From NCBI GenBank assembly GCA_003151615.1, contig PLXZ01000001.1, positions 244,318-308,317 on the forward strand: DNA of 64,000 bases, written 5' to 3'. This DNA is from Candidatus Tayloriibacteriota bacterium. Its GTDB lineage: Bacteria > Patescibacteriota > Minisyncoccia > Phycocordibacterales > PALSA-1337. The notes below the pieces were generated by a model. The model had not been told where the DNA came from, ran no database searches, and worked only from the letters and a program-made list of their open reading frames with translations. This document shows, one piece after another, positions 1-64,000 of this stretch; positions within the stretch are counted from its first letter, which is position 1; each line of letters starts with the position of its first letter. The position numbers and the translations under genes were made by a program.

Positions 1-212
1 CGCTCAAGAATCAATTTGAACAAGCTTACAATGCCCGTATTCTGAGGAAATTTTCTATCGGGGAATTTTCGGAATGTGTAAAAAAGGACGAAATTGAGTC
101 TTTTTTCAAGTATTTACCCGATTATCGGACAATGCTCGAAAAGTATAATTTTGATCCGGCAGACGAAGAGATGATGCTTACGGCCGTTCTTGGGAAAATA
201 AAACAAAATTAA
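1..212 (+). CDS. 3' end of a CDS entering from upstream of the window (hypothetical protein, last ~69 aa)
   Basis: Open frame from window edge to TAA at 210-212 (…LEKYNFDPADEEMMLTAVLGKIKQN*). Absent from ORF track because it lacks a start. No recognisable domain. Confidence 0.4.
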   Translation, partial: LKNQFEQAYNARILRKFSIGEFSECVKKDEIESFFKYLPDYRTMLEKYNFDPADEEMMLTAVLGKIKQN

Positions 213-234
213 TTGCAGGTTTTTCAGATTATTT

Positions 235-687
235 TTACAAGTGCTTAAGTTTGTATTTCAATAAAAACAGCCTATAGATGTTCATGCAAAGAAGAAAAAA
301 CGAAAAAGCTATGATTTGTCCGGAAATAACCGAAATCTCCACAGTGTATTTCGAATTCAAAAGATAGTTAGAGATCAAATAGATTGCCGGATCATATACA
401 AGTAAGCCAAAAATTATTGCGGCGGGCGTGAAGTAATTTACATCATTTCTGATTTTTCGTACCTCGAAATCGTTTTCTTTTTTTCTGTGATAGATGCGAG
501 TGGCCAACCAAAATGACGCGCCGCCGCAAAGGGTTGCTAGTACCGCCGAAGCTGAAATGAGTGTGGTATTTTGCGTAAGACTCGCTGTAATCGGTGCAGC
601 GATGTTTGCAAATATAAGAGCTCCGAACTCGCCGAAGAGAATCTCCTTATTGAAATTGAAAGTAGATGGTTGCATATTTATGTTCAT
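235..687 (-). CDS. hypothetical integral membrane protein (150 aa)
   Basis: ORF track; several hydrophobic helices; no family recognised. Confidence 0.45.
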   Translation of the reverse strand: MNINMQPSTFNFNKEILFGEFGALIFANIAAPITASLTQNTTLISASAVLATLCGGASFWLATRIYHRKKENDFEVRKIRNDVNYFTPAAIIFGLLVYDPAIYLISNYLLNSKYTVEISVISGQIIAFSFFLLCMNIYRLFLLKYKLKHL

Positions 688-744
688 AAAATCATATCAT
701 GAGATGGTGTTTTCTCATTCTTCATAAATTGCCATACTAATCCC

Positions 745-963
745 ATGGAAACCGAGACTTTCAAGGGAATTCCCGTCAGTATCGAAAGTGCGCTCGCGAG
801 CATCGCCGAAATTCGCCAGCAGATTGCGCTGATGGGCGCGAATGACAGCGAGTTTTTTCTGATCGGACAGATAACGGACAAACTTTCCAAAGGGGAGATT
901 GAACCCGCTGAAGCGGTTGCCGAAGCCCGCTCTATTTTAAACGGCAAACAGGATTACCATTAA
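745..963 (+). CDS. small hypothetical protein (72 aa)
   Basis: ORF track only; acidic, helical-looking. Confidence 0.3.
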   Translation: METETFKGIPVSIESALASIAEIRQQIALMGANDSEFFLIGQITDKLSKGEIEPAEAVAEARSILNGKQDYH

Positions 964-1062
964 TTCACGATAATTTGACCTTATAATATTTTCCTGTTAG
1001 TGTGGGGTGAGTCGGTTTGAAACAACACTCACAACATTTCCCAGCACACCACATAATTAACT

Positions 1063-1443
1063 ATGAAAAGAATCCTGATCTTGGACAACGAGCCGGATAT
1101 TGTCCGTCTCATAGCGACAATAATAGCGCAGAATTGGACTCACTTTGAAATCACGAAGGAAAATGACTGGACGGAAGCGGTCTCCATCATCGAAGATGTT
1201 CCGCCGTTCGATCTCGTGATCACGGACTTCCGCATGCCGCGCGGCAGGGAAGGGTTGTCGGTCGTCAAGGCCGTCAGGGAACGCTCCAACGCGACAAAAA
1301 TAATTCTCATGTCGAGCGATATTACCCAGCCGGACATGGAGGAAGCGCGGCCGGACAAGTTTCTTCAAAAGGCGTTCACAGTCGGAAGCGTGGTTGCGGC
1401 AATTAAGGAATTGATTCCTGACATCGAAGAGTGTCCGGCCTGA
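1063..1443 (+). CDS. single-domain response regulator (CheY-like receiver)
   Basis: MKRILILDNEPDIVRL…DLVITDFRMP…KIILMSSD: receiver-domain acidic pocket, phospho-acceptor Asp and conserved Lys pattern. No output domain. Confidence 0.8.
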   Translation: MKRILILDNEPDIVRLIATIIAQNWTHFEITKENDWTEAVSIIEDVPPFDLVITDFRMPRGREGLSVVKAVRERSNATKIILMSSDITQPDMEEARPDKFLQKAFTVGSVVAAIKELIPDIEECPA

Positions 1444-1480
1444 TGCCGTTCATTTTTCCCAACGTTCGCAGTTTTCATGA

Positions 1481-1520
1481 AAGACGCCATTGCATGTTGA
1501 ATGCGGGGCGTCTTTTTTTT
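1481..1520 (+). terminator. rho-independent terminator after response-regulator gene
   Basis: AAGACGCC…GGCGTCTT stem followed by T8. Confidence 0.7.
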
Positions 1521-2113
1521 GTCCGCGATACCTGATTTTGCGGGGTGCATAAATCAATTTGCACATTTTTTAATACGGGTGTATCCTCTTTTCAGGTCGC
1601 TCTTCTCATTATCATCACGTCGATGATGTCACCTCAGTTGGTGATAAGCTCCGAGGCAGTCCTCCGGTTTGTAAGAAGGGGACGATCCGTCGTCTGGCGA
1701 ACGACTTCGACACGGTACGGTAAAAACAAAAGGAACAACAGACAATGAAACCAAACTTCACTTCTCCCTGTCACACCCGTGGCCCGACTGTCATGTCCCG
1801 TGCCGCCGCCGTCGGTTCAACCGGCGTCGTTTCGGCCATATAACCGCATCGCGGCGAGGTTGAGCGGACAGTTTGAGATTAGGTCCGCTTGCCTTTCGTT
1901 TTATCCCTCGGTTGCTTTTTGATTACGACGGATGAAAGCCAGCTCACAGAGCAGGGACGATACATTGCGTTTAATGCGTCATCGCTCCTTTCTTCACGCC
2001 ATTTTTAATGACTTATAAACTACACCGCGCCAGCGCGCCCGAACAGGGATGACGCATGGCCGTGCGGTGCAGCCTCAGTATGGCGGGCATATGAAGAAAA
2101 AGAATCTCATGAA

Positions 2114-2154
2114 CACTCCCGGTACGCGGTACCACGATCGGGGGTGTTTTTTTG
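2114..2154 (+). terminator. candidate + strand terminator with no annotated upstream CDS
   Basis: Nested hairpin CTCCCGGTACGCGGTACC…CGGGGG followed by T7. Confidence 0.35.
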
Positions 2155-2165
2155 TATAAATTTGC

Positions 2166-2197
2166 ATAAAAAAATTCCTCCGCCGCGACGGGGGAGG
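2166..2197 (-). terminator. rho-independent terminator of the 2227-2685 gene
   Basis: CCTCC(GCCGCGACG)GGGGAGG hairpin followed by T-run on minus strand. Confidence 0.5.
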
Positions 2198-2226
2198 AAA
2201 ATGAGAAATACGGGATTGGCAATTGT

Positions 2227-2685
2227 TCAAACCGTTGCCTGTTCGCTGGCAGTTTGCATTTTGAGGCGCTGGAGGGCCGCATGAATCAGGTTTTTGCGGC
2301 TTGATTTTATCTTTTGGAATGAAACTCCGGCATTTTCTTTTGTGAACAATTTTGTGTCGCGAAGTTTGCGGACTTTCGCGTTGGGACCGAATCCAACCGT
2401 GTTTAATGTCTTGGCTGCGTCGTCGGCACGATGAGCCAGATACAGCTCAATGAGCTCTTCCTCGCTCATTTCAGTGGGTGGTTTTTGTCCCGATCCACGG
2501 TTGCGAAATCCGTATGACATGACGCTTGTCTGAACCCACCAGTATCCGGGCTTGCCGGAAACCGGGCGAATTACCCTCAATGACCGGCCTTCATCCCTGC
2601 AGTAAAATCCTGCCCTGACTTCTATTTCCGGTTCTGCTTCACCGATGTTGCCGTTTCCGTTGTTTGTGCCGTTTGTTGTGCTCAT
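2227..2685 (-). CDS. hypothetical protein (152 aa)
   Basis: ORF track; Asn/Gly-rich N-terminus; no confident family. Confidence 0.45.
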   Translation of the reverse strand: MSTTNGTNNGNGNIGEAEPEIEVRAGFYCRDEGRSLRVIRPVSGKPGYWWVQTSVMSYGFRNRGSGQKPPTEMSEEELIELYLAHRADDAAKTLNTVGFGPNAKVRKLRDTKLFTKENAGVSFQKIKSSRKNLIHAALQRLKMQTASEQATV

Positions 2686-2826
2686 AGATGCTGTTGCTGA
2701 ATTGTTGTTGATTTGTTCGCCTGACGATTGGGCGTCAGACGGAAGGACTGTATCGGCAAATACTTTATCATTATATTTAGTTTTTGTCCATTTAACCGTA
2801 ATTGTTCAATGGTGGCGGGCTGGATT

Positions 2827-4143
2827 TTAAAGCTGTTTCGCGAAAAGTTTTATGGAGGAGTACCAGAGTTTGACGATGAAATTTTGCTTGTCCCATTGCA
2901 CCTGCGTTATCTGGTCGGAATTTGAAGCGTCTTGAGCGAAGATGTTTTGAAGTTGTGCCGCCAGCGTCGAATTTTCGATTCCCATAATGTTTTCATCGTT
3001 TAATATTTCCGAGCGGCTGTCGAGATTGGCCGAGCCGATGATTGACCATGCACCGTCGGCTACCATTATTTTTGTATGTATCATTTGCGGTTCGTATTCA
3101 TAGATTTTTACGCCTGCGGCGAGCAATCCGGAATAATCGGAACGCCATGCGTCGCGAAGCAGTACCGAATTTGTTTCGTTGCCGGGCGACATTATTTCAA
3201 CGTCCACACCAGATCGGGCCTTGTTCTCAAGTGCCGCAAGAATGTCCTGATCGGGGATGATGAACGGACTGATTATATAAATGCTTTTTTGCGCGTTCAG
3301 TATCGTGAACAAAAATGTGTCGCGTATCGGTTCGCGATTTTCCGAAGGGATGCTGATGATATGAAGAAATGTATTTGTGGTCGAACTGGTGGCGGAAATT
3401 TCCGGCGCCGCTGAAAGGGGCGGATAGAAAATCGGACCGGCCAGTACTTCGCCCGTCGTTTGATTCCACAATGCGGCAAAGGCGCCCTGCAGACTCTCGG
3501 CCATTTCGTCTTTTACTTCAAACATCGTATCGCTCCAGCCGCTTGCCACGCCGTCGCCGAGCCAGTCGTCGCCGATGCCCATGCCGCCGAGAAAGCCGAT
3601 TTTTCCGTCGATGACAATTGAACGCATATGGTCGCGTTCGTCGTATTGCAGGGGATTGAGGATTGAAAATTGATGATATCGTTCGACCTGTGCTCCGGCT
3701 TTTCGGAGTGAAGCGAGATCGGCGTCGGAAATCGTGTTTCCGCCGAGCGAGTCGATCAGGACGCGGACCGGCACGCCGCGTTGTGCCGCGGAGGTTAGCG
3801 CCGCAATTACTTTACCGCTCATGACGCCGTCGGACCAGGGATATGTCGTAAAATCAATCGAAGACGATGCGTTTTCAATCGCGGTCAAAAGATCCGGCAA
3901 AAATTCCTCGCCTTCCGATATGGGCGTTACCGTTTCGCCCTGTTCGGCCGGAACATTGATGAGCCGGCTCAAGCCCTGTATGAATTGAGGCGAACCGTCG
4001 GCGGTCGGGTTTGGTAAAGTCATACCGGCATTGTTGTGCGGACCCGGCACGAACAATATGTCGATCATGACGAGAATAAAAAGAACGCCAACCATTTGGA
4101 GAAAAATCACGGAAAAAAGCCGGGGAGATTTCATATTTGCCAT
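2827..4143 (-). CDS. cls: cardiolipin synthase / phospholipase D family
   Basis: N-terminal TM helices. Two HKD-type motifs (HMRSIVIDGKIGFLGGMGIGDDW and HTKIMVADGAWSIIGSANLDSRS). Confidence 0.85.
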   Translation of the reverse strand: MANMKSPRLFSVIFLQMVGVLFILVMIDILFVPGPHNNAGMTLPNPTADGSPQFIQGLSRLINVPAEQGETVTPISEGEEFLPDLLTAIENASSSIDFTTYPWSDGVMSGKVIAALTSAAQRGVPVRVLIDSLGGNTISDADLASLRKAGAQVERYHQFSILNPLQYDERDHMRSIVIDGKIGFLGGMGIGDDWLGDGVASGWSDTMFEVKDEMAESLQGAFAALWNQTTGEVLAGPIFYPPLSAAPEISATSSTTNTFLHIISIPSENREPIRDTFLFTILNAQKSIYIISPFIIPDQDILAALENKARSGVDVEIMSPGNETNSVLLRDAWRSDYSGLLAAGVKIYEYEPQMIHTKIMVADGAWSIIGSANLDSRSEILNDENIMGIENSTLAAQLQNIFAQDASNSDQITQVQWDKQNFIVKLWYSSIKLFAKQL

Positions 4144-4180
4144 TTTCGCACTTTTTAGCCCTTTTTGCTACAATGGTCGC

Positions 4181-4750
4181 ATGTTTACCAAAGGAATCTA
4201 TTATAAATTCGGCATAAAAGTTTTTTATCTTTCGCTTCTGCGCGACGGGATTATTTTCCTTCTGGGGCTGGTCATAATTATCATAGCTTCCGCGGCCGTC
4301 GGTTTTTCGCACGGGGGATTTAACATTCTGCTCCCCGGACTCATTCTGCTTCTTCTCTATGCCGTTGGTGCCATTTCAATGGCGAGATACAATTATTCAT
4401 GCCATCAGTTCATGCTTGACGATTATGCGCTTCACATCCGCACCGGCATCATCAACACTTCCGAAATGTCCATTCCGTATCGCCAGATTCAGGACGTCAA
4501 TATCGAGCAAAGTTATATCGAGCGGTCGTTCGGCGTCGCGTCACTTTCCGTTTTGACTTCGGGACATGCCGATGCAGGGTATGCAAAAATCGGCGAAGCA
4601 GGAGTTCCGCAGGAGGAATCCGCGGGTTTTTTCCAGCAAGTCGAACGCGCATACGCCGATGAATTGCAGAAAGTATTGATGCAGGCCTCCAACGTCCAGC
4701 AAGTTGTCAATGCAAATCCCAGTGGTGCAACTCCGGCCGCGAGTGTATAA
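4181..4750 (+). CDS. membrane protein with bacterial PH (bPH_2, YdbS/YdbT-like) domain
   Basis: Two N-terminal TM helices then …SIPYRQIQDVNIEQSYIERSFGVASLSVLTSGH… Start moved to ATG 4181 (MFTKG) inside ORF 4031-4750. Confidence 0.65.
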   Translation: MFTKGIYYKFGIKVFYLSLLRDGIIFLLGLVIIIIASAAVGFSHGGFNILLPGLILLLLYAVGAISMARYNYSCHQFMLDDYALHIRTGIINTSEMSIPYRQIQDVNIEQSYIERSFGVASLSVLTSGHADAGYAKIGEAGVPQEESAGFFQQVERAYADELQKVLMQASNVQQVVNANPSGATPAASV

Positions 4751-4772
4751 TGGGAAAACTAGTACAATATAT

Positions 4773-5450
4773 ATGAGTCCAAAATTAAAAAAAATACTTA
4801 CCTGGGGCGGTTTTGTTGTCATCATCGCTCTCCTTGTCTGGGGATTGGTCGCCGCGAATAAAAAAGCGCAGGGAATCACAAATTCAAGCGGGGTACAGGT
4901 TACTCTCGACAATCCCGTAACATCTTCGGACTGGACGATGGGTTCCAGCACCGCGCCGGTGACTTTGGTCGAGTACGGCGATTTCGAGTGTCCTTCCTGC
5001 GCCGCTTTTTCTCCGGTCGTAAAACAACTTCTTTCCGACGAAGGTCCGTCGCGCGTGTATTTTGCCTTCCGAAACTTCCCATTGCCGCAGCATGCCAATG
5101 CGCTTGTTGCAGCGGAGGCCGCCGGAGCGGCGGGTCTGCAGGGTCAATTCTGGGCGATGCATGACTTGCTCTACGCAAACCAGAACGATTGGGTGAATTT
5201 GGGCGATCCAACTTCGGTATTCGAAGGATATGCCGCCAAAATCGGCATCAACACGACGCAATTTTTGAAAGATTTGAAGTCGCCTGATGTATATAACAGA
5301 GTGATTTCGGATTTGAAGGAAGCACAGCAGAACAATCTCGATTACACACCGACCTTCTTCATAAACGGGGTGCGGATCGACAATCCGACAAGCGCCGCAG
5401 GCTTTAAACAATTAATTGACGATGCCGCCTCTTCAACAGCAAGCAAATAA
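4773..5450 (+). CDS. DsbA-family thiol:disulfide oxidoreductase
   Basis: Signal/TM anchor; thioredoxin CxxC (FECPSCAAF). Start at ATG 4773 (MSPKLKK). Confidence 0.8.
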   Translation: MSPKLKKILTWGGFVVIIALLVWGLVAANKKAQGITNSSGVQVTLDNPVTSSDWTMGSSTAPVTLVEYGDFECPSCAAFSPVVKQLLSDEGPSRVYFAFRNFPLPQHANALVAAEAAGAAGLQGQFWAMHDLLYANQNDWVNLGDPTSVFEGYAAKIGINTTQFLKDLKSPDVYNRVISDLKEAQQNNLDYTPTFFINGVRIDNPTSAAGFKQLIDDAASSTASK

Positions 5451-5928
5451 TAATTCGGGCATTGCGCCGATAAAAACGTTCGCTCCGAAATGGGCGACGG
5501 TTCTCATGGTTATTTTTGCTCTCATCGGTTTTGCCGATGCGACATATCTGACGATTGATCATTATCAGAACATTGCCCCGCCGTGTTTCGTTGGCTCATG
5601 CGAGGTGGTGCTTACGAGCGCCTACTCCACCATTGCCGGCATTCCCGTTTCCATTTTTGGGGTCGTCTATTATCTTTTGATTTTAATTTTGCTTTTCGCA
5701 TACATTAATTCATCGCCTGACGCAACGACTGGAAGAAAAAACGAGAAGGCATACAGCCTTGCAATCAAAATTACGCCGGTAGGATTTTTGGCATCGCTCT
5801 ACTTTTTCATAATTCAGGCGTTCGTACTGCATCATTTTTGCCAATACTGTCTGCTGTCAGCGACGACATCAACCGTTCTGTTTATTATCGCTATTTATTT
5901 GTACTTGAAGAGGAAGAAGAGGTCGTAG
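5416..5928 (+). CDS. vitamin K epoxide reductase (VKOR) family, DsbB analogue
   Basis: TM helices with CxxC (CQYC) and conserved Cys pair (PPCFVGSC); adjacent to DsbA. Confidence 0.75.
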   Translation: MTMPPLQQQANNNSGIAPIKTFAPKWATVLMVIFALIGFADATYLTIDHYQNIAPPCFVGSCEVVLTSAYSTIAGIPVSIFGVVYYLLILILLFAYINSSPDATTGRKNEKAYSLAIKITPVGFLASLYFFIIQAFVLHHFCQYCLLSATTSTVLFIIAIYLYLKRKKRS

Positions 5929-6586
5929 CCTGTAATGCCAACGCCGGCAGTGCGGCTTTTATCTGGTCGATGTTCTGAAAGCCGTCGTAGACTCTTCCGT
6001 TCATGACGAGCGCAGGCAGAACCGAAGGAATATGGTAGAGGGTGATGAGCGTGTTCACCGCGCCGAGTCCGAGATTGTAATCGAACGCATACACGCGCAA
6101 TTCCGGATATTCCTGGCGCAGGGCGGTCAATACGTATCCCTGGTCGGTGCAGTCGGGGCAGTCGCCCTTGTTTGAATAAAAATAAAGTATCGAAGTCGGG
6201 CTCGCATTGCACTTCTGATAAATTTGCTGCATCAGAAGGTAATCCTTTATTTCCAGAAGCGAGTAATTTTCCTTGAGTGACTTCACGTCCGCGCTATTGA
6301 AGCCTTCCTGCGATTCGGCGTAGGAAAGCTTGTCGGCGAGAGTGTTCAATTCATCGGTGAGAATCGATCCGGTGACGATGTCGCATGACGACTGCTCCAG
6401 AAGCTGGTACTGAGCCTCGCTCGACAAAATATCCAATGAAATCTGGTTTTCCGTATCCTGAATGCTGTTTATTTTCGCGTCATTCAAATAGTTGCTCGCC
6501 AGAAAGCCGGTCAGAAAAACCGCGCAGGTAATTGCCAAAACCAGCAAATATTTTTTTGGGTTTATTCCAGGTTCCTTTATCTCCAT
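5891..6586 (-). CDS. DsbA-like thioredoxin-fold protein with N-terminal TM anchor
   Basis: CPDC active-site motif (GDCPDCTDQGYV). Confidence 0.7.
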   Translation of the reverse strand: MEIKEPGINPKKYLLVLAITCAVFLTGFLASNYLNDAKINSIQDTENQISLDILSSEAQYQLLEQSSCDIVTGSILTDELNTLADKLSYAESQEGFNSADVKSLKENYSLLEIKDYLLMQQIYQKCNASPTSILYFYSNKGDCPDCTDQGYVLTALRQEYPELRVYAFDYNLGLGAVNTLITLYHIPSVLPALVMNGRVYDGFQNIDQIKAALPALALQATTSSSSSSTNK

Positions 6587-7887
6587 GGTGTTTTTCGCGA
6601 AAGAGCGACATTATACACGGCTTTTGACAGCCACAGCGGAGCCAAAAATCCGTAGAACACGACGAAATAAAGCATGTCACGCGACGGTTTCATGCTGCCT
6701 TCCGCGATGTATTTTCCGAACATGACGATGGTCAGGGTTATCGCCACCAAAACGATTGCCAAAATTGTTGTTGTTTGCGTATTGACGAAAAACCAGCTGA
6801 AGTGAAACTGCGGCATGCCGATTCCGACGATTGAAATTTTTTCTATGGTTGCGATGACGGAATTTCCAATGTGATAGACGAAGTCGAGAGCAATGGCAAG
6901 CGAGAGAATCAAACCAACAATGGCTGCCGGCAAAACAAATCTTCCCATGTGCCCGTATTTTTTATTGAAGAAAATGTGCCGGTAGTCGATGGCGTTTTTG
7001 ATGAAGCCGTAGGTCCAGCGTGTGCGCTGTCTGTGGAGTTTCGGAATGGTCTCGGGGGTTTTCGTGAGCACGAATGCGTTGTGGCAGTTGGCGATCCGAT
7101 AGCCGAATGACTGGATGCGGAAGGCAATTTCCATGTCCTCGGTATTATGCGCTTCCTTGAACACGCCGATTTGCTTGAAAACACTCGTGCGGAAAATGGA
7201 GAATGGTCCGGGCGTGACGTAAATCGAGTTGAGCATGCCGAAGACGCGTTTTGTGAAAATGCCGACGTTATATTCCGCGCGCTGGATATATTGAAGAATA
7301 TTTTTCGGTTCATGCACGCGCATTGCCGGCGTCACCGCCATAATTGCCGGATTGTCGAAATACGGAATCATCCGCGCGAGTGCATATTTGTCGACGAATG
7401 AGTCCGCGTCGAGGCATCCGATGAATTGCGTACCATTTTGTTGCGCGATTGCGATGCCGCGATTGAGCGCCGTGTACTTTCCGCCGTTTTTTTGCGTAAC
7501 GACTTCGATTCGGGCGAGGCCTTCTTGCTTGTTCAGTCGCGCGGCCGCCTGTGTCGCAACCGCAAACGTTTCGTCTTTGCTTCCGTCATCAACGACCAGC
7601 ACCGAAAGTTTTTCTTTTGGATACTCCAAATTAAGAAGCGAAATCAAAGTGTTTTCAACGGTTTTTGATTCATTCCAGCAGGGAACGACGATGGAAACAG
7701 TTGGGGCCGCAGCGAGCGATGCAGTTTTTGAATCAGCTGTGAGATTTTTATTTCCAGCCTTTTTCCCCGCAGTTTTTTCTTTTTGTTGCGCCTTGAAAAA
7801 GGTGACCAGCAGGAAAATCTGGAAATAGAGGCCGCAAAAGATGCTCGTATAGAGAAGTAGCGATGAAAAATTCATAAAAACGCCCAA
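6577..7887 (-). CDS. family 2 glycosyltransferase, membrane-bound
   Basis: VVPCWNE…VVDDGSKD…DADS GT2 signature; C-terminal TM helices. Confidence 0.8.
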   Translation of the reverse strand: MGVFMNFSSLLLYTSIFCGLYFQIFLLVTFFKAQQKEKTAGKKAGNKNLTADSKTASLAAAPTVSIVVPCWNESKTVENTLISLLNLEYPKEKLSVLVVDDGSKDETFAVATQAAARLNKQEGLARIEVVTQKNGGKYTALNRGIAIAQQNGTQFIGCLDADSFVDKYALARMIPYFDNPAIMAVTPAMRVHEPKNILQYIQRAEYNVGIFTKRVFGMLNSIYVTPGPFSIFRTSVFKQIGVFKEAHNTEDMEIAFRIQSFGYRIANCHNAFVLTKTPETIPKLHRQRTRWTYGFIKNAIDYRHIFFNKKYGHMGRFVLPAAIVGLILSLAIALDFVYHIGNSVIATIEKISIVGIGMPQFHFSWFFVNTQTTTILAIVLVAITLTIVMFGKYIAEGSMKPSRDMLYFVVFYGFLAPLWLSKAVYNVALSRKTPWR

Positions 7888-7954
7888 AAGGCAGGAATGT
7901 AGCTAAGATAATAGCTTATATGGCCCAATATGGCAAACGTGCTATACTCACGAA

Positions 7955-8887
7955 ATGAACGCGGAAATGGCGAAAAATGACCCGAAAATGGGCGAAAAAA
8001 CCGGCTACGAGTTGATAGATTCGGGCGACAGCGAAAAACTGGAGCGTTTTGGCGACGTCGTTTTGTCGCGCCCCGATCCGCAGGCCCTCTGGCCGAAGCG
8101 GTTGCCGGAAAGCGTCTGGGCTGACGCAGACGGAATCTTTTTCCGAAAAGCGAAGGACGGCGAGTGGCGTTTTACGAATTTAAACAAAGACTATAAAAAG
8201 TGGCCGATTAATTTTTCCGGTTTGAAATTTTGGATCAAGCCCACGCCATTCAAGCATGTCGGTTTGTTTCCGGAACAGGCATCGAATTGGGATTGGTTGC
8301 GTGCGAAAATTTCCGCGGCAAAAATTGCGGATTCAAAAAATGCTGCAAATGACATCGAAGTTTTGAATTTATTCGGCTACACCGGCGGGGCGACTCTCGC
8401 GTGCGCACAGGCCGGAGCAAAAGTCGTGCATGTCGACGGTTCGAAATCGGCGATTGGGTGGGCGCGCGAAAATGCGGAGCTTTCGGGGCTTGCCGACAAG
8501 CCGGTCCGCTGGATTTTGGACGATGCTCGCGCATTCGTGACCCGCGAAATAAAGCGCGGACGTTTATACGACGGCATCATCATGGACCCGCCGGCATTCG
8601 GCCATGGCGCGGAGAAAGAAGTTTGGAAAATCGAAGAGGACTTATTGCCGCTCGTCGCCGACTGCATGAAAATTTTGAAGTCGAAGACTGCCGAATCGGC
8701 CGGTCCGCTTTTCTTTTTAATGAACGGTTACTCGGCCGGCTATTCTTCGACCGCATACGGAAATAATTTGGCGCCGCTCACGGAAAAATTTGGCGGCACA
8801 ATCGAAACGGGGGAACTGACGATGAAAGAATCAAATAATGGCCGACTCCTTCCGGCCGGAATCTTTGCGCGATGGTCGCGAAATTAA
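7955..8887 (+). CDS. class I SAM-dependent rRNA methyltransferase (RlmI/RlmK-like)
   Basis: LNLFGYTGGATLACAQAGAKVVHVDGSK…WILDDARAF Rossmann MTase motifs I-IV. Confidence 0.75.
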   Translation: MNAEMAKNDPKMGEKTGYELIDSGDSEKLERFGDVVLSRPDPQALWPKRLPESVWADADGIFFRKAKDGEWRFTNLNKDYKKWPINFSGLKFWIKPTPFKHVGLFPEQASNWDWLRAKISAAKIADSKNAANDIEVLNLFGYTGGATLACAQAGAKVVHVDGSKSAIGWARENAELSGLADKPVRWILDDARAFVTREIKRGRLYDGIIMDPPAFGHGAEKEVWKIEEDLLPLVADCMKILKSKTAESAGPLFFLMNGYSAGYSSTAYGNNLAPLTEKFGGTIETGELTMKESNNGRLLPAGIFARWSRN

Positions 8888-8908
8888 ATCGATCGCATAC
8901 ATATATAC

Positions 8909-9625
8909 ATGCCCATAACTCCGAAACCCCACATTTTATACGAAGACAATCACATCATCGCCGTCGAAAAGCCGTCGGGCGTTTTGATTGATGACTTGAT
9001 GGAACAGACGAAGCAATTTTTGAAGGAAAAATATGCGAAGCCCGGCAATGTTTTTCTCGGCATGGTGCACCAGCTCGACCGGCCTGTTTCCGGCATCGTC
9101 TTGTTCGGAAAAACGTCGAAAGGCGCAGCCCGCCTCTCCGAACAATTCCGCGACCGCGAAGCCGCGAAAATATATCACGCATGGGTCGAGGGCGACGTCA
9201 AAGGCCCCGGCAAAATTAGCAACTATTTGAAAAAAGACGAAAACCGCCGCAAGGCTTTCATATATAGTGAAGAAGTCCGCGACTCAAAATTGGCCGAGCT
9301 CGAATACAGCGTAGTTGCAAAAAAAATGATCGAGGCGGGTCCGTCCGCACCGGCGCAGATGATAACTTTATTGAAGGTCAAGCTCAAAACCGGCCGCTTT
9401 CATCAAATCCGCGCCCAGCTCGGCCGCAAAGGCCATCCTGTTTTAGGCGACGTCAAATACGGCTCGAAAATTACGTTTCCCGATTCGCATATCGCGCTCT
9501 CCGCCACTTCAATAACTTTCAAAACCGCAACCGGAGCAAACCTCAGCGAAATCGCCGAAGGCATTCGCAGTGAAGGTGAGTCGAAGACGCTGACGATTCC
9601 TCCCTTGGAAATGCCGGTGTTGTGA
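8909..9625 (+). CDS. RluA-family pseudouridine synthase
   Basis: HRLDRPVSGIVLFGKT catalytic-Asp motif. Confidence 0.85.
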   Translation: MPITPKPHILYEDNHIIAVEKPSGVLIDDLMEQTKQFLKEKYAKPGNVFLGMVHQLDRPVSGIVLFGKTSKGAARLSEQFRDREAAKIYHAWVEGDVKGPGKISNYLKKDENRRKAFIYSEEVRDSKLAELEYSVVAKKMIEAGPSAPAQMITLLKVKLKTGRFHQIRAQLGRKGHPVLGDVKYGSKITFPDSHIALSATSITFKTATGANLSEIAEGIRSEGESKTLTIPPLEMPVL

Positions 9626-9637
9626 TAGAATTTATCC

Positions 9638-9871
9638 ATGATTTATAAAAAGATAATAGCGACTGCCATCGGTATTTCGGGCATTATTGGACTTGTATCC
9701 ATGTTCGTATCTTTACCTGCTCAAGTAGTTTTTTGGACGACCGTAGTTTTCATATTAAGTATTTGTCTGTTGGGTATCATTGAAACGATGCAAATGAGAA
9801 AATATTTAATTTTGATATTACTTCTCCTAATCGCAGTTATATTTATTCTTGGCTTTGCTTCCTATAAGTAA
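9638..9871 (+). CDS. small membrane protein (77 aa)
   Basis: Three hydrophobic helices; ORF track. Confidence 0.4.
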   Translation: MIYKKIIATAIGISGIIGLVSMFVSLPAQVVFWTTVVFILSICLLGIIETMQMRKYLILILLLLIAVIFILGFASYK

Positions 9872-9931
9872 AGACTTTAATTACGCATATTCCCAATAGC
9901 ATGCTTGTTTGCCGCATGTTACCCTATACCC

Positions 9932-10798
9932 ATGTTAATTCTCGACGGAAAAAAGGCGCGGGCGGAAATAAAGAAAGCCCTTGTCGAAAGGGTGAAGGAG
10001 CTTTCGGTACAGCCACATTTGGTTATTGTTCAAGTGGGTGCGCGCAGCGATTCCGATTCATATATTAATGCGAAGAAAAAATTTGCGGCGGAAATCGGCG
10101 TGCTCGAAACCCATATCACATTGCCGGAGGGAAGCACACAAAACGAAATTCTCCGAACCATCAAAAATGCCAATGCCGATGCATCGGTTCATGGAATCAT
10201 CGTGCAATTGCCGCTTCCTCTTTCGATTGATCCTGAGACGATCATAAATGCAATTGACCCGGAAAAAGACGTCGATGGTTTGGCTGCCGAAAATGTGAAA
10301 AAATGGACTGATGGTCGTGAGGACGCGATCTGGCCGGCGACGACGCGCGGCATCCGTGAACTTCTGAAATTTTACGGCATTTCACTTAATGGAAAAAAAG
10401 TGGCGATGCTCGGCAGGTCGTCTCTCGTTGGCAAACCGACTGCGGCCATGTGCGAAGCGGCAAATGCGACGGTTACTGTATGCCACAGCAAAACGCCAAA
10501 TACTGCCGAAATTACGAAAGCTTCGGACATTATTATTGTCGCAATCGGTAAGCCGCGCCTTATTACTGCGTCATACGTGAACGCGGGTGCGGCGAAGAAG
10601 TCGGAGCAGGTCATCGTCGACGTCGGCACGACTTCGATCGACGGAAAGCTGGTAGGGGATGTCGATTATGAATCGGTCGCGCCGCTCCTCGGTGAAAAGG
10701 GAGCAATCACGCCCGTTCCTGGCGGTGTCGGCCAAATGACGGTGCTCGCCCTTTTTGAAAACCTCGTCGACGCGTGTTATAATCAAGAAAATGATTAG
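9932..10798 (+). CDS. folD: bifunctional methylene-THF dehydrogenase/cyclohydrolase
   Basis: MLILDGKK…GIIVQLPLP…DVDGL…GRSSLVGKP…PVPGGVGQMTV. Start at ATG 9932. Confidence 0.9.
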   Translation: MLILDGKKARAEIKKALVERVKELSVQPHLVIVQVGARSDSDSYINAKKKFAAEIGVLETHITLPEGSTQNEILRTIKNANADASVHGIIVQLPLPLSIDPETIINAIDPEKDVDGLAAENVKKWTDGREDAIWPATTRGIRELLKFYGISLNGKKVAMLGRSSLVGKPTAAMCEAANATVTVCHSKTPNTAEITKASDIIIVAIGKPRLITASYVNAGAAKKSEQVIVDVGTTSIDGKLVGDVDYESVAPLLGEKGAITPVPGGVGQMTVLALFENLVDACYNQEND

Positions 10799-10834
10799 TA
10801 TTTGGCAGTAATTTTTATCAATAATCTAACACAT

Positions 10835-11632
10835 ATGAATATCGAACAAACAAAAATAAAGTTGTGGAAAGCGGGTTTATTTGCGGTTTCAATGCTCTCA
10901 CTTCTTTTTATCGCACTCTTCGCAAACCAGATAAAGATGCTTGTCGGCATCGGTGAAACGCATACGGCGACAAATACGTTTACAGTCAACGGCACAGGCA
11001 AGGTCACAGTCATTCCTGATGTGGCGACATTCAGCTTCAGCGTGACACAGACAGCTTCAACGGTTGCGGCGGCGCAGGCGGCGGCTACGACTCAGATCAA
11101 CAATGCACTGAGCGCTCTCACTTCGGCCGGAGTTGCTTCGTCTGACGTGAAGACTCTTTCATACAATATCAATCCTCACTACGAATCGCAGGGCGGTGGA
11201 TGCAGCGGCCCCAATGGCATTTGTACTCCTTCAAAATCGGTGCTTACCGGATATGACGTCAGCCAGACGATACAAGTAAAGGTACGCGATTTGAGCAAAG
11301 CAGGCGCATTGTTCACGACGATCGGATCGCTCGGCGTGCAGAATGTCGACAGCCTGCAATTTTCTTTGGACAATCCGGAAACAGTACAGAGCGAGGCCCG
11401 CGCAATGGCGATTGCCGATGCACAGACACAGGCGAACATGCTCGCGAAAGAATTGGGCGTCAAACTGGTTGCGGTTGTGAACTTCACGGACAATAGCGGT
11501 TCGCCGACTCCATATCCAATAATGTATGCCATGGCTTCGAACGCTTCAGGTGCGGATTCCGTAGCTCCGAACATTCCAGCAGGCCAACAGCAGGTCACTG
11601 AAAACGTCTCAGTCACTTACGAAATTCGATAG
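10835..11632 (+). CDS. SIMPL/DUF541-like secreted protein
   Basis: Signal anchor; VTVIPDVATFSFSV…SKAGAL…NVDSLQFSL pattern. Start at ATG 10835. Confidence 0.55.
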   Translation: MNIEQTKIKLWKAGLFAVSMLSLLFIALFANQIKMLVGIGETHTATNTFTVNGTGKVTVIPDVATFSFSVTQTASTVAAAQAAATTQINNALSALTSAGVASSDVKTLSYNINPHYESQGGGCSGPNGICTPSKSVLTGYDVSQTIQVKVRDLSKAGALFTTIGSLGVQNVDSLQFSLDNPETVQSEARAMAIADAQTQANMLAKELGVKLVAVVNFTDNSGSPTPYPIMYAMASNASGADSVAPNIPAGQQQVTENVSVTYEIR

Positions 11633-11766
11633 TCGCGGCTGCGTTTCGGTCACTGTTGACTTTCTCAATCCAATACGATAGTATATTCCGTACTGCCCCG
11701 GGAGGGGTTTTTTAGTAGAGCTGTTACATCAGCCGCTTCCAGCGGCACAAAATAGTAATCAAACCA

Positions 11767-11943
11767 ATGAAAATCAGCGAATATATCAAGGAAACACGTT
11801 CGGAAATGAGCCATGTCACGTGGCCGACGCGCGTTCAGGCCATCAATTACGCCTTGCTTGTCATTGGCGTTTCCGTTGTCATCGCGGCTTTTCTCGGCAT
11901 CTGCGATTACGTTTTCTCTCGAGTGCTCACCCTCTTCTTCTAA
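11767..11943 (+). CDS. secE: preprotein translocase subunit SecE (58 aa, below ORF-track cutoff)
   Basis: MKISEYIKETRSEMSHVTWPTRVQAINYALLVIGVSVVIAAFLGICDYVFSRVLTLFF: single-TM SecE directly upstream of nusG. Confidence 0.75.
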   Translation: MKISEYIKETRSEMSHVTWPTRVQAINYALLVIGVSVVIAAFLGICDYVFSRVLTLFF

Positions 11944-11983
11944 ATTTTTCCGTTTCATCACATTATTTAATTAACTAAAACAC

Positions 11984-12529
11984 ATGGCAAAACAACAGGT
12001 CGGCGGAGATCGAAATTGGTACGCAATCCACACATACGCGGGATATGAAAACGCGGTCGCGCGAAATTTGAAGCAGCGCATCGAATCGCTCGGCGTTGAG
12101 AACCAGATTTTCAGCGTGCTTGTTCCCACTGAAAAAAAGATCAAAATTAAAGGCGGCAAGCGAGTCGAGGAAGAAGAGAAAATTTATCCCGGCTACATTC
12201 TCGTGGACATGATTGTGACGGACGAATCATGGTATATCGTGCGAAATACGCCGCGCGTGACCGGCTTTGTCGGTTCCGGCGTCTACCCGGTGCCTCTCGA
12301 CAAGAAGGAAGTCGATGTTCTGTTCGGCCGCATGAATGCAACGGACGTCAAGCACACGATCGATCTCGCAATCGACGACATCGTTAAAATCAGCGACGGT
12401 CCGTTCAAAGATCTCGAAGGAAAAGTTAATGAAGTGGATGACAATCGCGGCAAAATCAAGGTTCTCGTCTCCATGTTTGGCCGCGAGACGCCGGTGGAAT
12501 TGGACTTTCTACAGGTCAAGAAGATCTAA
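11984..12529 (+). CDS. nusG: transcription antitermination factor NusG
   Basis: NGN domain (WYAIHTYAGYEN) and C-terminal KOW (GKVNEVDDNRGKIKVLVSMFGRETPVELDF). Confidence 0.9.
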   Translation: MAKQQVGGDRNWYAIHTYAGYENAVARNLKQRIESLGVENQIFSVLVPTEKKIKIKGGKRVEEEEKIYPGYILVDMIVTDESWYIVRNTPRVTGFVGSGVYPVPLDKKEVDVLFGRMNATDVKHTIDLAIDDIVKISDGPFKDLEGKVNEVDDNRGKIKVLVSMFGRETPVELDFLQVKKI

Positions 12530-12640
12530 CACGAAAGCACTCGTATCTCAGAGAACGCCATAATTTTCTACTGAAAATTTGGCTCACTCTCGGACATCTT
12601 CATGTCCTCCGAGAGTCTCTTCGATACGAGTGCTTTCGTG
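12530..12640 (+). other. 111-nt structured element: perfect 18-bp outer stem enclosing two inner hairpins, between nusG and rplK
   Basis: CACGAAAGCACTCGTATC (12530-12547) pairs perfectly with GATACGAGTGCTTTCGTG (12623-12640). Inner AATTTTC-TACT-GAAAATT and CTCTCGGACAT…ATGTCCTCCGAGAG hairpins. Confidence 0.6.
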
Positions 12641-12752
12641 TCGTATATCCTAACCTGTAGACGCTTGTGTTTTTCCTTAAAATAAGTTAATCTGTTCGAA
12701 CCTCAGCTTCTAGAGGTTTATTCAATAAACCAGACAAAAACCAAAAAATAAC

Positions 12753-13175
12753 ATGGCCAAAAAAGTAATGAAGAAACTGAAACTCCAGATTGCCGGCGGC
12801 AAGGCTAATCCCGCGCCTCCGGTCGGCCCCGCCCTCGGTCAGGCCGGCATCAACATCGGAGATTTCGTCAAGAAATTTAACGATGCGACGAAGGACAAAA
12901 TAGGGGATATCGTTCCTGTTGAAATTTCCGTATACGACGACCGTTCGTACGATTTTGTCCTCAAAACTCCTCCGGCTTCTTCCCTTATTTTGAAAGCGAT
13001 AAAACAGGAAAAAGGTTCAGGAAAACCTAACACAAAAAAAGTGGGCACAATCACAAAAGCCCAGATTCGTGAAATCGCAGAGAAAAAAATGCCCGACCTC
13101 AACGCAAACGACATTGAAGCGGCCATGAAAATCATCGCAGGATCGGCCCGATCGATGGGAGTTGACATAAAATAG
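12753..13175 (+). CDS. rplK: 50S ribosomal protein L11
   Basis: [44 protein letters not shown]…. Confidence 0.9.
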
Positions 13176-13224
13176 CCTTGTGCTATACTGTATTTTAGCT
13201 CCAGTTCTATGAATTTTTGATCTT

Positions 13225-13414
13225 GTGGGTGGCGGTTAGCATCGGTTCCTCGGCCGGAAGACTGTGATCAGGTGTTTGCTGACACCGCTTTTAAAGCCAG
13301 TTGGCGAGGTTTCGCGCATTGTGCGACGAACTGCGCGTCCTGTTACTCGCCCCTGGCCCGGTTTCTGATCGCCGCCACCCACATCGTTTCGGGGTTCTAT
13401 CCCCCTCTTTTTTG
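13225..13414 (+). ncRNA. candidate structured small RNA (~190 nt, 6S-like length) with intrinsic terminator
   Basis: Closing stem GTGGGTGGCGG (13225-13235) with CCGCCACCCAC (13372-13382). Internal hairpins GGTGT-TTGCTG-ACACC, GCCAGTTGGCGAG…CTCGCCCCTGGC and CGCGCA…TGCGCG. Terminator GGGGTTCTATCCCC+T-run at 13391-13414. No ORF. Confidence 0.4.
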
Positions 13415-13549
13415 AAAGCGCTGTAATTTTTTACAGTGCTTTTTCATTTAAGGAAAGCGTACTCGCGGACACTTAAGGGCACACTTATGTGAAGTAATCT
13501 TCACTACGCGGGTATTCCCGACGTCCATATAAAAAGGTATACTAGCTCC

Positions 13550-13822
13550 ATGAACGACATACTTCACGCGAATATTTTCTTTTTCATCACTTCGGTGGTG
13601 GTTGTCATCCTAGGCGTGCTGGCAATTTTCGCGTTTTACTATATTCTCGGCATTCTCAAAAATATCCGGGACATAACGGACCGCGCCCAGCGGGGGAGCG
13701 AGGTGCTGGCCGGCGATTTGCAGGATCTTCGCGCAAATATAAAGGAAGAGGGAATGCGTTTTCGCCACATCAAGAAATTCCTGAAGGGCTATTCAAAATG
13801 GTTTCCATCGGATGATAAATAG
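13550..13822 (+). CDS. small membrane protein (90 aa)
   Basis: N-terminal TM helix; ORF track. Confidence 0.45.
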   Translation: MNDILHANIFFFITSVVVVILGVLAIFAFYYILGILKNIRDITDRAQRGSEVLAGDLQDLRANIKEEGMRFRHIKKFLKGYSKWFPSDDK

Positions 13823-13825
13823 ATT

Positions 13826-14149
13826 ATGAAAGGGACGGTTCCTATTATTAATTTTAATAAAGATTTAAACAAAAAATACATGTCACAGAAAAAATCGCAT
13901 GCGGGGAAAATAGGGTTGGCGGGAGTGGCGGCTGCAGCAGCGGCCGCGGCGGGGGCATATTATTTATACGGAAGCAAAAACGCCGCGAAAAACCGCGCGG
14001 CAGCCGCGGCTTGGATGAAAAAAGCCGAAGCGCACATTGTGAAGGAAGCAAAAAAGGGCGTCAAAGTTGCGCACGCAAAAATCTCAAAAGAAATGACAAA
14101 GGGCATGAAGACCGTGAATAAAACTCTTAAAAAGCGTTCGAAAAAATAG
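13826..14149 (+). CDS. Lys/Ala-rich small protein (107 aa)
   Basis: ORF track; Ala-rich TM-like segment then basic tail. Confidence 0.4.
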   Translation: MKGTVPIINFNKDLNKKYMSQKKSHAGKIGLAGVAAAAAAAAGAYYLYGSKNAAKNRAAAAAWMKKAEAHIVKEAKKGVKVAHAKISKEMTKGMKTVNKTLKKRSKK

Positions 14150-14192
14150 ACCGCAATTTGTCTGGTAATACGCCTCGGCCCAATCCGTCAGA

Positions 14193-14384
14193 ATGGGCAT
14201 GACTATGGAAAAATATAAGGAAGTCGAGGAGAACGCGCTTGATGCGTTGAAAGAGCGATGCGCGAGCGGGGATGCGGACGCCGATCATCTCAATGCCGAC
14301 GATGTGATTGCGCACGCGGTCAACGCTCTTGGCTTGCATGAACTTGCCAAACAATATCGGAAGACGATAAATAAGGTCAGCTAA
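14193..14384 (+). CDS. small hypothetical protein (63 aa)
   Basis: ORF track only. Confidence 0.3.
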   Translation: MGMTMEKYKEVEENALDALKERCASGDADADHLNADDVIAHAVNALGLHELAKQYRKTINKVS

Positions 14385-14422
14385 GAAAAACATACTCCAA
14401 GAGCGACCTTGCTAGGTCGAAT

Positions 14423-14451
14423 AAAACAACCCGCGTAACGCGGGTTGTTTT
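14423..14451. terminator. bidirectional rho-independent terminator
   Basis: AAAACAACCCGCG-TAA-CGCGGGTTGTTTT perfect palindrome with flanking A/T runs. Confidence 0.7.
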
Positions 14452-14740
14452 ATCATATAGAGCTCCTCTTCGTGGAGATGGATGCGAAAATATAAGGCGG
14501 AGCGATAAAACGGCGCAAGGCCTGTTTTTTATAAATGCTCCTATGTTTCTTAAGATCCTCTCCCTTAGAATGAACCCTGCATCAATTTTAATACTATCTT
14601 AATATAAGTCAATAGGACTTGGGGGAAAAGCTTGTTCATAAACTGTTGATAATTTCGGGTAACAATTCGTCCCCCGTGCCGTCAGAGAGAACAAAGGTCG
14701 TAATGTAAAATTATCAGCATATAGCTTAACTATAAAACAT

Positions 14741-15187
14741 ATGATCAAAAGAATTGTTTCAAGTGCTTTTGTCGCGACAGCCCTTGGCGTGGCAGTAAGC
14801 ATAACGGGTGCCCTGAGCGCTTATGCTCAGACGACCACGATGCCGGCTTTGTATAATCAGGCGGGCGTAGAGGTCAACAACGGAAACGTAACGCCTCTTG
14901 CTGCGGGATATTACTTCCTTGCACCGGGGGCATCGGCAAACACGGAAGTTTACTACTACGGCAACGGAACCTACTATGATTCAACGACAGGCATGTACGG
15001 CGGAAGCGTCGCCGATCCTAACGGTACGGCAGGCGTAGTCATTAACGGCAGCGGTGCTCCGGGAGTTCCCGACACGGGTCTCGGCGGCAATGCGGCTTCC
15101 GTATGGATGGCTCTTGTAGCTTCAGGTTTGGTTGTAGCTGCGGGCGCAACCTACCTGGTCCGCTCACGAGTTCCATTTTTGCGATAA
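14741..15187 (+). CDS. secreted protein with C-terminal sorting signal (VPDTG + TM + RSR), putative sortase substrate
   Basis: Signal peptide; C-terminus …GAPGVPDTGLGGNAASVWMALVASGLVVAAGATYLVRSR. Sortase gene immediately downstream. Confidence 0.6.
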   Translation: MIKRIVSSAFVATALGVAVSITGALSAYAQTTTMPALYNQAGVEVNNGNVTPLAAGYYFLAPGASANTEVYYYGNGTYYDSTTGMYGGSVADPNGTAGVVINGSGAPGVPDTGLGGNAASVWMALVASGLVVAAGATYLVRSRVPFLR

Positions 15188-15304
15188 AATAAAGTCGCAC
15201 AAGGCGGAGACTGCGCTTAAACCTATATCCCGGCGTACTATCCGTCTTGCAATAAGTTTCAGAAAGAGTTTCGAGGAAATTCGCTCTATTTTTTACACAT
15301 TCAC

Positions 15305-15970
15305 ATGAAAACATTCATCGCATATACAGTCACCATCGCCACTGTCATTGCCGCGGCAATATTTGCGCGCACCCTCGTCGAGGCGGCCATATATGTTCCT
15401 GGCAGTACCGGAGTAGTGGCGCCTCTTCCAAATTCTCAGGCCGTCGACAGCAATGTATCCGTTCCTCCCGCCGCATCCGCCACCGTCGCGACCATTGCCC
15501 AAAATGTCGCCGTCACTCCGCCGGGGTATCCGGTCCGTCTTGCCATTCCGGCTCTCAACATAAATGCGGCGGTGCAGGATGTCGGCATTACAGCAAAGGG
15601 AAATATGGGAATACCGAATAATTTCGTCGATGTTGGGTGGTATTCCTACGGCGCGATTCCCGGGCAGACCGGCAGCGCGGTCATTGACGGGCACGTGGAC
15701 AATGGTTTGGCATTGGTCGGAGTTTTCAAACATCTTTCGGACATTAAAACGGGGGACGATGTGTATGTCACTAATTACGCGGGACAAAAATTGCATTTCG
15801 TTGTTACGGATATCCAATATTATGGATATGAAAATGCGCCAACGAGCGAAATATTCAATGCCGACAACGGAGGTGCCGAATTGAAGCTGATTACCTGCGG
15901 CGGCACCTGGGTCCCAGGTCAGAAAACCTATGACCAGCGTTTGGTTGTGACGGCGAAACTTGAACAATAA
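15305..15970 (+). CDS. sortase-family transpeptidase
   Basis: N-terminal anchor; conserved His (VIDGHVDN) and TLxTC-like active-site Cys (LKLITCGG). Confidence 0.8.
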   Translation: MKTFIAYTVTIATVIAAAIFARTLVEAAIYVPGSTGVVAPLPNSQAVDSNVSVPPAASATVATIAQNVAVTPPGYPVRLAIPALNINAAVQDVGITAKGNMGIPNNFVDVGWYSYGAIPGQTGSAVIDGHVDNGLALVGVFKHLSDIKTGDDVYVTNYAGQKLHFVVTDIQYYGYENAPTSEIFNADNGGAELKLITCGGTWVPGQKTYDQRLVVTAKLEQ

Positions 15971-16095
15971 GAAAACTTGCATTTATCATCTTTCCATGGT
16001 ACAATCTGGCTTGGAACATCGTTTACGGAGGTGTTCTTTTCAAAAACAGCAACAGGCAACAATACAGCAACAGCAACAAAAAACAGGAGCACACA

Positions 16096-16353
16096 ATGGT
16101 AAAAACAATAGTTATCAACCAACCTCTGTCGCGAAAATTAACAACCTGCGGCGGAGTAACCCCCATGCCAATGAGCCCTCTTGAGGCGGCGACTATCATG
16201 GACAGCGTTCAGCTCAACGAAGAGGTCATGAGGCCCGGAGAACTTGCCCGACGGAACGAGATGTTTCGGAAGGGCTTGTATCATCCGGCCATGTCCGAAC
16301 TCACGCTCATCGCGGCCAGGATCGTTTCCGGAGGAGGTGTTATCCAAGCATAA
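16096..16353 (+). CDS. hypothetical protein (85 aa)
   Basis: ORF track only. Confidence 0.3.
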   Translation: MVKTIVINQPLSRKLTTCGGVTPMPMSPLEAATIMDSVQLNEEVMRPGELARRNEMFRKGLYHPAMSELTLIAARIVSGGGVIQA

Positions 16354-16548
16354 ATTACTCAAACTTGGGAAGGGCGTCACGATGTATTTCGTGGCGCCCT
16401 TTATTTTTTTCATGAAAATAAAAAATCCCGTCCGAATTTCTCCGGAGGGGATTTCGCTGTCATGATGGATTGTATCTTTCACTTTGTTTATGTTGAAGAG
16501 CGCTGGCAAAAGGCTATCAAAAAAACGCGGGGAAATCAATGAAACAGA

Positions 16549-16761
16549 TTAGATTTTGTTGAGGTGCAATTTTTCCGCAACGAATCTGAAGCTTGTATAT
16601 GAAAGGTATCCTGCGACGACAAATGCCAACCAACTGAGCCAGATTGGAACCGACCATCCGCCGACAATGAGACTGATGCCAAAGACAGCCCGGACAAGAT
16701 GGGCGAGTGAGACGATTCCCAGGACGCACCCGAGAATTATGTAATAGTTTTTGTGGGTCAT
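16549..16761 (-). CDS. small two-TM membrane protein (70 aa)
   Basis: ORF track; two clear hydrophobic helices. Confidence 0.4.
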   Translation of the reverse strand: MTHKNYYIILGCVLGIVSLAHLVRAVFGISLIVGGWSVPIWLSWLAFVVAGYLSYTSFRFVAEKLHLNKI

Positions 16762-16877
16762 GTTTTTAAAATTAGTTTATCTTTTAAATTTATTTTCACC
16801 CTATCACAGGTTGTGACGATGTTACGGGGGTTTTGTTACGGGCGACTTCTATTGGATTTTGTGGTAAATTATTCTGA

Positions 16878-17498
16878 ATGAAACGATATGCTTTTATTGA
16901 TGTTCAAAATACAGCAAGTACTGCACAACAAATGCTTGGTTTTGTCGTGGATTGGCAAAAACTTTGCGAGCTTCTTAAAAACAAGAAGTCTTGTACGGAG
17001 GTATATTTGTATACCGGCATAGATAATGGTGATCTAGAAACAGCAAAAGAATTCGACGCCTTATCGAAAACAAGCTGTTGTGTGGTAAAAAGTAAATCAA
17101 TTTTTTCTTACAAAAACAAAGATCTGACGGTTCCTCTTAAGTGTTCTGGATGTGCTTTAGAGACTGTGCATATGGTAGATATGGGGTACACAAAAAAATC
17201 AAATTGCGATGTTGAATTAACCGTGGATGTCATTGAAAAGTCGGGTCCTGATGTTGAGTTGTTATTATTTACAGGGGACGGCGATTTTGAATATTTGATT
17301 CGGAAGGCTTTGGATAAAGAAGTAAGTAAAGTTTCTATATTTTCATGTGCTGATAGATACGTAAAGGCCGGTATGACTATTTCAAGGTTTTCGACAAAAC
17401 TCAGAAATTTGATTGCCGAAAAACCGGCGAAAGTATTTTATGTTCCTCTGAAAGACATTAAAGACCAGATAAAAAAGAATATTTCTCCTATTATTTAG
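16878..17498 (+). CDS. NYN/LabA-like PIN-fold domain protein
   Basis: FIDVQN…LLLFTGDGDFEYL pattern typical of NYN (COG1432) domains. Confidence 0.6.
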   Translation: MKRYAFIDVQNTASTAQQMLGFVVDWQKLCELLKNKKSCTEVYLYTGIDNGDLETAKEFDALSKTSCCVVKSKSIFSYKNKDLTVPLKCSGCALETVHMVDMGYTKKSNCDVELTVDVIEKSGPDVELLLFTGDGDFEYLIRKALDKEVSKVSIFSCADRYVKAGMTISRFSTKLRNLIAEKPAKVFYVPLKDIKDQIKKNISPII

Positions 17499-17506
17499 AC
17501 AAATGA

Positions 17507-17534
17507 AAAGGCCCCTCGTAAGAGTGGCCTTTTC
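17507..17534 (+). terminator. rho-independent terminator
   Basis: AAAAGGCC-loop-GGCCTTTT. Confidence 0.6.
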
Positions 17535-17652
17535 GAATGACACTGTTGAGTATATACGAACGCCCCCAAAAGTCAATGGTTTATCCACATATTTTGATGG
17601 CATTCAAATGTAGTGACGTTTTTAGGACTCTCCTATTACATTACGAAGGTTT

Positions 17653-18086
17653 TGGTGGAGATGCGCGGAATTGAACCGCGGTGCACATGACTTCCTTGAA
17701 CGCTTCTACATTGGATAGGGTGCTTTATCGGCCACATGCCGGAAGAGTTGCCTCGTCCGACTGCCGGCCGTTTGACCCGCGCTCCTCACAGCAAACGAAA
17801 TAGAGTGCGGGCGAGTCCCGTTTTTTCAGATACGGCATGAGACTGTGCCGGATCCAAGTCCGCGATATATCACCAAACCTGTTCTGCAGACGTGAACAGG
17901 CCGATGTCACTTAGGCTACTTGCGTAGCGTAAGCGAAAGCGAAAGAGTTGGCTCCAAAATATGGAGACACAACAGATTTTGCCATTGCTACTGATTTTGC
18001 AGTTGCGATTCCGTCAGATTAAAGAGTTAACGGTGCTCTCCAATGCGCATAAAAGGGCAGGTCACGTGTCGATGCCTGTCATCCCC
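17653..18086 (-). ncRNA. ssrA: tmRNA (SsrA), unannotated, directly downstream of smpB
   Basis: Minus strand reads 5' GGGGATGACAGGCATCGACACG… and 3' …CGCGGTTCAATTCCGCGCATCTCCACCA. tRNA-like acceptor stem with G3:U70; T-arm CGCGG-TTCAATT-CCGCG. Internal tag ORF GCC AAC TCT TTC GCT TTC GCT TAC GCT ACG CAA GTA GCC TAA (ANSFAFAYATQVA). Confidence 0.8.
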
Positions 18087-18101
18087 AGATAATTTATATT
18101 G

Positions 18102-18554
18102 TTAAAGTGCAAATTCTCTCGCGATGTCGCGTTCCGATGCGCGCTTTTTGAGCGTCTCTCTCTTGTCGTATTTTTTCTTGCCGCGGACGATGGCGATGTC
18201 GATTTTTATCTTGCCGCCCGTTTTTTTACCGTCCTTACTGTACACTGAAATTGGGGCTATTGTCAAACCTTTCTTCAGGTTGGCGAGCTCGGCTATTTCA
18301 GTTTTTCGGAGTAAAAGCTTGCGATTGCGATAAGGATCATACGAAGTAGGCGTATTTTTTTCCTGAAACGGTGGAATGTGCACGCCGACGAGAAACGCTT
18401 CGCCTCCGCGGACTATGACGTATGAACCGAGAAGGCTCCCCGTATGCGCGCGCAGGGATTTCACTTCAAAACCGAGCAATTCGATGCCCGCCTCATAGCT
18501 TTCCATGATTTCATAGTCGAGGCGTATTTTTTTGTTCTCCACCAGCGTGGCCAT
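18102..18554 (-). CDS. smpB: SsrA-binding protein SmpB
   Basis: MATLVENKKIRLDYEIMESYEAGIELLGFEVKSLR… Start taken at conserved Met (ORF extends to 18587). Confidence 0.9.
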   Translation of the reverse strand: MATLVENKKIRLDYEIMESYEAGIELLGFEVKSLRAHTGSLLGSYVIVRGGEAFLVGVHIPPFQEKNTPTSYDPYRNRKLLLRKTEIAELANLKKGLTIAPISVYSKDGKKTGGKIKIDIAIVRGKKKYDKRETLKKRASERDIAREFAL

Positions 18555-18573
18555 GCACTCAGCGTAGCATTGT

Positions 18574-18602
18574 TTGACAAATAACACAATATGTGATATT
18601 AT
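18574..18602 (+). promoter_or_regulatory. consensus sigma70 promoter upstream of cas1
   Basis: TTGACA-17 bp-TATTAT, 32 bp upstream of cas1 ATG. Confidence 0.6.
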
Positions 18603-18633
18603 TTCAGCGTTTATCAGCTAATATACAAAAACC

Positions 18634-19677
18634 ATGGACCTTCTTATCGACACCTATGGAACGAAAATCGGAGCAACGGGTGAACGCATTGCCCTTACTT
18701 TTCCCAACGTAAAGGAAAAGAAAGAATATCCGATTCATCGTATTGACAAAATTCTCATCCTTCGTGCCGGTTCATTGTCGACTGACGCGGCAAAATTGGC
18801 ACTCGATCATGACGTTGACATTGTATATCTCGGCTCGTTCGGCAAACCGATCGGCCGTTTGTTTTCGAGCGAACCAAAAGGTCTTGCCGGCCTTCGCCGT
18901 GCCCAGCTTGAAATCTCAAATTCTGAAAAGTCGCTCGAAATTGCAAAAATTCTCGTAAAGGGGAAGTGCACCAACCAAATTTCATACATTCGCAGTCTTG
19001 GCCATGCGCATAAAAAAGACTTCAGCAGGGAAATTCTCCAGATGGAAAGCATTTTAAAAACCATTGAACCTTTGCCGAATATTGAAAAAAGCAAGGAGCA
19101 GCTTCTCGGAATAGAAGGATACACGGCCGAGCGCTATTTCAGCTGTCTCAAAAAACTTCATACATTTTCAGGACGAAAACCGGAGGCGCGCGACAAATTC
19201 AACAGTGCCCTCAATTACGGTTACGGAATGCTTTACAATGAAGTTGACCGGGCGTGTCTTTATACCGGCCTTGATCCGAATATGGGTCTGTATCACAGCG
19301 AACGATATGGCAAGCCTGCGCTTGTCCTCGATCTCGTGGAGGAATTTCGCGTGCCGATCGTCGACTCGGTCGTATTTCCGCTTTTTTTGGAAAAGAAAAT
19401 CACCCAAAAAGGATGTTTTGATAAAACCGGACCCGGAGAATATCAGTTATCGCAGAAAGGGAAGAAGTTTTTGATTGAAGCGGTTGTGAATCGCCTCAAT
19501 GAAAGCGTTGTCTGGAACGGCGACGGCAAACGCTACAGCCTGAAGACGGTAATTGAAAACCAGGTTCGCGGCATGGCGCGGCACTTTATGGGCAAGGAAG
19601 AAAAATATATTCCGTTCGACATGGCGGAAATGCTTCAGCTCCGGCCGGAAGTTTTGGCTAAAAATTCGCATGAATAA
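18634..19677 (+). CDS. cas1: CRISPR-associated endonuclease/integrase Cas1
   Basis: LLGIEGYTAERYF (catalytic Glu region); NSALNYGYGMLYNEVDRACLYTGLDPNMGLYHSERYGKPALVLDLVEEFRVPIVD (Cas1 His and Asp/Glu metal-binding motifs). Confidence 0.9.
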   Translation: MDLLIDTYGTKIGATGERIALTFPNVKEKKEYPIHRIDKILILRAGSLSTDAAKLALDHDVDIVYLGSFGKPIGRLFSSEPKGLAGLRRAQLEISNSEKSLEIAKILVKGKCTNQISYIRSLGHAHKKDFSREILQMESILKTIEPLPNIEKSKEQLLGIEGYTAERYFSCLKKLHTFSGRKPEARDKFNSALNYGYGMLYNEVDRACLYTGLDPNMGLYHSERYGKPALVLDLVEEFRVPIVDSVVFPLFLEKKITQKGCFDKTGPGEYQLSQKGKKFLIEAVVNRLNESVVWNGDGKRYSLKTVIENQVRGMARHFMGKEEKYIPFDMAEMLQLRPEVLAKNSHE

Positions 19678-19996
19678 CTTCCCGATAATTACTTTGGTCA
19701 CATGGGAGACGCGTAATTGGCGGCATAATGATAAAGCATTGGTCTGGTGCAAAAATTACGGACTCAAGCCGATCACACGTACGGTTTATGTCGGAAAATT
19801 ATATGGTAAGGAGCGGATGCTGCTTCAGAAAAAGTTCCAGTTGGTTTTCAACAAAAAAACCGAGAAGTTCGCATTTATAGGCCTATGCCAATCATGCTTT
19901 GCCGCGGCTCGAATCGATGATACCATTAAGTGCAATGCGGAGCATATTTCAAACTTTGAACTCATTCAATTTCCCGAAATAGCCAATAAACGCTAG
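19670..19996 (+). CDS. cas2: Cas2 (108 aa), start overlapping cas1 stop (ATGAATAA)
   Basis: MNNFPIITLVTWETRNWRHNDKALVWCKNYGLKPITRTVYVGKL… fits the Cas2 beta-alpha-beta pattern. 8-bp cas1/cas2 overlap. Confidence 0.6.
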   Translation: MNNFPIITLVTWETRNWRHNDKALVWCKNYGLKPITRTVYVGKLYGKERMLLQKKFQLVFNKKTEKFAFIGLCQSCFAAARIDDTIKCNAEHISNFELIQFPEIANKR

Positions 19997-19998
19997 CT

Positions 19999-20035
19999 CC
20001 TGCATAATAGTGTCGCAAAAAGGAGATTGTGCAAC
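19999..20035 (+). repeat. array repeat R1
   Basis: Exact 37-mer. Confidence 0.95.
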
Positions 20036-20057
20036 CAATTCTATCAAGACCGTTACT

Positions 20058-20276
20058 ATGGGAAAAAAACGCAACTGCTTCTCCTTGTCTGATGCCAACA
20101 TTGAAAGGCTTATCTCGTTAGGCTTCGAAATAGAGCACATTTTCCATAAACCACAGGATATCGAAGCTGTGTTTTCCGAGTCCGGGGAACTTATTGTGAC
20201 CCAAGCCAGAACGATAACTGTATTACCTCCAAACTACAAATCTGCCGGAACAGCCGGAAAAACCGCGAATAACTAA
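20058..20276 (+). CDS. small hypothetical protein in segment S1 (72 aa)
   Basis: ATG 20058 (MGKKRNCFSL…). The ORF-track ORF starts inside repeat R1. Confidence 0.3.
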   Translation: MGKKRNCFSLSDANIERLISLGFEIEHIFHKPQDIEAVFSESGELIVTQARTITVLPPNYKSAGTAGKTANN

Positions 20277-20301
20277 CAAATACTAAACACCAAACCAAAC
20301 T

Positions 20302-20883
20302 ATGAATAACCAACAAAAGTCTATTGTAATAATTGATTTCATCAATGAAATCATTGACTCAAAGGGGAAGCTCGCCGGCAAAGGCTATGCTGCATTTGAT
20401 GCGAAGCATGGGACTTTGGACAATGTAAAAAAACTCCAAGAATTTGGCCGAAGAAATCACATTCCAATTTTATTTGTCCGAGTGGGTTTTTCTTCTTCCT
20501 ATGTAGAGCATCCGGAGAACTCCCCGTTATTCGGAGGAGCAAAGAAATTCGGGGCGTTGCAACTCGGAACTTCGGCAACTGAATTCCATCCAAAAGTTGC
20601 CCCGATCTCGGGCGAAACCATTATTACAAAACATCGTGTTAGCGCATTTTACGGAACCTCGTTGGAATTAATTTTGAAGAATCTTCAAGTTAAAGAAGTT
20701 CTTCTCGCTGGCGTGGCGACTGATTTAGCGGTTCAGGCTGCGGCTCGAGATGCACATGATCGCGATTTTGCCGTCACAGTTGTTTCCGATTGTTGTGCAG
20801 CGGCAAATGAGGAAGATCACGAATTATCTATCAAGACAATTGCTAAGATCGCAAAAATTATAACGCTCAGCGACTTGACGTAA
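20302..20883 (+). CDS. isochorismatase-family cysteine hydrolase (S1)
   Basis: IVIIDFINEI…VATDLAVQAAARDAHDRDFAVTVVSDCCAA: isochorismatase/PncA-like fold with catalytic Cys. Confidence 0.75.
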   Translation: MNNQQKSIVIIDFINEIIDSKGKLAGKGYAAFDAKHGTLDNVKKLQEFGRRNHIPILFVRVGFSSSYVEHPENSPLFGGAKKFGALQLGTSATEFHPKVAPISGETIITKHRVSAFYGTSLELILKNLQVKEVLLAGVATDLAVQAAARDAHDRDFAVTVVSDCCAAANEEDHELSIKTIAKIAKIITLSDLT

Positions 20884-21073
20884 CTCGAATTTCCGTTTTG
20901 TAGGAATGTCATCGCCTCCTGACCATATATTTTGGCCATGGACACTACTCAAATAGCTTTAATTAGAAGCATACCGGGCGGTAATATCATTGTTCCGGCC
21001 AACGACCATTGGCCGGACGCTCCTCGTGGTATGCCCTCCGGATACCACCAATCAATCATCCAAGGGAATACGC

Positions 21074-21110
21074 CCTGCATAATAGTGTCGCAAAAAGGAG
21101 ATTGTGCAAC
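21074..21110 (+). repeat. array repeat R2
   Basis: Exact 37-mer. Confidence 0.95.
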
Positions 21111-21294
21111 CAAATAAAACTTCGGTGACTCCATCCGTTGCAAGTTTGGTGAGGATGCGTTTGACTTCAGGCAACGGAGTCGGTGTTGCCTTTTCAAAAA
21201 GAGGATCAGCAGAATAGCAAAACGAACATTTCGCCGCGCAGCGAGTGCTGAAGTGCAGCGCAACGAAATCAAGATGAACTTTGTCGCCACTCAT
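21111..21294 (-). pseudogene. radical SAM protein, N-terminal ~60 aa only; cut at repeat R2 (S2)
   Basis: VALHFSTRCAAKCSFCY (CX3CX2C) …GVTEVLFGCT, then the frame runs into the repeat. Confidence 0.5.
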
Positions 21295-21300
21295 AAAATC

Positions 21301-22041
21301 TCATAGGCCGTTGTATTCAGGATTGCTTGGAGTGAGCACAAGCGACCGAACGTATGAAAATTCTTGACCAAGAATAAATTCAACAGCCTTGGCTAAATCT
21401 TTTGGATGTATCGCGCTATTTCCTTTGGAATTTATAAAGTCGGCGTCTGAAGTTCCATATTCAATATCGGCAGCAACGATGCCAGGACAAAGGTTGGTGG
21501 TTTTAATTCCTAATTTTGCAATTTCCGTTTGCAGAGCCGCTCCAAGACCATGCACAGCATATTTGGCAGAAATATAGGCTGACGGGCCAGTCATCACATT
21601 GTGCATTGGAAAACCCCAGTCTGCTACAATGTTAATAATACGCGCGTCTTTGCTATGTTTGAGAAAGGGGATTGCCTGACGGATCACATCAGCAGTTCCT
21701 ACGACACTGATTCGGAAGAATTCGGTGAGAGCATCACCGTCTATTTTAACAAGCTCGTTTTCCATCTTGCCGAATGCATTGCTAATGAGAACATCAATAA
21801 CATTGGTTTTTAATGACAACTCCTCAAACATTATTGAAATGCTTTTTGTATCTGCCAAATCGCAACGAAGAAGTGTAAAATCAGCAGACCCAAGCCCCTT
21901 TGCAAGGGCGTCCAGTTTTTTTTGATCACGGCCATGCAAATAAAGAGTGAAGCCGAGTTGAGCGAAGTGATGTGCCAAATAAGTTCCGATGCCAGATGTT
22001 GCACCAGTAATTAACATTTTCTTTTTCATCATAAAATTCAT
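21301..22041 (-). CDS. short-chain dehydrogenase/reductase (SDR), intact (S2)
   Basis: MLITGATSGIGTYLA (TGxxxGxG)… SAYISAKYAVHGLG (YxxxK). ORF extends to 22134. Confidence 0.8.
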   Translation of the reverse strand: MNFMMKKKMLITGATSGIGTYLAHHFAQLGFTLYLHGRDQKKLDALAKGLGSADFTLLRCDLADTKSISIMFEELSLKTNVIDVLISNAFGKMENELVKIDGDALTEFFRISVVGTADVIRQAIPFLKHSKDARIINIVADWGFPMHNVMTGPSAYISAKYAVHGLGAALQTEIAKLGIKTTNLCPGIVAADIEYGTSDADFINSKGNSAIHPKDLAKAVEFILGQEFSYVRSLVLTPSNPEYNGL

Positions 22042-22283
22042 TTTTCTAAAATTACGTCGCCATTGAAATACGTTGTCTCCATTATATCCAACTTTTTTAG
22101 AATGTAAAGGATGGACTTGTATTGTGGCTGGCATTTTGGCAAAAATTGCTGTTGCGATATAAAAACACCATTCATCAATGCTTATCAGGGAATTCGAGCC
22201 TTTTTTGAAGTGAGCGTATATGAGTGCGGCTGCTCGTTCCGCTTCGTAGCCGTAGGTTTTAACTTCGTCTCCGTCTCCACGCT

Positions 22284-22539
22284 TTAATACACTTTAACAG
22301 CTAACGGCACAGCTCGTGATCTGGACCTGAATAATTTTCCAGGCTGCCATTGCCAAACGTTTAGTTTCCAAGCGGTAGGTTGCCCGGATGAGAGTAGCAT
22401 TAAAGGGGCGGCTATACGGGCTTTTTTAGACCGTGCGATCCGATGTAAAGTTTGAATGTCTTTTGCGCTCAAATTGGGCAATATTTGCCTTGGATGAGAA
22501 TGCCAATCCCCTAGATATGTCCATTTGCGACACGATGAC
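22284..22539 (-). pseudogene. JAB/MPN metalloprotease C-terminal fragment, N-terminus removed at repeat R3 (S2)
   Basis: GDWHSHPRQILPNLSAKD = HxH-x8-S-xx-D JAMM-like motif; upstream part replaced by repeat sequence. Confidence 0.45.
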
Positions 22540-22576
22540 CCTGCATAATAGTGTCGCAAAAAGGAGATTGTGCAAC
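22540..22576 (+). repeat. array repeat R3
   Basis: Exact 37-mer. TTTGCGACAC at 22524-22533 is an inverted copy of repeat positions 11-20. Confidence 0.95.
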
Positions 22577-22655
22577 CAAATTTGACGGTGCGGATTCAAG
22601 GGGCGATTGGCCCGAGTTCAGTCCAAATAAAATAACAACTTTGAATCGAATCCGT

Positions 22656-23528
22656 ATGACATCATATACTAGAACAAAAAGTATCAGCTCGGATCTTGCC
22701 GATGGTTATGAGAATCTTCGAATTGCATTTGAAAAGCTGGGAGTAAAAATGGACTCTCCATCCATGGACGGCTTCCTGCGAAGAATTTTGTTCCCAGACG
22801 GCAGAAAGATATTTTTCACCGCGAATGCACTTCCATTAAATTGCGCCTCAGCGGTATCACTGGCACATGACAAATTAGCAACATATCAGGTTCTTATTGA
22901 AGAAGGCATTGCTATTCCAAAAGGAATCGCCTTTTTTGCTAGCGAGTTTCATCGTCGTCAAACACAAGCAGAACCTCAATTACTTCTCGAAAATTTACCT
23001 TCAGCAATCCTCGAACACTTTCCGGACATTACAGCGGCGAATTTTAAAGTGATTATTAAACCCGGACAGGGAAGGTGCGGCTATATGGTTAATATCTGCA
23101 AAACTCTTTTTGAAATCCAGTCATTCGCGAGAGATATTTTAACATCGTTTCATTATGGCTTAATCCAAGAATACATAAATGGGCCAGAGTATCGTGTTGT
23201 CATTTTGGATGAAAATCCCATTATCATATATCAAAAATGTTTAAGCCGTCTTGAAAAGGGGGAGAATGATAACCCCGTGCGTGGTGATACTGGCATTTCT
23301 ATTGAACTGGCAAAGGCACCTTTTGAAGTCATCGAAATTGCAAAGAAAGCTCATCGGGCTCTTGGCCTACGGTTTTCAGGTATAGATGTTTGTCTCCCTC
23401 AAAATATTCCGCCAGCAATAGTATTAGAAGTCAATTCGAGTCCTGGTTTTGATGCCTTGGAAGACGATTTTAATTTTGACGCGGAAAAATTAGCGGGTAT
23501 AATTGCAAAAGCGGTGCTTGCCACTTAA
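22656..23528 (+). CDS. ATP-grasp domain protein (RimK/glutathione-synthetase-like) (S3)
   Basis: FKVIIKPGQGRCGYMV…EYRVVILDENPIIIYQK…SGIDVCL…VLEVNSSPGF. Start at ATG 22656. Confidence 0.65.
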   Translation: MTSYTRTKSISSDLADGYENLRIAFEKLGVKMDSPSMDGFLRRILFPDGRKIFFTANALPLNCASAVSLAHDKLATYQVLIEEGIAIPKGIAFFASEFHRRQTQAEPQLLLENLPSAILEHFPDITAANFKVIIKPGQGRCGYMVNICKTLFEIQSFARDILTSFHYGLIQEYINGPEYRVVILDENPIIIYQKCLSRLEKGENDNPVRGDTGISIELAKAPFEVIEIAKKAHRALGLRFSGIDVCLPQNIPPAIVLEVNSSPGFDALEDDFNFDAEKLAGIIAKAVLAT

Positions 23529-23566
23529 TTTGTGTTAAAATTGTGCAAGTTTAGCTTCAAATTCTT

Positions 23567-23935
23567 ATGACGAATCAAAACCATAACATTCCTCGATTAA
23601 ACCTTGTTGCCATTCGGAGCCATCATCTTCAACTTTCTGTCCAGTTTTACTCGCTATTGGGACTGATTTTTGTGAAGGAGTGCCATGGAAAAGGACCTGA
23701 ACACTATTCTGCAAATAACGGTTCTTATGTTTTTGAAATATATCCTTCTAACGGTTCCGCGTCAGTTGAAAATGTTGTGCGCGTTGGGTTCTACATCAAA
23801 CACTTTAATGAGATTCTTGACACGCTGAACAAAAATGGGGCAATCCTACAGGTGCCGCCAAAAATTTCTCCGTGGGGAAGACGAATGGTCGTGCTTGATC
23901 CAGACAACAATCGTGTCGAGTTAATAGAAGAATAA
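23567..23935 (+). CDS. VOC/glyoxalase-family protein (S3)
   Basis: beta-alpha-beta-beta-beta module pattern (HLQLSVQ…WGRRMVVLDPDNNRVELIE). Confidence 0.55.
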   Translation: MTNQNHNIPRLNLVAIRSHHLQLSVQFYSLLGLIFVKECHGKGPEHYSANNGSYVFEIYPSNGSASVENVVRVGFYIKHFNEILDTLNKNGAILQVPPKISPWGRRMVVLDPDNNRVELIEE

Positions 23936-23945
23936 TCGTTTTGTC

Positions 23946-24634
23946 GTGAAATCGCATTGCAATCATGATTATGATGTCCTTGTAGTAGGTGCTGGCCCAG
24001 CCGGTTTGACTATAGCAAACCTTTTAGCCAGGACAAGTTTGAAATTTACCATTATCGAAAAAGAGACTTCTGGCCAAAGGCCAAGCCGAGCGACCGGTTT
24101 ACAACCCAGGCTTTTAGAAATCTTCGAATATATTGGCATCAAGGATCAGGTCATTAAGCGAGCTATCACACTGAAGGGAAGCCAGATATTTGTTGATGGA
24201 AACCAAACTGCCACGGTGTCCTTTTATGATCCAGTTACTAATTCGCACTCGCTTTCTTTAGATCAAGGTGTAATCGAAGCAATGCTTGCCGCAACCTTTC
24301 AGAAAGGTGGAGGCGTCATCGAGTGGGGCAAGCGTCTTGTGGGTCTACGACGGAAAAATGACCGCTGGATGGCAGATATTGCGACAACGATTCCCTCCCT
24401 TGAATATATTACCGCAGACATTATCATTGCATGTGATGGAGGCAAAAGCACTGTGAGAAAATTTGCAAACATTGAGTTTGTCGGGGAAACGTATTCAGAG
24501 ACTTCATTTATTTCTGATTGTCGCATCAGTTCCGATCTCAAGCCACAATATGTTTGCTTTTTATTTTCCAAAGAATATAGGCTCGTGTTAGTTCCATTCT
24601 CTCAGAGTAAATACAAAGTCAGTGGTGGTATGCA
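23946..24634 (+). pseudogene. FAD-dependent monooxygenase, N-terminal ~230 aa; 3' end cut at repeat R4 (S3)
   Basis: YDVLVVGAGPAGLTIANLLAR (GxGxxG FAD fold)…DGGKSTVR; frame continues into the repeat (…HLHNSVAKRRLCN). Family normally ~400 aa. Confidence 0.6.
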
Positions 24635-24671
24635 CCTGCATAATAGTGTCGCAAAAAGGAGATTGTGCAAC
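24635..24671 (+). repeat. array repeat R4
   Basis: Exact 37-mer. Confidence 0.95.
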
Positions 24672-25224
24672 TGGGCATGACAAGGCGAATCTGCTCGGTT
24701 CGTTGCTGACAACACAATTTCAACTTGGCGCAATGGCGCGGGCGAACCGGCCAGAGGAGGAACGTCGTGATTTTTATCTCTTCATTGACGAATTTCAGAA
24801 CTTTTCGACCGATGCTTTTGCTTCGATTCTGGCCGAAGCCCGCAAATACCGCTCCTGTCTTACGCTGTCACACCAATACATTGACCAGTTGCCGCTGCCG
24901 ATCCGGCAGGCGGTTTTTGGCAATGCCGGAACTCTGATTTCATTTCGCATCGGCAACACCGATGCCGAGGTGATGGAAAAGGAATTCGGCGGCGCATTCC
25001 CGGCGGCTGTGCTCGTTGACCTTGACCGCTATGAGGCGGCGGTGAAGTTGCTTGAAGACGGAATGAACCGGGAACCGTTTCGGGCGAAGATGCTGCCGCC
25101 GCTGGAAAATCGCGTTGGCCGGAAGGACAAACTCATCACACTGTCGCGCGAGCGGTTTGCCATGCCGCGCGCGAAGATTGATGAAAAGTTGAAGCGGTGG
25201 ATGGATTCGATGGTTGCTCAATGA
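24672..25224 (+). pseudogene. FtsK/HerA/TraG-superfamily ATPase C-terminal fragment; 5' end missing at repeat R4 (S4)
   Basis: Walker-B-like LFIDEFQNF then …TLSHQYIDQL…FGNAGTLISFRIG; no N-terminal Walker A; begins at repeat. Confidence 0.45.
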
Positions 25225-25236
25225 CAGAGTGTTTAT

Positions 25237-25797
25237 TTATTCATGGCCGAAGCAAAGTTGTTTCATGCCATCCCAAGCGTAAACCAATGCTGATATTACC
25301 GTGCAAACCGCGCACACAAGGAACCAATGCATATTAAGACTTCGATCCCATTTCAACAAAATCAAAAAAATAAGAATCATTTGTGACCCAGTCGCAATTT
25401 TCCCAATGATGTGTGGATTCACTGAAACCTTTCCGACAATCGTGCGTATAATTGTAAAACCAACGAGTAGTAACAAGTCCTGTCCGATTATCACACCAAA
25501 GAGCCAGAGCGGAATATAGTCTAAATAAATACCGTGATAAAAGCTCAAGATGATAATACCTACCGCAAGTAGCAATTTATCCGCAAGCGGATCAAGGATA
25601 GCCCCGATTTCGCTTTTCTGATTGAAGTGTCGAGCAATAAACCCATCCATCAAATCCAAAATTAATATGGCTATTAAAGAGGCTATTGCCAATACATGAT
25701 AAATATTTTCTCCATAGAAAACATAACAAATCAGTCCGATGGAAAAATATGGTATCAGTAAAATGCGCAAAATGGTGATTTTGTTCGCAGTCGTCAT
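25237..25797 (-). CDS. CDP-alcohol phosphatidyltransferase (S4)
   Basis: DLMDGFIARHFNQKSEIGAILDPLADKLL = D-G-x2-A-R…G-x3-D-x3-D motif; multi-TM. Confidence 0.7.
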   Translation of the reverse strand: MTTANKITILRILLIPYFSIGLICYVFYGENIYHVLAIASLIAILILDLMDGFIARHFNQKSEIGAILDPLADKLLLAVGIIILSFYHGIYLDYIPLWLFGVIIGQDLLLLVGFTIIRTIVGKVSVNPHIIGKIATGSQMILIFLILLKWDRSLNMHWFLVCAVCTVISALVYAWDGMKQLCFGHE

Positions 25798-25970
25798 GGT
25801 GTTACACGACCCTCTTATACTACCAATTGTTAATGCCATGATTGTTGAAATAATAGCGTAAACATTCAATTGCAACAATAGTAGGCCGAACTTTCTACCT
25901 TTGTAAAAGAATGCGCGACTGGCTTGCCGCAAAGCGCAAACCTTGACGCCTACCGTGACTGCCTGGCATC

Positions 25971-26143
25971 GTGCAAAATGGCGCGATGGAATCACGTCTG
26001 CCCCGTTTCAACCGCGCGCCCATCGTTGCCCCCATGCAGCTTGAGGAGCGCGACCGCCAGATCATCCGGCTCATTCACCGGCATCGTTTTCTCCGTTCCG
26101 ACCACATTGTTTCGTTCATCGGCGGCAGCCAGCAGCAGATTTT
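25971..26143 (+). pseudogene. N-terminal fragment of a winged-helix-like protein; cut at repeat R5 (S4)
   Basis: …LEERDRQIIRLIHRHRFLRSDHIVSFIGG then the frame enters the repeat. Confidence 0.3.
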
Positions 26144-26180
26144 CCTGCATAATAGTGTCGCAAAAAGGAGATTGTGCAAC
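26144..26180 (+). repeat. array repeat R5
   Basis: Exact 37-mer. Confidence 0.95.
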
Positions 26181-27162
26181 AACGCAATAGAGCCTGGGTC
26201 GAGCCAATTACCAATGCCGTAAGTATAGTCACCAATACCATGCCTGCCAGATTTACCTTGATAACAAATAGCAAAAGGACGCAAATCCAAATGACTATGC
26301 ACCAAGAGAGAATCCTAATTGTTCCCCGCTGCGCCGCCGCCCGGCACATGAAATAGGTGAATGGAAACGCAAGCAATTGAACACCGAGAAGGAATCCGCC
26401 AATGACACTTGTGGAAAGTTTCAATTCCTGTGAAGCGTAAAGTGCGGTAAAAGAAATGACAGCTCCTATCGTATCAGCAATTAGGAAGTAGCCCAACAAC
26501 AAGCCGATGCGATCCCTATTTAACGCTGCAAACATCTCACGAACAGTTATTCTAGGCCGCCCGCGGGCTTTCAAAAGCGGTCGCCGGAGCAAGATCAAGG
26601 CAAGGACTCCAAAAAAAGAATAAAACAGGGACGTAAACAAATAAGGCAGTTTTGAATTTAATCCGAAAGAATTTTGCAAAAAAAACACTACCATAAAACA
26701 CAGGATGCCGCCTAAATAGCCAAACCCCCACGCAAAGCCCGAAAAAGATGCCTTGTCCTTTCCAGTGACAAGGCTATTTAGCAATGAATTATAAATGTTT
26801 CCAGTCAGATAAAAAAGAGCGTTTGCAACAATAAATGCACCCACAATGTGCCAGTAAGATTTACCTATAACGAGAGACAGGGCTAACCCTGAAATAAAAG
26901 AGACGGCGGCTACAATTGAAAAAACATTCCATCTGCCGTTTCGATCAGCCCATCGGCCTGCAAATGGTCCAGCAAGAACAGCAATTAGCGCCGATGCTGA
27001 AAGCAAGATGCCCCATGACAAATCACTGTTTGTTCCCGGCTTGAAAACGAACTGGTAAAGGTAAAGCGGGAACAAATATGCATGAAATATGAGCGTGAAG
27101 GCCGAGCTGGCAAAATCAAACAGGCTGTATGCAACCAGCGGCTTGAGGTTGCTATTGTGCAT
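26181..27162 (-). CDS. MFS transporter whose C-terminus runs into repeat R5 (probably 3'-truncated) (S5)
   Basis: 11+ TM helices; the last residues (…TISFLRHYYAG) are the repeat translated. Confidence 0.55.
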
Positions 27163-28177
27163 CGTAAGGATGATACCAGAAATCCTCCTGCACGATAAGA
27201 TGAACCAGACACGAAAATTGCATTTTTACATCTGCTGGCAGCGGCAAAAGTGAAATACATTCTTCAACTGTTGCCTCCGCTTGTGTCAGTGTATTCAATG
27301 CGAATTCGCGGACATCTTTTGTCCAGATTTTCTCAAGAAGTTTTAACCACTGGTCGCAAGTCAGCATTCGTTGATCCAGTTCTGTGTTAATATCCGAGGT
27401 GCCATGAAGCCGAAGGTAAATAGCCAATGGAAAGGAAAATGTGATGCGCCAAGAATCGCCGGCGGCGTGCCGTTTGCGAAGATTGTCAGGCTGCAAATCA
27501 TGATAGTCGTTTGAAAGTTGATAGAGTTTTCCCATGGCATGACCAAGTTTTTGAAAGCTGTCACCGAGATCGTTTCGGTTTGCAATCACGGCAGCGGAAG
27601 CAAAACTATACTCGAACATTGCGCTGGTTTTTTGATAAATTTGCTCGTTGTATCCCTTGCATATCCATTTGTTTATTGGTTCAACCATTAGGACATCATA
27701 CATCTCGCCGATTGTTAGCTGGCGATAAGTCTTGAGAAGTAGCTTGAGTATTTCTGGTTGATCTATGACTAAATTTATTGCTTCAGCACATAGAAAGTGC
27801 GCTTGAAGGGCTGAAGCCGGGGTTCCTATATTTGCTTGAGATGATTGGTGGCCATGCCTCACATCATCCCCGTCCAATATATCATCCACCAATATGGAGG
27901 CGGCATGGCACATCTCAATGCTTAAGCAGATGTCGAGAAGCATTTTTTCAGGAAGATTTCCAGCAATGTTCGTCGCAGTTTTAAGAAATAAGTAAGATCT
28001 GATTTTCCTGCCCTTCTCAATTCTTTTCAAAATTTCACTTCCCAGAAAAGTATCCGAATAAAGGTCTGCTATTCGCTTGGCAAGCTCTCGGTTAAGTGAA
28101 ACACGAAACTGCCCTAAATGCTCTACGCACGTCATGGTTTCGGTCGTAAAATCTTTTTGTGTTTTGGTTGATGTCAT
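27152..28177 (-). CDS. polyprenyl synthetase (trans-isoprenyl diphosphate synthase) family (S5)
   Basis: FARM LVDDILDGDDVRHG and SARM-like GKLYQLSNDYHD. Confidence 0.7.
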   Translation of the reverse strand: MTSTKTQKDFTTETMTCVEHLGQFRVSLNRELAKRIADLYSDTFLGSEILKRIEKGRKIRSYLFLKTATNIAGNLPEKMLLDICLSIEMCHAASILVDDILDGDDVRHGHQSSQANIGTPASALQAHFLCAEAINLVIDQPEILKLLLKTYRQLTIGEMYDVLMVEPINKWICKGYNEQIYQKTSAMFEYSFASAAVIANRNDLGDSFQKLGHAMGKLYQLSNDYHDLQPDNLRKRHAAGDSWRITFSFPLAIYLRLHGTSDINTELDQRMLTCDQWLKLLEKIWTKDVREFALNTLTQAEATVEECISLLPLPADVKMQFSCLVHLIVQEDFWYHPYDAQ

Positions 28178-28188
28178 AAAATTTATAA

Positions 28189-28794
28189 TTAAGGGGATTC
28201 GGCAGGCTTTTTGCGTTCTGTAATACTAATCAAGAAATGTTGAATTGCCCAACCGATTGAGCAGCCAACTATTGAGCTAATCCAAATAAATAATTCTCGC
28301 CCCCAGTCAGGAGTATAGCAAACCATGATTAAAGCAACAATTGCCACAGAAAGTGCGGCTATGAATTTAATTCTCGGTGAACGCGGCACAATAGTCGCCA
28401 CTGGAAACAATACCAAATATGCAGAACCGTAGAGACTTTTATTTAGACCACCCGTGTGGGCTGTCCACCAGCCAAATATCGATACGGTTTCGATAAAAAA
28501 CAGGACGTTCAAGAAGTCTCGAAGTTTAATGCGTTGATTGAAGTAAATGGCAGCCACACCGGTTGTGGCTTGGAAGATTAAAAACAATGCTTCATGACCG
28601 TGGCCAGTAACTAAATTATCCAGCCACGGCGTGCATATTGATTTTGGCGGAGAAATTCCAGCAAGCCCCGTGTTTTCTCCAGCAAATACTAGCAAGCAAA
28701 GGATTCCATCAGCAATGAAAATGAAAAGTGTCACCCAGACCGGATCGAGTGATTCATTTCGGTTAGACACTGTCATACAGGAAATCAATGCCAT
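28189..28794 (-). CDS. integral membrane protein (201 aa) (S5)
   Basis: Six hydrophobic helices; co-oriented with the prenyl synthase. Confidence 0.5.
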   Translation of the reverse strand: MALISCMTVSNRNESLDPVWVTLFIFIADGILCLLVFAGENTGLAGISPPKSICTPWLDNLVTGHGHEALFLIFQATTGVAAIYFNQRIKLRDFLNVLFFIETVSIFGWWTAHTGGLNKSLYGSAYLVLFPVATIVPRSPRIKFIAALSVAIVALIMVCYTPDWGRELFIWISSIVGCSIGWAIQHFLISITERKKPAESP

Positions 28795-29053
28795 CAGACA
28801 ATACGGAGGTCAAGCATTTTGTATTTTTTGATTTTATATTGCAACGGCACACGTTCTTTTTGGTGAAAGCTTCTGCTTTGATCTGCAAAAAGTCGGAGGT
28901 GGGCAGCGGCTATTTTGGCGCATCACCTCTTATTGCTGAACTGCCGGAGCCGGAGTTTGCCCAATCACCCCCTGAATGCGAACCGTCAAATTTGACACCC
29001 CGCTTTGAAGCTGGGCTAAAAGTTTATCGTTCATATCGGCGATTTTTGATTTG

Positions 29054-29090
29054 CCTGCATAATAGTGTCGCAAAAAGGAGATTGTGCAAC
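29054..29090 (+). repeat. array repeat R6
   Basis: Exact 37-mer. Confidence 0.95.
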
Positions 29091-29184
29091 CCCCCCGACT
29101 GTTGATTATCCAACTGTTTTGGAAAGCAGTATTCTTAATAAAAATGGAGGCAAAAGTTCAATAGGATGTTGTCCAACGAAATGA

Positions 29185-29583
29185 ATGAAAAAGATTTTTA
29201 TAGCCATTATAGTTACATCTTGGCTCGTAATTTTTGCCTTGGGAATAATTCTGTCGCTGGCTACGCCGCATTATATGCAAATGAGTGCGGGAACGATAAA
29301 AGCCAAAAAAGTAAGTATAGAAGGTCAGCCTTTTATCAGAATTGATGGCGAAGCGATGAATTATTTGGGACAGTTTCAGTTGATAAACGTGGATTGTGAT
29401 GATTCCAGCAAGCGAATCACGGTCACTTGTTGCATTATTTATAAGAATCCATTCAGCAAAATTGTGTTAGGTGATGGTTGGCCGGTTTTTTGCCCACTCG
29501 AAGGTGCAAAGCCTGGAAAATACTCCGTGGTTTATAAAAGTTCAGAAGGAGAACAGACAGCCGGGACATTTGATGTCCCGTAA
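29185..29583 (+). CDS. small secreted/anchored protein, paralog A (S6)
   Basis: Signal anchor; shares NY(L/F)GQ(F/I)Q(L/S)INVD…KYSVVYKSSEGE(Q/T)TAGTFD(V/I)P with the next gene. Confidence 0.55.
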   Translation: MKKIFIAIIVTSWLVIFALGIILSLATPHYMQMSAGTIKAKKVSIEGQPFIRIDGEAMNYLGQFQLINVDCDDSSKRITVTCCIIYKNPFSKIVLGDGWPVFCPLEGAKPGKYSVVYKSSEGEQTAGTFDVP

Positions 29584-29620
29584 TCTGCTTTCCAATTGAC
29601 TGCCCAGTGAAACCGTCAAA

Positions 29621-30025
29621 ATGAAAAAGAGATTGTTAGTAGCGTTCGTTTTTACGATTTTGACTTTGATTATCATTGCCGCAGGAGTTGTCCTTCGACT
29701 TGCCACGCCCGCAGAATGGCCAATTCAGGCAGGAACATTAAAAATTGAAAGCTTTAAGATTGGAGATCAGCCATTCGTGATGATAGAAGGGCAGCCGATG
29801 AATTATTTCGGACAAATTCAATCAATCAATGTTGATTTTGACGGAACGAGTAATCGCCTTATTGTTAGCCGATGTCTGGTTCGATGGAATCCATTCAACA
29901 AAATTATTGTAAATAATCAATGGCCCGTCGTTTATCCTCTTGATGGCATAAAAGCAGGTAAATACGCCGTCGTCTACAAAAGCACAGAAGGCGAAACAAC
30001 AGCCGGAACTTTTGATATTCCATAA
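29621..30025 (+). CDS. small secreted/anchored protein, paralog B (S6)
   Basis: Tandem paralog of 29185-29583. Confidence 0.55.
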   Translation: MKKRLLVAFVFTILTLIIIAAGVVLRLATPAEWPIQAGTLKIESFKIGDQPFVMIEGQPMNYFGQIQSINVDFDGTSNRLIVSRCLVRWNPFNKIIVNNQWPVVYPLDGIKAGKYAVVYKSTEGETTAGTFDIP

Positions 30026-30415
30026 CCAAAACAAGTTTTCAATTGACTGCCTACCTCAATCGCCGATAAATGGAACACTCCCGATGAGTATCACCGTCAA
30101 GTTATAGGAGGGTTGCGGCTAGGATTATTCCGAATCCACACTGACCGGACGGTTGTTTTGAACAGTTTGCGCAATTATGGTGAATAAATCGGACGCAATG
30201 TTGCGATAGTAGTTGTGCATTGAAAATAAGAGTCCTCCATGATTGCTTCTCCGGTTTTTTGGTAAACGTCGCTTTAATGTTTTCCGCCGTCATATAACGT
30301 GATGTAATCCTTCTGTTTTTTTGATCAAACAATTCTCCACTTGCCATCGACGCCGTTGGCATATCGCAGCAACCCCAAGTTCCCATCCTTAACCGTAAAT
30401 AACACGAGAGCAACT

Positions 30416-30540
30416 CACCAGAATCGCCCCTTTTTCATGTTGCCGCTTCCGGCAATTCTGCCCGTCTTCATCGAAAGGCTGCGGGGAGATACGCTTCAGG
30501 GTGGCAGTTCATTTCAAACCAACAACCAAAGGAGAAAACT
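30416..30540 (+). promoter_or_regulatory. 125-bp structured leader (copy A) upstream of DUF1281-like gene (S6)
   Basis: ~85% identical to 32103-32232; contains hairpin TTGCCGCTTCCGGCAA and a conserved GGGTGGCAGTTC block before the RBS. Confidence 0.5.
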
Positions 30541-30978
30541 ATGCCCAACTGGTGCAACAACAAGCTCGTCGTGCTTGGACCCGACGAGGACGTTGAACGG
30601 TTCAAGAAAACAGCCATCGGCAATTCGCCGTGGCACACGAAAGAAGAAAAGAAAAGCGTCCTCAACTTCCACAGCCTCGTGCCCGTCCCGCCGGAGATTG
30701 TATCGGCTGGCTATGGGGAGGCCGGTTACGAATGGGAACGGCAAAACTGGGGCTGCAAATGGGGCGCGTGTCATACCCGACTGGTGGACGGACGGAAAGG
30801 CCACCTCGAATACAGCTTCGAAACCCCGTGGTGTCCGCCCATTCCGTTTCTCGAAAAGCTGGGACGGGAGTGGCCGATGCTCACGTTCCTCCTCGACTAC
30901 GAAGAACCGGGCATGAGCTACAAGGGCATCGCCAAAGTTCATGGCGAGGCCGTTGAAGATCATTGCTTCGACCTCTGA
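30541..30978 (+). CDS. DUF1281-like plasmid leading-region protein (MPNWCNN N-terminus) (S6)
   Basis: MPNWCNNKLVVLGPDEDVERF… From memory, this N-terminus matches a family common on conjugative plasmids. Confidence 0.5.
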   Translation: MPNWCNNKLVVLGPDEDVERFKKTAIGNSPWHTKEEKKSVLNFHSLVPVPPEIVSAGYGEAGYEWERQNWGCKWGACHTRLVDGRKGHLEYSFETPWCPPIPFLEKLGREWPMLTFLLDYEEPGMSYKGIAKVHGEAVEDHCFDL

Positions 30979-31007
30979 AACACAAACAACCAACAGAAAG
31001 GAAAATT

Positions 31008-32087
31008 ATGAGTGCAGTCATGGAATCAAAAGATCAAGTCACCCTGTATTACCGTGGAGGTTCATCAGACAAGGTGTATCAGGCCGCGATTGAACCGAGG
31101 GGCGACGAGTTCGTCGTCCACTTCGCCTACGGACGGCGCGGGTCAACATTGACGACCGGGACGAAGACAAGTTCACCAGTGGACTATGACACGGCGAAGA
31201 AAATCTTCACCAAACTCGTCAGCGAAAAGAAGGCCAAGGGCTACATCGAAGGCGAGAACGGCACGCCCTATCAACACCATGAGCACACGGACAAACAGGC
31301 ATCAGGCATTTTGCCCCAATTGTTGAACGCCATCGAAATGGCCGACGTGGAGAAGTTCCTGCACGATGACGCATATTGCGCCCAGGAGAAATTCGACGGG
31401 CGACACATCCTCATCCGCAAGCAGGACGAACACGTCGAGGGCATCAACAAGAAAGGATTGCTGGTCGGATTGCCGGAAACCGTGTCAGACGACATCCGCA
31501 ACCTGTCCGGCAGCTTCATTCCCGACGGTGAATCCATCGGCGATGAGTATCACGTCTTTGATCTCCTCGAATGGAACGGCGAGAACTTGCGTCCGTTGCC
31601 CTACAGGAAACGGCGCGCTCACCTGATGGAATTGCTCTCCGGTTCGCAGCTTCAGTTCATCAAGCTGGTCGGGACGGCGTTCACGACGGCGCAGAAGCTT
31701 GAACTGTGGCACCGGTTGAAGTGGGAAAACCGCGAGGGCATCGTGTTCAAGCGGCTGGACGCGCCCTACACGCCGGGCAAGCCCAACAGCGGCGGGCCGC
31801 AGTTGAAATTCAAGTTCACCGCCACGGTGTCTGCAATCGTTGCCAAAATCAATGTCCAGCGCAGCGTGGAGATCAGTTTGTTCAAGGGCAGGAGCTTGAT
31901 TTCGTGCGGCAACGTCACCATCCCGGCCAATCACGACATCCCCACAGTGGGCGCTGTCGTGGAGGTGCGGTATCTCTACGCCTTCAGGGAAAGCCATTGT
32001 TTGCACCAGCCGGTGTATCTGGGAATCCGTGATGATGTTGAACCCGGCGAGTGCATTGTCCAGCAGTTGAAATTCAAGGCGGAGTAA
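31008..32087 (+). CDS. WGR domain fused to ATP-dependent DNA ligase (S6)
   Basis: WGR (VTLYYRGGSSDKVYQAAIE…FVVHFAYGRRGSTLT); ligase adenylation motif KxDG (EKFDGRHILI). RBS AAAGGAAA before ATG 31008. Confidence 0.7.
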   Translation: MSAVMESKDQVTLYYRGGSSDKVYQAAIEPRGDEFVVHFAYGRRGSTLTTGTKTSSPVDYDTAKKIFTKLVSEKKAKGYIEGENGTPYQHHEHTDKQASGILPQLLNAIEMADVEKFLHDDAYCAQEKFDGRHILIRKQDEHVEGINKKGLLVGLPETVSDDIRNLSGSFIPDGESIGDEYHVFDLLEWNGENLRPLPYRKRRAHLMELLSGSQLQFIKLVGTAFTTAQKLELWHRLKWENREGIVFKRLDAPYTPGKPNSGGPQLKFKFTATVSAIVAKINVQRSVEISLFKGRSLISCGNVTIPANHDIPTVGAVVEVRYLYAFRESHCLHQPVYLGIRDDVEPGECIVQQLKFKAE

Positions 32088-32093
32088 AATCAC

Positions 32094-32232
32094 AGGGGCG
32101 ATTCACAAGAATCGCCCTTTTTTCATGTTGCCGCTTCCGGCACATCTGGCCGTCTTCATGGAAACGGCACGGGGCGATACGATTCAGGGTGGCAGTTCCT
32201 TTCAATAAACCAACAACCACAGGAGCATCACA
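32094..32232 (+). promoter_or_regulatory. terminator hairpin plus 130-bp structured leader (copy B) upstream of ardC-like gene (S6)
   Basis: GGGGCGATTC-ACAA-GAATCGCCC+T6, then the same TTGCCGCTTCCGGCA hairpin and GGGTGGCAGTTC block as copy A. Confidence 0.5.
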
Positions 32233-33090
32233 ATGAAAAATCAAACGTATGACCGTATCACCGACCGAATCATCGCCTTGATGGAGCAAGGCACCGTCCC
32301 ATGGCACAAGCCGTGGAAAGCCCGAACCGGGTTGCCCCGGAACTTCGTCAGCAAACATCCCTATCGCGGCATCAATGTCTTTCTGTTGATCGCCATGCGG
32401 TATGAATCACCGTTCTGGCTCACCTGCCGTCAGGCAAATCAGTTGGGTGCCAGCGTCAAGAAGGGCGAGAAGGCTTGTCCAGTTGTTTTCTGGAAACAGA
32501 CGACCGTTGAGGACAAGCAAACGGGCGAAGAGAAGAAAAAATATCTTCTTCGCTTTTACCACGTTTTCAACACCGCCCAATGTGACGGATTGAAGCTGGA
32601 TTCAGCCATAGCGGAGGCGCTGTTGAGTCCCACATCAAAACCGGAGGACATTGTGGCCGGTATGCCGCAGCCGCCAGTTCTGAAGCACGGCATGACCCAC
32701 GCCTACTATTCCCCCCGTGAAGATTGCGTCAGCCTGCCGCCACGGGAGCGGTTCGAGCGGACGGAGGATTATTATTCTACCGTCTTCCACGAGCTTGTTC
32801 ATTCGACAGGTCACGAAAAGCGGTTGAAGCGATCCACGCTCACGGAATCAGCCGGTTTCGGCTCCAATCCCTACTGCAAAGAGGAATTGATTGCCGAAAT
32901 GGGTGCGGCGTTTCTGTGCGGACAGGCCGAGATTGCCGAGCGGACGATTGACAATTCCGCCGCATATCTCAAAGGCTGGCTTGAACAGTTGCGTCATGAC
33001 AAGATGCTCATTGTGCAGGCGGCGGCGCAGGCGCAGAAGGCGGCGGACTTTGTTCTGGGAAAAAGCGAACCCGCAGAGGTTGCGCCATGA
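32233..33090 (+). CDS. ardC: ArdC-like antirestriction protein (ssDNA-binding N-domain + HExxH metalloprotease) (S6)
   Basis: VPWHKPW…RGINVFLL… and HELVHSTGH zincin motif. Confidence 0.8.
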   Translation: MKNQTYDRITDRIIALMEQGTVPWHKPWKARTGLPRNFVSKHPYRGINVFLLIAMRYESPFWLTCRQANQLGASVKKGEKACPVVFWKQTTVEDKQTGEEKKKYLLRFYHVFNTAQCDGLKLDSAIAEALLSPTSKPEDIVAGMPQPPVLKHGMTHAYYSPREDCVSLPPRERFERTEDYYSTVFHELVHSTGHEKRLKRSTLTESAGFGSNPYCKEELIAEMGAAFLCGQAEIAERTIDNSAAYLKGWLEQLRHDKMLIVQAAAQAQKAADFVLGKSEPAEVAP

Positions 33091-33548
33091 AAGACTTCAA
33101 TCCGAAGGAATTCAAGGTCGTCGCCTTGCGGGAATGTCCGGTGCCGGACGAGATGAAAATCTGTGCGGAACCGCAGCAGGTCGTGGATTATTGGCGGATG
33201 CACATTGCGACACATCCGTATTTCAACCCGGATTGCGAGTGTTTCGTGGTGCTGCTTCTAAACATACGCAGGCGGGTCAAGGGGCATCATCTGGTGTCCA
33301 TCGGAACGATGGACACCATCTTGGTGCATCCGCGCGAGGTGTTCAGCGTGGCGGTTGCGATGAAGGCGGCTTACATCGTGCTCATTCACAACCACCCATC
33401 GGGTGACCCGACGCCAAGCGACGCGGACATCAAGGTCACGCGCGATTTGATTCGCGCCGGCCAGTTGTTGAAAATCGAAGTTACGGATCATGTCATTATG
33501 GGAAATCCTGAATATTCCTCGTTGCGAGGGTTGGGATATTTCTTTTAG
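33087..33548 (+). CDS. RadC-like JAB domain protein (DUF2466) (S6)
   Basis: VLIHNHPSGDPTPSDADIKVT JAMM motif; start overlaps ardC stop. Confidence 0.8.
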   Translation: MKDFNPKEFKVVALRECPVPDEMKICAEPQQVVDYWRMHIATHPYFNPDCECFVVLLLNIRRRVKGHHLVSIGTMDTILVHPREVFSVAVAMKAAYIVLIHNHPSGDPTPSDADIKVTRDLIRAGQLLKIEVTDHVIMGNPEYSSLRGLGYFF

Positions 33549-33797
33549 CTCCGGGTAATGCCGAGTTCACGGGGTGATTCTTCAGAACGCTGAAGAATCA
33601 CCCCTTTTTTATTTCTTCGACTCGGCATTAACGGGATTATGCCGAGCTCGGCATAATGGTTATTTCTACAATTGAATCCCATTAACCCGGACAAGGAAAC
33701 TTGCCGGGTTTTTAATTTCCATTTATTAACTCCAATCCGATTTGTAAATATTTAATAAAAACCCGCATAACAAGTATGCGGGTGGTCGAGGAATCAA

Positions 33798-34193
33798 TCA
33801 GGGACAAACTGGCTGCAAGAGCTTAATGCTTTCCAAAGCATCATTGAAATGGCCTTTTGATGCAAAGGCATCAATCAGCTTGGCAATTTCTTCGAGTGTC
33901 AAAGAACGCCCTGCAAGCTTGACTGCTTCAAGAGCGGTGCTTGCGCGTGCGTCAACTAGACAAGCATTAACCAATTTGTTAATCTCTTCTAGTGTTAAGG
34001 GCCGGTCGGCGAGTTTAGCCGATTCGAGAGCGTCATTAAACCAGCCCTTTGTCACACAGGCATCAATTAATTTCGCGATTTCTTCGTTTGTTAAAGAACG
34101 CTTTGCAAGCTTGGCGGCTTCAAGGGCAATTCCGATCTTTCCATTACGGATTGAAACGGCAATGAGATAATCAGCAGCATCGTCTAGTAACAT
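33798..34193 (-). CDS. HEAT/PBS-lyase-like repeat protein (S6)
   Basis: ~30-aa repeats (RSLTLEEIAKLIDA…GHFNDALESxKL) four times. Confidence 0.5.
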   Translation of the reverse strand: MLLDDAADYLIAVSIRNGKIGIALEAAKLAKRSLTNEEIAKLIDACVTKGWFNDALESAKLADRPLTLEEINKLVNACLVDARASTALEAVKLAGRSLTLEEIAKLIDAFASKGHFNDALESIKLLQPVCP

Positions 34194-34403
34194 AGGTGGC
34201 TCCTTTGGTTTTGATATATGCTGCTGATTCCGTAAGTGGGATCGGTGCAGCAGTCAGAAATCCTTCGCCGCAAATCCCTGACTGCTGAAACGATTCCACT
34301 CATAGCTGCTTGGCAACTGTGGCGAATGCTATCATAAGGCTTTATTATGGTCAAAGCGCTGACCTGGTTATTTGTTAGATTTCTTGAAAAGTTCTTTTAA
34401 TGC

Positions 34404-34970
34404 GTGTATGATTCAGCCGTGAAAATTGTGGGGCTTTGCGGAAGATCTGGCGCTGGGAAAAGCAGCGTAGTCGCAATTGTCCGAGAAAGTCTCCCCGCTG
34501 TGCAGATCATTTCTACTGGCGATGCAATTCGTCAACTGTTAAATAGGCGCGGAATTGAAATCAATCATTACAATCTCCAATCCATAACAAAAGAGATTCT
34601 TGCAGACAGAGGAGAAAATTATATTTCCATTGTTTTTGATCTCATTGATTCTAAATTTCCAATAACTTTAATTGATTCATTTCGTCGCCTTGAAGATGTT
34701 GCGTGTGTAACCAAGGCGTTTGGACAGCCACTAATAATTTCAATCAGCGCGCCCGCAACGGTTCGTTTTAATCGATTGCTTGCCAGGTCAAGACCGTCGG
34801 ACGCTTTAGATGAAGCTTCGTTCAAGGATTTAACATTGCTTGAAAATTCTTGGGGCGTTGAGAATCTGTGTCGGATTGCTGAAATACAAATTGAAAATAC
34901 CAACACATATGCGGAACTGCGTAAGCAGACCCTGGCTGTTCTCCGGAAAGTATTTCAGCCATTCTGCTGA
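34404..34970 (+). CDS. P-loop NTPase/kinase-like protein (S6)
   Basis: Walker A GLCGRSGAGKSS at N-terminus. Confidence 0.5.
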   Translation: MYDSAVKIVGLCGRSGAGKSSVVAIVRESLPAVQIISTGDAIRQLLNRRGIEINHYNLQSITKEILADRGENYISIVFDLIDSKFPITLIDSFRRLEDVACVTKAFGQPLIISISAPATVRFNRLLARSRPSDALDEASFKDLTLLENSWGVENLCRIAEIQIENTNTYAELRKQTLAVLRKVFQPFC

Positions 34971-35037
34971 TAAAATAGGTGCAACATCATATGTATAGGA
35001 ATATTGAGTCATTGGTCTTGCCATTTCTGGATCAAGA

Positions 35038-35074
35038 CCTGCATAATAGTGTCGCAAAAAGGAGATTGTGCAAC
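35038..35074 (+). repeat. array repeat R7
   Basis: Exact 37-mer. Confidence 0.95.
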
Positions 35075-35097
35075 AATATTTAAGACCTACCGAAGCT

Positions 35098-35697
35098 ATG
35101 TGGATGTCTGTTGAATTCGAGGTTCCACGGGGAGGCATGCAGCATATTTCATGGCCGTCATTTTGGCAACGAGTTCTAGTCCGGCAATGGAGTTTCCCAT
35201 TAATTCTTATGTCACCCAAGGCCTTTGCGGAATGGAGAAATAATCAATTCAATATTTTCGGAAGAAAAACCGAACCAGATTCGCACCTTAAGGCGGCTGT
35301 TGGACACGTGCTGGAAATTTTACGCAAATCAAATTATCCAAAAGTTACAGATTGGCGATTGTTTATACATTGGGCACAACGAATTAGGATACAGCGCATT
35401 AAAATTCCCAAAGAGATTGTAGAACCGCCATGCGATCACATTTTACCCCAAGCCAAAAAATGGTTTCGTTTTAGAAGTGATCCCATTCCCAATACTGATT
35501 GCCGCGATGAGTTCTGGTTTGGTGACTTGCCTTCAATTTCGGCACCCGAACCGAATGACGGTTTTCGCCTTGAATTCAAAGCCGTTGTTAATAACTGGCT
35601 TTATATTTATTTGCTGCCGTGGCTTGGATTTATCGGCTTTTTGATAGCATGTGGTAGGTTGCTTTTCAATCTTTGGGAGAAAGGCACTCCCCAATAA
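35098..35697 (+). CDS. hypothetical protein with C-terminal TM helix (S7)
   Basis: ORF from ATG 35098; no family recognised. Confidence 0.4.
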   Translation: MWMSVEFEVPRGGMQHISWPSFWQRVLVRQWSFPLILMSPKAFAEWRNNQFNIFGRKTEPDSHLKAAVGHVLEILRKSNYPKVTDWRLFIHWAQRIRIQRIKIPKEIVEPPCDHILPQAKKWFRFRSDPIPNTDCRDEFWFGDLPSISAPEPNDGFRLEFKAVVNNWLYIYLLPWLGFIGFLIACGRLLFNLWEKGTPQ

Positions 35698-36477
35698 AAA
35701 ACAATCTTCTTACGAAGATTGTTTTGCAAAATCTGGCGACTCAACACTTTACCGTTGTGAAGCTACAGGATTTTGATTTCTGCGCACGTTAAGCATGGCT
35801 GCCCGTCGAGCTTGGTCAAAATCTCTGGCAAAAGCGGCTCTAAATTCCCTCCGCTTCTTCCAGTAATTTTTACTGAATAGATGTTTGATTGATTTCATAT
35901 CGTTTAAGATGCGTAATTTAGTTCAAAGAACAATTTGCCATTTTAAGCTTTGCCCTTAATAAGGTGCTTAAAAAGCGTCCCACGTCTCTATTAAGTAGTT
36001 TAATGCTTATTTATCATTTTTGCAAATTGTAAAAAGTGGCAGATGTTCCTTTCACGAAGGAGAATCGTCTGCAGTCCCCTTGAAAATCCGCGCGACCGGA
36101 TATTGTCAGCTTTTCGAGCTGCGGAATCCGCCCGCGACAAAGATGATAAGGCATATCAGCAGAATCAGGCCAAGCCCACTGCCGCCGATGACGGGACCAC
36201 CAAAGTAAAACCCACCGCCGCCGAACAAGAGAAGCAGAACAACCATGAGTAGTAATAGGTTCATAGGCCGATAAAATAACACGCCATTGCACGGTTGCTA
36301 TGGGGTCTTCACCCCATAGCGCACAAAATGTGAAATATTCCTGTAAAATAGTTACTCTCTTAAACTTGCCAGAATTGGCACGTTTGCCCACCTACTGATT
36401 TTCCCGGCGGAAGATAGGATTTCATTCGGATGCAGTTCGACTTCGCGAGCCGCACCAGTTCTTCACAACCAAATAAC

Positions 36478-36514
36478 CCTGCATAATAGTGTCGCAAAAA
36501 GGAGATTGTGCAAC
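36478..36514 (+). repeat. array repeat R8
   Basis: Exact 37-mer. Confidence 0.95.
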
Positions 36515-36944
36515 GCTTTCACAAAATTGGTTCAATCTGTTCAGCATCATCGGGATCATCGGCAGTCTTTGGGTTGCAATCATCACGCTCCGCTCTGAAG
36601 CCAAAACAAGGCGCGTCGCAAACCTCCTCACCATCACCGCCAACCACCGCGAGATCTGGAAGGAGTTTTTCCACTCTCCACAGTTAGCGCGCGTCATTGA
36701 CCCTTCCGCCGACGTTTCAAAGACACCGCCAACTCCAGCCGAGGAATTTTTCGTCTCTCTGGTCGTTTCCCACATCAGCAGCGTCTATGAAACTCTCAAG
36801 GACGACCTACTAACCAAGCAGGAAGGATTACGTCGCGATGCCGCATGGTTCTTTTCCCTGCCGATTCCAAAGGCAGTTTGGACTGCGACCAAACTGCTGC
36901 AAAATCAAGATTTTGCAGCTTTCATTGAATCTTCTTTGAAGTAG
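36515..36944 (+). CDS. hypothetical membrane-associated protein; 5' end undefined, begins at repeat R8 (S8)
   Basis: Open from the repeat; hydrophobic FNLFSIIGIIGSLWVAIITL then a soluble domain. Possibly 5'-truncated. Confidence 0.3.
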
Positions 36945-37075
36945 TGTGAGAACTTGAATTTGACTGTGGGATATCCAAGGAATCGTCCAAGAAGAAGCCC
37001 CGTCAAGGCGGGGCTGTGAAGTGATGTATTCGTTTCATACATCATCAAATTTCGTTGGGACAAAACAAGCTTCAG

Positions 37076-37330
37076 CTAATCTATGCAGGAACAAAGATGG
37101 GGACGTATTGGAACCCCCTGTGCCCGCACGATGTAACGTTCGCCAGATTGGCGTATTGCCCCAAACTCGACAAGCAGATCGAGATAAGCATTAACAGTCG
37201 TTGAAAAATCAACAACGTTGCTGTGACGGGCTCTCTTGTATGCGACAACCACCTCGCGTGCTGTAAAGCTGTCACGAGAATAGATAATTTTGGCAAGAGC
37301 TTTTTGGTTTTCAATAATGCGTGTGTTCAT
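37076..37330 (-). CDS. small hypothetical protein (84 aa) (S8)
   Basis: ORF track. Confidence 0.35.
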   Translation of the reverse strand: MNTRIIENQKALAKIIYSRDSFTAREVVVAYKRARHSNVVDFSTTVNAYLDLLVEFGAIRQSGERYIVRAQGVPIRPHLCSCID

Positions 37331-37454
37331 ATGTTTGTTAATAGTCTATATTAGTTATACTAAACATTTATCCATTTTGCAAATTCTTCCCAGAGTAATT
37401 TCCCAAACTTGGCTCTCCAGGCTGGGAATTTGGCTTCGGGCAAAATTTTAGAGT

Positions 37455-37491
37455 CCTGCATAATAGTGTCGCAAAAAGGAGATTGTGCAAC
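37455..37491 (+). repeat. array repeat R9
   Basis: Exact 37-mer. Confidence 0.95.
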
Positions 37492-37745
37492 GGATATATG
37501 TATATGATATTAGGTATAATCATTTTAGATACTAAATACAACATGCTTACACTAATCGTATTCTTAATACTCTGTGTTATATCACCACCTCTGGCTTGGT
37601 TTGTATTTATCATTTGGGCTATATACTGGATATATATCTTAATAGTGGCGAGTAGAATCTAAGGAACTAGATGAAGTGCTGCACCAATTCCTGCTGCATT
37701 TGTTGCTGCATGAACTCCTGCTTTTACAACTGGATTATTTTTTAT

Positions 37746-37782
37746 CCTGCATAATAGTGTCGCAAAAAGGAGATTGTGCAAC
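37746..37782 (+). repeat. array repeat R10 (last); followed by an AT-rich stretch
   Basis: Exact 37-mer. Confidence 0.95.
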
Positions 37783-37963
37783 AATATATAATTTTGTTGT
37801 TCAGTGCGGAACAGGGGATTACGCCAATTTTAAAATAAAATTTTGATAAAGTTTTTGTAAAAAATAACCTTGCAAATATTTTCGGACGTGAGAGCATGGA
37901 GGCATGGAAGCACGCATCGCCATTCGCGAGGGACTGAAGCAGGAATAATGCTATACTTTTGAT

Positions 37964-38425
37964 ATGAATCCTGACGATCTTTCAGTCCCAGTTACCGACG
38001 ACGATGTTGCATCGAGCACGCCGCCGGTTAGCGACGTTTCGTCGTCGACGCCTGCAGATGATGATGGCGTGCCAATCGTTCAACAAGATTCCGCTGAACC
38101 TCCAGTCGTTCAATCTGCACCCGTACCTGTGTTTGTTTCTGCCGCACCGCCCGTTTTTGATCCGCATTCGGCCGATGAGATTGGTTTTTTGCGGACGGTA
38201 CTCGGGCCGCGCGCATGGGCTGCGCACCGGGCGCGGACGCAGGCCAAGCTGGACCGAATCATGGTTTTGGCGCATGAGAAAGGGCAGATCGACCGCAAGG
38301 ACGTCCGCAATCTTCTCAACTGTTCCAAACCCGCCTGTACCCGGCACCTAACCGCCCTTGTCCGCCAAGGTAAATTGACGCGGTATAAGGTGCTGGATGA
38401 CATGGTGTATAGGGTAACGGGGTGA
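37964..38425 (+). CDS. acidic/Pro-rich protein with C-terminal winged-helix DNA-binding domain
   Basis: C-terminus …RKDVRNLLNCSKPACTRHLTALVRQGKLTRY is wHTH-like. Confidence 0.5.
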   Translation: MNPDDLSVPVTDDDVASSTPPVSDVSSSTPADDDGVPIVQQDSAEPPVVQSAPVPVFVSAAPPVFDPHSADEIGFLRTVLGPRAWAAHRARTQAKLDRIMVLAHEKGQIDRKDVRNLLNCSKPACTRHLTALVRQGKLTRYKVLDDMVYRVTG

Positions 38426-38562
38426 GGAGTTTAAGGGGGGGGATTACTTGACCGCTCGTTGGCACGCGTGTTAAAGTCTTTTGTAGGTGCAAAGACGGGC
38501 AATTCAGCCCATTTTTGCAAGAACACGGTTCAAAAAACAGAAAACACAAGGAGTAGTAGAAG

Positions 38563-39291
38563 ATGAGACAATATATTGTTGCAGTAATGGCCGCGGGCAT
38601 TTGCGCCGCGGGCTTAACGAGCGCGTCGGCTGGTTTGACGGTTACTCAAAGCTTCGGATCAGTTCCGGTAGGCAGCTATAGCGGAACCGGTATTCCTGTG
38701 GATACATCGGTTAAAACGACGGTCACGGGCATACCGGGTCCTACTGTATTCTCTCCGTCGGACTCTCTGACGTTGGCCTTGAGCACGACTGCACATGGCG
38801 CATTCAATCCGGCGCCAGGAAATGACGGGGTCAGCACGTTCACGGTAGGCACCGGCCTCGTCAGCGGCAGATCAACATGGAATTACGATTACTACTTCAG
38901 TTCGGCCAATGGCGACCTGAGCGGTTATTCATTCCTGGTGACGATCCTGAATGTGGGCAACGGCGAAAGTTTTTCCTACAACCCGTTACTGGTCGGCGAC
39001 AACGTTGGCGGCCCGTCAAGCGCAGGAAATTCGGAGAGTCTCGACTTCATCTCCAGTTTCATCGGCTACAACCCGAATCTGAATGACACGTATGACGTTT
39101 CGCTCAGCGCATCAATCGGCAATAACGCACCGTTCGCGAGGACCAGCGAGCAGATCATCGCCGGCACGGGTGCACCAGCTCCCGTTCCCGAAGCTTCGAC
39201 GCTCATGTCCGGCGCATTGGTGTTGTTGCCGTTTGGTATCGGCACGCTTCGTTCCTTCCGCCGGAAAGCCGCATCGGCCCCGACGGCTTGA
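38563..39291 (+). CDS. secreted protein with PEP-CTERM-like C-terminal sorting domain
   Basis: Signal peptide; C-terminus PVPEASTLMSGALVLLPFGIGTLRSFRRKAASA (motif-TM-basic cluster). Confidence 0.55.
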   Translation: MRQYIVAVMAAGICAAGLTSASAGLTVTQSFGSVPVGSYSGTGIPVDTSVKTTVTGIPGPTVFSPSDSLTLALSTTAHGAFNPAPGNDGVSTFTVGTGLVSGRSTWNYDYYFSSANGDLSGYSFLVTILNVGNGESFSYNPLLVGDNVGGPSSAGNSESLDFISSFIGYNPNLNDTYDVSLSASIGNNAPFARTSEQIIAGTGAPAPVPEASTLMSGALVLLPFGIGTLRSFRRKAASAPTA

Positions 39292-39366
39292 AACTTGAAA
39301 AAAGTTTTGATTCATGAACCCCAGAGTGTAATGCTCTGCGGGTTTTTTCTTTATAAAAAGCAATGA

Positions 39367-40863
39367 TTATTCCACCACAACCTCGTGTTCATGGGTCAGC
39401 TTGCTCCGGTCCACTTTAATGAAAAAGGCGAAGAATCCGCCGATTAAAATGACGGTGGCGGCGGTGACGAAGACCGTGCTGTAGGCGTCGATCTGGGCTT
39501 TCAATTCCATGAGGCCGACGGCCGTGGCGAATTCGTGGGCGTTGACGAGCCCGGATGAGAGGCTTGATGAAAAACTATTTTTTGCGATGGTCAAAAGATG
39601 GCTGTTGGTTGAATTATTCAAAATGGTTCCGAAAATGGCGATGCCGAAGGCGCCGGCGATGTTGCGGGCGAGAGCAAGTACCGATGAGGCCACCCCGATT
39701 TCAGAGCTTGGCACGGCGACGGCGATGAGGTTTGTGCGCTGTGCCATTCCGAAGCCCATGCCGAATGCCATAATGAAAAGCGGCCAGATAATGGCCTGCG
39801 GCCCGGAACGCGGGTCGAGGCCGATGAACAGATACAATCCCGCCGCCGCGACGAACGTGGATGCCGCGATGACGTATGAGGGTTTCACTTTGCCGATGAG
39901 TCGTCCGCCGATAGGAGAAGCGAGCATGAAGGCGAATGCGAGAGGTATGAACAAATATCCCGATTGCGTTGCCGTGAGCCCGAGAAATGTTTGCGCGAAA
40001 ATCGGAATGAGGAAAATGCTTCCCATCATGCCCATGAAGACGATGAAATTATTGATAGTCGTATTCATGAAGAGGGAATTGCTGAAGAATTTCAGGTCGA
40101 CGATTGGTTCGGGATGATGTTTTTCGATGTAGACGAAGAGGATTCCGAAACCAATCGTCGCGATATAGCAGAGAATGCTGTTCATTGAAGTCCAACCCCA
40201 TGAAAGTCCCTGGTCAAGAACGAGAACCAATGCGGAAAGAGATGAACCGAGAACAATTGCGCCCCACCAGTCGAAGGCATGACTGACTCGTTCCTGCACG
40301 GATTCCTTCACGAAGGTCAGCGCCATGCCGAGACCGATAAGACCGACAGGAAGGTTGACGAGGAAGACCGATCTCCAGCCGAACGTATCAATGAGCGGCC
40401 CGCCGATGAGCGGTCCGAAAACCGAGGCGACAGCGAATGATGCCGACCAGATGCCGAGTGCCTGCGCGCGTTCCTTGCCCGTAAAAGTTACCGCGAGAAT
40501 GGCCATGGCGGTAGGGTAGTCTGCCGATGAAGCCACCGCCTGAATGATGCGGAAGACGATCATTGAAGCCAGATTCCATGACAGTCCGGCCAAAACCGAA
40601 CCTATGATGAATATTCCGAAGCCCAAGATGTAGACTTTTTTGCGGCCTTTGGTGTCGCCGAGCTTGCCCCAGATTGGCACGAAAACGGCATTGGCTAAAA
40701 TGTATGCGGTGGCGATCCACCCCGCGGCCGAAACAGTGATGCTGAAGTCGTTGATGATTTTCGGCAACGCCAAATTCACGATCGTCTGGTCAAGGCGTCC
40801 GAGAAATGTCCCCATCATGACTGTCGCGAGGACCCACCATCTGAGGTTCGACTTTTCTTCCAT
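39367..40863 (-). CDS. MFS drug:H+ antiporter, 14-TMS DHA2 family (EmrB/QacA-like)
   Basis: 14 TM helices with typical MFS motifs (GKLGDTKGRKKV). Confidence 0.85.
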   Translation of the reverse strand: MEEKSNLRWWVLATVMMGTFLGRLDQTIVNLALPKIINDFSITVSAAGWIATAYILANAVFVPIWGKLGDTKGRKKVYILGFGIFIIGSVLAGLSWNLASMIVFRIIQAVASSADYPTAMAILAVTFTGKERAQALGIWSASFAVASVFGPLIGGPLIDTFGWRSVFLVNLPVGLIGLGMALTFVKESVQERVSHAFDWWGAIVLGSSLSALVLVLDQGLSWGWTSMNSILCYIATIGFGILFVYIEKHHPEPIVDLKFFSNSLFMNTTINNFIVFMGMMGSIFLIPIFAQTFLGLTATQSGYLFIPLAFAFMLASPIGGRLIGKVKPSYVIAASTFVAAAGLYLFIGLDPRSGPQAIIWPLFIMAFGMGFGMAQRTNLIAVAVPSSEIGVASSVLALARNIAGAFGIAIFGTILNNSTNSHLLTIAKNSFSSSLSSGLVNAHEFATAVGLMELKAQIDAYSTVFVTAATVILIGGFFAFFIKVDRSKLTHEHEVVVE

Positions 40864-40917
40864 ATTTTTTTAAGGGGAGCGTACTCGCGGACACTTACGT
40901 CGAGTACTCTCGACGTA

Positions 40918-41583
40918 TTAATTTTTATAAATCCAAACTTTCGCCGACATGCCGTTGGTAAGTTCAGGATACGCCGTCACGTCGAAGCGGATTTTCACGT
41001 CGAATTCCTGCGTTTCGCGCGCGTCCGAAATGTTGAAGACAACATCGCCCTGGCGCGCGGTCGGGCTGATTTCATCCACGATGCCCTGATATTGTTTTCC
41101 GGCGAATGCGTCAACCGTGAAGACGACATGCTCGCCTACTTGGACCGACGAAAGACCCTTGTCCTCATCAAGATGCGCAACCGCGCGGAGAGTGGTCGGG
41201 TCAATCATGGTCACGATTGCATCGCTCGGGCTGACATTTTGTCCGATGCTGTTTTTGGTACTCGTAATGATGCCGGCAACCTGCGTCTGGATGAGCTGGT
41301 TGCCGACTTGTGCGACAGGGGTATCCGCGTTGACATGGTCTCCGACGTTGACGAATATTTTCTGAAGAACGCCGGGTGTCGTCGGACTCAGGGTAATGGT
41401 CGGCGCTTCAATGTCGGCCTGGTCAGTGTATACGCGGCTGTTGAGGGTTTTTAGGATGATTGCTCCGACGATTGCGAGCACGATCAGAATTACTACTCCA
41501 ATTATGCGCGCGGCTTTGCTTCGTGCCAGACGCGTGAGGATGGGTGTTTTCTTTGGTTGGCTATCTGTTTTTTGGTTTTCCAT
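40918..41583 (-). CDS. HlyD/EmrA-family membrane fusion protein (short)
   Basis: N-terminal TM, beta-barrel/lipoyl-like segments; upstream of and co-oriented with the MFS pump. Confidence 0.65.
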   Translation of the reverse strand: MENQKTDSQPKKTPILTRLARSKAARIIGVVILIVLAIVGAIILKTLNSRVYTDQADIEAPTITLSPTTPGVLQKIFVNVGDHVNADTPVAQVGNQLIQTQVAGIITSTKNSIGQNVSPSDAIVTMIDPTTLRAVAHLDEDKGLSSVQVGEHVVFTVDAFAGKQYQGIVDEISPTARQGDVVFNISDARETQEFDVKIRFDVTAYPELTNGMSAKVWIYKN

Positions 41584-41600
41584 GATGTTATTTAAAATTA

Positions 41601-43082
41601 TTATTGTCTCGCTGAGTTGCCGAATGACGCTATTGTATCGCTTGCGGACAGTCCGCTTTTCACTTCAACATATGTGCCTGTGTCCGAAGTCGAAGAAGCA
41701 TTTATTCCGGTAATGCCTGTCTGGACTTTGGTTTTAGTGAAGCTTCCATTTGCATTCTGCAGCTCGACATATGTGGCGGAGCTTTGGGTTACCAGGGCGC
41801 TGGAAGGTACGGCGACAACCTGAGACGCATACCCTGCATCGATGCTGACGTTCGCTGTCATGCCGGAAATAATTCGCGGGTCAGTCTGCGTGAAATGAAG
41901 AGTGATTTTATATGAATTAACTCCGTTCGTAACAGTTTCTGCCGGATCGATCTGCGTGACAATTGCAGGGAATACAGTACCGGAACCGTATGCGTCGAGT
42001 GTAATGTGCGCCGCATCGCCGACGGCAAGTTTCGCCACGTCAGTTTCGGAAACATAGACTTCAACTTTATATACCCCGGTGGATATAATTGTGAATGCGG
42101 GAGTGCCTGCCGCGAAAACTTCGCCGACTTTCGGTTCGGAGTCGGTGATAATGCCGTCGAATGGAGCTGTTATTACAGTGTGATTTATTTGGGCCTGGAT
42201 GGCATCCACTGCCGCCTGTTGCGCGGCTATTGTTGAAAGGGTGCCACCCGATTGTTCTACGGCGAGGGTTGCAGTTGCTTCCTGGTATCCAGCGAGAGCG
42301 TTGGTGTATTCTGATATTGCACCGTTTACTTCAGTTGCGGCGGTATTCACAGCCGTACGGTCGGCATTGATCTGTGCTTGGGTCAGGCCGCTACTTACGG
42401 TGTTCAAGTTAGTAGCTATGGCCGCAAGGTCGGTTAGGAATACTTTTGTTGCGGAAAGGGTAGTGCTGGCGCTCGTGGTGCTGGTTGTATTGTTCGTCCA
42501 TGCCGCCAAGAATCCCAATACATTTACGTACTCATTATTGATGGAAGCGGCTTGAGCCTGTGTTTGTGTATATACATTAATGGTAGGGTTGGCAGAACCC
42601 GGATTATTGAAGAGGGTGTCGATCTGATTTTGGACTGCATCGGTCGTTTTCAAATACGCATCGTGAATTGTAGAGTCGAGAGTTGTCTGTGCGTCGGTCG
42701 TTTTTTGCGAATACAATGCGATATCGGCAGGTTTCGCCCCTCCTTCGACTGATTGCAATCCCGCCTGCGCTGCTTCTAGATTTGCGTTCAATATGTCGGA
42801 GCGCAATGTACCCAGAATTTGACCCTGCTTTACATTGTTGCCTGCCTGGACGTTGACGGTCGCAATGGTGCCGCCGTTTCCGTCAAAGGCGAGAACGGCT
42901 TCCTGGTCAGGTTGAACCTGCCCGGTGCCTGTAACCGTTTCAACAATATTCATTTGATTGACCGGAACGGTGACATAGTGGGAGGTTGGGGTAGGAGTTG
43001 CCAAATATGCCGCGGCGGCGATTGCCCCGAGAGCCACGATTCCGCCGAGAGAATAGATGATTATTTTTTGTGCCTTTTTCAT
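41601..43082 (-). CDS. HlyD-family periplasmic adaptor with long Thr/Ala/Ser-rich coiled-coil region
   Basis: N-terminal anchor; lipoyl-like hairpin and C-terminal beta domain; paralog of 43625-45193 and 52196-54052. Confidence 0.6.
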   Translation of the reverse strand: MKKAQKIIIYSLGGIVALGAIAAAAYLATPTPTSHYVTVPVNQMNIVETVTGTGQVQPDQEAVLAFDGNGGTIATVNVQAGNNVKQGQILGTLRSDILNANLEAAQAGLQSVEGGAKPADIALYSQKTTDAQTTLDSTIHDAYLKTTDAVQNQIDTLFNNPGSANPTINVYTQTQAQAASINNEYVNVLGFLAAWTNNTTSTTSASTTLSATKVFLTDLAAIATNLNTVSSGLTQAQINADRTAVNTAATEVNGAISEYTNALAGYQEATATLAVEQSGGTLSTIAAQQAAVDAIQAQINHTVITAPFDGIITDSEPKVGEVFAAGTPAFTIISTGVYKVEVYVSETDVAKLAVGDAAHITLDAYGSGTVFPAIVTQIDPAETVTNGVNSYKITLHFTQTDPRIISGMTANVSIDAGYASQVVAVPSSALVTQSSATYVELQNANGSFTKTKVQTGITGINASSTSDTGTYVEVKSGLSASDTIASFGNSARQ

Positions 43083-43086
43083 TTTT

Positions 43087-43548
43087 TTAATTATTAAATT
43101 GAGCGTGTTTTCTGATTTTTCCTATGAAGTTCTCCAACAATTCCGCGGTGTGTCTGCGGTCGTCGTCGCGTATGTCCTTGAAAATTTTTTCAAAGGCCGC
43201 GGTAACCTCTCTCATCGCGGTGTCGAGAGCCTTCTTGCCCTTTGGCGTGATGGTCGGGCTCTGGCCCTTTTTGACCGCGAAACCGCCCTTGATCAGTATG
43301 CCTATTTGACGGCTGACTGATGCCTCCGTTACGTCCCAAAAATCCGCGATGACTTTCTGAGTCATCTCGGGTTTGTTGGCCAAAACGTACAGTATCCGGA
43401 ATTGCGAAACTCCGAAGCCCATTTTTTTACGCAGGACGCTGCTGGTCACGCGGTCGAGACATGCGCGCAGTTGCATAATAGGGCGTATGACGGAATGTAT
43501 CGGCGTTTTCAACGTCTTTACTCTTGTCGTTATTTTTGCTTGCGGCAT
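43087..43548 (-). CDS. MarR-family transcriptional regulator
   Basis: wHTH …VSQFRILYVLANKPEMTQKVIADFWDVTEASVSRQIGILIKGGFAV. Confidence 0.8.
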   Translation of the reverse strand: MPQAKITTRVKTLKTPIHSVIRPIMQLRACLDRVTSSVLRKKMGFGVSQFRILYVLANKPEMTQKVIADFWDVTEASVSRQIGILIKGGFAVKKGQSPTITPKGKKALDTAMREVTAAFEKIFKDIRDDDRRHTAELLENFIGKIRKHAQFNN

Positions 43549-43624
43549 GTGGATATCTTAACATGTTAAGATATCCACAGTCAAACCGTTTTCGTTAATG
43601 TCTTTTGTGGATAACTGTGCGATA

Positions 43625-45193
43625 ATGACAATATATATGACAACATTTTTCAAACATGCAAAGAAGTTTTTTCGCCGGAAGACCGTCATCGCGATAGTCA
43701 TAGTTCTGGTTATTATCGGATTCTTCGTCGCAAGGGCTGCAGGCAAGAGCGGAATTTCCGGAATACAGTCAACGGCTGTGGCATATGGAAATGTCGTCGA
43801 GCAGGTTTCGGTCACGGGAACAGTGTCGCCGGTTTCGCGCGCGGATCTTGCCTTTGAAAAAGGCGGAGTGGTTTCAGCGATCAACGTTGCCGTCGGCGAT
43901 CAGGTGAAGGCCGGACAGGCAATCGCGTCACTCGACAATGCGACGGATAGGGCATCGCTCGCTTCTGCCCAGGCGAAATTGGACGATTTGACCCGCAGTC
44001 TGACGCCGCAGGAATCGGCGGCAGATCAGTCGTCGGTAAATACGGCGCAGACTTCCATCAATAATGCCGAACAGGATGCAGTCAATGCCGCACAGCAGGG
44101 CTATGCGGAGACACTGTCGGCGATTACCAATTACGCGGACGTTTTCTTCAACAATCCGCAAACCTCGAACCCTACCGTCAACGTATATACGCAGACGCAG
44201 GCCACGGGCATTTCAATAAACAATGAACGCTTGGCCGTTTCAACAGCCCTGGCTCAGTGGAAATCGGATGCGTATGCGGCAAGTAACGCTTCCGGCGCGA
44301 CTTCGACTGCTGCGGCTTCAGCCCTGCTGAGTCGGACAAACAAATATCTGACGACAGTGAAGCAATTCGTGTCCGATCTTTCCACAATCATAAATACCCT
44401 GACGCCGGGAAATTCAGGTCTTTCTCAGGCGACGATAAATACGTATGTTTCATCCATGAATTCGTCCGCGACCGGAGTCAATCAGGCTGTGACGACGGTT
44501 TCCGGAGTTCAGACCGAGCTGACCAATGCATCCGCTTCATATTCGGCCGCACAGAACCAATTTGCTCTGGATGTAGCAGGTTCGTCCGCGCAGGCGATTG
44601 CGGCGCAGTCGGCTCAGGTCGCTTTGGCCCAGGCACAGCTTAATCAGGACACGATTATTTCTCCGATTGATGGCGTCGTAACGCAGAAAATTCCGAATGT
44701 CGGCGAATTTGTGCCGGCAGGACAGACGGAATTCAGCGTTCAGGGAACCGGTTTTAAAATTGAAGCATACGTGCCTGAGGCTGATATTGCAAAAGTGGCG
44801 ATTGGCGACATGGCTTCGGATACTCTCGACGCGTACGGTTCATATGTTGATTTTCCTTCGCAGGTAACCGCGATTGATCCCGCGCAGACTGTTTTGGAAG
44901 GCGTTCCGACGTACAAAGTTACTCTTAAATTCGTTAATCCCGATTCGCGAATTCTTTCCGGCATGACGGCCAACCTTGAAATCTTGACCCACGAAGCCGG
45001 CAATGTTTTGGAAATTCCGTATCGTGCAGTTCTTGTGACAGCAACGTCAACAACTGTGCGTTTGCTTAGCGCAGACGGAAAAACATTCACGACGGTTCCG
45101 GTTGTTGTCGGTTTGAAAGGTTCCGACGGCACGATTCAGGTTATTTCCGGTTTGAATGAAGGGGATAAGGTCGTGACATACATACCGAGCTAA
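43625..45193 (+). CDS. HlyD-family periplasmic adaptor (MacA-like)
   Basis: N-terminal TM; coiled-coil; C-terminal beta domains. Start at ATG 43625. Confidence 0.65.
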   Translation: MTIYMTTFFKHAKKFFRRKTVIAIVIVLVIIGFFVARAAGKSGISGIQSTAVAYGNVVEQVSVTGTVSPVSRADLAFEKGGVVSAINVAVGDQVKAGQAIASLDNATDRASLASAQAKLDDLTRSLTPQESAADQSSVNTAQTSINNAEQDAVNAAQQGYAETLSAITNYADVFFNNPQTSNPTVNVYTQTQATGISINNERLAVSTALAQWKSDAYAASNASGATSTAAASALLSRTNKYLTTVKQFVSDLSTIINTLTPGNSGLSQATINTYVSSMNSSATGVNQAVTTVSGVQTELTNASASYSAAQNQFALDVAGSSAQAIAAQSAQVALAQAQLNQDTIISPIDGVVTQKIPNVGEFVPAGQTEFSVQGTGFKIEAYVPEADIAKVAIGDMASDTLDAYGSYVDFPSQVTAIDPAQTVLEGVPTYKVTLKFVNPDSRILSGMTANLEILTHEAGNVLEIPYRAVLVTATSTTVRLLSADGKTFTTVPVVVGLKGSDGTIQVISGLNEGDKVVTYIPS

Positions 45194-45210
45194 TAAATAT
45201 ATGAAGGCCC

Positions 45211-45951
45211 ATGAAACCAGAAACAATCGAAAACATCATTTCCGTGAAAAATCTGAAGAAGTCATATCATGACGGGGTTGAAGCGACGACGGCTCTCGCG
45301 GGGGTAACGTTCGATGTGCGAAAAGGTGAATTCGTGGCGATTATGGGACCGTCGGGTTCGGGAAAATCGACGCTTCTGCATTTGCTCGGTTTGCTCGATT
45401 CCCCGACATCTGGGACGTATCATTTCAACGGCAAAAATACGACGACGTTTTCGGGCGATCAGCTGGCGGATTTGCGCAACCGCGAGCTCGGCTTCGTTTT
45501 TCAGGCTTTTAATTTGCTCGCAAGAACAAGTGTTTTGGAAAACGTGAAATTGCCGCTCATCTATTCGGAGAATATTCCGGAAAGCGAATGGAATGCCCGC
45601 GCGACGAAGGCGATCGAGGCGGTCGGTCTCGGCCATCGCATCAATCATGACCAGAGCGAATTGTCCGGTGGCGAGCGCCAGCGCGTGGCCATTGCCCGCG
45701 CACTCGTAACCGATCCTGAAATCATTTTCGCCGACGAACCGACGGGAAACCTCGATTCAAAGTCCGGCAAAAATGTCATGTCGATTTTGCAGGGTCTCAA
45801 TGAAAAAGAAGGGAAGACCATTATTCTGATCACCCACGAAACGGCTACGGCCGAACATGCCGAGCGCATTATTCGACTGCTCGACGGTGAGATTGAGACA
45901 GACACGAAGGTTCGCAACCGTCTCGGCGCGGATGCTGAGTATGTGAAATAG
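45211..45951 (+). CDS. ABC transporter ATP-binding protein (MacB/LolD-like)
   Basis: Walker [10 protein letters not shown], signature [15 protein letters not shown], Walker [13 protein letters not shown]. Confidence 0.9.
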   Translation: MKPETIENIISVKNLKKSYHDGVEATTALAGVTFDVRKGEFVAIMGPSGSGKSTLLHLLGLLDSPTSGTYHFNGKNTTTFSGDQLADLRNRELGFVFQAFNLLARTSVLENVKLPLIYSENIPESEWNARATKAIEAVGLGHRINHDQSELSGGERQRVAIARALVTDPEIIFADEPTGNLDSKSGKNVMSILQGLNEKEGKTIILITHETATAEHAERIIRLLDGEIETDTKVRNRLGADAEYVK

Positions 45952-45975
45952 CATGTCAATTTTTTTATATTTTAT

Positions 45976-47214
45976 ATGACCTACCGCCATCTTTTCAAAA
46001 CTTCTCTCACAGGACTCTCGACAAACAGGTCGAGGTCGTTTCTGACGATTCTCGGAATTGTCATTGGTATCACTGCAATTATGCTGGTGGTGTCGCTTGG
46101 TGCCGGAGCGCAGGGTTTGATTCTCGGCGAAGTGCAGGGACTTGGCACGAATACGATCGCCATAATTCCCGGACAGATTTCGACCAGTCCTTCCAATGTT
46201 TCGGCGCTGTACAGCGATTCGTTGAAGCCGGCTGATGTTACGGCCCTTTTGAATAAAGCCAATGTGCCGAATCTGGTATCGCTCATGCCGGTTGTTTTGG
46301 GCGCATCGACCGCTTCATATAATTCAAATACGTATCAAGTGACGATTTTCGGCGCGACGGATTTGATCGCGAATATTTTCAATCTGGTTCCATCGGAAGG
46401 ACAGTTTTTTGACCAGACTGATGTTGCCGGGGCCGCGAGCGTGGCAGTCATCGGCGCGGACACTGCTACGTATCTTTTTGACAATCAGGATCCGCTCAAT
46501 CAAAGTATAAATATAAAGGGGCGAAATTTCCGTGTTGTGGCGGTTCTGCCGAAATCCGGTGGCGGTTCGATTTTCGATTTTGATTCGATGGTCATCATGC
46601 CGTACACCACGGCGCAGACGTATGTGACGGGACAGAAATATTACAACCGAATCATTACCCAGGCGACCAACGATGCGGCTGTGCCGGAAACCGCGCAGGA
46701 CATCCGTTTGACGCTCGAAGAATCGCACAATATTACCGATCCGACGAAGGATGACTTTACCGTGCAGACACAACAGTCGCTCGCGGATACTCTCGGTACT
46801 ATTACTAGCGCATTAACTTGGTTTTTGGTTTCAGTCGCATCGATCGCACTGTTTGTCGGGGGAGTTGGAATTATGAATATCATGCTCGTTTCTGTCACGG
46901 AACGAACGCGCGAAATCGGCTTGCGAAAAGCATTGGGTGCGAAAGACCGCGATATTTTGTCGCAGTTTTTGCTTGAAGCGGTGCTGCTGACTATTATTGG
47001 TGGAATTGTCGGTATTCTGCTCGGCTCGTCGCTTGCATTTTTAGTCGCATTCATTTTGTCGCATGCTCTCGGTTTGAATTGGCAATTTGTTTTTCCATGG
47101 ACGGGCGCGGCGCTCGGTTTGACGGTTTCCGCGGTCATTGGTCTTGTGTTCGGAGGATATCCGGCGAATCAAGCAAGCAAGAAGAGTCCGATCGAGGCAC
47201 TGAGGTATGAGTAA
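45976..47214 (+). CDS. ABC transporter permease, FtsX/MacB-type
   Basis: N-terminal TM, large periplasmic domain, C-terminal 3-TM FtsX domain. Confidence 0.85.
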   Translation: MTYRHLFKTSLTGLSTNRSRSFLTILGIVIGITAIMLVVSLGAGAQGLILGEVQGLGTNTIAIIPGQISTSPSNVSALYSDSLKPADVTALLNKANVPNLVSLMPVVLGASTASYNSNTYQVTIFGATDLIANIFNLVPSEGQFFDQTDVAGAASVAVIGADTATYLFDNQDPLNQSINIKGRNFRVVAVLPKSGGGSIFDFDSMVIMPYTTAQTYVTGQKYYNRIITQATNDAAVPETAQDIRLTLEESHNITDPTKDDFTVQTQQSLADTLGTITSALTWFLVSVASIALFVGGVGIMNIMLVSVTERTREIGLRKALGAKDRDILSQFLLEAVLLTIIGGIVGILLGSSLAFLVAFILSHALGLNWQFVFPWTGAALGLTVSAVIGLVFGGYPANQASKKSPIEALRYE

Positions 47215-47246
47215 TCATTTGAAAAAGTGCATAGAAGATATATAAT

Positions 47247-48962
47247 TTGGCTATGACTCTGGAAGCTTTTAAAGTCGAGGCCGAGACTAAGGAAAATACG
47301 ACAAGTCCGGAAATCGCCGACAAAAGCGAAGGTTTTAAGGATCTCTTGAATAGGGCACGCCGCTGCTATTTTTCGTTTAGCAGATACGATGAAGAAAGTC
47401 GGAATGAGCTTGAAATAAAAAGACTTTTAAGGGAAGGCGGGTCGGAACTTGTTGATTACGTCATTGGGGAAGTCAACGCTGCCATTAAAGATGCAAAGGA
47501 AAACGGGGGAAGAAATCCGAGTAATACCATTTTCCATTTAACCAACGATGTTATGGAGTACGCAGCCACGTTCGCTGATGCCGAAAAAATAGGCAAACTT
47601 GTTCTTGACGATGCAATATGTCTTGACGCTGATGGTTCGACCAAAAGTAATCTACTTCAAATTTTGGATCGCGTCGGCGGAAAGGAAAACATTGAGCAAC
47701 TAAGACTTGCCGCTTTGAAAATTCTTCAAGCCGGAAGAAATCTTGAGTCTAATGCACCGACAGACCAAATGCGCGCGACTGATATGGCGTATACGTTGCT
47801 AAACATCAAACATCGGCTTGTTGATGAAAAAGAAACGGAAGCTGTTGATCGAACATTGGGAGACATAAGCAATGCCCTTATGGACGAAGGTTATAAGCCG
47901 TTGACTGCCGACTGGATTCAGGAAAGGAGTCAAAGAATACAAAATTCAAATTTGGAGGAAAGGTTTGAAGCTGAATTTGTAGAGCACGAGGTGCCGCCTC
48001 CGAGGAGCACAGGGTCGGGCCACTCGATGAATTCTTTCGATGACGGTTGGGATAATTGGGATTCCGATCCTGCAGATCGAAATTACGGAATGGGATCTAC
48101 GCGTGTCGAAGAAGAACACATCTCACCCGAAGTCCGAGAGCAGATTGAAAAGAACATTGAAAAAGTCGATGAGCTGACACTAAAAGAAGAAGTGGCGCCG
48201 ACCGCTCTACCTGCCATTCGATTGCATATGTTTAATTTCCTGCAGAAGAAACCTGAGTCGAGCGAGACTGAGCTTGAAGAAGAATTTGATCGGATGAAAA
48301 AGCTTTCCGACCTTGAAAAAAAATGTGCGGAAAAGAGGAATCCTTTGCCGACGATTGGTATCGAGATTGAGATACCGGGATATATATTGACGGGGCAAAA
48401 GCTTAGCATACTAAGATCTTTCAGTATTCCAAACCATGAAGAAGCCCTCGACAATCTCTGGGAAGTCAATCCGGATTATTCCTACAGCGCCACAACGCAG
48501 TCGCGTATCATTCAGGAGTTGGGGCATCTCGGCGCTATTCCTATTGATAAAGGGACGAAAAAAGTAGATTCCAATGAGCAGCTTTCGATGCATGTCAATT
48601 TCGGTATGCCGGAGGGAATTACGGAAAAAATGTTGGAGAAAACAAAATATAAGGAAAGAATTAAAGTCTTAAATGACCTCATCATTTACGCGTTTACTTC
48701 GCCGGAGCGTCTTTTAGCTAGAAAGACTACCAGATCACTTGAAATAAAAAATGATGCTCTTGCGAGCGAAAAAGGCCCTAAAACGCAACGCAATTCCCGA
48801 TTGAGTGGCAATGCGCGACTCGAATTGCGGGCAGGGGAATTCAGGGATCAGTCGTCGTTTCGAATGCTCACCGAATCCCAGAGACTTATGGCTATGCTTA
48901 TTTCCTATATCAAGTACGCAGAGAAATTTGAGATGACATTTGCCGAGGCTTGTCTGGCTTGA
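47247..48962 (+). CDS. large hypothetical cytoplasmic protein (571 aa), no recognisable domain
   Basis: ORF track; acidic, helical; inserted between two MacAB-like sets. Confidence 0.45.
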   Translation: MAMTLEAFKVEAETKENTTSPEIADKSEGFKDLLNRARRCYFSFSRYDEESRNELEIKRLLREGGSELVDYVIGEVNAAIKDAKENGGRNPSNTIFHLTNDVMEYAATFADAEKIGKLVLDDAICLDADGSTKSNLLQILDRVGGKENIEQLRLAALKILQAGRNLESNAPTDQMRATDMAYTLLNIKHRLVDEKETEAVDRTLGDISNALMDEGYKPLTADWIQERSQRIQNSNLEERFEAEFVEHEVPPPRSTGSGHSMNSFDDGWDNWDSDPADRNYGMGSTRVEEEHISPEVREQIEKNIEKVDELTLKEEVAPTALPAIRLHMFNFLQKKPESSETELEEEFDRMKKLSDLEKKCAEKRNPLPTIGIEIEIPGYILTGQKLSILRSFSIPNHEEALDNLWEVNPDYSYSATTQSRIIQELGHLGAIPIDKGTKKVDSNEQLSMHVNFGMPEGITEKMLEKTKYKERIKVLNDLIIYAFTSPERLLARKTTRSLEIKNDALASEKGPKTQRNSRLSGNARLELRAGEFRDQSSFRMLTESQRLMAMLISYIKYAEKFEMTFAEACLA

Positions 48963-49188
48963 CCTGTGGATGACATTTGAAGACGAAGTTGCCGGATATC
49001 TTGCGGTAGAAACTCCAAAATCGAATCTTGTGGATAGTAACGCTCGTATGGCTGCTGAAAAACTTCGAAAAACCGATCTCAAAGCGTGGTCAAGATTTCT
49101 CGTCTCTGACTATTCGAAAAAAATTGGAAATATCTTAAGAGAAGCTGTTCCGGTATCTTAGAAATTGATGAATTATTCATACCCTGCA

Positions 49189-49236
49189 AATCAAGCAAGC
49201 AAAAAGAGTCCGATTGAGGCGCTGAGGTATGAGTAG
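49189..49236 (+). pseudogene. orphan duplicate of the ABC-permease 3' end (encodes NQASKKSPIEALRYE*)
   Basis: ~46/50 nt identical to 47164-47214; differences are synonymous. Confidence 0.5.
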
Positions 49237-49239
49237 AGG

Positions 49240-50142
49240 CTATTTATCGGACGTCCCCAGTGCGACAATGCCGTGGGAGGGGGCTTCGAGGGCGTAAATC
49301 TTGTAGACATCCATAGCGGTAAGCGAAGCCGAGTACAGCGCGGCGTCATCAATAGCGCCGGCTGTTTTGTACCAATTGCCGCCTATGCCGAATGTGCCGA
49401 CGCCTGCATAGTTTGGTGTTTGTGTCGCTGATCCTATGAAGGTACCATTGACATAAAGAGATATCGTCGAATTACCAGTTCCGTTCGGATATTTCACGGA
49501 GGCGACGATGTTATACCAACTGCCTGATTTACACCTGAAACTTGGCGTTGTTGCTGCTGCCCCTCCATCCGCGGTGCTGAGATTGGCTGATATACTGCAA
49601 ATACCACTTGAATTACCAGCGATTGACGAAAATAAAAGATTGCCGTTGCTACCAAGCCCGACAATGGGCGCGCCCGTTCCACCGAGGCTCGCTGCCGGCT
49701 TGTACCAGACTGACATAGCCCAATTTCCGCCTGATATGGCGTTGTTTATTATCGTCTGGTTTTTAGTGTCTGAACTGCCGCCTAAGTCGAACCCGCCGGA
49801 AGCTTCGGCATAGACAACCGTCAACTGTTTTCCAGTTTTATGAAGATCAGTGTCAGCAGTGATAGAAAAAAAAGTGTAGTTAGGGATAGTAAATGATCCG
49901 CTCACCGTACCGTAGCTCTGAACATTTGTCGGTAAAGTATTTCCCGCATCGTCAAAATCGACATAAACGACACGGGCATCGTACAGGGCACTCTGTGTCT
50001 GACCGGCAAATTCTTCACCCGCAGCGAAACTGGCGCCGCTTCGAGCACTGCTCAGCGACGCCAAAATAATCGACGACAATACAGCGACGATTGAGATGAC
50101 GACCATGAGCTCGATGAGGGTGAAACCTTTTCTGTGCGTCAT
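49240..50142 (-). CDS. prepilin-type N-terminal cleavage/methylation domain protein (type IV pilin/pseudopilin-like)
   Basis: KGFTLIELMVVISIVAVLSSIIL N-terminus. Confidence 0.7.
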   Translation of the reverse strand: MTHRKGFTLIELMVVISIVAVLSSIILASLSSARSGASFAAGEEFAGQTQSALYDARVVYVDFDDAGNTLPTNVQSYGTVSGSFTIPNYTFFSITADTDLHKTGKQLTVVYAEASGGFDLGGSSDTKNQTIINNAISGGNWAMSVWYKPAASLGGTGAPIVGLGSNGNLLFSSIAGNSSGICSISANLSTADGGAAATTPSFRCKSGSWYNIVASVKYPNGTGNSTISLYVNGTFIGSATQTPNYAGVGTFGIGGNWYKTAGAIDDAALYSASLTAMDVYKIYALEAPSHGIVALGTSDK

Positions 50143-50204
50143 AAACTTAATTACAGTCTACCACGGCTCAAATCTCATTCAAGGGGTGTATAGTAACTCG
50201 AAAA

Positions 50205-51425
50205 CTATTCGTATCGGAGCGCTTCAATCGGATTCAAACCGGCGGCGCGTCTCGCAGGATAATATCCGAAAATAATTCCGATGCCGGCAGAAACACAAAA
50301 AGCGAGGATGATGGAACTTGATGTGATGTTGGTGGTGATTCCGGCGAAGGTTGTCGTCAGGTATGACGCCGTGACGCCGAGTATTACGCCTATTATTCCG
50401 CCGATGAATGTCAGCGACACCGCTTCAACCAAAAATTGCGTGCTGATGTCGCTTTTTTTTGCGCCGATTGCCTTGCGTAATCCGATTTCGCGCGTGCGTT
50501 CAGTGACGGTCGTGAGCATCATATTCATAATGCCGATTCCGCCGACCAAAAGAGAAATGCCGGCGACCGCGGCGAGTAAAACAGTGAACGTCGAGGAAAC
50601 GCTCGTGGCCGTAGCGGCGATGTCGGTTTGATTTACGGTGCTGAAATCAGCCGACGCAGGATTGCTTATGCCGTGCCGCGACAATAGAAGCGTTGTAATT
50701 TCCGCCTGCACGTTTGCCATGTCCGCGGTCGTGTCCGCTTCGACGCTGATCGTTGATGCATATTTATTTCCGGTAAAAAGCTGTTGCGCCGTCGTTATCG
50801 GTATGAAAATTTGATCGTCCTGATTGCTGAAGCCCGAGCCGCCCTTCGCCACGGAAACCCCGATGATGGTGAAATCATTTCCGCCGATATTGATTTGTTG
50901 GCCGACCGGTTCCGTTCCCGTTGCGAAAAGATCCGATTCAACCGTAGGGCCGATGATTGCAACTTGCGCGAGCGAAGAGACCTGGCTCGCCGTAAAATAC
51001 GACCCGTCGCCAATCTGCAGATTTCGCACCGCCGGATATTGTTCACTCGTGCCGATCACCGTCGTGCGGGTGTTCATTCCCTGGTATACGACCTGTTTTG
51101 AAGTTTGAACTTCCGGATCAACGGCGACAACGCCCTGCAATTGACCGACAGCCGTAGCGTCGTCATCCGTTAGCGTCTGTGCGGTACCTCTTCCAACGGA
51201 GACAATCGAACCCGGCGTCTGCGTCGCGCCCGGCATTACCAAAATCAAATTCGAGCCGATCGATTGTATGCTGTTTTGAATGGAACTCTGCGAGCCTTCG
51301 CCGATGGCGGTTAGGGCAATGACCGAGCCGATGCCAATGACGATGCCGAGCATGGTCAAGCCGGAGCGGACCTTGTTTGCCAGCAGAGCCGAAGATGTTT
51401 CGTGGTAAATGTCTGATATTGTCAT
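50205..51425 (-). CDS. ABC transporter permease, FtsX/MacB-type (second set)
   Basis: Paralog of 45976-47214; C-terminus …NPIEALRYE. Confidence 0.85.
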   Translation of the reverse strand: MTISDIYHETSSALLANKVRSGLTMLGIVIGIGSVIALTAIGEGSQSSIQNSIQSIGSNLILVMPGATQTPGSIVSVGRGTAQTLTDDDATAVGQLQGVVAVDPEVQTSKQVVYQGMNTRTTVIGTSEQYPAVRNLQIGDGSYFTASQVSSLAQVAIIGPTVESDLFATGTEPVGQQINIGGNDFTIIGVSVAKGGSGFSNQDDQIFIPITTAQQLFTGNKYASTISVEADTTADMANVQAEITTLLLSRHGISNPASADFSTVNQTDIAATATSVSSTFTVLLAAVAGISLLVGGIGIMNMMLTTVTERTREIGLRKAIGAKKSDISTQFLVEAVSLTFIGGIIGVILGVTASYLTTTFAGITTNITSSSIILAFCVSAGIGIIFGYYPARRAAGLNPIEALRYE

Positions 51426-51440
51426 ATTTTTTATAATGGG

Positions 51441-52166
51441 CTAAATCGGGTCGGCGACGTCCGTCCGCGCCTTCGTCGGATGCGGATTTATTTTATCCTC
51501 GACAATTTTTCCGTCGCGGATATGGATGATGCGGTTGGCGTGCATGGCAATATCCGGTTCGTGAGTAATCAAAACGATCGTGCTGCCTTTTTCCTTGTTG
51601 AGCCGTTGAAACGTGCCGAGGACGATTTCGCCGGTCCGAGTGTCGAGATTTCCCGTCGGCTCGTCGGCCAAAATGAGCGATGGGTCATTGACGAGCGCGC
51701 GGGCAATGGCAACGCGCTGGATCTGGCCTCCGGAAAGTTGATTCGACAAATGAAGAAAGTGGCTTTCGTCCAAGCCGGCGCTTTTGAGAGCGGATTTTGC
51801 CCTAACGTCACGCAGTTCGGGCTTCACTCCGGCGTACATGAGAGGCAGGCTGACGTTTCGCAATACCGTCGTGCGGGGAAGAAGGTTAAATGATTGGAAC
51901 ACGAAGCCGATATGATTGCGGCGAATTTCAGCGAGTTCCTCATCGGAAAGAGACGATACATCCTTGCCGTCGAGATGATATGTTCCCGACGTCGGCGTAT
52001 CGAGCGCACCCAAAATATGCATGAGTGTCGATTTTCCGGAACCCGACGGCCCCATAATCGCCACAAATTCGCCGTCTTTTATGGTGAAGCTGATGCCGTC
52101 GACGGCTTTCACTTTTTCTATGCCGGCATTTCCGTATACCTTTGTAATGTTTTTTACTTCAATCAT
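51441..52166 (-). CDS. ABC transporter ATP-binding protein (second set)
   Basis: Walker A, signature [15 protein letters not shown], Walker B. Start at MIEVKNI (ORF extends to 52196). Confidence 0.9.
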
Positions 52167-52195
52167 TGTTAATTTTTGGACTTGGCGTTTTTGCA

Positions 52196-54052
52196 TTAAC
52201 CGCCCCTGCCGCCGCCCGCGAATCCACCTCCGCCGCCGCTGACACGGGCTCCGCCTGCTCCTCCAAGACCGCTCAGTATACTCGTTGAAGTTGTTGTTTT
52301 TGCGGCGGTTGCCGTACCGGCAACGGTTTGCGTCACAACGAGATCGCCGGGATTCAAACCGCTGATAATCTGGGTGTTCGTATTGTCGCTCAGTCCGATC
52401 TGCACGATTCTATTCACAACCGAAGTCACCGTGCCGCTGATTGACGTTGAAATTCCCGCACCGGTGCGCGTGCGTGTCGAACTTCCGAACGCATAAGGAT
52501 ATGTTCCGGACGCAATTGTTGTCGATGCGGTTGTACTGCCAAATCCACCACCATAGTTTCCGCGAACGCGCGTTCCGGCACCTGCGCCAGCTGCCGGAGT
52601 GCTCGTCGCTACAGGCCCTGCGGGAATCTGAACATACGAAACGCCGTTCACCGTTTTCACGGCGCTGTTCGGCACAACGAGAACGCTGTTTGCTTCGGCC
52701 GTAATGATGTTTGCGTTGATGCTCATGCCGGCCTTGATGCTCGGATTGTCGTTGCCGAACGAGACGACGACATTGTAGCTGACGACGCCCTGGCTGACGG
52801 TACCCACGACATCTACATCAGTAACCGTACCCGTCGCCGTGACATTCGGAAGGGCATTGAAGGTAATGTTGACCGGATTTCCGACTGAAACTTTCGCTAC
52901 GTTTACTTCGTTCAGAACTATCGTCGATTGATACTGTTTCGTAACGATCGTTCCGATTGGAGTCGAAGGCCCTGCGCTGTCGCCCGGCTGCAAAGTGACA
53001 TTTCCGATGACTCCGTCAAAAGGTGCGGTAATAGTGTAATCGTTATAGGTTGTCTGCGCCTCCTGAAGGGCCAGTTCCGCCGATTGCAATGCGAGGGGAT
53101 TATTCGTACCCTGATCCGCCGTAAAATTCGACTGTGCTTGAATAATTGACTGCGCCGAGCTTTGGATGCTTGTTTGTGCTGACGCGAGACTGGAATTATC
53201 CTGATTGGCGGTTGAAAGCCACGAAGCAACATTATTTTGATCGGTTGTCATGGTATTGGTGCGGCTCGTCGAAGGAGTCTGGTTGATCACATAATTGAGT
53301 GCAAGCGACGTGTTTTTCACCGCAGTCGCGAGATCCTGCGCTATCGTCAATTCCTGCGAAAGGGTGGCGGATATGCCGGTCGTCGAAGCAAGGTTTGTCG
53401 CCAGGTATTCCTGTTGGAAAGCATTGTATTCATTTGTCACTTTGTCGACTGACAACCCGGCTGTCTGCTTATATCCGGTTGCCGTTGAACCGTAACTCCC
53501 CACGGCGGTATCGGTAAAGTAAGAAGAGGTATTTTTTCCGTAAAAAAGATTGTTGAGTCCCGTGACGACCGTATTCATATCATTGTATGCCGATGAAAGG
53601 GTGTTGAAAGCGCTCTGGTACGCCTGCGTCTGCGAAGTTTGCGCATTCGTCAGGGTATTTTGGTCTCCCGTCAATGAAATCGGATTTGAAGTCTGAAGCT
53701 TTTCGAGGGAGATTTTCGTATTTTCAAGACTGTAATATGCATTGGTGCTGTCGAGGGTCGCGAGTACTTGTCCCTTCGTAACCGTATCGCCGTTTTTTAC
53801 ATTGACGGTGAGAACTGTGCCGCTGACCTGCGGGTCGATTGCGAGTTCCTGGGAACTGGAAACCTGTCCGGTGCCCGATACGGTAGTTGCCACGGTCCCT
53901 ATTGTTGCGGGCTTTACCGTATATGTGGTGGCTGTGGCGATATGCGTCGAATGATAATACCAAAAGCCGCCGACAATTACGATTACGGCGACGATTACTG
54001 TCTTTTTATATTTTTTTACGAAATCAAAAATAGCTGTTGTTGTCTTTTTCAT
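52196..54052 (-). CDS. HlyD-family periplasmic adaptor with Thr/Ser-rich region and Gly-rich C-terminal tail
   Basis: N-terminal TM; coiled-coil; C-terminal GGAGGARVSGGGGGFAGGGRGG. Confidence 0.6.
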   Translation of the reverse strand: MKKTTTAIFDFVKKYKKTVIVAVIVIVGGFWYYHSTHIATATTYTVKPATIGTVATTVSGTGQVSSSQELAIDPQVSGTVLTVNVKNGDTVTKGQVLATLDSTNAYYSLENTKISLEKLQTSNPISLTGDQNTLTNAQTSQTQAYQSAFNTLSSAYNDMNTVVTGLNNLFYGKNTSSYFTDTAVGSYGSTATGYKQTAGLSVDKVTNEYNAFQQEYLATNLASTTGISATLSQELTIAQDLATAVKNTSLALNYVINQTPSTSRTNTMTTDQNNVASWLSTANQDNSSLASAQTSIQSSAQSIIQAQSNFTADQGTNNPLALQSAELALQEAQTTYNDYTITAPFDGVIGNVTLQPGDSAGPSTPIGTIVTKQYQSTIVLNEVNVAKVSVGNPVNITFNALPNVTATGTVTDVDVVGTVSQGVVSYNVVVSFGNDNPSIKAGMSINANIITAEANSVLVVPNSAVKTVNGVSYVQIPAGPVATSTPAAGAGAGTRVRGNYGGGFGSTTASTTIASGTYPYAFGSSTRTRTGAGISTSISGTVTSVVNRIVQIGLSDNTNTQIISGLNPGDLVVTQTVAGTATAAKTTTSTSILSGLGGAGGARVSGGGGGFAGGGRGG

Positions 54053-54205
54053 TTTTTAGTGTTTTTTTACCGCCTCAGTATACTACAGTTCATTAGGGCC
54101 TTTTATTTCCAAGCGGTTATTGCTTTTGATTTGACAAAAGACCGCTTTCTGTTATTGTGTGTTTCGGGCAAAAAACAGCAACAAACCAAAACAGCACCTT
54201 GAATT

Positions 54206-54805
54206 TTGTCTATGAAAACGAAAATATTCGAACTGGTGACTTCAAACCGTCACCCGTTGTCAATCGGATTGGCCTGCATTGCGTGCATATCGGTCTTTCT
54301 TGCCGCCGTAATATATGAAGCGTGCCGCCGCCTTTCTCAACGAAAAAAATATGAACGGATTTGCTATCACTGCCATGTCGGCAAGCTTGACCGCAGACAC
54401 GTCAGGGTGAAATTGTCTCCCGATCTGACGGGGAATTTTCTGACGCGGCTTCTGTCGCGCATGGATTATCTCTGCCAGACGCAGGCGACGTGCCTCAATC
54501 CCGAATGTTCGCACAAATGCATTGCGGACAACAAGCTTCTTGGCGTCAAAAAAGGCGACAACATGCCTTTTGCGGAAAAAAGCGAAGTGAAGCAGTGGGG
54601 TTTCAGAAGCCGTCTTACCAGGTTCAAGCAATTGCGCCATACGGTAAAGGCGGAACAGCTTATTTCCAACAGTTATGTTGACAAGGTTCTGAAGGAGCGC
54701 GGCATAAAGCCGAAAGTCCCAAAGGCAGGGCTTACTTTCAGAAAGCAGATTGTCTTGGATCATAAAGCCGAGGAGCCCTTTCACGAGGTGAGTCCGAAAA
54801 AATAA
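54206..54805 (+). CDS. Cys/His-rich hypothetical protein with N-terminal TM helix
   Basis: ORF track; CxxC…CxxC spacing (CYHCHVGK…CLNPECSHKC) suggests a metal-binding fold. Confidence 0.4.
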   Translation: MSMKTKIFELVTSNRHPLSIGLACIACISVFLAAVIYEACRRLSQRKKYERICYHCHVGKLDRRHVRVKLSPDLTGNFLTRLLSRMDYLCQTQATCLNPECSHKCIADNKLLGVKKGDNMPFAEKSEVKQWGFRSRLTRFKQLRHTVKAEQLISNSYVDKVLKERGIKPKVPKAGLTFRKQIVLDHKAEEPFHEVSPKK

Positions 54806-54884
54806 CTGTCATCAAACCAGTTTCAAGCCGTCTCGCAATGAGGCGGCTCTTTCTTTTCCATACCATAATAGTATACTAAATCAA

Positions 54885-56804
54885 ATGCCTCCCCAAAACA
54901 ACAAACAGCACGGCAGAAAACAATCCCCAAAAAATAGCCGTCCGCCGGCGCGCTGGAGCTTCATGACCATGCTGGGCTTCGCTTTTTTGGCGTTGCTGGT
55001 GGTGACCAGCGCGTATTCGTATTTTGTCAGCGGTCCGACAAATGTCGCCAAAATTTCACTAACCGAACTCGCGTCCGATGTTGCCTCGGGAACCGTGGCT
55101 TCAATCGATCAAAATAACAGCGATCTGAGCGCTCAATATAAAAACGGGGAAGTAAAAACGACCGAGGCTGAACCCAATTCTTCTTTGACCGACAGTCTCG
55201 TTCATTACGGCGTGACGCCGGCGGAATTGGCGACGGTGAAGATTACGGTTGAAAGCCCGAGTGGCTTTTGGTTCTGGTTCGAACAGTTTTCGCCGTTCCT
55301 CGGTTCGATTCTCTTTTTGATTTTGCTTGTCTGGTTTTTCACGCGGCAGATGCGCGGGGCGGGAGTTCAAGCTCTTTCTTTCGGCCAATCAAAAGCGCGC
55401 GTAACCATGCCCGACGATACGAAACAGAAAGTCACATTTAAAGACGTTGCGGGCGCCAAGGAAGCAAAGCAGGAGCTGGCCGAGATTGTCGATTTTCTAC
55501 GAAATCCGAAAAAGTTTTTGGATATCGGTGCGGCTATTCCAAAAGGCATCCTGCTCATGGGTCCGGCGGGAACCGGTAAAACATTGCTCGCGCGCGCGGT
55601 GGCGGGGGAGGCCGGCGTCGCGTTTTTCTCGGTTTCCGGATCGGAGTTTGTTGAAATGTTTGTCGGTGTCGGCGCATCGCGCGTCCGAGACCTTTTCAAA
55701 ATGGCAAAGCAGACCGCGCCCGCGATTATTTTCGTCGACGAGATCGACGCCGTCGGACGCGTGCGCGGAACCGGCGTCGGGGGAGGCAATGACGAGCGCG
55801 AACAGACCTTGAACCAGATTCTCGTCGAGATGGACGGCTTCGAGCCGACGGAAAAAGTCATCGTCATGGCCGCGACGAACCGTCCCGATGTTTTGGATCC
55901 GGCACTGCTTCGTCCTGGCCGTTTCGACCGTCGCGTTACCATCGATTTGCCCGACCGCGCCGACCGCGAGGAAATTTTGAAAATACATGCCAAGAAAAAG
56001 CCGTTCGCAGAGGATGTCGATTTAACAGTCATTGCGGAGCGCACGCCCGGTTTTTCAGGCGCCGATCTTTATTCGCTCATGAACGAAGGCGCGATTTTGG
56101 CCGCACGCGAAAATCGCAACAAAGTCGCGCAGTTTGATTTGATACGATCGATTGAAAAAGTCATGCTCGGCCCTGAACGCAAGAGCCATATTTTGAGTAA
56201 AAAAGAAAAAGAGATTACCGCATATCATGAAGCCGGTCATGCACTTATTTCATCGGTTTTGCCGCACGCCGATCCGGTTCATAAAATTTCAATCATTTCG
56301 CGCGGCCGGGCGGCGGGGTATACCCTGCATCTTCCGCTCGAAGATCGCCGATTGCAAAGCAAGAAGCAGTTTCTTGATGATATTGCCGTTTCGCTCGGCG
56401 GATATGTAGTTGAAAAAATGATGTTCGGCGACGTTACGACGGGTCCTTCAAATGATCTCCAGGTTTCGACGGCCTTGGCCCGTGACATGGTCACCAAATA
56501 CGGCATGTCCGACAAATTCGGCGCCCAGGCGTTCGAAGGCAACGAAGGCGGCCGCGCGATGTTTGGCCGAGGGCTCGACGAACACGGCGAATATTCCCAA
56601 AAAGTCAGCGCTGAAATCGACGCCGAAGTTTCCCGCATCATGGCCGAAGCTTTCGCAAAAGCCGAGGAAATCGTCACGACGCATCGTGCCGCGTTGGAAG
56701 CCATCGCAAAACGCCTTGTTGAAGTTGAGACAATCGAACGCGATGAGTATGAAAAAATCATCGTAGCGCACGGGATTCAACCGAAGAGGAAGTTGGAGAT
56801 ATAG
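54885..56804 (+). CDS. ftsH: ATP-dependent zinc metalloprotease FtsH
   Basis: Two TM; AAA Walker A GPAGTGKT, Walker [13 protein letters not shown]; HEAGH zinc motif. Confidence 0.95.
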
Positions 56805-56809
56805 ACATC

Positions 56810-56933
56810 TCGCATAACGGCATGCAGTATGCTTTTCTCGAAAACAGAAATTTTTTGCTAAAAATTTCTTCGGCTTCGTCGCCTTCGCGACTGCAGATGT
56901 TTCTCCAAAAGCATACTGCATGCCGTTATGCGA
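56810..56933 (+). other. 124-nt element with 27-bp near-perfect inverted repeat enclosing an A/T palindrome, just after ftsH
   Basis: CGCATAACGGCATGCAGTATGCTTTTC (56811-56837) pairs with GAAAAGCATACTGCATGCCGTTATGCG (56907-56933). Inner GAAATTTTT-TGC-TAAAAATTTC. Confidence 0.55.
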
Positions 56934-57054
56934 AAGTCTTGTTTCCGAGTATTTTATGATGAGCGCAATTGTAGAAATTACCAAAATAAAAAACCGGCAA
57001 AACAATTTCTTGTTTGCCGGTCATTGAGTTGGATGTGAATACCCTGATTATTTA

Positions 57055-57687
57055 TTAAAGCACCGTTACGAAATAGGTAAGCCATTCGGAACGAATTTTA
57101 TGGAGTTTATGATCCGGGGTTACCATTTGATGCTGCAGAATCTTGAAACCGTTTGATTCGAGGATTTCTGAAAATTCGCCATCTTGATAAAAAGCAAAAA
57201 ACCGCTCGTCATCCTCGGATTGGCCGCGCACCATTCTTTCACCGTCCCCTTTTTTGAGAGCGATGAAACCCGTTCCACCCGGTTTCACCACTTTTTTGAT
57301 CTGGTTGAGCACCGTCCGCACATTCTTTTTGGGAATATGGAGGAGGGAAGCCGCCGCCCAAAATCCGTCGAAAATTCCGGGAGGAAATTCGAGGTCATAC
57401 ATATTCATTTTTAGGAGATGGATTCTGGGGACTAGTTCACGCGCCGCCGCAAGCATTTCATCCGACAGGTCAATGCCGACGTAGTTGAAGAAACGGCTGT
57501 TTGCGAACATCAATGCGTCCCGTCCGGCCCCGCAGCCGATGTCAATTATCTGCCCCCCCTGAGGAAGCAGTTTCTTGAAGACGTCGAATTCAGGCTTCCA
57601 AAAGTTCGGGTCTGCATGAGTTTTGTTTCGCCGTCCGGCGATTTTCTTGTAGGATTCAAGCGTTTTTGTTTCTTCGAGTGTAAGCAT
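57055..57687 (-). CDS. class I SAM-dependent methyltransferase
   Basis: IIDIGCGAGRDA motif I; acidic motif II. Confidence 0.8.
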   Translation of the reverse strand: MLTLEETKTLESYKKIAGRRNKTHADPNFWKPEFDVFKKLLPQGGQIIDIGCGAGRDALMFANSRFFNYVGIDLSDEMLAAARELVPRIHLLKMNMYDLEFPPGIFDGFWAAASLLHIPKKNVRTVLNQIKKVVKPGGTGFIALKKGDGERMVRGQSEDDERFFAFYQDGEFSEILESNGFKILQHQMVTPDHKLHKIRSEWLTYFVTVL

Positions 57688-57884
57688 AATTTTAAAATAG
57701 CGATGATTCCTTTGTGGAATAGGGCTAAAAATACATTACTTTAAAAGTTTGATTGCGTCAATGGCACATGGTAGCCGAAAGAAGTTTTCTATACAAATTC
57801 GTGATTATATTTTATAACCGAAATTTTATCGTTTCTTTAGAAAATCTTCATTAAAATTTCATTTCGGTTTGGTAGGCTATTGGG

Positions 57885-58373
57885 ATGGATAAAAATTTTG
57901 ATTGTTGGAATGAAACAAAAAAGAAAGTAGATTTAGTCCCTCCGCCGTATTTTAAGGAACGGGATATTTGGTGGTGTATTTTTGGAGTTAATGTTGGCGT
58001 TGAAATTGACGGAAAGGGTGATTTTTACACCAGACCCGCGGTCATTATCCGGAAAATCAATAACCACGGTTGTTACGTAGTTCCCCTGACAACCCAGTCG
58101 TCGAAACATACACCGGAGTTTTCCTTATCCGTCGGCATTGTTGATGAAAAACCGGCGTATGCAAACATTACTCAGGTTAAGGCAATTTCTTCAAAAAGAC
58201 TCGAACAAAGGATAGGAACTTTAAAGAGTGATATTTTTAACTTAATTAAAAAATCTGCACGGGATTTTATATTCCCGGCAGATCTTTTAAATTCTCCCCT
58301 CATACCAGAAGGGCAGCCCGAAGGCGACATAAAAAGTATAGCCAAAAACGATTCTATGGACAACTTCTTTTAA
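57885..58373 (+). CDS. PemK/MazF-like toxin-fold protein, no adjacent antitoxin
   Basis: …RDIWWCIFGVNVGVEIDGKGDFYTRPAVII…CYVVPLTTQ… fits the MazF/PemK beta-barrel pattern. Confidence 0.45.
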   Translation: MDKNFDCWNETKKKVDLVPPPYFKERDIWWCIFGVNVGVEIDGKGDFYTRPAVIIRKINNHGCYVVPLTTQSSKHTPEFSLSVGIVDEKPAYANITQVKAISSKRLEQRIGTLKSDIFNLIKKSARDFIFPADLLNSPLIPEGQPEGDIKSIAKNDSMDNFF

Positions 58374-58407
58374 TGTTATTTCTGTGTTATAAAATAGATC
58401 ATACAAT

Positions 58408-58480
58408 GCACGCGTAGCTCAGTTGGTAGAGCAGTCGACTTATACTCGATCGGTCCCTGGTTCGAGTCCAGGCGCGTGCA
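58408..58480 (+). tRNA. tRNA-Ile, anticodon UAU (decodes AUA)
   Basis: Cloverleaf: acceptor GCACGCG/CGCGTGC, D-stem GCTC/GAGC, anticodon stem GTCGA/TCGAT with loop CTTATAC, T-arm CCTGG-TTCGAGT-CCAGG, discriminator A; CCA not encoded. Confidence 0.7.
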
Positions 58481-58578
58481 CAGCATTGTTTTCATTGACA
58501 AAATCACCCGTTGGGATAGTCTTTTCTCAGTCTTGAGTCGGGTCAGTAAACAATTGTAATGGAAGTGAGTACTGAATT

Positions 58579-59526
58579 ATGAGAACATTGAGAGCTTTAA
58601 TTGTCGGAAAGGGTGGAATCGGCCGGGAGCTGGCCAAGCAGTTGACGGCATTAGGTTGGTCGGTCGTTTTTTCCGAAGCCCGCGACCGGATGTTTGATTT
58701 TGTCAAAGAGGTCGAAAACGCTGACATTGTTTTTGTCTGCATTCCCACAAGGGACAAGGGCGAAGCGGCCTATCAATACATCACCTATGCGTTGGCGGCG
58801 GGAAAATGCGTCGTCACTGCGGAAAAAGGCGCTTTGGCATATCACTTCGAAAGCTTGCGTCCGCGTCTTCCTCGAATCGGATTCACGGCGACAGTCGGAG
58901 GCGGCAGCGAACCGTTGAGTATGTTTTCCTCTCTCGGGGCGCCGCGTCCGAAAAAAATAAACGGCTTCGTCAATGGAACTGTGAATTTTCTTTCATGGTG
59001 TCTGTCACAGGGCATGGAACCGGAGGAGGCGCTTGCGGCCGCATTTGAAAAAGGCATGCCCGAAAAGGGGGCAACGACCTTTTTTCAGGTGTTCAATGCT
59101 GAAATCGGAGACATTCTCATGAAGCTCGCCGTGCTCGTCAATGTTTCGGGAGTGTGCGGAAAATATTCCATCACTCCGGACTGTTTCAGCACATTCATGC
59201 TGTATGAAGGCGAAGTTTTGCGGCTCTTGTCCAATCCGAGATTGCGCTTCATGGTCAGCATGTCCGAACAAAGGGTCGGAATGCAAAGCTCGTGGCAGGT
59301 CTACGCCAATGTCAATGGCGTGCACATTGTCGGCGCTTTTTTGGATCCAACGGAACATTATGAAGGTAAAATTATTCCGGCCCAGGAACAAAACTCTCTT
59401 TTCGCCGAAGACTATTTGGGACGATCCCAGGAAAAGTGGGGTCCGGGTGCGGGTTTTGAACCGACGGCCGGCGTCATGGTCAAGGACGCCAAGCGGCTTA
59501 TTGCTGTTCATGGTATTAAGGAATAG
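58579..59526 (+). CDS. homoserine-dehydrogenase-like NAD(P)-binding protein
   Basis: N-terminal Rossmann (LIVGKGGIGRE) and INGFVNGTVNFLSWCLSQG resembling the Hom catalytic-domain motif. Confidence 0.5.
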   Translation: MRTLRALIVGKGGIGRELAKQLTALGWSVVFSEARDRMFDFVKEVENADIVFVCIPTRDKGEAAYQYITYALAAGKCVVTAEKGALAYHFESLRPRLPRIGFTATVGGGSEPLSMFSSLGAPRPKKINGFVNGTVNFLSWCLSQGMEPEEALAAAFEKGMPEKGATTFFQVFNAEIGDILMKLAVLVNVSGVCGKYSITPDCFSTFMLYEGEVLRLLSNPRLRFMVSMSEQRVGMQSSWQVYANVNGVHIVGAFLDPTEHYEGKIIPAQEQNSLFAEDYLGRSQEKWGPGAGFEPTAGVMVKDAKRLIAVHGIKE

Positions 59527-59729
59527 GGTCGTCCGTGACGAAAAATTACACAATGAACCTGCTGCGTTTTGCGGCAGGTTCTTTTTTGCTCAAGTTGTCC
59601 CCATATGTTGATTTGTGGCTCGGGGGCGCTGTTGATATAATAATGAACGAAGTTGCCACTTGTTTACATGGAGTTGTCCTTTGCTTTTGGCGTACATACA
59701 TTATTAGAAAAAAATAACAATACATTTAT

Positions 59730-59909
59730 ATGTTTGGACTTGGAACAAAAGAAATCATCATAATTGCCGTCATCATCGTGCTTCTTTTTGGCGCGAAAAA
59801 GGTGCCGGAACTTGCGAAAGGAATCGGCCAGGCTGTTCGTCATATCCGCGGAGGATTCAAAGACGAGACGGAAGCCGGCCAGAATGATTCGAGCGACAAG
59901 AAAAACTAG
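59730..59909 (+). CDS. tatA: twin-arginine translocase subunit TatA/E (59 aa, below ORF-track cutoff)
   Basis: MFGLGTKEIIIIAVIIVLLFGAKKVPELAKGIGQAVRHIRGGFKDE…. Confidence 0.7.
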   Translation: MFGLGTKEIIIIAVIIVLLFGAKKVPELAKGIGQAVRHIRGGFKDETEAGQNDSSDKKN

Positions 59910-59947
59910 TCAGAGCGAAGTTTTCAGCCCTGATTAAGTAGATTCGT

Positions 59948-60754
59948 TTGAGACGGAAGAAAAAAAGCATATTTTTAAAACATAAAGTGATAGCATCAAA
60001 GTACTCTTTCAGATTAGTCTCTCCCGAAAAAAGGAAAGCGCAGTATTCGCATCTTGATGTACCACCTCGATCTGCCCGAAACCAAGAGTCTGCGACTTCT
60101 ACGGAGAGTGACAGCAAAAAAAGATCATTCCTCAAACTAGCAGGAGTGGTGGGTGTTGGTGCTGCCGCTACTATGCTTATTCCAAAAAAGGCCGAAGCGC
60201 TCGTTTTTGGCAGTTCGCCTACGGCGACTTCTATGGGCGTCAAGAACGCTTCCGGTACCAGGATAAATCCGGCAACCGAAGATACGCTCGCTTTGGTGCA
60301 AGGAAACACTTCCGATATCGATACAAATATCGGGACGGTGAACACAAATATCGCAACCGTCAATTCGAATATCTCGAGCATCGCCGCGAACACGGCGAAC
60401 ATTCCCGCAAAAGGCCAGACGACAATGGTCAACTCAATGCCGGTCACCATCGCGAGCGATCAGCCGGCTTTGCCTATTTCCGGCACGATGACCTTCGACG
60501 CGACGTCGAAAATGACCGTCGATTCCGCCGACAGCCTGTTCTATCTGCGAAAGATAGTAAAGCAGCTGGAACCATTGACCACAGTGGATAGCTCCAATAG
60601 ACAAAAAGTTTATATCGACGGCTCGGCAACTTTGACATTCACATTGGCTACGACTGCGGTCACTACTATTGCCGGCCAAGGCGACCAGATGTTCCAGGAT
60701 GTCGCACGAAACACCTATGCGAACGGCATACGGAATAACCTGGCATTTTCATAA
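59948..60754 (+). CDS. Asn/Thr-repeat surface protein with N-terminal hydrophobic export signal
   Basis: SKKRSFLKLAGVVGVGAAATMLIP signal-like segment; T-N-I/T-A-N repeats; conserved LFYLRKIVKQLE shared with the next gene. Confidence 0.5.
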   Translation: MRRKKKSIFLKHKVIASKYSFRLVSPEKRKAQYSHLDVPPRSARNQESATSTESDSKKRSFLKLAGVVGVGAAATMLIPKKAEALVFGSSPTATSMGVKNASGTRINPATEDTLALVQGNTSDIDTNIGTVNTNIATVNSNISSIAANTANIPAKGQTTMVNSMPVTIASDQPALPISGTMTFDATSKMTVDSADSLFYLRKIVKQLEPLTTVDSSNRQKVYIDGSATLTFTLATTAVTTIAGQGDQMFQDVARNTYANGIRNNLAFS

Positions 60755-60760
60755 AAATCA

Positions 60761-61285
60761 ATGAGCCTCAATTTTTTTAAAAATCTAAATAATGCAAAGA
60801 TAAATCCAGCGACGCAGGAGACGTTGGCGCAGGTTCATAGCAATACCGCGGACATCGACACAAAGACCGCGACTCTTGCCACGAATACGGCGACTTTTGC
60901 GACAGGTACGACGACTCTCGCGGCAAATGCGGCGAATATACCTGTAAAACACAATACGACGGTGCTTAACTCGATGCCGGTCACCGTTGCCAACAATCAG
61001 ACGGTCTCGGTTTTCGGAAAAATGAAGTTCGATACTTCGACGACACTGATCGCCAACGCCGCCGATCCGCTCTTTTATCTGCGGAAGATCGTAAAACAAT
61101 TGGAGTCAAAGGCTACTATGGATTCCGCGAAAAGACAGCGGGTATATGCCGATGGAATTTCAAATTCCGCTATACAGTTAAGTACTGGCCTTAGCCCTAT
61201 CGCCGGATATGATCAGAAAATGTATCAGTATTCATCCAGGAACGCGTTTGCGAGGGGTATCAGAAAGGGATTGAAATTTAGTTAA
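60761..61285 (+). CDS. paralog of 59948-60754 (no signal segment)
   Basis: Shares NIP(A/V)K…TVLNSMPVT(I/V)A…LFYLRKIVKQLE…GIR(N/K)xLxFS. Confidence 0.5.
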   Translation: MSLNFFKNLNNAKINPATQETLAQVHSNTADIDTKTATLATNTATFATGTTTLAANAANIPVKHNTTVLNSMPVTVANNQTVSVFGKMKFDTSTTLIANAADPLFYLRKIVKQLESKATMDSAKRQRVYADGISNSAIQLSTGLSPIAGYDQKMYQYSSRNAFARGIRKGLKFS

Positions 61286-61289
61286 AAAC

Positions 61290-64000
61290 CATGGCTGTAA
61301 CAAATAATCTAAAACCACAAGTCGACACACCAGTATGGGAATGGTGCCGTCAGTTGCCGGCGGTATCGTCGAGCGTTAGCTCAACATGTTCGCCAAAGAA
61401 TTCCTTGCTACATGTCACGTTCGGCAGGTACATCTACTTTATGCAGTCGTTTGCCGTAACGACGGGTAACGTCTTGACTACCGGATTCTTCAGGTACGAT
61501 ACGATATCGGATTCGTACCAGGAGCTCAACCAACCGCCGTTCACGCCCGCTACCTACAGCTCGATGGAGTTTACCGAAGACCATGGATACGCGGGCTTCG
61601 TCTTGGGAAACGGCGGAGGTCCGAATACTTTACAAATCGCTGGAATGACCGGCCAGAGCTTGAAAGGGTTCGAAATCCGCATCGTCGACGGCACGGGAAA
61701 CGGCCAGATGAGGACCATCACCGGAGTCGCGGATCCCGTGATCTGGGATGTTGGGACAATCACAGCCGTCGCAGCGACGCCTACCGGTAACATCACTGAT
61801 TCATCCAAGAACTGGGTATGGAACCAGTGGGCAGGATACCAGCTGCGATTTGTGTCGAACAACGGACAGTCGCAGATAAGGAAGATCCTCTACAACACGG
61901 CCACCTCGATATATTTTGCCGATGTGGCGAAATTTGCCGAAGACCAATGGGCAGAAGCGCCGATGATTTCGGTAGCCAACTCGGCTTTGATCATACCGGT
62001 GCTAGCATCATCCGTATACCATATAGAATCCTCTGTCATAACCGTCGACTCGAACTGGATGACCATCCCGGATACGACGAGTCGTTTCATCGTGAGAAGC
62101 GGCGGCATCTGGTTTTTGAGCGCTGGCACCGAGTATGTATTGCAGTATTACGATGTTATAGCCGATACATGGTATTTGAGGAATGGTGGTGCAGCGACCA
62201 GCCCAATGACCGGTGTAGGCACCGATGCCTCTATCATCAATACCGGAGAGAGCGCGACAATATGGGAGAGGGGAACAGCCTCGAGCGGAAGCTCCACGAC
62301 TCTGGTAGACGCTACAAAGAACTGGATAGCTGGATCCGGTACCGCCGGAGCCAACCAATGGGTCGGCTATTATGTGCGTATCTGGTCCGGAACGGGAGAA
62401 GACCAATACAGGCTGATCACCGCCAACACAAGCAACACTCTGACTGTCGCCGCGTGGACGACCATCACTCCGGATTCGACGACGAAATATTTTATAGAAG
62501 GGGATGACAATGGCACGTTTACATCCGTAGGTGCGATGACGCAAACCGGCGCCTCGACGGGCACGATCATCGGCAATGTCTTCACTGCCGGATCGACGAC
62601 GGGATATTATTGTCCGGGACAGATTTTGACCGGTACCGGGGTTTTGGCTACAACGACTCTCTCTTCTCCTTTTGGTGCCTGTAATACCAACGGTTTGGTA
62701 ACTACAATTTATTTTGCCTGGGGAAATCCGTCAACAATGGGAATCACAGTTGGTATGGCAGTGTCGATCTCTTCCATCAGTGCCGGTACCGGAACTCTTG
62801 CCACTGCGGCGACAGGACCGACGTATGTCTCGACGATTGTTGCGCCGTCAGGCAGCACTCCTGGTTATATCACCGTCAGCAATGCCGTTTCTGTACAGCT
62901 GGTCGGAGTCACGCTCCAGTTCACCAATGCATGGTTCTCCGGTGCTGCTACGGCTGCTCATACAAATGCCGGAACAATCGTTACGCTCTCCGGAGGCAAC
63001 GGAACGACGGGCCTTTACCCGGGAATGTTGCTAACTGTCGGAACCGGTACCGGAACATTTGTCGCGCAGACGTATGTGACGCAAATCATTAACTCTACAA
63101 TGTTTCAAGTTTCTGCCGCCATGTCGGCAAACTTTGCCGGAAGCACGTGGATCCAAGGAACTCCACTGTCACAGACAGTCATCACTGCTCAATTATCCGG
63201 AGTGCCAGGCGGTGCAGGAACGTATTCCGTCTTTCCTTCACAACAGGTCGCCAGCACGACGATAACCGGGACAGGAGTAGGAACGGTCACGGACAACACG
63301 AAGGATTGGTTGGAAGAGAGATGGAATAACTATGCTGTCAGGATCAAGAGCGGAACAGGCAAGGGTCAAGTGCGAGCGATTACTAGAACCGTTAGTTCCG
63401 GTGCTGTCGTATATACCTCCGCTTCTGGGGCAACGAACGTAGGAGCCCTGATCACCGTCGGCAGTACTACTAATCTATCGGTCAACAACATCCTCAATAT
63501 TACCTCGGGAACTGGCGCTTTTGCTTTTGGAACATACGTCGTTTCCATATCGAGCAGCACGCAATTTATAGCTTCGGCGTCGCCGACAACGAACCTATCC
63601 GCGAGCGCAGTCGTTACGGCGTATGCAATCGATACGCTTGCCGTCTCTCCGGCATGGACGACGCAACCGGATAGCACTTCCACGTATGTTATTCATGGCA
63701 ATTCAGACAATCTGTACATCAGCGAGTCCGGATTGACGCCATTATTTCTCCAGAGTGTCGATGCCGATACGATATGCACGGGGCGAGTCTTGGAAAGAGG
63801 TGTGGCCAGAGGCGCTGCCGCTCAGATCGGAACACAGGAAGCTCATGCATTATCTACGGCAACGCCACCCATATCGGTCTTGAATATCACCGGAGGTTAC
63901 GGCTATATCGCTGGCGTGAACGTGACGAGCGGTTCATGGACGAGCAACATCGCCACGCTTGGATATACGACTACAGCTGCCGTAGGCACGCTTGCAGTGG
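61290..64000 (+). CDS. very large Thr/Gly/Ser-rich beta-rich surface or fibre-like protein, 5' part (>900 aa, runs off window)
   Basis: Manual translation from ATG 61290 is open to the window end. Missing from the ORF track because no stop falls in the window; the listed small ORFs in 61554-63683 are other frames. Confidence 0.6.

Follow-up and report, generated by a model that had tools for sequence, protein, structure and literature searches.

Identical 37-bp repeats separated by long, gene-carrying spacers adjoin a cas1-cas2 pair in Patescibacteria

What does a cas1-cas2 gene pair do in front of an array whose identical repeats lie up to several kilobases apart, with no recognisable interference genes nearby? 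The locus raising this question belongs to a 64-kb stretch of DNA (hereafter the window) from a small-genome, Patescibacteria-type bacterium. A reading of the window made from the sequence alone had stated that no CRISPR system with spacers of this size is known and proposed three explanations: that Cas1-Cas2 captures very long prespacers, that the locus is an integron-like array of cassettes associated with Cas1, or that Cas1 has been co-opted for another recombination function. It had also supposed the arrangement to be undescribed, and we indeed found no published description of such Cas1-Cas2 arrays in the literature.

An exact search of the window returned ten copies of the 37-mer CCTGCATAATAGTGTCGCAAAAAGGAGATTGTGCAAC, all on the + strand and without mismatches, at positions 19999..20035, 21074..21110, 22540..22576, 24635..24671, 26144..26180, 29054..29090, 35038..35074, 36478..36514, 37455..37491 and 37746..37782; the last, distal copy is not degenerate. 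Allowing up to three mismatches added no copy anywhere in the 64 kb, and no match arose in 100 shuffles of the window (none being expected by chance), confirming the ten identical, co-oriented repeats, 254-5947 bp apart, of the sequence-only reading. The bases flanking the 37 nt vary among all ten copies and nothing outside them is conserved, so that the repeat unit is exactly 37 nt long. All copies are confined to one 18-kb block beginning 2 bp past cas2, the other 46 kb being devoid of them, and neither terminal inverted repeats bounding the whole block nor a short-spaced repeat array anywhere in the window could be found. A tmRNA gene is located at 17653-18086 on the minus strand. Tandem islands integrated at this gene were considered and rejected, as no copy of the 37-mer exists at ssrA even with three mismatches and the spacers lack an integrase.

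The first gene of the pair (18634..19677, + strand) encodes a full-length, CRISPR-type Cas1 of 347 aa (Pfam Cas_Cas1, 7.6e-68; TIGR00287, 244 bits against a cut-off of 71.7) in which the motifs GIEG, NYGY, GLYH and LDLVEEFR are intact in an alignment to the A. fulgidus Cas1 4n06, bearing out both its earlier identification and its catalytic motifs. It is nearest to the type I-C/I-D/I-G group of CRISPR-Cas systems and scores under every subtype-specific cut-off of NCBIfam. The overlapping downstream gene (19670..19996, + strand), which starts before the cas1 stop codon, encodes a protein of 108 aa without any family match in Pfam or NCBIfam, and its earlier designation as cas2 could be upheld only by profile-profile comparison and fold: hhalign aligned it to canonical Cas2 with 98.1% probability (E 1.2e-13), and a Foldseek search of the PDB with its AF2 model (pLDDT 86.8) returned Cas2 structures for all top 20 hits. 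The second gene is a Cas2 homologue on these grounds. In contrast to CRISPR Cas2, it belongs to a separate, divergent W-x-T-R-N subfamily that does not conserve the catalytic Asp, different residues being found at this position. The pair was correctly said to end 2 bp before the first repeat, the cas2 stop codon ending at 19996. The junction itself, AGCT (19995..19998, + strand), conforms to a conserved RGCT/GGC motif, which precedes the first repeat in 11 lineages and is absent ahead of internal repeats. Upstream of cas1, a TG-extended TTGACA-17-TATTAT element (18574..18602, + strand) agrees with the consensus at 11/12 positions. The consensus promoter claimed for the pair stands as a consensus match only, its function being inferred.

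The inter-repeat segments, or spacers, differ widely in size and content. Spacer 1 (20036..21073, 1038 bp) carries a 63-aa ORF with a weak PPDK_N match and an intact isochorismatase gene (20302-20883), and spacer 2 (21111..22539, 1429 bp) an SDR gene on the minus strand together with a radical-SAM gene of which only codons 1-61 remain, the cut lying exactly at the repeat. In spacer 3 (22577..24634, 2058 bp), ATP-grasp and glyoxalase genes are followed by an FAD-monooxygenase gene whose 3' end is truncated by the repeat, leaving profile positions 1-220 of 349. Spacer 4 (24672..26143, 1472 bp) begins with a 5'-truncated type IV coupling-protein-like gene, of which the C-terminal ~180 aa remain (phrog_5156 positions 625-804 of 824) and to which plasmid homologues align by their C-terminal part only, followed by a CDP-alcohol phosphatidyltransferase gene. 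In spacer 5 (26181..29053, 2873 bp), an MFS ORF that continues into the repeat is accompanied by a polyprenyl synthase gene and a 201-aa ORF; of a PEGA-like gene at the right edge, only the final ~34 codons are present. The largest, spacer 6 (29091..35037, 5947 bp), is a mobile-element block with genes for a WGR-DNA ligase, ArdC, RadC and an AAA kinase-like protein. Spacer 7 (35075..36477, 1403 bp) harbours ORFs without family match, spacer 8 (36515..37454, 940 bp) a DUF6082-like ORF whose reading frame is already open at the repeat, and spacer 9 (37492..37745, 254 bp) is AT-rich (GC 0.33) with no ORF of at least 60 aa inside. Gene orientation within spacers is mixed. Pfam scans revealed no integrase gene in any window spacer and no tyrosine recombinase (Phage_integrase family) among the scanned window ORFs; no DNA polymerase gene was found in or near the array and no Cas4 in the 64 kb. 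Cas effector families were likewise absent from the scanned window ORFs, including all those of at least 400 aa; within the reach of Pfam, the lack of an effector reported for 18 kb thus holds across all 64 kb.

Related bacteria display this layout too; it is not unique to the genome of the window. Relatives of its Cas1 with 58-79% identity, from Patescibacteria/Saccharibacteria, are accompanied by the same Cas2 and, right after cas2, by the same repeat family. This family, CCTGCAYA..TGTCG.A.AAGG...TTGTGCAAC, lies 3' of cas2 in 11 lineages in which the module occupies different chromosomal sites; the distance from the cas2 stop codon to repeat 1 is 2-15 bp in most of them and about 65 bp in L104. 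Wherever at least 5 kb is available downstream, as is the case at six loci, a long-spacer array is present, with ten repeats in the window, eight in L106, four in L113 and two each in L002, L107 and L112. The 22 spacers of these arrays measure 140-7008 bp and none is of canonical length. Repeats are identical inside each array and different between arrays, no cassette is common to arrays of different genomes, and no Cas effectors were found within +/-10 kb in L002, L106, L107, L112 and L113. The long-spacer layout is thus observed as a conserved trait of this Patescibacteria Cas1-Cas2 clade. A canonical short-spaced array with the repeat core, whose possible existence the sequence-only reading had raised, was not found in 241 million metagenome records, which gave 17 matches, all single copies; nor did viral contigs yield the repeat core or a close relative of the window Cas1. 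Closely related contigs (L002/L003/L004, L001/L008 and L005-L007) are identical over shared array sequence; most stop soon after repeat 1, and no pair differing by one cas-proximal spacer, or otherwise by gain or loss of a terminal spacer, was found.

Where the spacers begin and end is informative about what they are. Besides the truncated genes of the window, spacer borders in L106 hold pieces of NDK (positions 57-134 of 135) and Pkinase (156-259 of 263) genes, and one in L113 a carbamoyltransferase fragment (2-209 of 346). Spacer ends lie in open frames in 28/44 cases (64%), more often than in shuffled sequence (31%), which favours capture of long fragments, and less often than random genome positions (81%), which counts against it. 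Since their borders fall within genes, the units are observed to be arbitrary fragments, not gene cassettes. A 7-kb spacer of L113 holds a full-length cysS, so some inter-repeat stretches could be native chromosome enclosed by rearrangement.

The origin of several window spacers could be traced to relatives of one element. In contig L114, genes for ligase, ArdC, RadC, SDR, radical SAM, PEGA and coupling protein are contiguous in a mobile-element-like arrangement that contains no copy of the 37-mer. Spacer 2 is 89.7% identical to it in nucleotide sequence over 21113-22050 and has an edge exactly at codon 61 of the L114 radical-SAM gene, spacer 6 is collinear over 30984-33547 with L114 6986-9789 (72-81% nucleotide identity), the coupling-protein piece of spacer 4 shares 43% aa identity with about aa 605-690 of the L114 coupling protein, and spacers 3 and 5 match the L114 PEGA gene at their edges; the greater part of these two spacers, like spacers 1, 7, 8 and 9, remains unassigned. 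The L114-like pieces are scrambled in order, orientation and divergence. Judged from these alignments, at least 4-5 of the nine window spacers go back to relatives of a single conjugative plasmid/ICE-like family; the fragments are largely of mobile-element origin, with other DNA sampled too. The proposed search for plasmid or ICE sources thus succeeded as regards relatives, whereas no donor with near-100% identity to window spacers was found.

We consider it probable, if by no means settled, that a stand-alone Cas1-Cas2 lacking any length ruler acts as an integrase: long DNA would enter at the cas-proximal repeat, each insertion producing a further copy of it. The module would represent an adaptation-only CRISPR combining a catalytically intact Cas1 with a nuclease-dead, divergent Cas2, and its array would grow by taking up long double-stranded fragments, whose length (0.14-7 kb) would not be regulated, instead of ~35-bp prespacers. 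Cas1-Cas2 would recognise the cas2-proximal junction, consisting of RGCT and the 37-nt repeat; staggered cuts at both repeat borders would allow the 3' ends of the captured fragment to be joined, and gap repair would generate the second repeat copy. Such a process would explain the identity of all repeats in an array, the lineage-specific repeat variants and the fragment ends at arbitrary sites inside genes, as repeats that are the same within and different between arrays are a signature of in-situ duplication and not of cassette-borne sites. Long-prespacer capture is accordingly the candidate of the sequence-only reading that we favour, on the strength of repeat identity, cut genes, mixed orientation and the scrambled element. 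No direct evidence ties Cas1-Cas2 to these insertions, and their attribution to Cas1-Cas2, their polarity and any downstream use are inferred. Characterised Cas1-Cas2 complexes measure prespacer length, and we know of no precedent for a CRISPR-type Cas1 acting on kilobase substrates.

Could the array be an artefact of assembly, in which unrelated contigs were fused at a short shared repeat? Metagenome contigs of this family do often break soon after cas2 (within 0.4-1.8 kb in L001, L005, L008 and L009), but we see hardly any room for this explanation. The contig name (k141_...) implies k=141, a length well above that of the repeat, so that unique flanks span every junction; this arrangement was recovered on three contigs, of which the one compared, L105, is identical over 21 kb; L002, L003 and L004, from three samples, are 99.6-100% identical over the shared array, L004 stopping before the second repeat; and arrays occur on contigs of 0.88 Mb (L106) and 1.08 Mb (L113) that stem from other projects and, to judge by their names, were probably assembled from long reads. 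Very doubtful, too, is that the 37-mer is a self-spreading element with a regulatory or structural role, as a terminator, a small-RNA gene or a protein-binding site, and lies beside cas1-cas2 by coincidence, with ordinary chromosome between its copies. Its terminal inverted repeat, which pairs in 93.5% of cells, the lone repeats without a cas gene within 1-5 kb among several metagenome matches, and the cysS gene of L113 would all suit such an element. Yet ten co-oriented copies are limited to the 18-kb block after cas2, the first copy directly follows cas2 in 11 lineages despite different chromosomal sites, and truncated genes adjoin the repeats; moreover, the 37-mer has no Rfam match and covariation supporting an RNA structure is weak (one compensatory change, with 109/500 shuffles scoring equally).

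Two further alternatives would make the spacers products of recombination. Circular elements bearing one repeat copy might have recombined, by homologous or site-specific means, at the chromosomal repeat in a Campbell-type manner, entering as whole elements that later decayed by deletion to the fragments now seen, Cas1-Cas2 merely marking the integration site. The abundance of mobile-element DNA (ArdC, RadC, ligase, coupling protein) agrees with this, and archaeal viruses are known to carry solitary repeat units or mini-CRISPR arrays with spacers of normal length that rely on host Cas machinery (PMC6858448). We nevertheless regard it as unlikely: the related element L114 lacks the repeat, the viral-contig scan did not find its core, no spacer holds an integrase gene, spacer 2 has a border inside the radical-SAM gene, and the spacers of 140-600 bp, like the 386-bp NDK piece, would each require deletions ending exactly at a repeat border. 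Somewhat less plausible still is an integron-like platform in which the repeats serve as attC-like sites for a site-specific recombinase, perhaps Cas1 itself, that exchanges discrete gene cassettes. Like integrons, the locus has gene-carrying units between short repeats, many with one to few intact genes (isochorismatase, SDR, ATP-grasp, glyoxalase), and adjoins the gene of a recombination-type enzyme with a strong promoter-like site. Unlike integron cassettes, its units are fragments with genes cut at the borders and in mixed orientation, some being non-coding or tiny (140-254 bp); its repeats are identical where attC sites are cassette-specific, different genomes share no cassette, and a tyrosine recombinase is absent. 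For these reasons we do not favour the cassette array proposed earlier.

Among known systems, the locus resembles a CRISPR adaptation module in its Cas1 with catalytic motifs, its Cas2 fold and the overlap of both genes in one operon. The window repeat, partly palindromic and ending in ...ATTG....AAC, is CRISPR-like, as are the identity of repeats within an array, their length (37 nt, within the 23-50 nt range), their position beside cas genes, the conserved motif ahead of the first repeat and the spacers, unique per lineage and in several cases of mobile-element origin. It departs from CRISPR arrays in its irregular spacers (140-7008 bp, compared with uniform spacers of 25-50 bp), in having no separate leader, with repeat 1 mostly 2-15 bp past the cas2 stop codon, and in missing Cas4, effector and interference genes in the 64 kb. 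Casposons offer a parallel in that a Cas1-family integrase would insert kilobase DNA and duplicate the target on both sides. Here, however, there is no family B polymerase, the inserts lack terminal inverted repeats and are arbitrary fragments rather than a defined element, Cas2 is present, and Cas1 is closer to CRISPR Cas1 (114.8 bits against 4n06) than to casposase (69.2 bits against 6opm). Casposon target-site duplications are ~14-15 bp long, whereas the duplicated target would here be a 37-nt CRISPR-like repeat. The mini-arrays of archaeal viruses (PMC6858448), very small or reduced to one repeat, likewise lack effector genes, but the present module is chromosomal and has its own cas1-cas2. 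With no effector present, the array may serve these bacteria as an effector-independent memory or a gene-capture platform, or may be a tolerated by-product.

Ten perfect copies of the 37-mer CCTGCATAATAGTGTCGCAAAAAGGAGATTGTGCAAC were found in the 64-kb window, all on the + strand and starting at 19999, 21074, 22540, 24635, 26144, 29054, 35038, 36478, 37455 and 37746, with inter-repeat lengths of 1038, 1429, 2058, 1472, 2873, 5947, 1403, 940 and 254 bp. The sequence-only reading had claimed ten identical, co-oriented 37-bp repeats after cas1-cas2, separated by kilobase-scale segments of 254-5947 bp, and these measurements bear it out on both counts. No additional copy was found in the 64 kb when up to three mismatches were allowed, none of 100 shuffles contained a match to the 37-mer, the sequence directly flanking the 37 nt is unlike at every copy, and no short-spaced repeat array lies within the window. 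The repeat contains a terminal inverted repeat (TGCAYA...TGTGCA) with pairing in 93.5% of cells; it is backed by one compensatory change only, so an RNA hairpin cannot be distinguished from symmetric recognition by a protein, and RNA-structure covariation was not significant. Neither CRISPR-DR nor any other Rfam family matched the repeat. Each repeat also contains, on its minus strand, a weak promoter-like match; judged by eye, its hexamers are not conserved in the repeats of relatives, and it was discarded.

The cas1 gene (18634-19677) encodes a full-length Cas1 (Pfam Cas_Cas1, 7.6e-68; TIGR00287, 244 bits) that scores under all subtype-specific cut-offs, retains the catalytic motifs GIEG, NYGY, GLYH and DLVEEFR in an alignment to the A. 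fulgidus Cas1 (4n06), and reaches 114.8 bits against CRISPR Cas1 structures versus 69.2 bits against casposase. A promoter-like TTGACA-17-TATTAT site lies ahead of it, and smpB and the tmRNA gene (together 17653-18587) are found directly upstream in divergent orientation. The overlapping cas2 gene (19670-19996) was identified by profile and fold comparison; its 108-aa product had no Pfam or NCBIfam match. Against canonical Cas2 proteins, a nine-member family profile aligned at a probability of 98.1% (E 1.2e-13), and the top 20 PDB matches of an AlphaFold model of the protein (pLDDT 86.8) were all Cas2 structures. In strand 1, W-x-[TS]-R-N stands where canonical Cas2 has Y-D-[IV], and the Asp position is variable in the subfamily (E, Q, R, K, H, D or N across about 57 representative clusters). 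Relatives were collected by exhaustive phmmer search, a word-based homology search having given three matches only. The 108-aa protein belongs to a distinct Cas2 subfamily that is probably nuclease-dead.

Cas1 relatives of 55-79% identity fall, once clustered at 90% identity, into more than 120 clusters, the few with organism names being assigned to Patescibacteria, Parcubacteria, Paceibacterota and Nomurabacteria; among species-representative genomes, two close Cas1 matches were labelled Candidatus Saccharibacteria and the next-best Cas1 was 38% identical. The same Cas2 subfamily follows cas1 in every fetched locus with sequence beyond that gene, and a member of the repeat family (consensus CCTGCAnAnnTATGTCGCAAAAAGGAnATTGTGCAAC) begins 2-15 bp past the cas2 stop codon, or about 65 bp past it in one relative, L104. 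Arrays are present in each of the six loci whose downstream sequence extends for 5 kb or more: the ten-repeat window; L106, with eight repeats on an 876-kb contig (spacers of 213, 2526, 144, 579, 4007, 386 and 140 bp); L113, with four on a 1.08-Mb contig (7008, 591 and 756 bp); and L002, L112 and L107, with spacers of 3232, 998 and 444 bp, respectively. The 22 spacers of these arrays span 140-7008 bp and none is of canonical length, while repeats are identical inside each array and unlike at several positions between arrays. A purine-G-C-T motif stands directly before the first repeat in 11 lineages and not before internal repeats; as far as can be judged from sequence, it behaves like a leader-repeat junction. 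The long-spacer cas1-cas2-repeat module is a family trait and not a one-off. Relatives have it following rplT, rpsT or an RNA methyltransferase gene, or else between HU and RNase Y, and these differing chromosomal sites imply that it moved or was acquired repeatedly.

A scan for the repeat core across 241 million metagenome records returned 17 contigs with a single copy on each and no short-spaced array. Single repeats of the family lie on the metagenome contigs L090 (1044-1080), L099 (2927-2963) and L096 (5160-5196), without cas1 or cas2 within 1-5 kb upstream, and may belong to the interior or the distal end of long-spacer arrays; the neighbours of those in L090 and L099 are genes seldom expected in reduced genomes (fatty-acid desaturase, Cache-HAMP sensor, ThiF). 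The L112 locus (ENA ERZ27254241 k141_2068804, 10001-12453) belongs to a second organism in the same sample as the window and comprises a Cas1 of 65% identity, Cas2 and a two-repeat array.

Mixed gene orientation and borders that cut genes indicate that the long spacers are arbitrary DNA fragments rather than cassettes. Counting from the cas2-proximal end, an FAD monooxygenase is cut at the right end of window spacer 3 (only Pfam profile positions 1-220 of 349), and the left end of spacer 4 holds only the last ~180 residues of a type IV coupling-protein-like gene (phrog_5156 positions 625-804 of 824), plasmid homologues matching this fragment in their C-terminal part only. The 386-bp spacer of L106 contains an internal piece of NDK (profile 57-134 of 135), a protein kinase fragment in the same array begins at profile position 156 of 263, and a carbamoyltransferase fragment in L113 ends at position 209 of 346. 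Spacer ends fall in open reading frames in 28 of 44 cases, as compared with 31% for shuffled sequence and 81% for random genome positions, and no PAM-like motif was found at them. Base composition is atypical in spacers 3, 5, 6 and 9 and not in the other window spacers, and is not decisive. The 7-kb spacer of L113 includes a full-length cysS (12093-13502) beside IS3-type transposase fragments; this cysS may be native chromosome. The cas-proximal spacers of the window (at 20036, 21111 and 22577) start with CAATTC, CAAATA and CAAATT (CAAWT), which is true of none of 19 other spacers examined.

Cluster look-ups revealed, for some spacer proteins, relatives of at least 90% identity on other contigs. 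One of these contigs, L114, is a 117-kb scaffold from another project on which a primase, a methylase, NERD, an AAA ATPase, a WGR-DNA ligase, ArdC, RadC, SDR, radical SAM, a PEGA-like protein and a 1027-aa coupling protein are encoded contiguously. Spacer 2 (21113-22050) matches L114 10917-9980 at 89.7% nucleotide identity; the homology ends precisely at the repeat, into which the radical-SAM frame then runs, and the spacer encodes radical-SAM residues 1-61, with 59 of the 61 identical to L114, CxxxCxxC motif included. Spacer 6 (30984-33547) runs collinear, at 72-81% identity, with the ligase-ArdC-RadC block of L114, the coupling-protein fragment of spacer 4 aligns at about residues 605-690 of its L114 counterpart, and the 3' end of the L114 PEGA-like gene (13324-13355) is matched both by the first 34 nt of spacer 3 (22577-22610) and by the right edge of spacer 5 (28961-28994). 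On the sequence evidence of these matches, one mobile-element family is sampled several times, with order and orientation scrambled and divergence unequal, much as CRISPR arrays sample invaders. The stretch at 22577-22610 is 88% complementary to 28961-28994, which is separated by 60 nt from the right-hand border of spacer 5; this likeness could reflect a site where cutting is preferred, or two independent captures from one and the same position in related elements. Spacer 6 also contains a 129-nt direct repeat of 81% identity (30398-30526 and 32086-32214, with hairpins at 30407-30430 and 32094-32119), its copies preceding a DUF1281_C gene and ArdC. Its analogue on L114 is a 30-nt repeat upstream of the ligase and ArdC genes (6902-6931 and 8136-8165), and these direct repeats may have a regulatory role in the donor mobile-element family.

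No near-identical donor was identified: exact-identity look-ups with the isochorismatase and ArdC returned this genome's own contigs only, and the complete array, compared by megablast with curated plasmids and phages, gave no match. ArdC homologues were found mostly on conjugative plasmids; in IMG/VR, its relatives reached at most 57% identity and SDR found none. Homologues of the GGPP synthase were unnamed metagenome proteins only, leaving donor taxonomy unresolved, and no spacer content was common to arrays of different genomes.

Misassembly fits less well: three contigs contain the array sequence, and the one that was retrieved matches the window without a difference across 21 kb. Campbell-type integration, in which incoming elements themselves bear the repeat, agrees with the mobile-element content of the spacers and also fits less well; L114 carries no copy of the repeat, and neither the repeat core nor a close Cas1 relative was found among the viral contigs of IMG/VR. 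The spacers do carry genes, as those of an integron-like platform would, and their borders cut genes, so that this reading too is the poorer fit, as is a regulatory repeat independent of cas1-cas2, given that the repeats of relatives follow cas2.

The reading we prefer, integration by Cas1-Cas2, is inferred and rests on established knowledge of Cas1-Cas2 spacer integration and of casposase integration. The complex would recognise the RGCT-repeat junction beside cas2, a captured piece of double-stranded DNA would attack both repeat borders with its 3' ends, and gap repair would duplicate the repeat. No length ruler would be applied, unlike in characterised complexes; the divergence of Cas2 and the lack of Cas4 might account for this. 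Such a mechanism would yield identical repeats per array, lineage-specific repeat variants, arbitrary fragment ends, a wide length range and a junction motif at the first repeat only. No strain pair showing gain of a proximal spacer was found.

Window ORFs of at least 400 aa encode transport or housekeeping proteins (phospholipase D, glycosyltransferase, HlyD, MacB/FtsX, FtsH, MFS), except one of 571 aa without a Pfam match, and no cas genes besides cas1 and cas2 were found within +/-10 kb of five related loci, the remaining genome sequence being outside our scope. The interval 41601-54052 groups three HlyD membrane-fusion paralogues with two MacB/FtsX permease genes, and the 571-aa ORF (47247-48962) lies among them. 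A tRNA-Ile gene at 58408-58481 has the anticodon UAU (written tat), an unusual means of reading AUA in bacteria.

The window locus has the parts of a CRISPR adaptation module, but the short regular spacers and interference module that define CRISPR-Cas were tested for and not found, and we therefore do not file it as ordinary CRISPR-Cas. Membership tests for casposons and integrons also failed. By inference, the locus works like an adaptation module with a casposon-like substrate size. Full-text literature yielded no description of kilobase-spacer Cas1-Cas2 arrays; most subscription-journal papers were outside its coverage, and a prior description is not excluded. For CPR, Burstein 2016 (PMC4742961) goes no further than a mention of 'partial cas operons'.

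We consider the odds evenly balanced on whether a clade of Patescibacteria (CPR) archives 0.1-7 kb pieces of foreign DNA in a chromosomal repeat array by means of a ruler-less Cas1-Cas2 integrase, with no CRISPR effector. The array could serve as effector-independent memory, as a gene-capture platform for reduced genomes, or be a tolerated by-product. The length of spacers is taken to be fixed, with the Cas1-Cas2 ruler determining it, and adaptation modules are thought to exist for feeding effectors; a conserved natural Cas1-Cas2 clade with 0.14-7 kb fragments and no effector nearby challenges both assumptions. Comparing the W-x-T-R-N subfamily with canonical Cas2 makes it possible to test what determines prespacer length, and a Cas1-Cas2 that places kilobase DNA at a defined 37-nt site would be of interest for DNA-recording and DNA-insertion tools. 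If true, the proposal would bear on the casposon-to-CRISPR origin scenario, as a present-day counterpart of the intermediate that has been proposed to link casposon-type integration to CRISPR adaptation. It would also describe DNA capture driven by Cas1 along a route not recognised before, with a possible role in mobile-element memory without an effector or in gene acquisition by reduced genomes. Ultra-small symbiotic bacteria were considered nearly devoid of CRISPR, and the module could uncover in them a new means of capturing genes horizontally, or of defence.

Follow-up and report, generated by a model that had tools for sequence, protein, structure and literature searches.

How did fragments of unrelated genes come to lie between identical copies of one short sequence? 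In the 64-kb stretch of DNA analyzed here (the window), the 37-nt repeat CCTGCATAATAGTGTCGCAAAAAGGAGATTGTGCAAC is present between positions 19999 and 37782 in ten exact copies (none expected by chance), all on the + strand and with 0 mismatches, while no degenerate copies above chance level were detected across the entire 64 kb. The repeats (R1–R10) separate nine segments (S1–S9) of 254–5947 nt (Table 1), and R10 is followed by AT-rich non-coding DNA and then by a MarR-like gene (37964–38425). A previous sequence-only reading covered 21052–29105, i.e., R2–R6, and thus a part of the larger array, which comprises ten repeats and not five or six.

The cas1–cas2 module adjoining the array

Directly upstream of the array lies a cas1–cas2 pair, the stop codon of cas2 being 2 nt from R1; this context, absent from the sequence-only reading, is regarded by us as decisive. 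The catalytic residues of Cas1 (E161/H221/D233-E236) are intact and are invariant in nine members of the family, and its best PDB match is the Cas1 protein 4n06 (E 5e-32), with IEG/H/DLxE aligned. The divergent Cas2 matched nothing in Pfam or NCBIfam, and a PDB profile search retrieved only two weak matches with uninformative depositor names, 3exc (E 0.43) and 2i8e (E 1.3), both of which we take to be Sulfolobus Cas2. Comparison of a 7-member family profile with one built from 15 bona fide Cas2 proteins (all PF09827) gave an hhalign probability of 97.7% (E 1.9e-12); the Asp of the canonical Y-D-I is replaced by Glu (W-E-T).

No AT-rich leader is present between cas2 and R1. The GCT before R1 recurs 5' of the repeat next to cas2 in almost every family locus listed (GCC in L004/L005), but not ahead of the internal repeats in the window; judging from this position, it may serve as a leader–repeat junction motif. 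Since no terminator-like site was found between cas2 and R1, read-through into the array is plausible, and the array is probably transcribed in this way from the cas promoter. Neither effector nor recombinase/integrase genes were found among the ORFs of the 64-kb window scanned with Pfam.

Table 1. Features of the module and the array (positions in the window).
Feature	Position	Strand	Remarks
Candidate promoter	18574..18602	+	sigma-70-like, TTGACA-17-TATTAT, TG-extended; upstream of cas1; consensus match only
cas1 (347 aa)	18634..19677	+	PF01867, E 7.6e-68, model positions 1–281/283
cas2, divergent (108 aa)	19670..19996	+	ATG overlaps cas1 stop
GCT	19996..19998	+	candidate leader–repeat junction motif, immediately 5' of R1
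R1	19999..20035	+	exact match
S1, 1038 nt	20036..21073
S1 PPDK_N	20037–20276	+	C-terminal fragment, cut at R1
S1 isochorismatase	20302–20883	+	complete
S1 190-nt tail			50-codon open frame cut at R2
R2	21074..21110	+	exact match
S2, 1429 nt	21111..22539	-	all genes minus-strand
S2 radical-SAM	21294→21111	-	first 61 codons, cut at R2
S2 SDR	21301–22134	-	complete
S2 JAB	22539→22284	-	C-terminal fragment, cut at R3
R3	22540..22576	+	exact match
S3, 2058 nt	22577..24634	+	includes 18 C-terminal codons of 'gene X' (…NLTVRIQGAIG… to the stop)
S3 ATP-grasp	22657–23528	+
S3 glyoxalase	23567–23935	+
S3 FAD-monooxygenase	23946–24634	+	codons 1–229 of ~371, cut at R4
R4	24635..24671	+	exact match
S4, 1472 nt	24672..26143		segment R4–R5
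S4 T4CP/HerA-like ATPase	24673–25224	+	last 183 aa of ~940 aa, cut at R4
S4 CDP-alcohol phosphatidyltransferase	25237–25995	-
S4 putative HTH-like	25971–26143	+	N-terminal fragment, 57 codons, cut at R5; by sequence reading
R5	26144..26180	+	exact match
S5, 2873 nt	26181..29053	-	all genes minus-strand
S5 MFS transporter	27162→26181	-	without C-terminus
S5 polyprenyl synthetase	27152–28177	-
S5 membrane ORF	28189–28794	-	201 aa
S5 second 'gene X' homolog		-	last 40 codons, cut at R6; basis includes inverted repeat I1
R6	29054..29090	+	exact match
S6, 5947 nt	29091..35037		includes two paralogous small ORFs
S6 WGR + ATP-dependent DNA ligase	30963–32087
S6 ArdC	32233–33090		anti-restriction
S6 RadC	33087–33548
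S6 AAA kinase-like	34404–34970
R7	35038..35074	+	exact match
S7, 1403 nt	35075..36477		206-codon frame open from R7 (35077–35697, +)
R8	36478..36514	+	exact match
S8, 940 nt	36515..37454		DUF6082-like frame open from R8 (36516–36944, +)
R9	37455..37491	+	exact match
S9, 254 nt	37492..37745		33% GC; shortest segment
R10	37746..37782	+	exact match; last repeat

Genes cut at the repeat borders and their possible sources

The proposal that ORFs end or begin exactly at the repeats, which cut through genes, was borne out, and it holds beyond R2–R5 as well: the PPDK_N fragment at R1 covers only model positions 251–314/328. As had been read from the sequence, the radical-SAM protein at R2 retains the beginning of its domain (Pfam positions 3–52/166, with CX3CX2C present) and the JAB protein at R3 lacks its N-terminus (positions 64–112/114, with HSHx7SxxD present, at a weak E of 6e-4). 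Residues 1–229 of the FAD-monooxygenase, likewise predicted to be truncated, are collinear with a 371-aa homolog, the similarity ending at the junction codon at R4; residue 1 of the TraG/HerA-like ATPase aligns to position 745 of a 938-aa T4CP-like homolog, so that Walker B is retained and Walker A is not. The MFS ORF at S5/R5 indeed reads into R5, its C-terminus being the translated repeat. The 'wHTH' assignment of the N-terminal fragment at S4/R5 found no counterpart in Pfam and comes from reading of the sequence alone, and the 206-codon frame of S7 matches no known family. Genes inside the segments occupy both strands, S2 and S5 being wholly minus-strand, as had been stated.

At 12 of the 18 segment ends, an open frame of 60 codons or more abuts the repeat, the fractions expected being 80% if cut points fall at random in the flanking genome and 20% if the sequence is random; this is in keeping with random cutting of coding DNA. 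The composition of the segments is only moderately atypical (five of nine are outliers), with the 4-mer composition of S6 being the most atypical. The gene set of S6 (ArdC, RadC, ligase) is of the mobile-element type, a T4CP fragment is present in S4, and homologs of ArdC were found in 3154 plasmids (1759 of them conjugative) and 70 IMG/VR contigs; apparently, the fragments derive at least partly from mobile elements.

A near-identical donor was found for none of the segments, the best match reaching 62% aa / 68% nt. In L106, the closest locus of donor type, the ATP-grasp/glyoxalase/FAD-monooxygenase cluster is uninterrupted and has the gene order of S3, and DNA similarity of S3 to this three-gene cluster extends to nt 2057/2058 of the segment. 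The locus contains no copy of the 37-nt repeat; hence the possibility, raised by the sequence-only reading against itself, that donor loci carry the repeat at the same positions did not materialize. A 10.7-kb island of L106, flanked by direct repeats, holds homologs of S3, S4 and S8 together.

Relatives of the locus and its descent from CRISPR

Related Cas1 clusters number at least 120, those that are named being labelled Patescibacteria or Saccharibacteria. In every relative locus fetched, cas1 and cas2 are accompanied by a 37-nt repeat homologous to that of the window, and this repeat begins 2–20 nt past cas2 wherever the junction was read or listed. The repeat occurs once in L001, L004 and L006, twice in L002, L103, L104 and L181, three times in L180, four times in L179 and at least eight times in L105, a spread which, together with the ten copies in the window, resembles that of arrays that grow. 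The 25 spacers seen are of 140–7008 nt (24 tabulated and one of 4242 nt in L181); none of them is CRISPR-sized (~35 nt). Genes are cut at the repeats in L105 (Pkinase, model positions 157–259/263; GntR, 12–64/64; NDK, 57–134/135) and in L179 (Carbam_trans_N, 2–208/346). In different lineages the module is found inside different conserved (housekeeping) operons.

Sister Cas1 proteins of 34–38% identity (38% in L008, 34% in L011) belong to ordinary cas1-cas2(-cas4)-cas12f-like loci with 37-nt repeats ending in …ATGCAAC, ~36-nt spacers and an array period of 73–74 nt. Among known systems, the adaptation module of these Cas12f-type (type V-F-like) loci, found in DPANN archaea and Methanosarcinales, comes closest. 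Shared with these are the intact catalytic residues of Cas1, the Cas2 homolog immediately downstream, and a 37-nt direct repeat of the same orientation and 3' end (…TGCAAC). Since the repeats match in length, orientation and 3' end, these traits are inherited from normal CRISPR; the architecture, recurring across the Cas1 clade, descends from an ordinary CRISPR adaptation module. As in CRISPR arrays, repeats exceed spacers by one, are identical within an array and diverge together with Cas1. In contrast to Cas12f-type loci, the spacers here are very variable in length and include complete as well as fragmentary genes, neither cas12f nor cas4 nor any other effector lies nearby, the leader is missing, the catalytic Asp of Cas2 is changed, and the module is embedded in operons of housekeeping genes.

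Stand-alone adaptation modules (cas1–cas2 ± cas4, no effectors), in which, as here, cas1–cas2 adjoins an array without effector genes, have been noted in CRISPR surveys; the passages devoted to them regard these modules as what remains of ordinary subtypes once the effector has been lost or replaced, and do not address their spacer length (PMC5704561, PMC6452270). No published description of kilobase spacers or of this kind of locus was found in the literature searched.

Probable capture of long DNA and the alternatives

The locus, composed of promoter, cas1, cas2 and repeat array, is probably an adaptation locus that derives from CRISPR, lacks effectors and captures long DNA without a length ruler. 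All tests agree with the earlier proposal that the junctions arose from spacer-like insertion of arbitrary DNA fragments. The insertions would be performed by Cas1–Cas2, presumably at the cas2-proximal end: a DNA fragment would be joined through its 3'-OH ends, which attack both borders of the cas2-proximal 37-bp repeat, and gap repair would then duplicate this repeat. Such an integrase, unlike every characterized Cas1–Cas2, would have no length ruler, and any available double-stranded fragment could be written in. The lack of a ruler would account for insert ends at arbitrary intragenic positions and in either orientation, and the duplication for the identity of all repeat copies. To our knowledge, no characterized Cas1–Cas2 integrates kilobase substrates, whereas casposases do.

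We consider it unlikely that processes other than Cas1–Cas2 capture, e.g., illegitimate or repeat-mediated recombination or chromosomal rearrangements placing genomic segments between repeats, reshaped what had been an ordinary CRISPR array or just one repeat, with cas1–cas2 being a relic. One 7-kb 'spacer' of L179 includes a full-length CysRS gene, and L103 and L104 carry the module on opposite sides of the housekeeping RNaseY–ClpP–RsmE block, so repeat-mediated rearrangement could contribute; furthermore, no strain pair differing by one acquisition was recovered. Against remodelling, however, remnants of ~35-nt spacers occur in none of eight arrays, and the repeats are perfectly identical within each array, while those of different lineages differ by 3–15 nt in a manner tracking Cas1 divergence (Spearman −0.59). 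Moreover, the catalytic residues of Cas1 are invariant in at least nine lineages at 58–87% identity, which argues for selection on activity, and segments lie in both orientations, several being atypical in composition and some carrying mobile-element genes.

Integron cassette arrays likewise hold foreign kilobase segments between copies of one site on a chromosomal platform, and the gene-bearing 0.1–7 kb segments between direct repeats look superficially like cassettes. Insertion of circular cassettes, one 37-nt site each, by a site-specific recombinase is nevertheless very improbable, as the sequence-only reading had also held: no tyrosine/serine recombinase was detected among the window ORFs scanned, and the precomputed Pfam tables of genes within ±10 kb of the relatives' loci listed neither an effector nor a recombinase, apart from one Phage_integrase ~9.6 kb upstream in one relative. 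Integrons possess a tyrosine recombinase, attI/attC sites whose imperfect palindromes vary in sequence, and complete ORFs that share one orientation, whereas here the identical 37-mers have a terminal stem of just 6 bp and are not attC-like, genes are cut at the segment ends and occupy both strands, and many of the fragments are non-functional. No better chance is given to casposon-like or other transposable elements inserted in tandem at a preferred target, with the repeat as their target-site duplication. Casposons combine a Cas1-family integrase, kilobase inserts and target duplication, being a mechanistic precedent for long substrates, and the location of the module in different operons would suit a mobile element; casposon duplications, however, are of ~14–15 bp, and that found here is a 37-bp CRISPR-type repeat. 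Casposases, which are Cas1 homologs, are known to insert long DNA with target-site duplications (PMC6452270). Yet casposons enclose cas1 and polB between terminal inverted repeats, whereas here Cas1 lies outside the inserts, terminal inverted repeats are absent from all 24 spacers inspected (window and relatives), and the inserts, beginning and ending inside unrelated genes, share neither PolB nor any common backbone genes.

A chimeric joining of unrelated contigs at a short common repeat has hardly any probability, even though the repeat lies at or close to the end of several short metagenome contigs (L007, L094). The same architecture recurs in at least eight assemblies that are independent and come from different samples, with contigs of 0.3–1.1 Mb among them, all segments lie between perfect same-orientation repeats directly downstream of cas2, and reads and final assembly k-mers are usually longer than 37 nt. 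No more credible is a regulatory cassette, promoter or Shine-Dalgarno, ahead of genes. The repeat does contain AAGGAG, and its minus strand has a weak promoter score (TGCACA-18-TATTAT), but the flanking genes are truncated and on both strands, in line with the earlier rejection of a promoter or RBS motif, and the −10-like part falls in positions variable among relatives; AAGGA appears inherited rather than adapted, since the ordinary CRISPR repeat of the sister locus L008 has it too.

Returning to the capture of long DNA by a CRISPR-derived adaptation module, such a locus could be a long-homology immune memory or a gene-capture platform.

The repeat array and the adjacent cas1–cas2 module

The 37-nt repeat CCTGCATAATAGTGTCGCAAAAAGGAGATTGTGCAAC occurs in the window in ten copies (R1–R10), all on the plus strand and without a single mismatch, where none is expected by chance; no degenerate copies above chance were revealed across the 64 kb by a scan allowing up to 15 mismatches. 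The sequence-only reading was right that the repeats are real, but the range it gave them (21052–29105) takes in R2–R6 alone. As in CRISPR arrays, identical direct repeats within the ~23–55 nt range lie beside cas genes, with the array starting 2 nt past cas2; the segments between them (S1–S9), 254–5947 nt long, do not conform to the short, near-uniform spacers of CRISPR arrays (~25–70 nt). The only pairing predicted for the repeat, a weak hairpin, has a terminal stem of 6 bp that closes it, and an Rfam scan recognized no CRISPR-DR family in the array, the upstream tmRNA being the sole RNA match. On the minus strand each repeat obtains a weak sigma-70-like promoter score (TGCACA-18-TATTAT), a likeness which is probably incidental, since its -10-like part falls in positions variable among relatives. 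Downstream of the array lies an ORF with no Pfam match, in which a PEP-CTERM-like sorting signal (…PEASTLMSGALVLLPFGIGTLRSFRRK) was noticed by eye.

Coordinates of the repeat array, its surroundings and related features (window positions unless a locus is named)
Feature	Position	Strand	Following segment	Remarks
tmRNA gene and smpB	17653–18587	−		RF00023, E 2e-34 (tmRNA); directly upstream of cas1, divergent
cas1	18634–19677	+
cas2-like ORF	19670–19996	+		108 aa; overlaps cas1 stop
R1	start 19999	+	S1, 1038 nt	exact match
R2	start 21074	+	S2, 1429 nt	exact match
R3	start 22540	+	S3, 2058 nt	exact match
R4	start 24635	+	S4, 1472 nt	exact match
R5	start 26144	+	S5, 2873 nt	exact match
R6	start 29054	+	S6, 5947 nt	exact match
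R7	start 35038	+	S7, 1403 nt	exact match
R8	start 36478	+	S8, 940 nt	exact match
R9	start 37455	+	S9, 254 nt	exact match
R10	start 37746	+		exact match
Promoter-like site in repeat (example)	20033–20004	−
Spacer-initial CAA, S1–S3	20036, 21111, 22577
Partial domain, R1/S1				PPDK_N, model positions 251–314 of 328
Partial domain, S2/R2				Radical_SAM, 3–52 of 166; 61 codons; CX3CX2C present
Partial domain, S2/R3				Prok-JAB, 64–112 of 114; HSHx7SxxD present, upstream Glu absent
Partial domain, S3/R4				FAD_binding_3, 1–220 of 349
Partial domains, R4/S4				TrwB_AAD_bind, 214–287 of 387; TraG-D_C, 2–65 of 126
Gene end, S3	22577–22640	+
Gene end, S5	28934–29053	−
Repeated stretches at paralogous small ORFs, S6	29445–29583, 29887–30025			ORFs of 132 and 134 aa
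Direct repeat, S6	30398–30526, 32086–32214			~130–140 nt
ORF downstream of array	38563–39291	+
Direct repeats, L106	184–241, 10861–10918			58 nt
Module and array, L181	9909–16050
Cysteinyl-tRNA synthetase gene, L179	12093–13502			full length

The ORF upstream of the cas2-like one was identified as Cas1 (PF01867, E 7.6e-68); its catalytic Glu, His and Asp/Glu align with those of PDB 4n06, and E161/H221/D233/E236, as required of a catalytic Cas1, are invariant in 9/9 family members. The cas2-like ORF has no match in Pfam or NCBIfam, whereas a profile of seven family members aligned by hhalign with a profile of 15 bona fide Cas2 proteins (all PF09827) at 97.7% probability (E 1.9e-12), the canonical Asp being replaced by Glu. 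A profile search of the PDB with this protein gave two matches in all, 3exc and 2i8e, which we take to be Sulfolobus Cas2, both with weak E-values and with deposited names that say nothing of their identity. A strong promoter-like site matching the consensus precedes cas1, and no terminator-like site lies between cas2 and R1. The neighbourhood comprises genes of tmRNA/SmpB, NusG, L11, FolD, FtsH and HlyD/MFS efflux. The ORFs scanned in the window include no effector, recombinase or transposase; around the array, none of the scanned ORFs contains a Phage_integrase or other recombinase domain, IntI included; and the precomputed Pfam gene tables of the ±10-kb flanks of relatives list no effector genes.

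Gene fragments at the repeat borders and their possible donors

Genes in the segments lie on both strands, some being complete and some cut. The claim of the sequence-only reading that genes are truncated at the repeats holds for the radical SAM, JAB, FAD-monooxygenase and ATPase genes, each partial at its border according to Pfam or homologs, while the ‘wHTH’ reported at S4/R5 lacks family support. The FAD-monooxygenase fragment is collinear (62% identity) with residues 1–229 of the 371-aa protein P0122, and the similarity ends at the junction codon; the ATPase fragment starts, directly past R4, at the counterpart of residue 745 in a T4CP/HerA-like protein of 938 aa; it keeps Walker B and lacks the Walker A region. 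Of the 18 segment ends, 12 border on a frame that stays open over 60 codons or more, where 80% would be expected from random cuts in the flanking genome and 20% from random sequence.

The gene for P0122 belongs to a donor-type locus (contig L106) with ATP-grasp, glyoxalase and FAD-monooxygenase genes in the order of S3, and the similarity at the DNA level (68%) can be followed as far as nt 2057 of this 2058-nt segment. Presence of the repeat in the donors themselves would speak against capture of fragments at the window locus, as the sequence-only reading had recognized; L106 contains no copy of the 37-nt repeat, and its FAD-monooxygenase gene runs on uninterrupted for 142 codons beyond the junction point of S3. 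It follows that the repeat does not belong to the donor-type sequence and that the junction arose at the window locus. Homologs of S3, S4 and S8 sit together in a 10.7-kb segment of L106, which probably represents an integrated element akin to the donors of these three segments. It is bounded by direct repeats (90% identity) with an internal palindrome and carries HicAB, the S3-like cluster, ThyX, a methyltransferase, a PRTase-CE/ORC-CDC6-like/CARF set and a T4CP remnant ending at the right-hand repeat.

Near-identical donors or protospacers of S1–S9 were not found in the sequences searched (fetched loci, plasmids, phages and IMG/VR): a blastn comparison of S1–S9 with the window flanks and with 105 loci gave no match, the array as a whole matched no public plasmid or phage record by megablast, and IMG/VR held no relatives of the S7 ORF, the S8 ORF or Cas1. 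The sole IMG/VR contig matching the repeat pattern (L108) lacks cas genes, and its GC-rich DNA matches by chance.

Hallmark genes of mobile elements are present in S4 (the T4CP fragment) and S6 (WGR-ligase, ArdC and RadC). ArdC has homologs on 3154 plasmids, of which 1759 are conjugative, and on 70 contigs of viral or proviral origin; they are common in IMG/VR, yet without synteny to S6. S3 and S5 start, in opposite orientations, in the last 18 and 40 codons, respectively, of homologous genes (…SNLTVRIQG[A/V]IG…*), and this common start could mark a favoured site of breakage or entry in a donor element that recurs. The two gene ends share 88% identity over 34 nt and are followed by unrelated gene sets. 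Taken together, the mobile-element genes, the co-occurrence in L106 and the starts of S3 and S5 suggest that related elements were sampled repeatedly. Relative to the flanks, S2, S3, S5, S6 and S9 are atypical in tetranucleotide composition, and no composition gradient along the array was observed. Within S6, the two copies of a direct repeat (81–83% identity) lie on both sides of the ligase gene, and two adjacent small ORFs are paralogs (71% identity).

Relatives of the module and ordinary sister loci

Relatives of the Cas1 protein (55–79% identity) form at least 120 distinct 90%-identity clusters, and those named come from MAGs of Patescibacteria, Saccharibacteria, Parcubacteria or Nomurabacteria; the next-nearest Cas1 in the species-representative genome collection has at most 39% identity. 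Every fetched relative locus contains cas1 and a cas2-like ORF of 94–117 aa, with housekeeping genes around the module, and where the junction was read or listed a homologous repeat of exactly 37 nt begins 2–20 nt past cas2. Four loci (L001, L004, L005 and L006) have one repeat copy and no spacer; two copies enclose a single spacer in L002 (3232 nt; L003 has the same one), L103 (998 nt), L104 (444 nt) and L181 (4242 nt), three copies are present in L180 (1290 and 670 nt), four in L179 (7008, 591 and 756 nt) and at least eight in L105 (213, 2526, 144, 579, 4007, 386 and 140 nt). Altogether, 25 spacers in eight arrays measure 140–7008 nt (median ~1 kb), none being CRISPR-sized. These spacers of relatives cut genes as well, as seen from partial Pkinase (model positions 157–259 of 263), GntR (12–64 of 64), NDK (57–134 of 135) and, in L179, Carbam_trans_N (2–208 of 346) domains. 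The inserts have no terminal inverted repeats (24/24) and no strong end motif. Four of these 24 (S1–S3 and the fourth spacer of L105) begin with CAA, mildly above chance; the triplet resembles the 3' end of the repeat (…GCAAC) and could reflect microhomology, slippage or end preference.

Repeat copies are identical within each array and differ at 3–15 positions between lineages, the conserved positions lying mostly at both ends (CCTGCA… and …TTGTGCAAC); repeat divergence follows that of Cas1 (Spearman −0.59, with pairs not independent). Nearly all cas2-adjacent repeats listed are directly preceded by GCT (GCC in L004 and L005), which is absent 5' of the internal repeats of the window; this distribution hints that the cas2 side may act as a leader, giving the array a putative polarity. 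A metagenome scan with a degenerate repeat pattern yielded 17 contigs, mostly short, with one copy each; cas1–cas2 lies upstream in three of them, and the remaining ones look like array-internal pieces.

The L181 module (Cas1 57% identical), with its repeats and spacer, is situated within the spc ribosomal-protein operon between rplE and rpsN/rpsH, and that of L179, with its array, between ftsI and a Mur ligase gene within the dcw cluster; thus, highly conserved operons are among the sites to which the module moves. Inverted repeats flanking these operon-embedded modules were not observed.

The two loci examined among those with the nearest Cas1 outside the clade, L008 of Methanosarcinales (38%) and L011 of Micrarchaeota (34%), are ordinary: each has cas1, cas2, a CRISPR array and a 544–571-aa protein with a Cas12f1-like TNB domain, and L011 also has cas4. 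The period of their arrays is 73–74 nt, and their 37-nt repeats end in …ATGCAAC in the same orientation as in the window; the window repeat therefore owes its length, its orientation and its 3' terminus to the repeat of a normal CRISPR. Judging from these sequences, the changes relative to an ordinary CRISPR ancestor would be those of spacer length and effector loss. Alignment of the clade with sister type V-F-like Cas1 proteins showed no clade-specific indel that would explain a loss of the length ruler.

Proposed insertion at the repeat and alternative explanations

The best-supported reading is that the adjacent Cas1–Cas2 integrase, whose agency we infer, inserts fragments at the repeat; insertion would duplicate the repeat as in CRISPR adaptation, without a length ruler. 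This reading would account for the perfect identity of the repeats, for a copy number equal to that of inserts plus one, for array size varying between lineages, for arbitrary insert ends and orientation, for the strict adjacency of cas2 and for conservation of the Cas1 active site. Casposases are a precedent for integration of long DNA by the Cas1 family.

The most serious rival is rearrangement in which Cas1 has no part. Two observations hint at it: the full-length cysteinyl-tRNA synthetase gene in the first, 7-kb ‘spacer’ of L179, and the relocation of the module between L103 and L104. Such rearrangement leaves unexplained the identical repeats, the conserved active site and the fragments of mobile-element type. 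That L179 spacer also holds transposase fragments, TauD and two ATP-grasp genes. In L103 and L104 (Cas1 87% identical) the module lies downstream and upstream, respectively, of the RNaseY–ClpP–RsmE block, and either the module moves or a local rearrangement took place around the array.

Other explanations are contradicted by the data. Integron attC sites are imperfect palindromes of variable sequence and delimit complete co-oriented cassettes, whereas here identical 37-mers, which are not attC, separate segments that end inside genes and carry truncated content on both strands; nor was a recombinase found among the ORFs scanned. Tandem insertion of casposons or other transposons disagrees with the lack of terminal inverted repeats and of genes common to the inserts; a casposon, moreover, is bounded by such repeats and carries cas1 with a family-B DNA polymerase gene, while here no PolB was seen and cas1 lies outside the inserts. 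Gene orientation argues against a ribosome-binding or promoter motif, as do the non-conserved promoter-like part of the repeat and its AAGGA part, inherited from the ancestral CRISPR repeat. An assembly artefact is at variance with the recurrence of the architecture in independent assemblies, including contigs of 0.3–1.1 Mb.

Considering these facts, we lean slightly towards the view that a widespread patescibacterial clade possesses a two-protein integrase, Cas1–Cas2 of CRISPR origin, which no longer has length control or an effector and which writes arbitrary fragments of 0.1–7 kb, whole genes of invading mobile elements among them, into one defined chromosomal site of 37 bp, with duplication of the site at every event; this new mode of DNA capture would represent either long-homology immune memory or an integron-like platform of gene acquisition assembled from CRISPR parts. 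The fragments may stem at least in part from mobile elements, and their function may be immune memory, acting via long homology or antisense RNA, or gene capture. Stand-alone adaptation modules are already known (PMC5704561, PMC6452270). The full-text literature searched, which covers few subscription journals, yielded no account of Cas1–Cas2 arrays whose spacers reach kilobase size, and an earlier description elsewhere is possible.

Control over spacer length is considered intrinsic to Cas1–Cas2. If the proposed reading is true, a natural clade storing kilobase fragments would break this rule and would represent a living intermediate that links casposases, with long DNA and a short duplication, to CRISPR adaptation, in which short DNA goes with duplication of the repeat. 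The claim is directly testable with two small proteins and a 37-bp target; the module would amount to a natural integrase that brings kilobase DNA of any sequence to a fixed site, and would thus suggest a compact enzyme for kilobase DNA insertion at a chosen, defined target. Patescibacteria are genome-reduced and largely CRISPR-poor; they would thereby gain an unrecognized route to record or acquire foreign DNA, which would also explain puzzling truncated genes in their genomes.

Follow-up and report, generated by a model that had tools for sequence, protein, structure and literature searches.

Acquisition of spacers by CRISPR systems is defined by a molecular ruler, in that the Cas1-Cas2 complexes known to date gauge prespacer length and insert spacers of ~30–40 nt. 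Casposons are Cas1-solo "casposase" transposons, in which a Cas1-family integrase inserts kilobase-sized DNA and duplicates its target. The establishment or leading regions of conjugative plasmids and ICEs that contain ArdC (ArdC of R388, PMC7213743; leading-region anti-defence islands, PMC11541004) offer a further comparison. CPR bacteria have been pictured as "devoid of CRISPR," with "partial cas operons" (PMC4742961). Here, we describe a repeat array in a 64-kb window (the whole stretch of DNA analysed) from a Parcubacteria-like ultra-small CPR bacterium, in which the segments between repeats are gene-sized, and focus on the sixth of these (S6).

A repeat array with gene-sized segments beside cas1-cas2

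The cas1 gene of this locus (18,634–19,677, + strand, 347 aa) was identified with Pfam (Cas_Cas1, E 7.6e-68) and NCBIfam (TIGR00287, 244 bits versus a cutoff of 71.7), while none of the NCBIfam Cas1 subtype models was passed. Its active-site residues E161, H221, D233, and E236 are intact and invariant across 29 homologues, and the protein groups with CRISPR Cas1, apart from casposases. The nearest other Cas1 proteins are type I-B/I-D/I-C-like (28–40% identity) and adjoin ordinary arrays with a period of 72–78 nt. The start of a diverged cas2 (19,670–19,996, +, 108 aa) overlaps the cas1 stop. No model in Pfam or NCBIfam matches its product and matches to Cas2 in the PDB are weak; comparing a profile of 11 orthologues with 14 Pfam-verified Cas2 proteins, nonetheless, places it in the Cas2 family (hhalign probability 98.3%, E 2e-14). 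The β1 motif YDI is replaced by WET, with loss of the catalytic β1 Asp.

Downstream of cas1-cas2 lies an array (19,999–37,782, +) of ten perfect 37-nt repeats (CCTGCATAATAGTGTCGCAAAAAGGAGATTGTGCAAC) separated by nine segments of 254–5,947 nt. Repeat copies start at 19,999, 21,074, 22,540, 24,635, 26,144, 29,054, 35,038, 36,478, 37,455, and 37,746 (start-to-start spacing of 291–5,984 nt), and the first begins 2 nt past the cas2 stop. The identical copies fall within the ~23–47 nt expected of CRISPR direct repeats, whereas the segments are far from the uniform ~26–72 nt of CRISPR spacers. The repeat ends TGCA...TGCA, resembles neighbouring canonical repeats (...CTGCAAC), and has a conserved terminal stem of 4 bp only, without covariation. 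A leader-like junction, (G/T)C(T/C) (GCT in the window) together with an A-rich tract, is conserved across 22 loci solely before the first repeat. The same arrangement and order occur on three contigs of 0.2–1 Mb, possibly re-assemblies of overlapping data. An identical ArdC is carried by these three host contigs, and was not found on any other contig.

Conserved Cas1 catalytic residues, a Cas2 homologue, a conserved leader-repeat junction, and perfect duplication of the repeat at every segment border are features shared with CRISPR adaptation. Unlike those systems, the locus has a diverged Cas2 and no Cas4 or Cas6 gene near the array. Effector and interference genes were likewise absent from the 64-kb window and from ±10 kb around related loci, so an immune role is unsupported. 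Casposons share the Cas1-family integrase, kilobase-sized inserts, and target duplication, but the present locus lacks terminal inverted repeats and a family B polymerase (PolB), cas1 lies outside the inserts, and a dedicated 37-nt target repeat beside cas1-cas2 appears to have received arbitrary fragments. The fixed platform by an integrase gene, with kilobase-scale inserts between a recurring site, is reminiscent of integrons; in contrast to integrons, neither a recombinase in or beside the array, IntI tyrosine recombinases included, nor attC-type imperfect palindromes were found, and the inserts are gene-cutting fragments rather than whole promoterless cassettes.

Gene content and composition of S6

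S6 spans 29,091–35,037 (5,947 nt), exactly between perfect repeat copies 6 (29,054–29,090, +) and 7 (35,038–35,074, +). These borders, and the position of S6 within an array linked to the cas1-cas2 adaptation module, had been recognized in a sequence-only reading of the same DNA. That reading had also named DUF1281-like, WGR-ligase, ArdC, RadC, and P-loop kinase genes, all of which were confirmed by Pfam; it had further proposed a HEAT-repeat protein, which was not supported, and a uniform gene orientation, which one gene on the opposite strand contradicts.

The left part of S6 (29,091–30,335, +) encodes two paralogous small membrane-anchored proteins (29,185–29,583 and 29,621–30,025) that form singleton clusters, match no Pfam or NCBIfam model, and were absent from the sequence-only reading. 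This part has no homology to the mobile elements sampled. Homology to the elements begins at 30,336, in a 3′ remnant of an element gene encoding 95 aa (30,336–30,403, +), and positions 30,336–30,980 align with 7,724–8,369 of the related element L013 (blastn, 79.8%). The remnant is followed by a regulatory module of ~130 nt (copy 1, 30,398–30,526, +; palindrome TTGCCGCTTCCGGCAA, CA-rich leader, and AGGAG; repeat family D2) and a DUF1281_C (Api92-like) gene (30,541–30,978, +; PF18406, E 1.8e-9), found at the same position in L011–L013. The next gene (31,020–32,087, +, alternative start 30,963) encodes a 355-aa WGR and ATP-dependent DNA ligase protein, recognized by Pfam (WGR, 8e-7; DNA_ligase_A_M, 5.5e-11) and NCBIfam ligase models, with a KFDG motif in its translation, and is syntenic in L010–L013, L175, and L177.

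A second copy of the module (32,086–32,214, +), with the terminator hairpin of the ligase gene (32,094–32,119) ahead, leads to the ArdC gene (32,233–33,090, +). Both domains expected of an ArdC anti-restriction protein are present according to Pfam (ArdcN, 5.5e-34; the zincin domain MPTase-PolyVal, 8.9e-37, with the HExxH motif as HELVH), and the closest proteins are 85–93% identical in amino acid sequence, the named ones deriving from Verrucomicrobiota MAGs. Next come a RadC-like JAB protein (33,087–33,548, +; Pfam RadC, E 4.2e-37; HNHPSG) and, on the opposite strand, a 131-aa protein made up of three ~37-aa helical repeats (33,798–34,193, −). The latter is the supposed HEAT-repeat protein; no family in Pfam or NCBIfam exceeded the threshold, including any HEAT model, and a 130-aa reverse-strand homologue follows RadC in L177 and L178. 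A P-loop kinase-like protein of 188 aa (34,404–34,970, +; Pfam AAA_17/AAA_33, Walker A GRSGAGKS) has a 74% identical homologue at the corresponding position of L177 and L178. At its right end, S6 retains 15 codons from the start of the gene that follows in the element (34,991–35,037, +; 512 aa in L177), the remainder being cut off by repeat 7, and the alignment of 33,749–35,037 with L177 (9,330–10,620, blastn) reaches the last base of the segment. Genes in the interior match their homologues in length (ArdC 285/285 aa, RadC 153/154, ligase 355/356, kinase 188/184).

The sequence-only reading had described S6 as GC-rich relative to the host, which is accurate for its core only. Whole S6 has a GC content of 0.489 against 0.490 for the host (z −0.06). 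The core (30,336–33,548), at 0.548, exceeds every one of 400 host windows of matching size (z 3.0) and has a tetranucleotide profile nearer to the mobile-element backbone (z 6.75), while the parts on either side are below the host (29,091–30,335, 0.406; 33,549–35,037, 0.432). Rather than a uniformly GC-rich block of 5.9 kb, S6 is a GC-rich stretch of backbone (3.2 kb) flanked left and right by low-GC cargo.

Mobile-element origin of S6 and other segments

A mobile element had been suggested as the source of the ArdC, RadC, ligase, and DUF1281 block, and comparison of gene order bears this out. At least 4.7 kb of S6 (30,336–35,037) is collinear with integrative mobile elements (73–83% nucleotide identity) whose named relatives are Verrucomicrobiota MAGs, and in which the order DUF1281, ligase, ArdC, RadC, 130-aa protein (−), kinase is contiguous. 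These elements encode a relaxase, a primase, T4CP-like ATPases, and serine recombinases, with the ArdC block 2–3 kb downstream of relaxase and primase. The sequence-only reading had likened S6 to the early-transferred leading region of conjugative elements, an assignment that was not supported. S6 resembles such regions in having an ArdC with N-terminal ssDNA-binding and HExxH zincin domains beside RadC, ligase, and DUF1281, and in the shared regulatory module preceding several of its genes. It differs from them in that the block is a severed fragment without attached transfer genes, and that no Frpo-type ssDNA promoter fold was found in the 130-nt module (DNA-fold z 0.06 and 0.48; a fold z of −3.7 at copy 2 is due to the ligase terminator).

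At least four of the nine segments (S2, S4, S5, and S6) derive from one element family but carry different cargo, S3 and S7 also have edges from this family, and donor-like elements are 73–90% identical to the array segments. S2 (21,111–22,539, −) holds inverted cargo, comprising a radical-SAM gene fragment and an SDR gene; positions 21,113–22,050 match L175 (8,917→7,980, 89.7%), where this cargo comes after ligase, ArdC, and RadC. S4 (24,672–26,143, +) runs from the 3′ third of a T4CP (TrwB-like) gene to the 5′ start of a relaxase gene, and its matches to L013 (24,672–25,208 to 1,657–2,193, 86%; 25,923–26,143 to 4,665–4,885, 89%) stop at the repeat edges. S5 (26,181–29,053, +) contains an MFS gene truncated by 245 nt at its 3′ end, a polyprenyl synthase gene, a membrane protein gene, and a PEGA-type 3′ end; positions 26,181–28,473 match L174 (4,921→2,584, 86%), where the cargo abuts RadC and ArdC, and the end of the segment (28,949–29,050) matches L175 (11,312–11,413). 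Four different cargo sets lie next to RadC, which points to several donors. We also considered whether the segments are a single collinear element interrupted by repeats, which the data contradict.

Homology to the elements extends to within 0–2 nt of the repeat at the start of S3, both ends of S4, the start of S5, and the ends of S6 and S7. At these points the homology breaks off sharply, and the donor sequence beyond them does not resemble the 37-nt repeat; in the rest of the window, beyond the array, homology to the elements is absent. Genes severed at segment borders include those for MFS, T4CP, relaxase, radical SAM, and the 512-aa protein.

Related loci in CPR bacteria

We examined 36 loci from CPR bacteria with a Cas1 at least 50% identical (50–79%) to that in the window. 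In ~20 of the 36 (those with enough downstream DNA), a homologous repeat occurs ~335–350 nt after cas1, following a diverged cas2, despite unrelated chromosomal neighbours; the first repeat starts 2–45 nt after the cas2 stop, a further difference from CRISPR adaptation. Most loci have a single repeat copy, and insertion may therefore be rare or accidental. Others have several copies, separated by 3.27 kb (L003/L004), 7.7 kb (L100), or 0.48 kb (L179), and L181 has eight on an 876-kb contig (spacers of 140–4,007 nt). Spacer lengths range from 140 to 7,672 nt (median ~1.4 kb, 19 spacers in five loci), in contrast to ~30–40 nt in CRISPR adaptation, and no ~70-nt periodic array was found among these relatives. 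As with CRISPR spacers, inserts come from mobile elements (S2, S4, S5, and S6) and viruses (phage tail genes in L100). L181 has a five-gene operon-like insert, and one of its spacers matches the T4CP region of the element family of S6; fragments of this family, with its named Verrucomicrobiota relatives, hence recur in two different CPR arrays.

How the segments may have been acquired

One explanation is that the 37-nt repeat is an att site, at which whole elements were integrated in series by their own integrases and then decayed, cas1-cas2 being incidental. Islands arrayed between directly repeated att sites are a known arrangement, the locus adjoins tmRNA/smpB (a classical island hotspot), and the donor elements encode serine recombinases. 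This explanation is largely refuted, however, by segment ends that correspond to varied internal positions within genes of the elements rather than to their termini. Moreover, no integrase or recombinase is present in any of the nine segments, spacers of 140–254 nt are too short for elements, all ten repeats are perfect, and the repeat abuts the cas2 stop at ~20 loci with unrelated neighbours, making serial integration improbable. The joining of unrelated contigs at a short CRISPR repeat during assembly was also considered, as CRISPR regions are difficult to assemble and the window was assembled from short reads with MEGAHIT (record k141_1209207). Such an artefact is highly improbable, given that the repeat is far below the final k of 141, that three large contigs share the order of segments, that independent assemblies of relatives (including the 876-kb contig with eight copies) are alike, and that the array flanks form one coherent host chromosome.

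Alternatively, the same Cas1-Cas2 insertion may serve as an integron-like platform selected for useful genes in a symbiont with a reduced genome, with segments retained for their genes. The full-length interior genes of S6, the metabolic and transport genes across the array segments (isochorismatase, SDR, ATP-grasp, polyprenyl synthase), and the operon-like insert in L181 fit this idea. Nonetheless, we consider it unlikely, as segment borders sever genes at random, several segments (140–254 nt) are non-coding by size, sources are biased towards one mobile-element family and phage, as for CRISPR spacers, and host expression or purifying selection is without support. The sequence-only reading had left open whether S6 was a trophy of past encounters or a captured anti-defence island. 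Since S6 is not special among segments from the same family, the former fits better, and the latter finds less to recommend it.

Taken together, S6 is probably a gene-sized "spacer," that is, a random-ended fragment of mobile-element dsDNA inserted into a CRISPR-type array by Cas1-Cas2; the same likelihood covers, as part of this reading, its derivation from an integrative conjugative or mobilizable element with closest named relatives in Verrucomicrobiota. The role of Cas1-Cas2 is suggested by the anatomy of the locus, and long-fragment integration by Cas1-Cas2 with repeat duplication is not described in the literature searched. In the proposed mechanism, the integrase would place no limit on the length of inserted DNA. 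Integration would occur at the cas2-proximal (leader-side) repeat via two staggered transesterifications, and gap repair would duplicate the repeat, as in CRISPR adaptation. With leader-side integration, S1 would have entered most recently and S6 at an earlier time. The ArdC, RadC, and ligase genes would be passengers of the captured fragment, and not genes for whose function the host was selected. Most likely, the array would provide a heritable archive of past contacts with elements of this kind, an archive that may be read out (as long transcripts, with an unlinked effector) or merely accumulate. S6 could also represent two captures fused through repeat loss, or a donor that had been rearranged previously, because the left 1.25 kb matches none of the sampled elements and homology starts in a gene remnant (30,336).

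More tentatively, this CPR Cas1-Cas2 clade may be an active leader-directed integrase that lacks a length ruler and, without a canonical crRNA effector, archives kilobase-sized DNA from invaders or neighbours (conjugative elements, phage) between duplicated CRISPR-type repeats, as a functional intermediate between casposons and CRISPR. Such an archive might be used in defence based on long homology or antisense, or in integron-like gene gain for reduced genomes.

Implications

A natural Cas1-Cas2 lineage apparently inserts fragments of 0.14–7.7 kb with clean repeat duplication. If true, a CRISPR integrase can insert gene-sized DNA at a specific site regardless of the sequence inserted, which would be of direct interest for genome-writing tools, and would offer a living intermediate for the proposed transition from casposons to CRISPR. 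The view of CPR bacteria as lacking CRISPR would also change, since their "partial cas operons" may then be functional capture modules, which array finders would miss because of spacer-length limits. S6 shows which mobile elements are met by these ultra-small cells, and the recurrence of one element family in two CPR arrays provides a handle on their relationships with hosts or neighbours.

An array of long segments downstream of cas1

Ten identical copies of a 37-nt repeat (CCTGCATAATAGTGTCGCAAAAAGGAGATTGTGCAAC) were found in the window, starting at positions 19999, 21074, 22540, 24635, 26144, 29054, 35038, 36478, 37455, and 37746. The nine segments between them (S1 to S9) range from 254 to 5947 nt, and S6 (29091–35037, 5947 nt) is exactly the sixth and the longest. 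Directly upstream of the array lies cas1 (18634–19677; Pfam, 7.6e-68), overlapped by an ORF encoding a 108-aa Cas2-like protein (19670–19996), the stop of which is 2 nt ahead of the first repeat. Farther upstream are smpB, tmRNA, a NYN protein gene, a sortase gene, and the L11/NusG/SecE cluster, while MarR-like, MFS, and HlyD/MacB exporter genes and ftsH follow the array downstream. No cas effector, cas4, or cas6 genes were detected within the 64-kb window.

RNA folding of the repeat yielded only a TGCA/TGCA terminal stem, with covariation absent, and across relatives only the TGCA...TGCA ends are conserved. Each repeat contains a sigma-70-like match on the minus strand (TGCACA-18 nt-TATTAT, 9/12 positions; e.g., 20004–20033), which was rejected as a promoter and is probably due to chance because it is not conserved in the repeats of relatives. 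The repeat pattern had no match in IMG/VR viral contigs. The shortest segment, S9 (37492–37745; 254 nt, GC 0.33), encodes only a very hydrophobic peptide of ~40 aa (~37544–37663).

The tmRNA (Rfam, 90.8 bits) and smpB genes immediately upstream of cas1 occupy 17653–18587; tmRNA genes are classical hotspots for island insertion, and relatives of the cas1 module have neighborhoods quite unlike this setting. Downstream of the array, two oppositely oriented, paralogous genes for MacB-type permeases (45976–47214, plus strand; 50205–51425, minus strand) account for a 192-nt inverted repeat (71%) and are flanked by HlyD-family genes. A 57-nt direct repeat (89%) was also found here, with one copy in the 3'-terminal part of the first MacB gene (47157–47213) and the other at 49179–49235. 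Long near-perfect hairpins after ftsH (34-nt arms; 56810–56933) and between nusG and rplK (26-nt arms; 12529–12641) are likely terminators or attenuators.

Gene content and origin of S6

The sequence-only reading described S6 as a GC-rich anti-defense block, which was partly confirmed. Pfam bore out its calls of DUF1281_C (30541–30978; E = 1.8e-9), an ATP-dependent ligase with a WGR domain (31020–32087; KFDG motif), ArdC (32233–33090; ArdcN 5.5e-34, zincin 8.9e-37, HELVH), RadC (33087–33548; E = 4.2e-37, HNHPSG), and a P-loop kinase-like protein (34404–34970; AAA_17/AAA_33). The supposed HEAT-repeat protein (33798–34193, minus strand) is instead a three-fold helical repeat of ~37 aa with no family above threshold, and two paralogous small membrane-anchored proteins (29185–29583 and 29621–30025) had gone unmentioned. 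S6 as a whole has the GC content of its host flanks (0.489 versus 0.490; z −0.06). Only 30336–33548 is GC-rich (0.548, higher than any of 400 size-matched host windows), and therefore the compositional statement was right for this core alone, the tetranucleotide profile of which is nearer to the mobile-element backbone (z 6.75). Both ends of S6 (GC 0.406 and 0.432) fall below the host in GC, as do most other segments.

The closest ArdC proteins (85–93% identity) are abundant in metagenomes, and the four with an organism name are all from Verrucomicrobiota MAGs. In the mobile-element loci that encode these ArdC proteins (L010–L013), DUF1281, ligase, ArdC, and RadC recur together. These loci begin with a T4CP-like ATPase, cargo, a Replic_Relax relaxase, a DnaG-type primase, DUF6166, and a small ORF, and continue with DUF1281_C, WGR-ligase, ArdC, RadC, cargo, a DUF87/TrwB ATPase of ~1000 aa, and a serine recombinase or IS110. 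Window positions 30336–33548 align to L010–L013 at 80–83% at the nucleotide level, the homology beginning within what is left of the 3' end of a 95-aa gene. A further mobile element (L177/L178) encodes a homolog of the S6 kinase (74% identical) in the order RadC, 41 aa, 130 aa (reverse), kinase, and a 512-aa gene; 33749–35037 aligns to this stretch through the final base of S6, which falls 47 nt inside the 512-aa gene. Judged by these comparisons, 30336–35037 (4.7 kb) is a single contiguous element fragment with a right end that cuts a gene. The low-GC right part of S6 is cargo, and its counterpart in L177 is also low in GC (0.42–0.46). The left 1.25 kb of S6 (29091–30335), S1, S8, and S9 were not homologous to any of the elements sampled, and their proteins yielded singleton clusters only; in the left part of S6, either the donor was rearranged or two captures fused via repeat loss. 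A search for a separate plasmid carrying the block contiguously had been proposed as a check; the identical ArdC was found on three large host contigs only, with no separate plasmid contig, and PLSDB plasmids included none with the whole of S6, merely 68–72% matches to the WGR and zincin genes without synteny.

The ArdC block resembles the establishment or leading regions that have been described for plasmids (PMC7213743, PMC11541004) and is a putative leading region, although it differs from these in having no Frpo-like fold. In the elements, the genes for DUF1281, the ligase, and ArdC are each preceded by a module of ~130 nt, with up to three copies per element (window 30398–30526 and 32086–32214; L013 7793–7923, 8640–8761, and 9884–9993; L010 8615–8773 and 9855–9994). 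It contains an invariant palindrome, TTGCCG-CTTC-CGGCAA (TTGCCAG-ATC-TGGCAA in the mobile-element loci L175/L177, with the symmetry kept), a CATACGCTTCA box, a CA-rich leader, and AGGAG. An Frpo-like single-stranded DNA promoter was rejected, as the module folds no better than shuffled sequences. Its alignment points to an ordinary operator/promoter/leader module, and it looks like a shared operator/promoter of co-regulated early genes.

Other segments derive from the same element family

The origin and storage proposed for S6 generalize to most of the array, since other segments match the same element family. For example, S4 begins, at the first base past the repeat (24672), with the 3' third of a T4CP gene (L013 1657–2193, 86%) and ends, at the last base ahead of the next repeat (26143), with the opening ~150 nt of the relaxase region (L013 4665–4885, 89%). 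S5 (26181–28473) is 86% identical to another mobile-element locus (L174), in which a membrane protein, a polyprenyl synthase, and an MFS gene lie directly beside the RadC-ArdC of this family; the first base of S5, right at the repeat edge, is 245 nt ahead of the MFS stop. Part of S2 (21113–22050) is 89.7% identical, inverted, to an SDR gene and the start of a radical-SAM gene after RadC in L175. S3 opens and S5 closes with the 3' end of the element's PEGA-type gene, in opposite orientations, and the end of S7 matches the relaxase-primase intergenic region. Four different cargo sets next to RadC are represented (S2, S3, S5, and the right part of S6), and therefore several donor variants. No matches to these elements were found in the window outside the array. 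Because the segments are not collinear and truncated genes do not resume across repeats, we rejected a single element peppered with insertions.

The first bases of S3 (22577–22610) have a 34-nt inverted match to the end of S5 (28961–28994), both corresponding to the 3'-terminal part of this PEGA-type gene (L175 ~11312–11413). Hence, S3 and S5 are two independent captures with oppositely oriented ends no more than ~60 nt apart, and the donor may break preferentially here. Neither a search of 19 spacers for PAM-like or end motifs nor one of the donor flanks at eight junctions revealed anything convincing.

The pattern recurs across a Cas1 clade

At least 120 relatives share 55–79% identity with the window Cas1, and the named ones among them are Patescibacteria/Parcubacteria MAGs. 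At 90% clustering, the L11 of the host groups with a Candidatus Parcubacteria MAG. A Cas1 pattern scan of GTDB genomes recovered two close relatives only, because single-protein patterns are narrow. Among 36 loci compared (Cas1 ≥50% identical), about 20 with sufficient downstream DNA have a homologous 37-nt sequence (CCTGCA-N7-GTCGCA-N-AAAGG-N3-TTGTGCAAC) ~335–350 nt past cas1, just beyond the cas2-like gene. These loci are in chromosomal neighborhoods unrelated to one another, and no effector genes were found near them. Most have one repeat copy within the DNA available. Two copies occur in L003/L004 (3.27 kb apart), L179 (0.48 kb apart), and L100 (7.7 kb apart), where the insert encodes phage tail-fiber and minor-tail proteins and an IS256-type transposase fragment, truncated at the repeat, comes after the second copy. 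L181, on an 876-kb contig, has eight perfect copies with spacers of 213, 2526, 144, 579, 4007, 386, and 140 nt, which likewise cut genes; one matches the T4CP region of the S6 element family. Spacer lengths (n = 19) range from 140 to 7672 nt, with none CRISPR-sized, and a ~70-nt period was found in no locus of this clade. Cas1 proteins at 28–40% identity adjoin ordinary arrays with 72–78-nt periods and 37-nt repeats ending in ...CTGCAAC. One L181 spacer carries a CoiA-type competence nuclease gene (L181 11704–12495). In L096 (Cas1 63% identical), the sequence after cas2 is divergent (TATTATTTACCGCCTTTAAAAAAGGAGCTACTGCAAC, 11345–11381), and a second copy with one mismatch is inverted 1.4 kb downstream (12793–12829).

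The window Cas1 passes the general cas1 model, passes no subtype model, and retains E161, H221, D233, and E236. The 108-aa protein had no match among curated models, but a profile of its orthologs aligned to one of 14 Pfam-verified Cas2 proteins (hhalign; probability 98.3%, E = 2e-14, 80 columns), and the protein has weak collinear matches to solved Cas2 structures. The beta1 Asp of Cas2 is replaced (YDI to WET), and a single-sequence AlphaFold model (pLDDT 37) was too low in confidence for use. In 22 loci, the three bases preceding the first repeat, (G/T)-C-(T/C), mostly GGCT, and an A-rich tract 15–25 nt upstream are conserved irrespective of where cas2 ends; the window's internal repeats have neither. 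Such features would be expected where a leader meets the array on the cas2 side, in which case S1 would be the newest segment.

Probable capture of long fragments by Cas1-Cas2

A CRISPR-type integrase pair is accompanied by a dedicated repeat, perfectly duplicated around every insert, and the inserts have arbitrary end points and a mobile-element source, a pattern recurring across the Cas1 clade. We consider it probable that Cas1-Cas2 captures these kilobase segments. Long dsDNA fragments would be joined to the leader-proximal repeat in the usual two transesterification steps, subsequent repair would duplicate the repeat, and this Cas1-Cas2 would have no spacer-length ruler. Casposases are a precedent for kilobase substrates within the Cas1 family. 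Tandem integration at an att site followed by decay is contradicted by junctions internal to donor genes, which they cut, and by segments without integrases, spacers as small as 140–254 nt, and the constant linkage of cas2 and repeat. Assembly chimerism is likewise at odds with the data, as k = 141 compares with a 37-nt repeat, three large contigs are concordant, and the arrays of relatives come from independent assemblies.

The locus shares Cas1, Cas2, repeats, and inserts derived from mobile elements with CRISPR, but its spacers are not short or uniform and no effector is associated; the defining features of casposons and integrons are absent. Arrays linked to Cas1 with kilobase spacers were not described in the literature searched, including the CRISPR classification of 2025 (PMC12669027), work from the same year on HGT in Patescibacteria (PMC12455944), and Burstein 2016 (PMC4742961), which for CPR mentions only "partial cas operons," although this is not proof of novelty.

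Given capture by Cas1-Cas2, the anti-defense genes of S6 would be passengers. The sequence-only view of a mobile-element anti-defense block stored in an adaptation-linked array is partly supported. The bias toward one element family and phage resembles the origins of CRISPR spacers more than those of integron cassettes; an integron-like selected function would be a less probable use of the same Cas1-Cas2 mechanism. The archive could be a memory read by an unlinked or other route, a means of gene gain, or a tolerated by-product, and we hold any particular downstream function to be much less probable than the capture itself.
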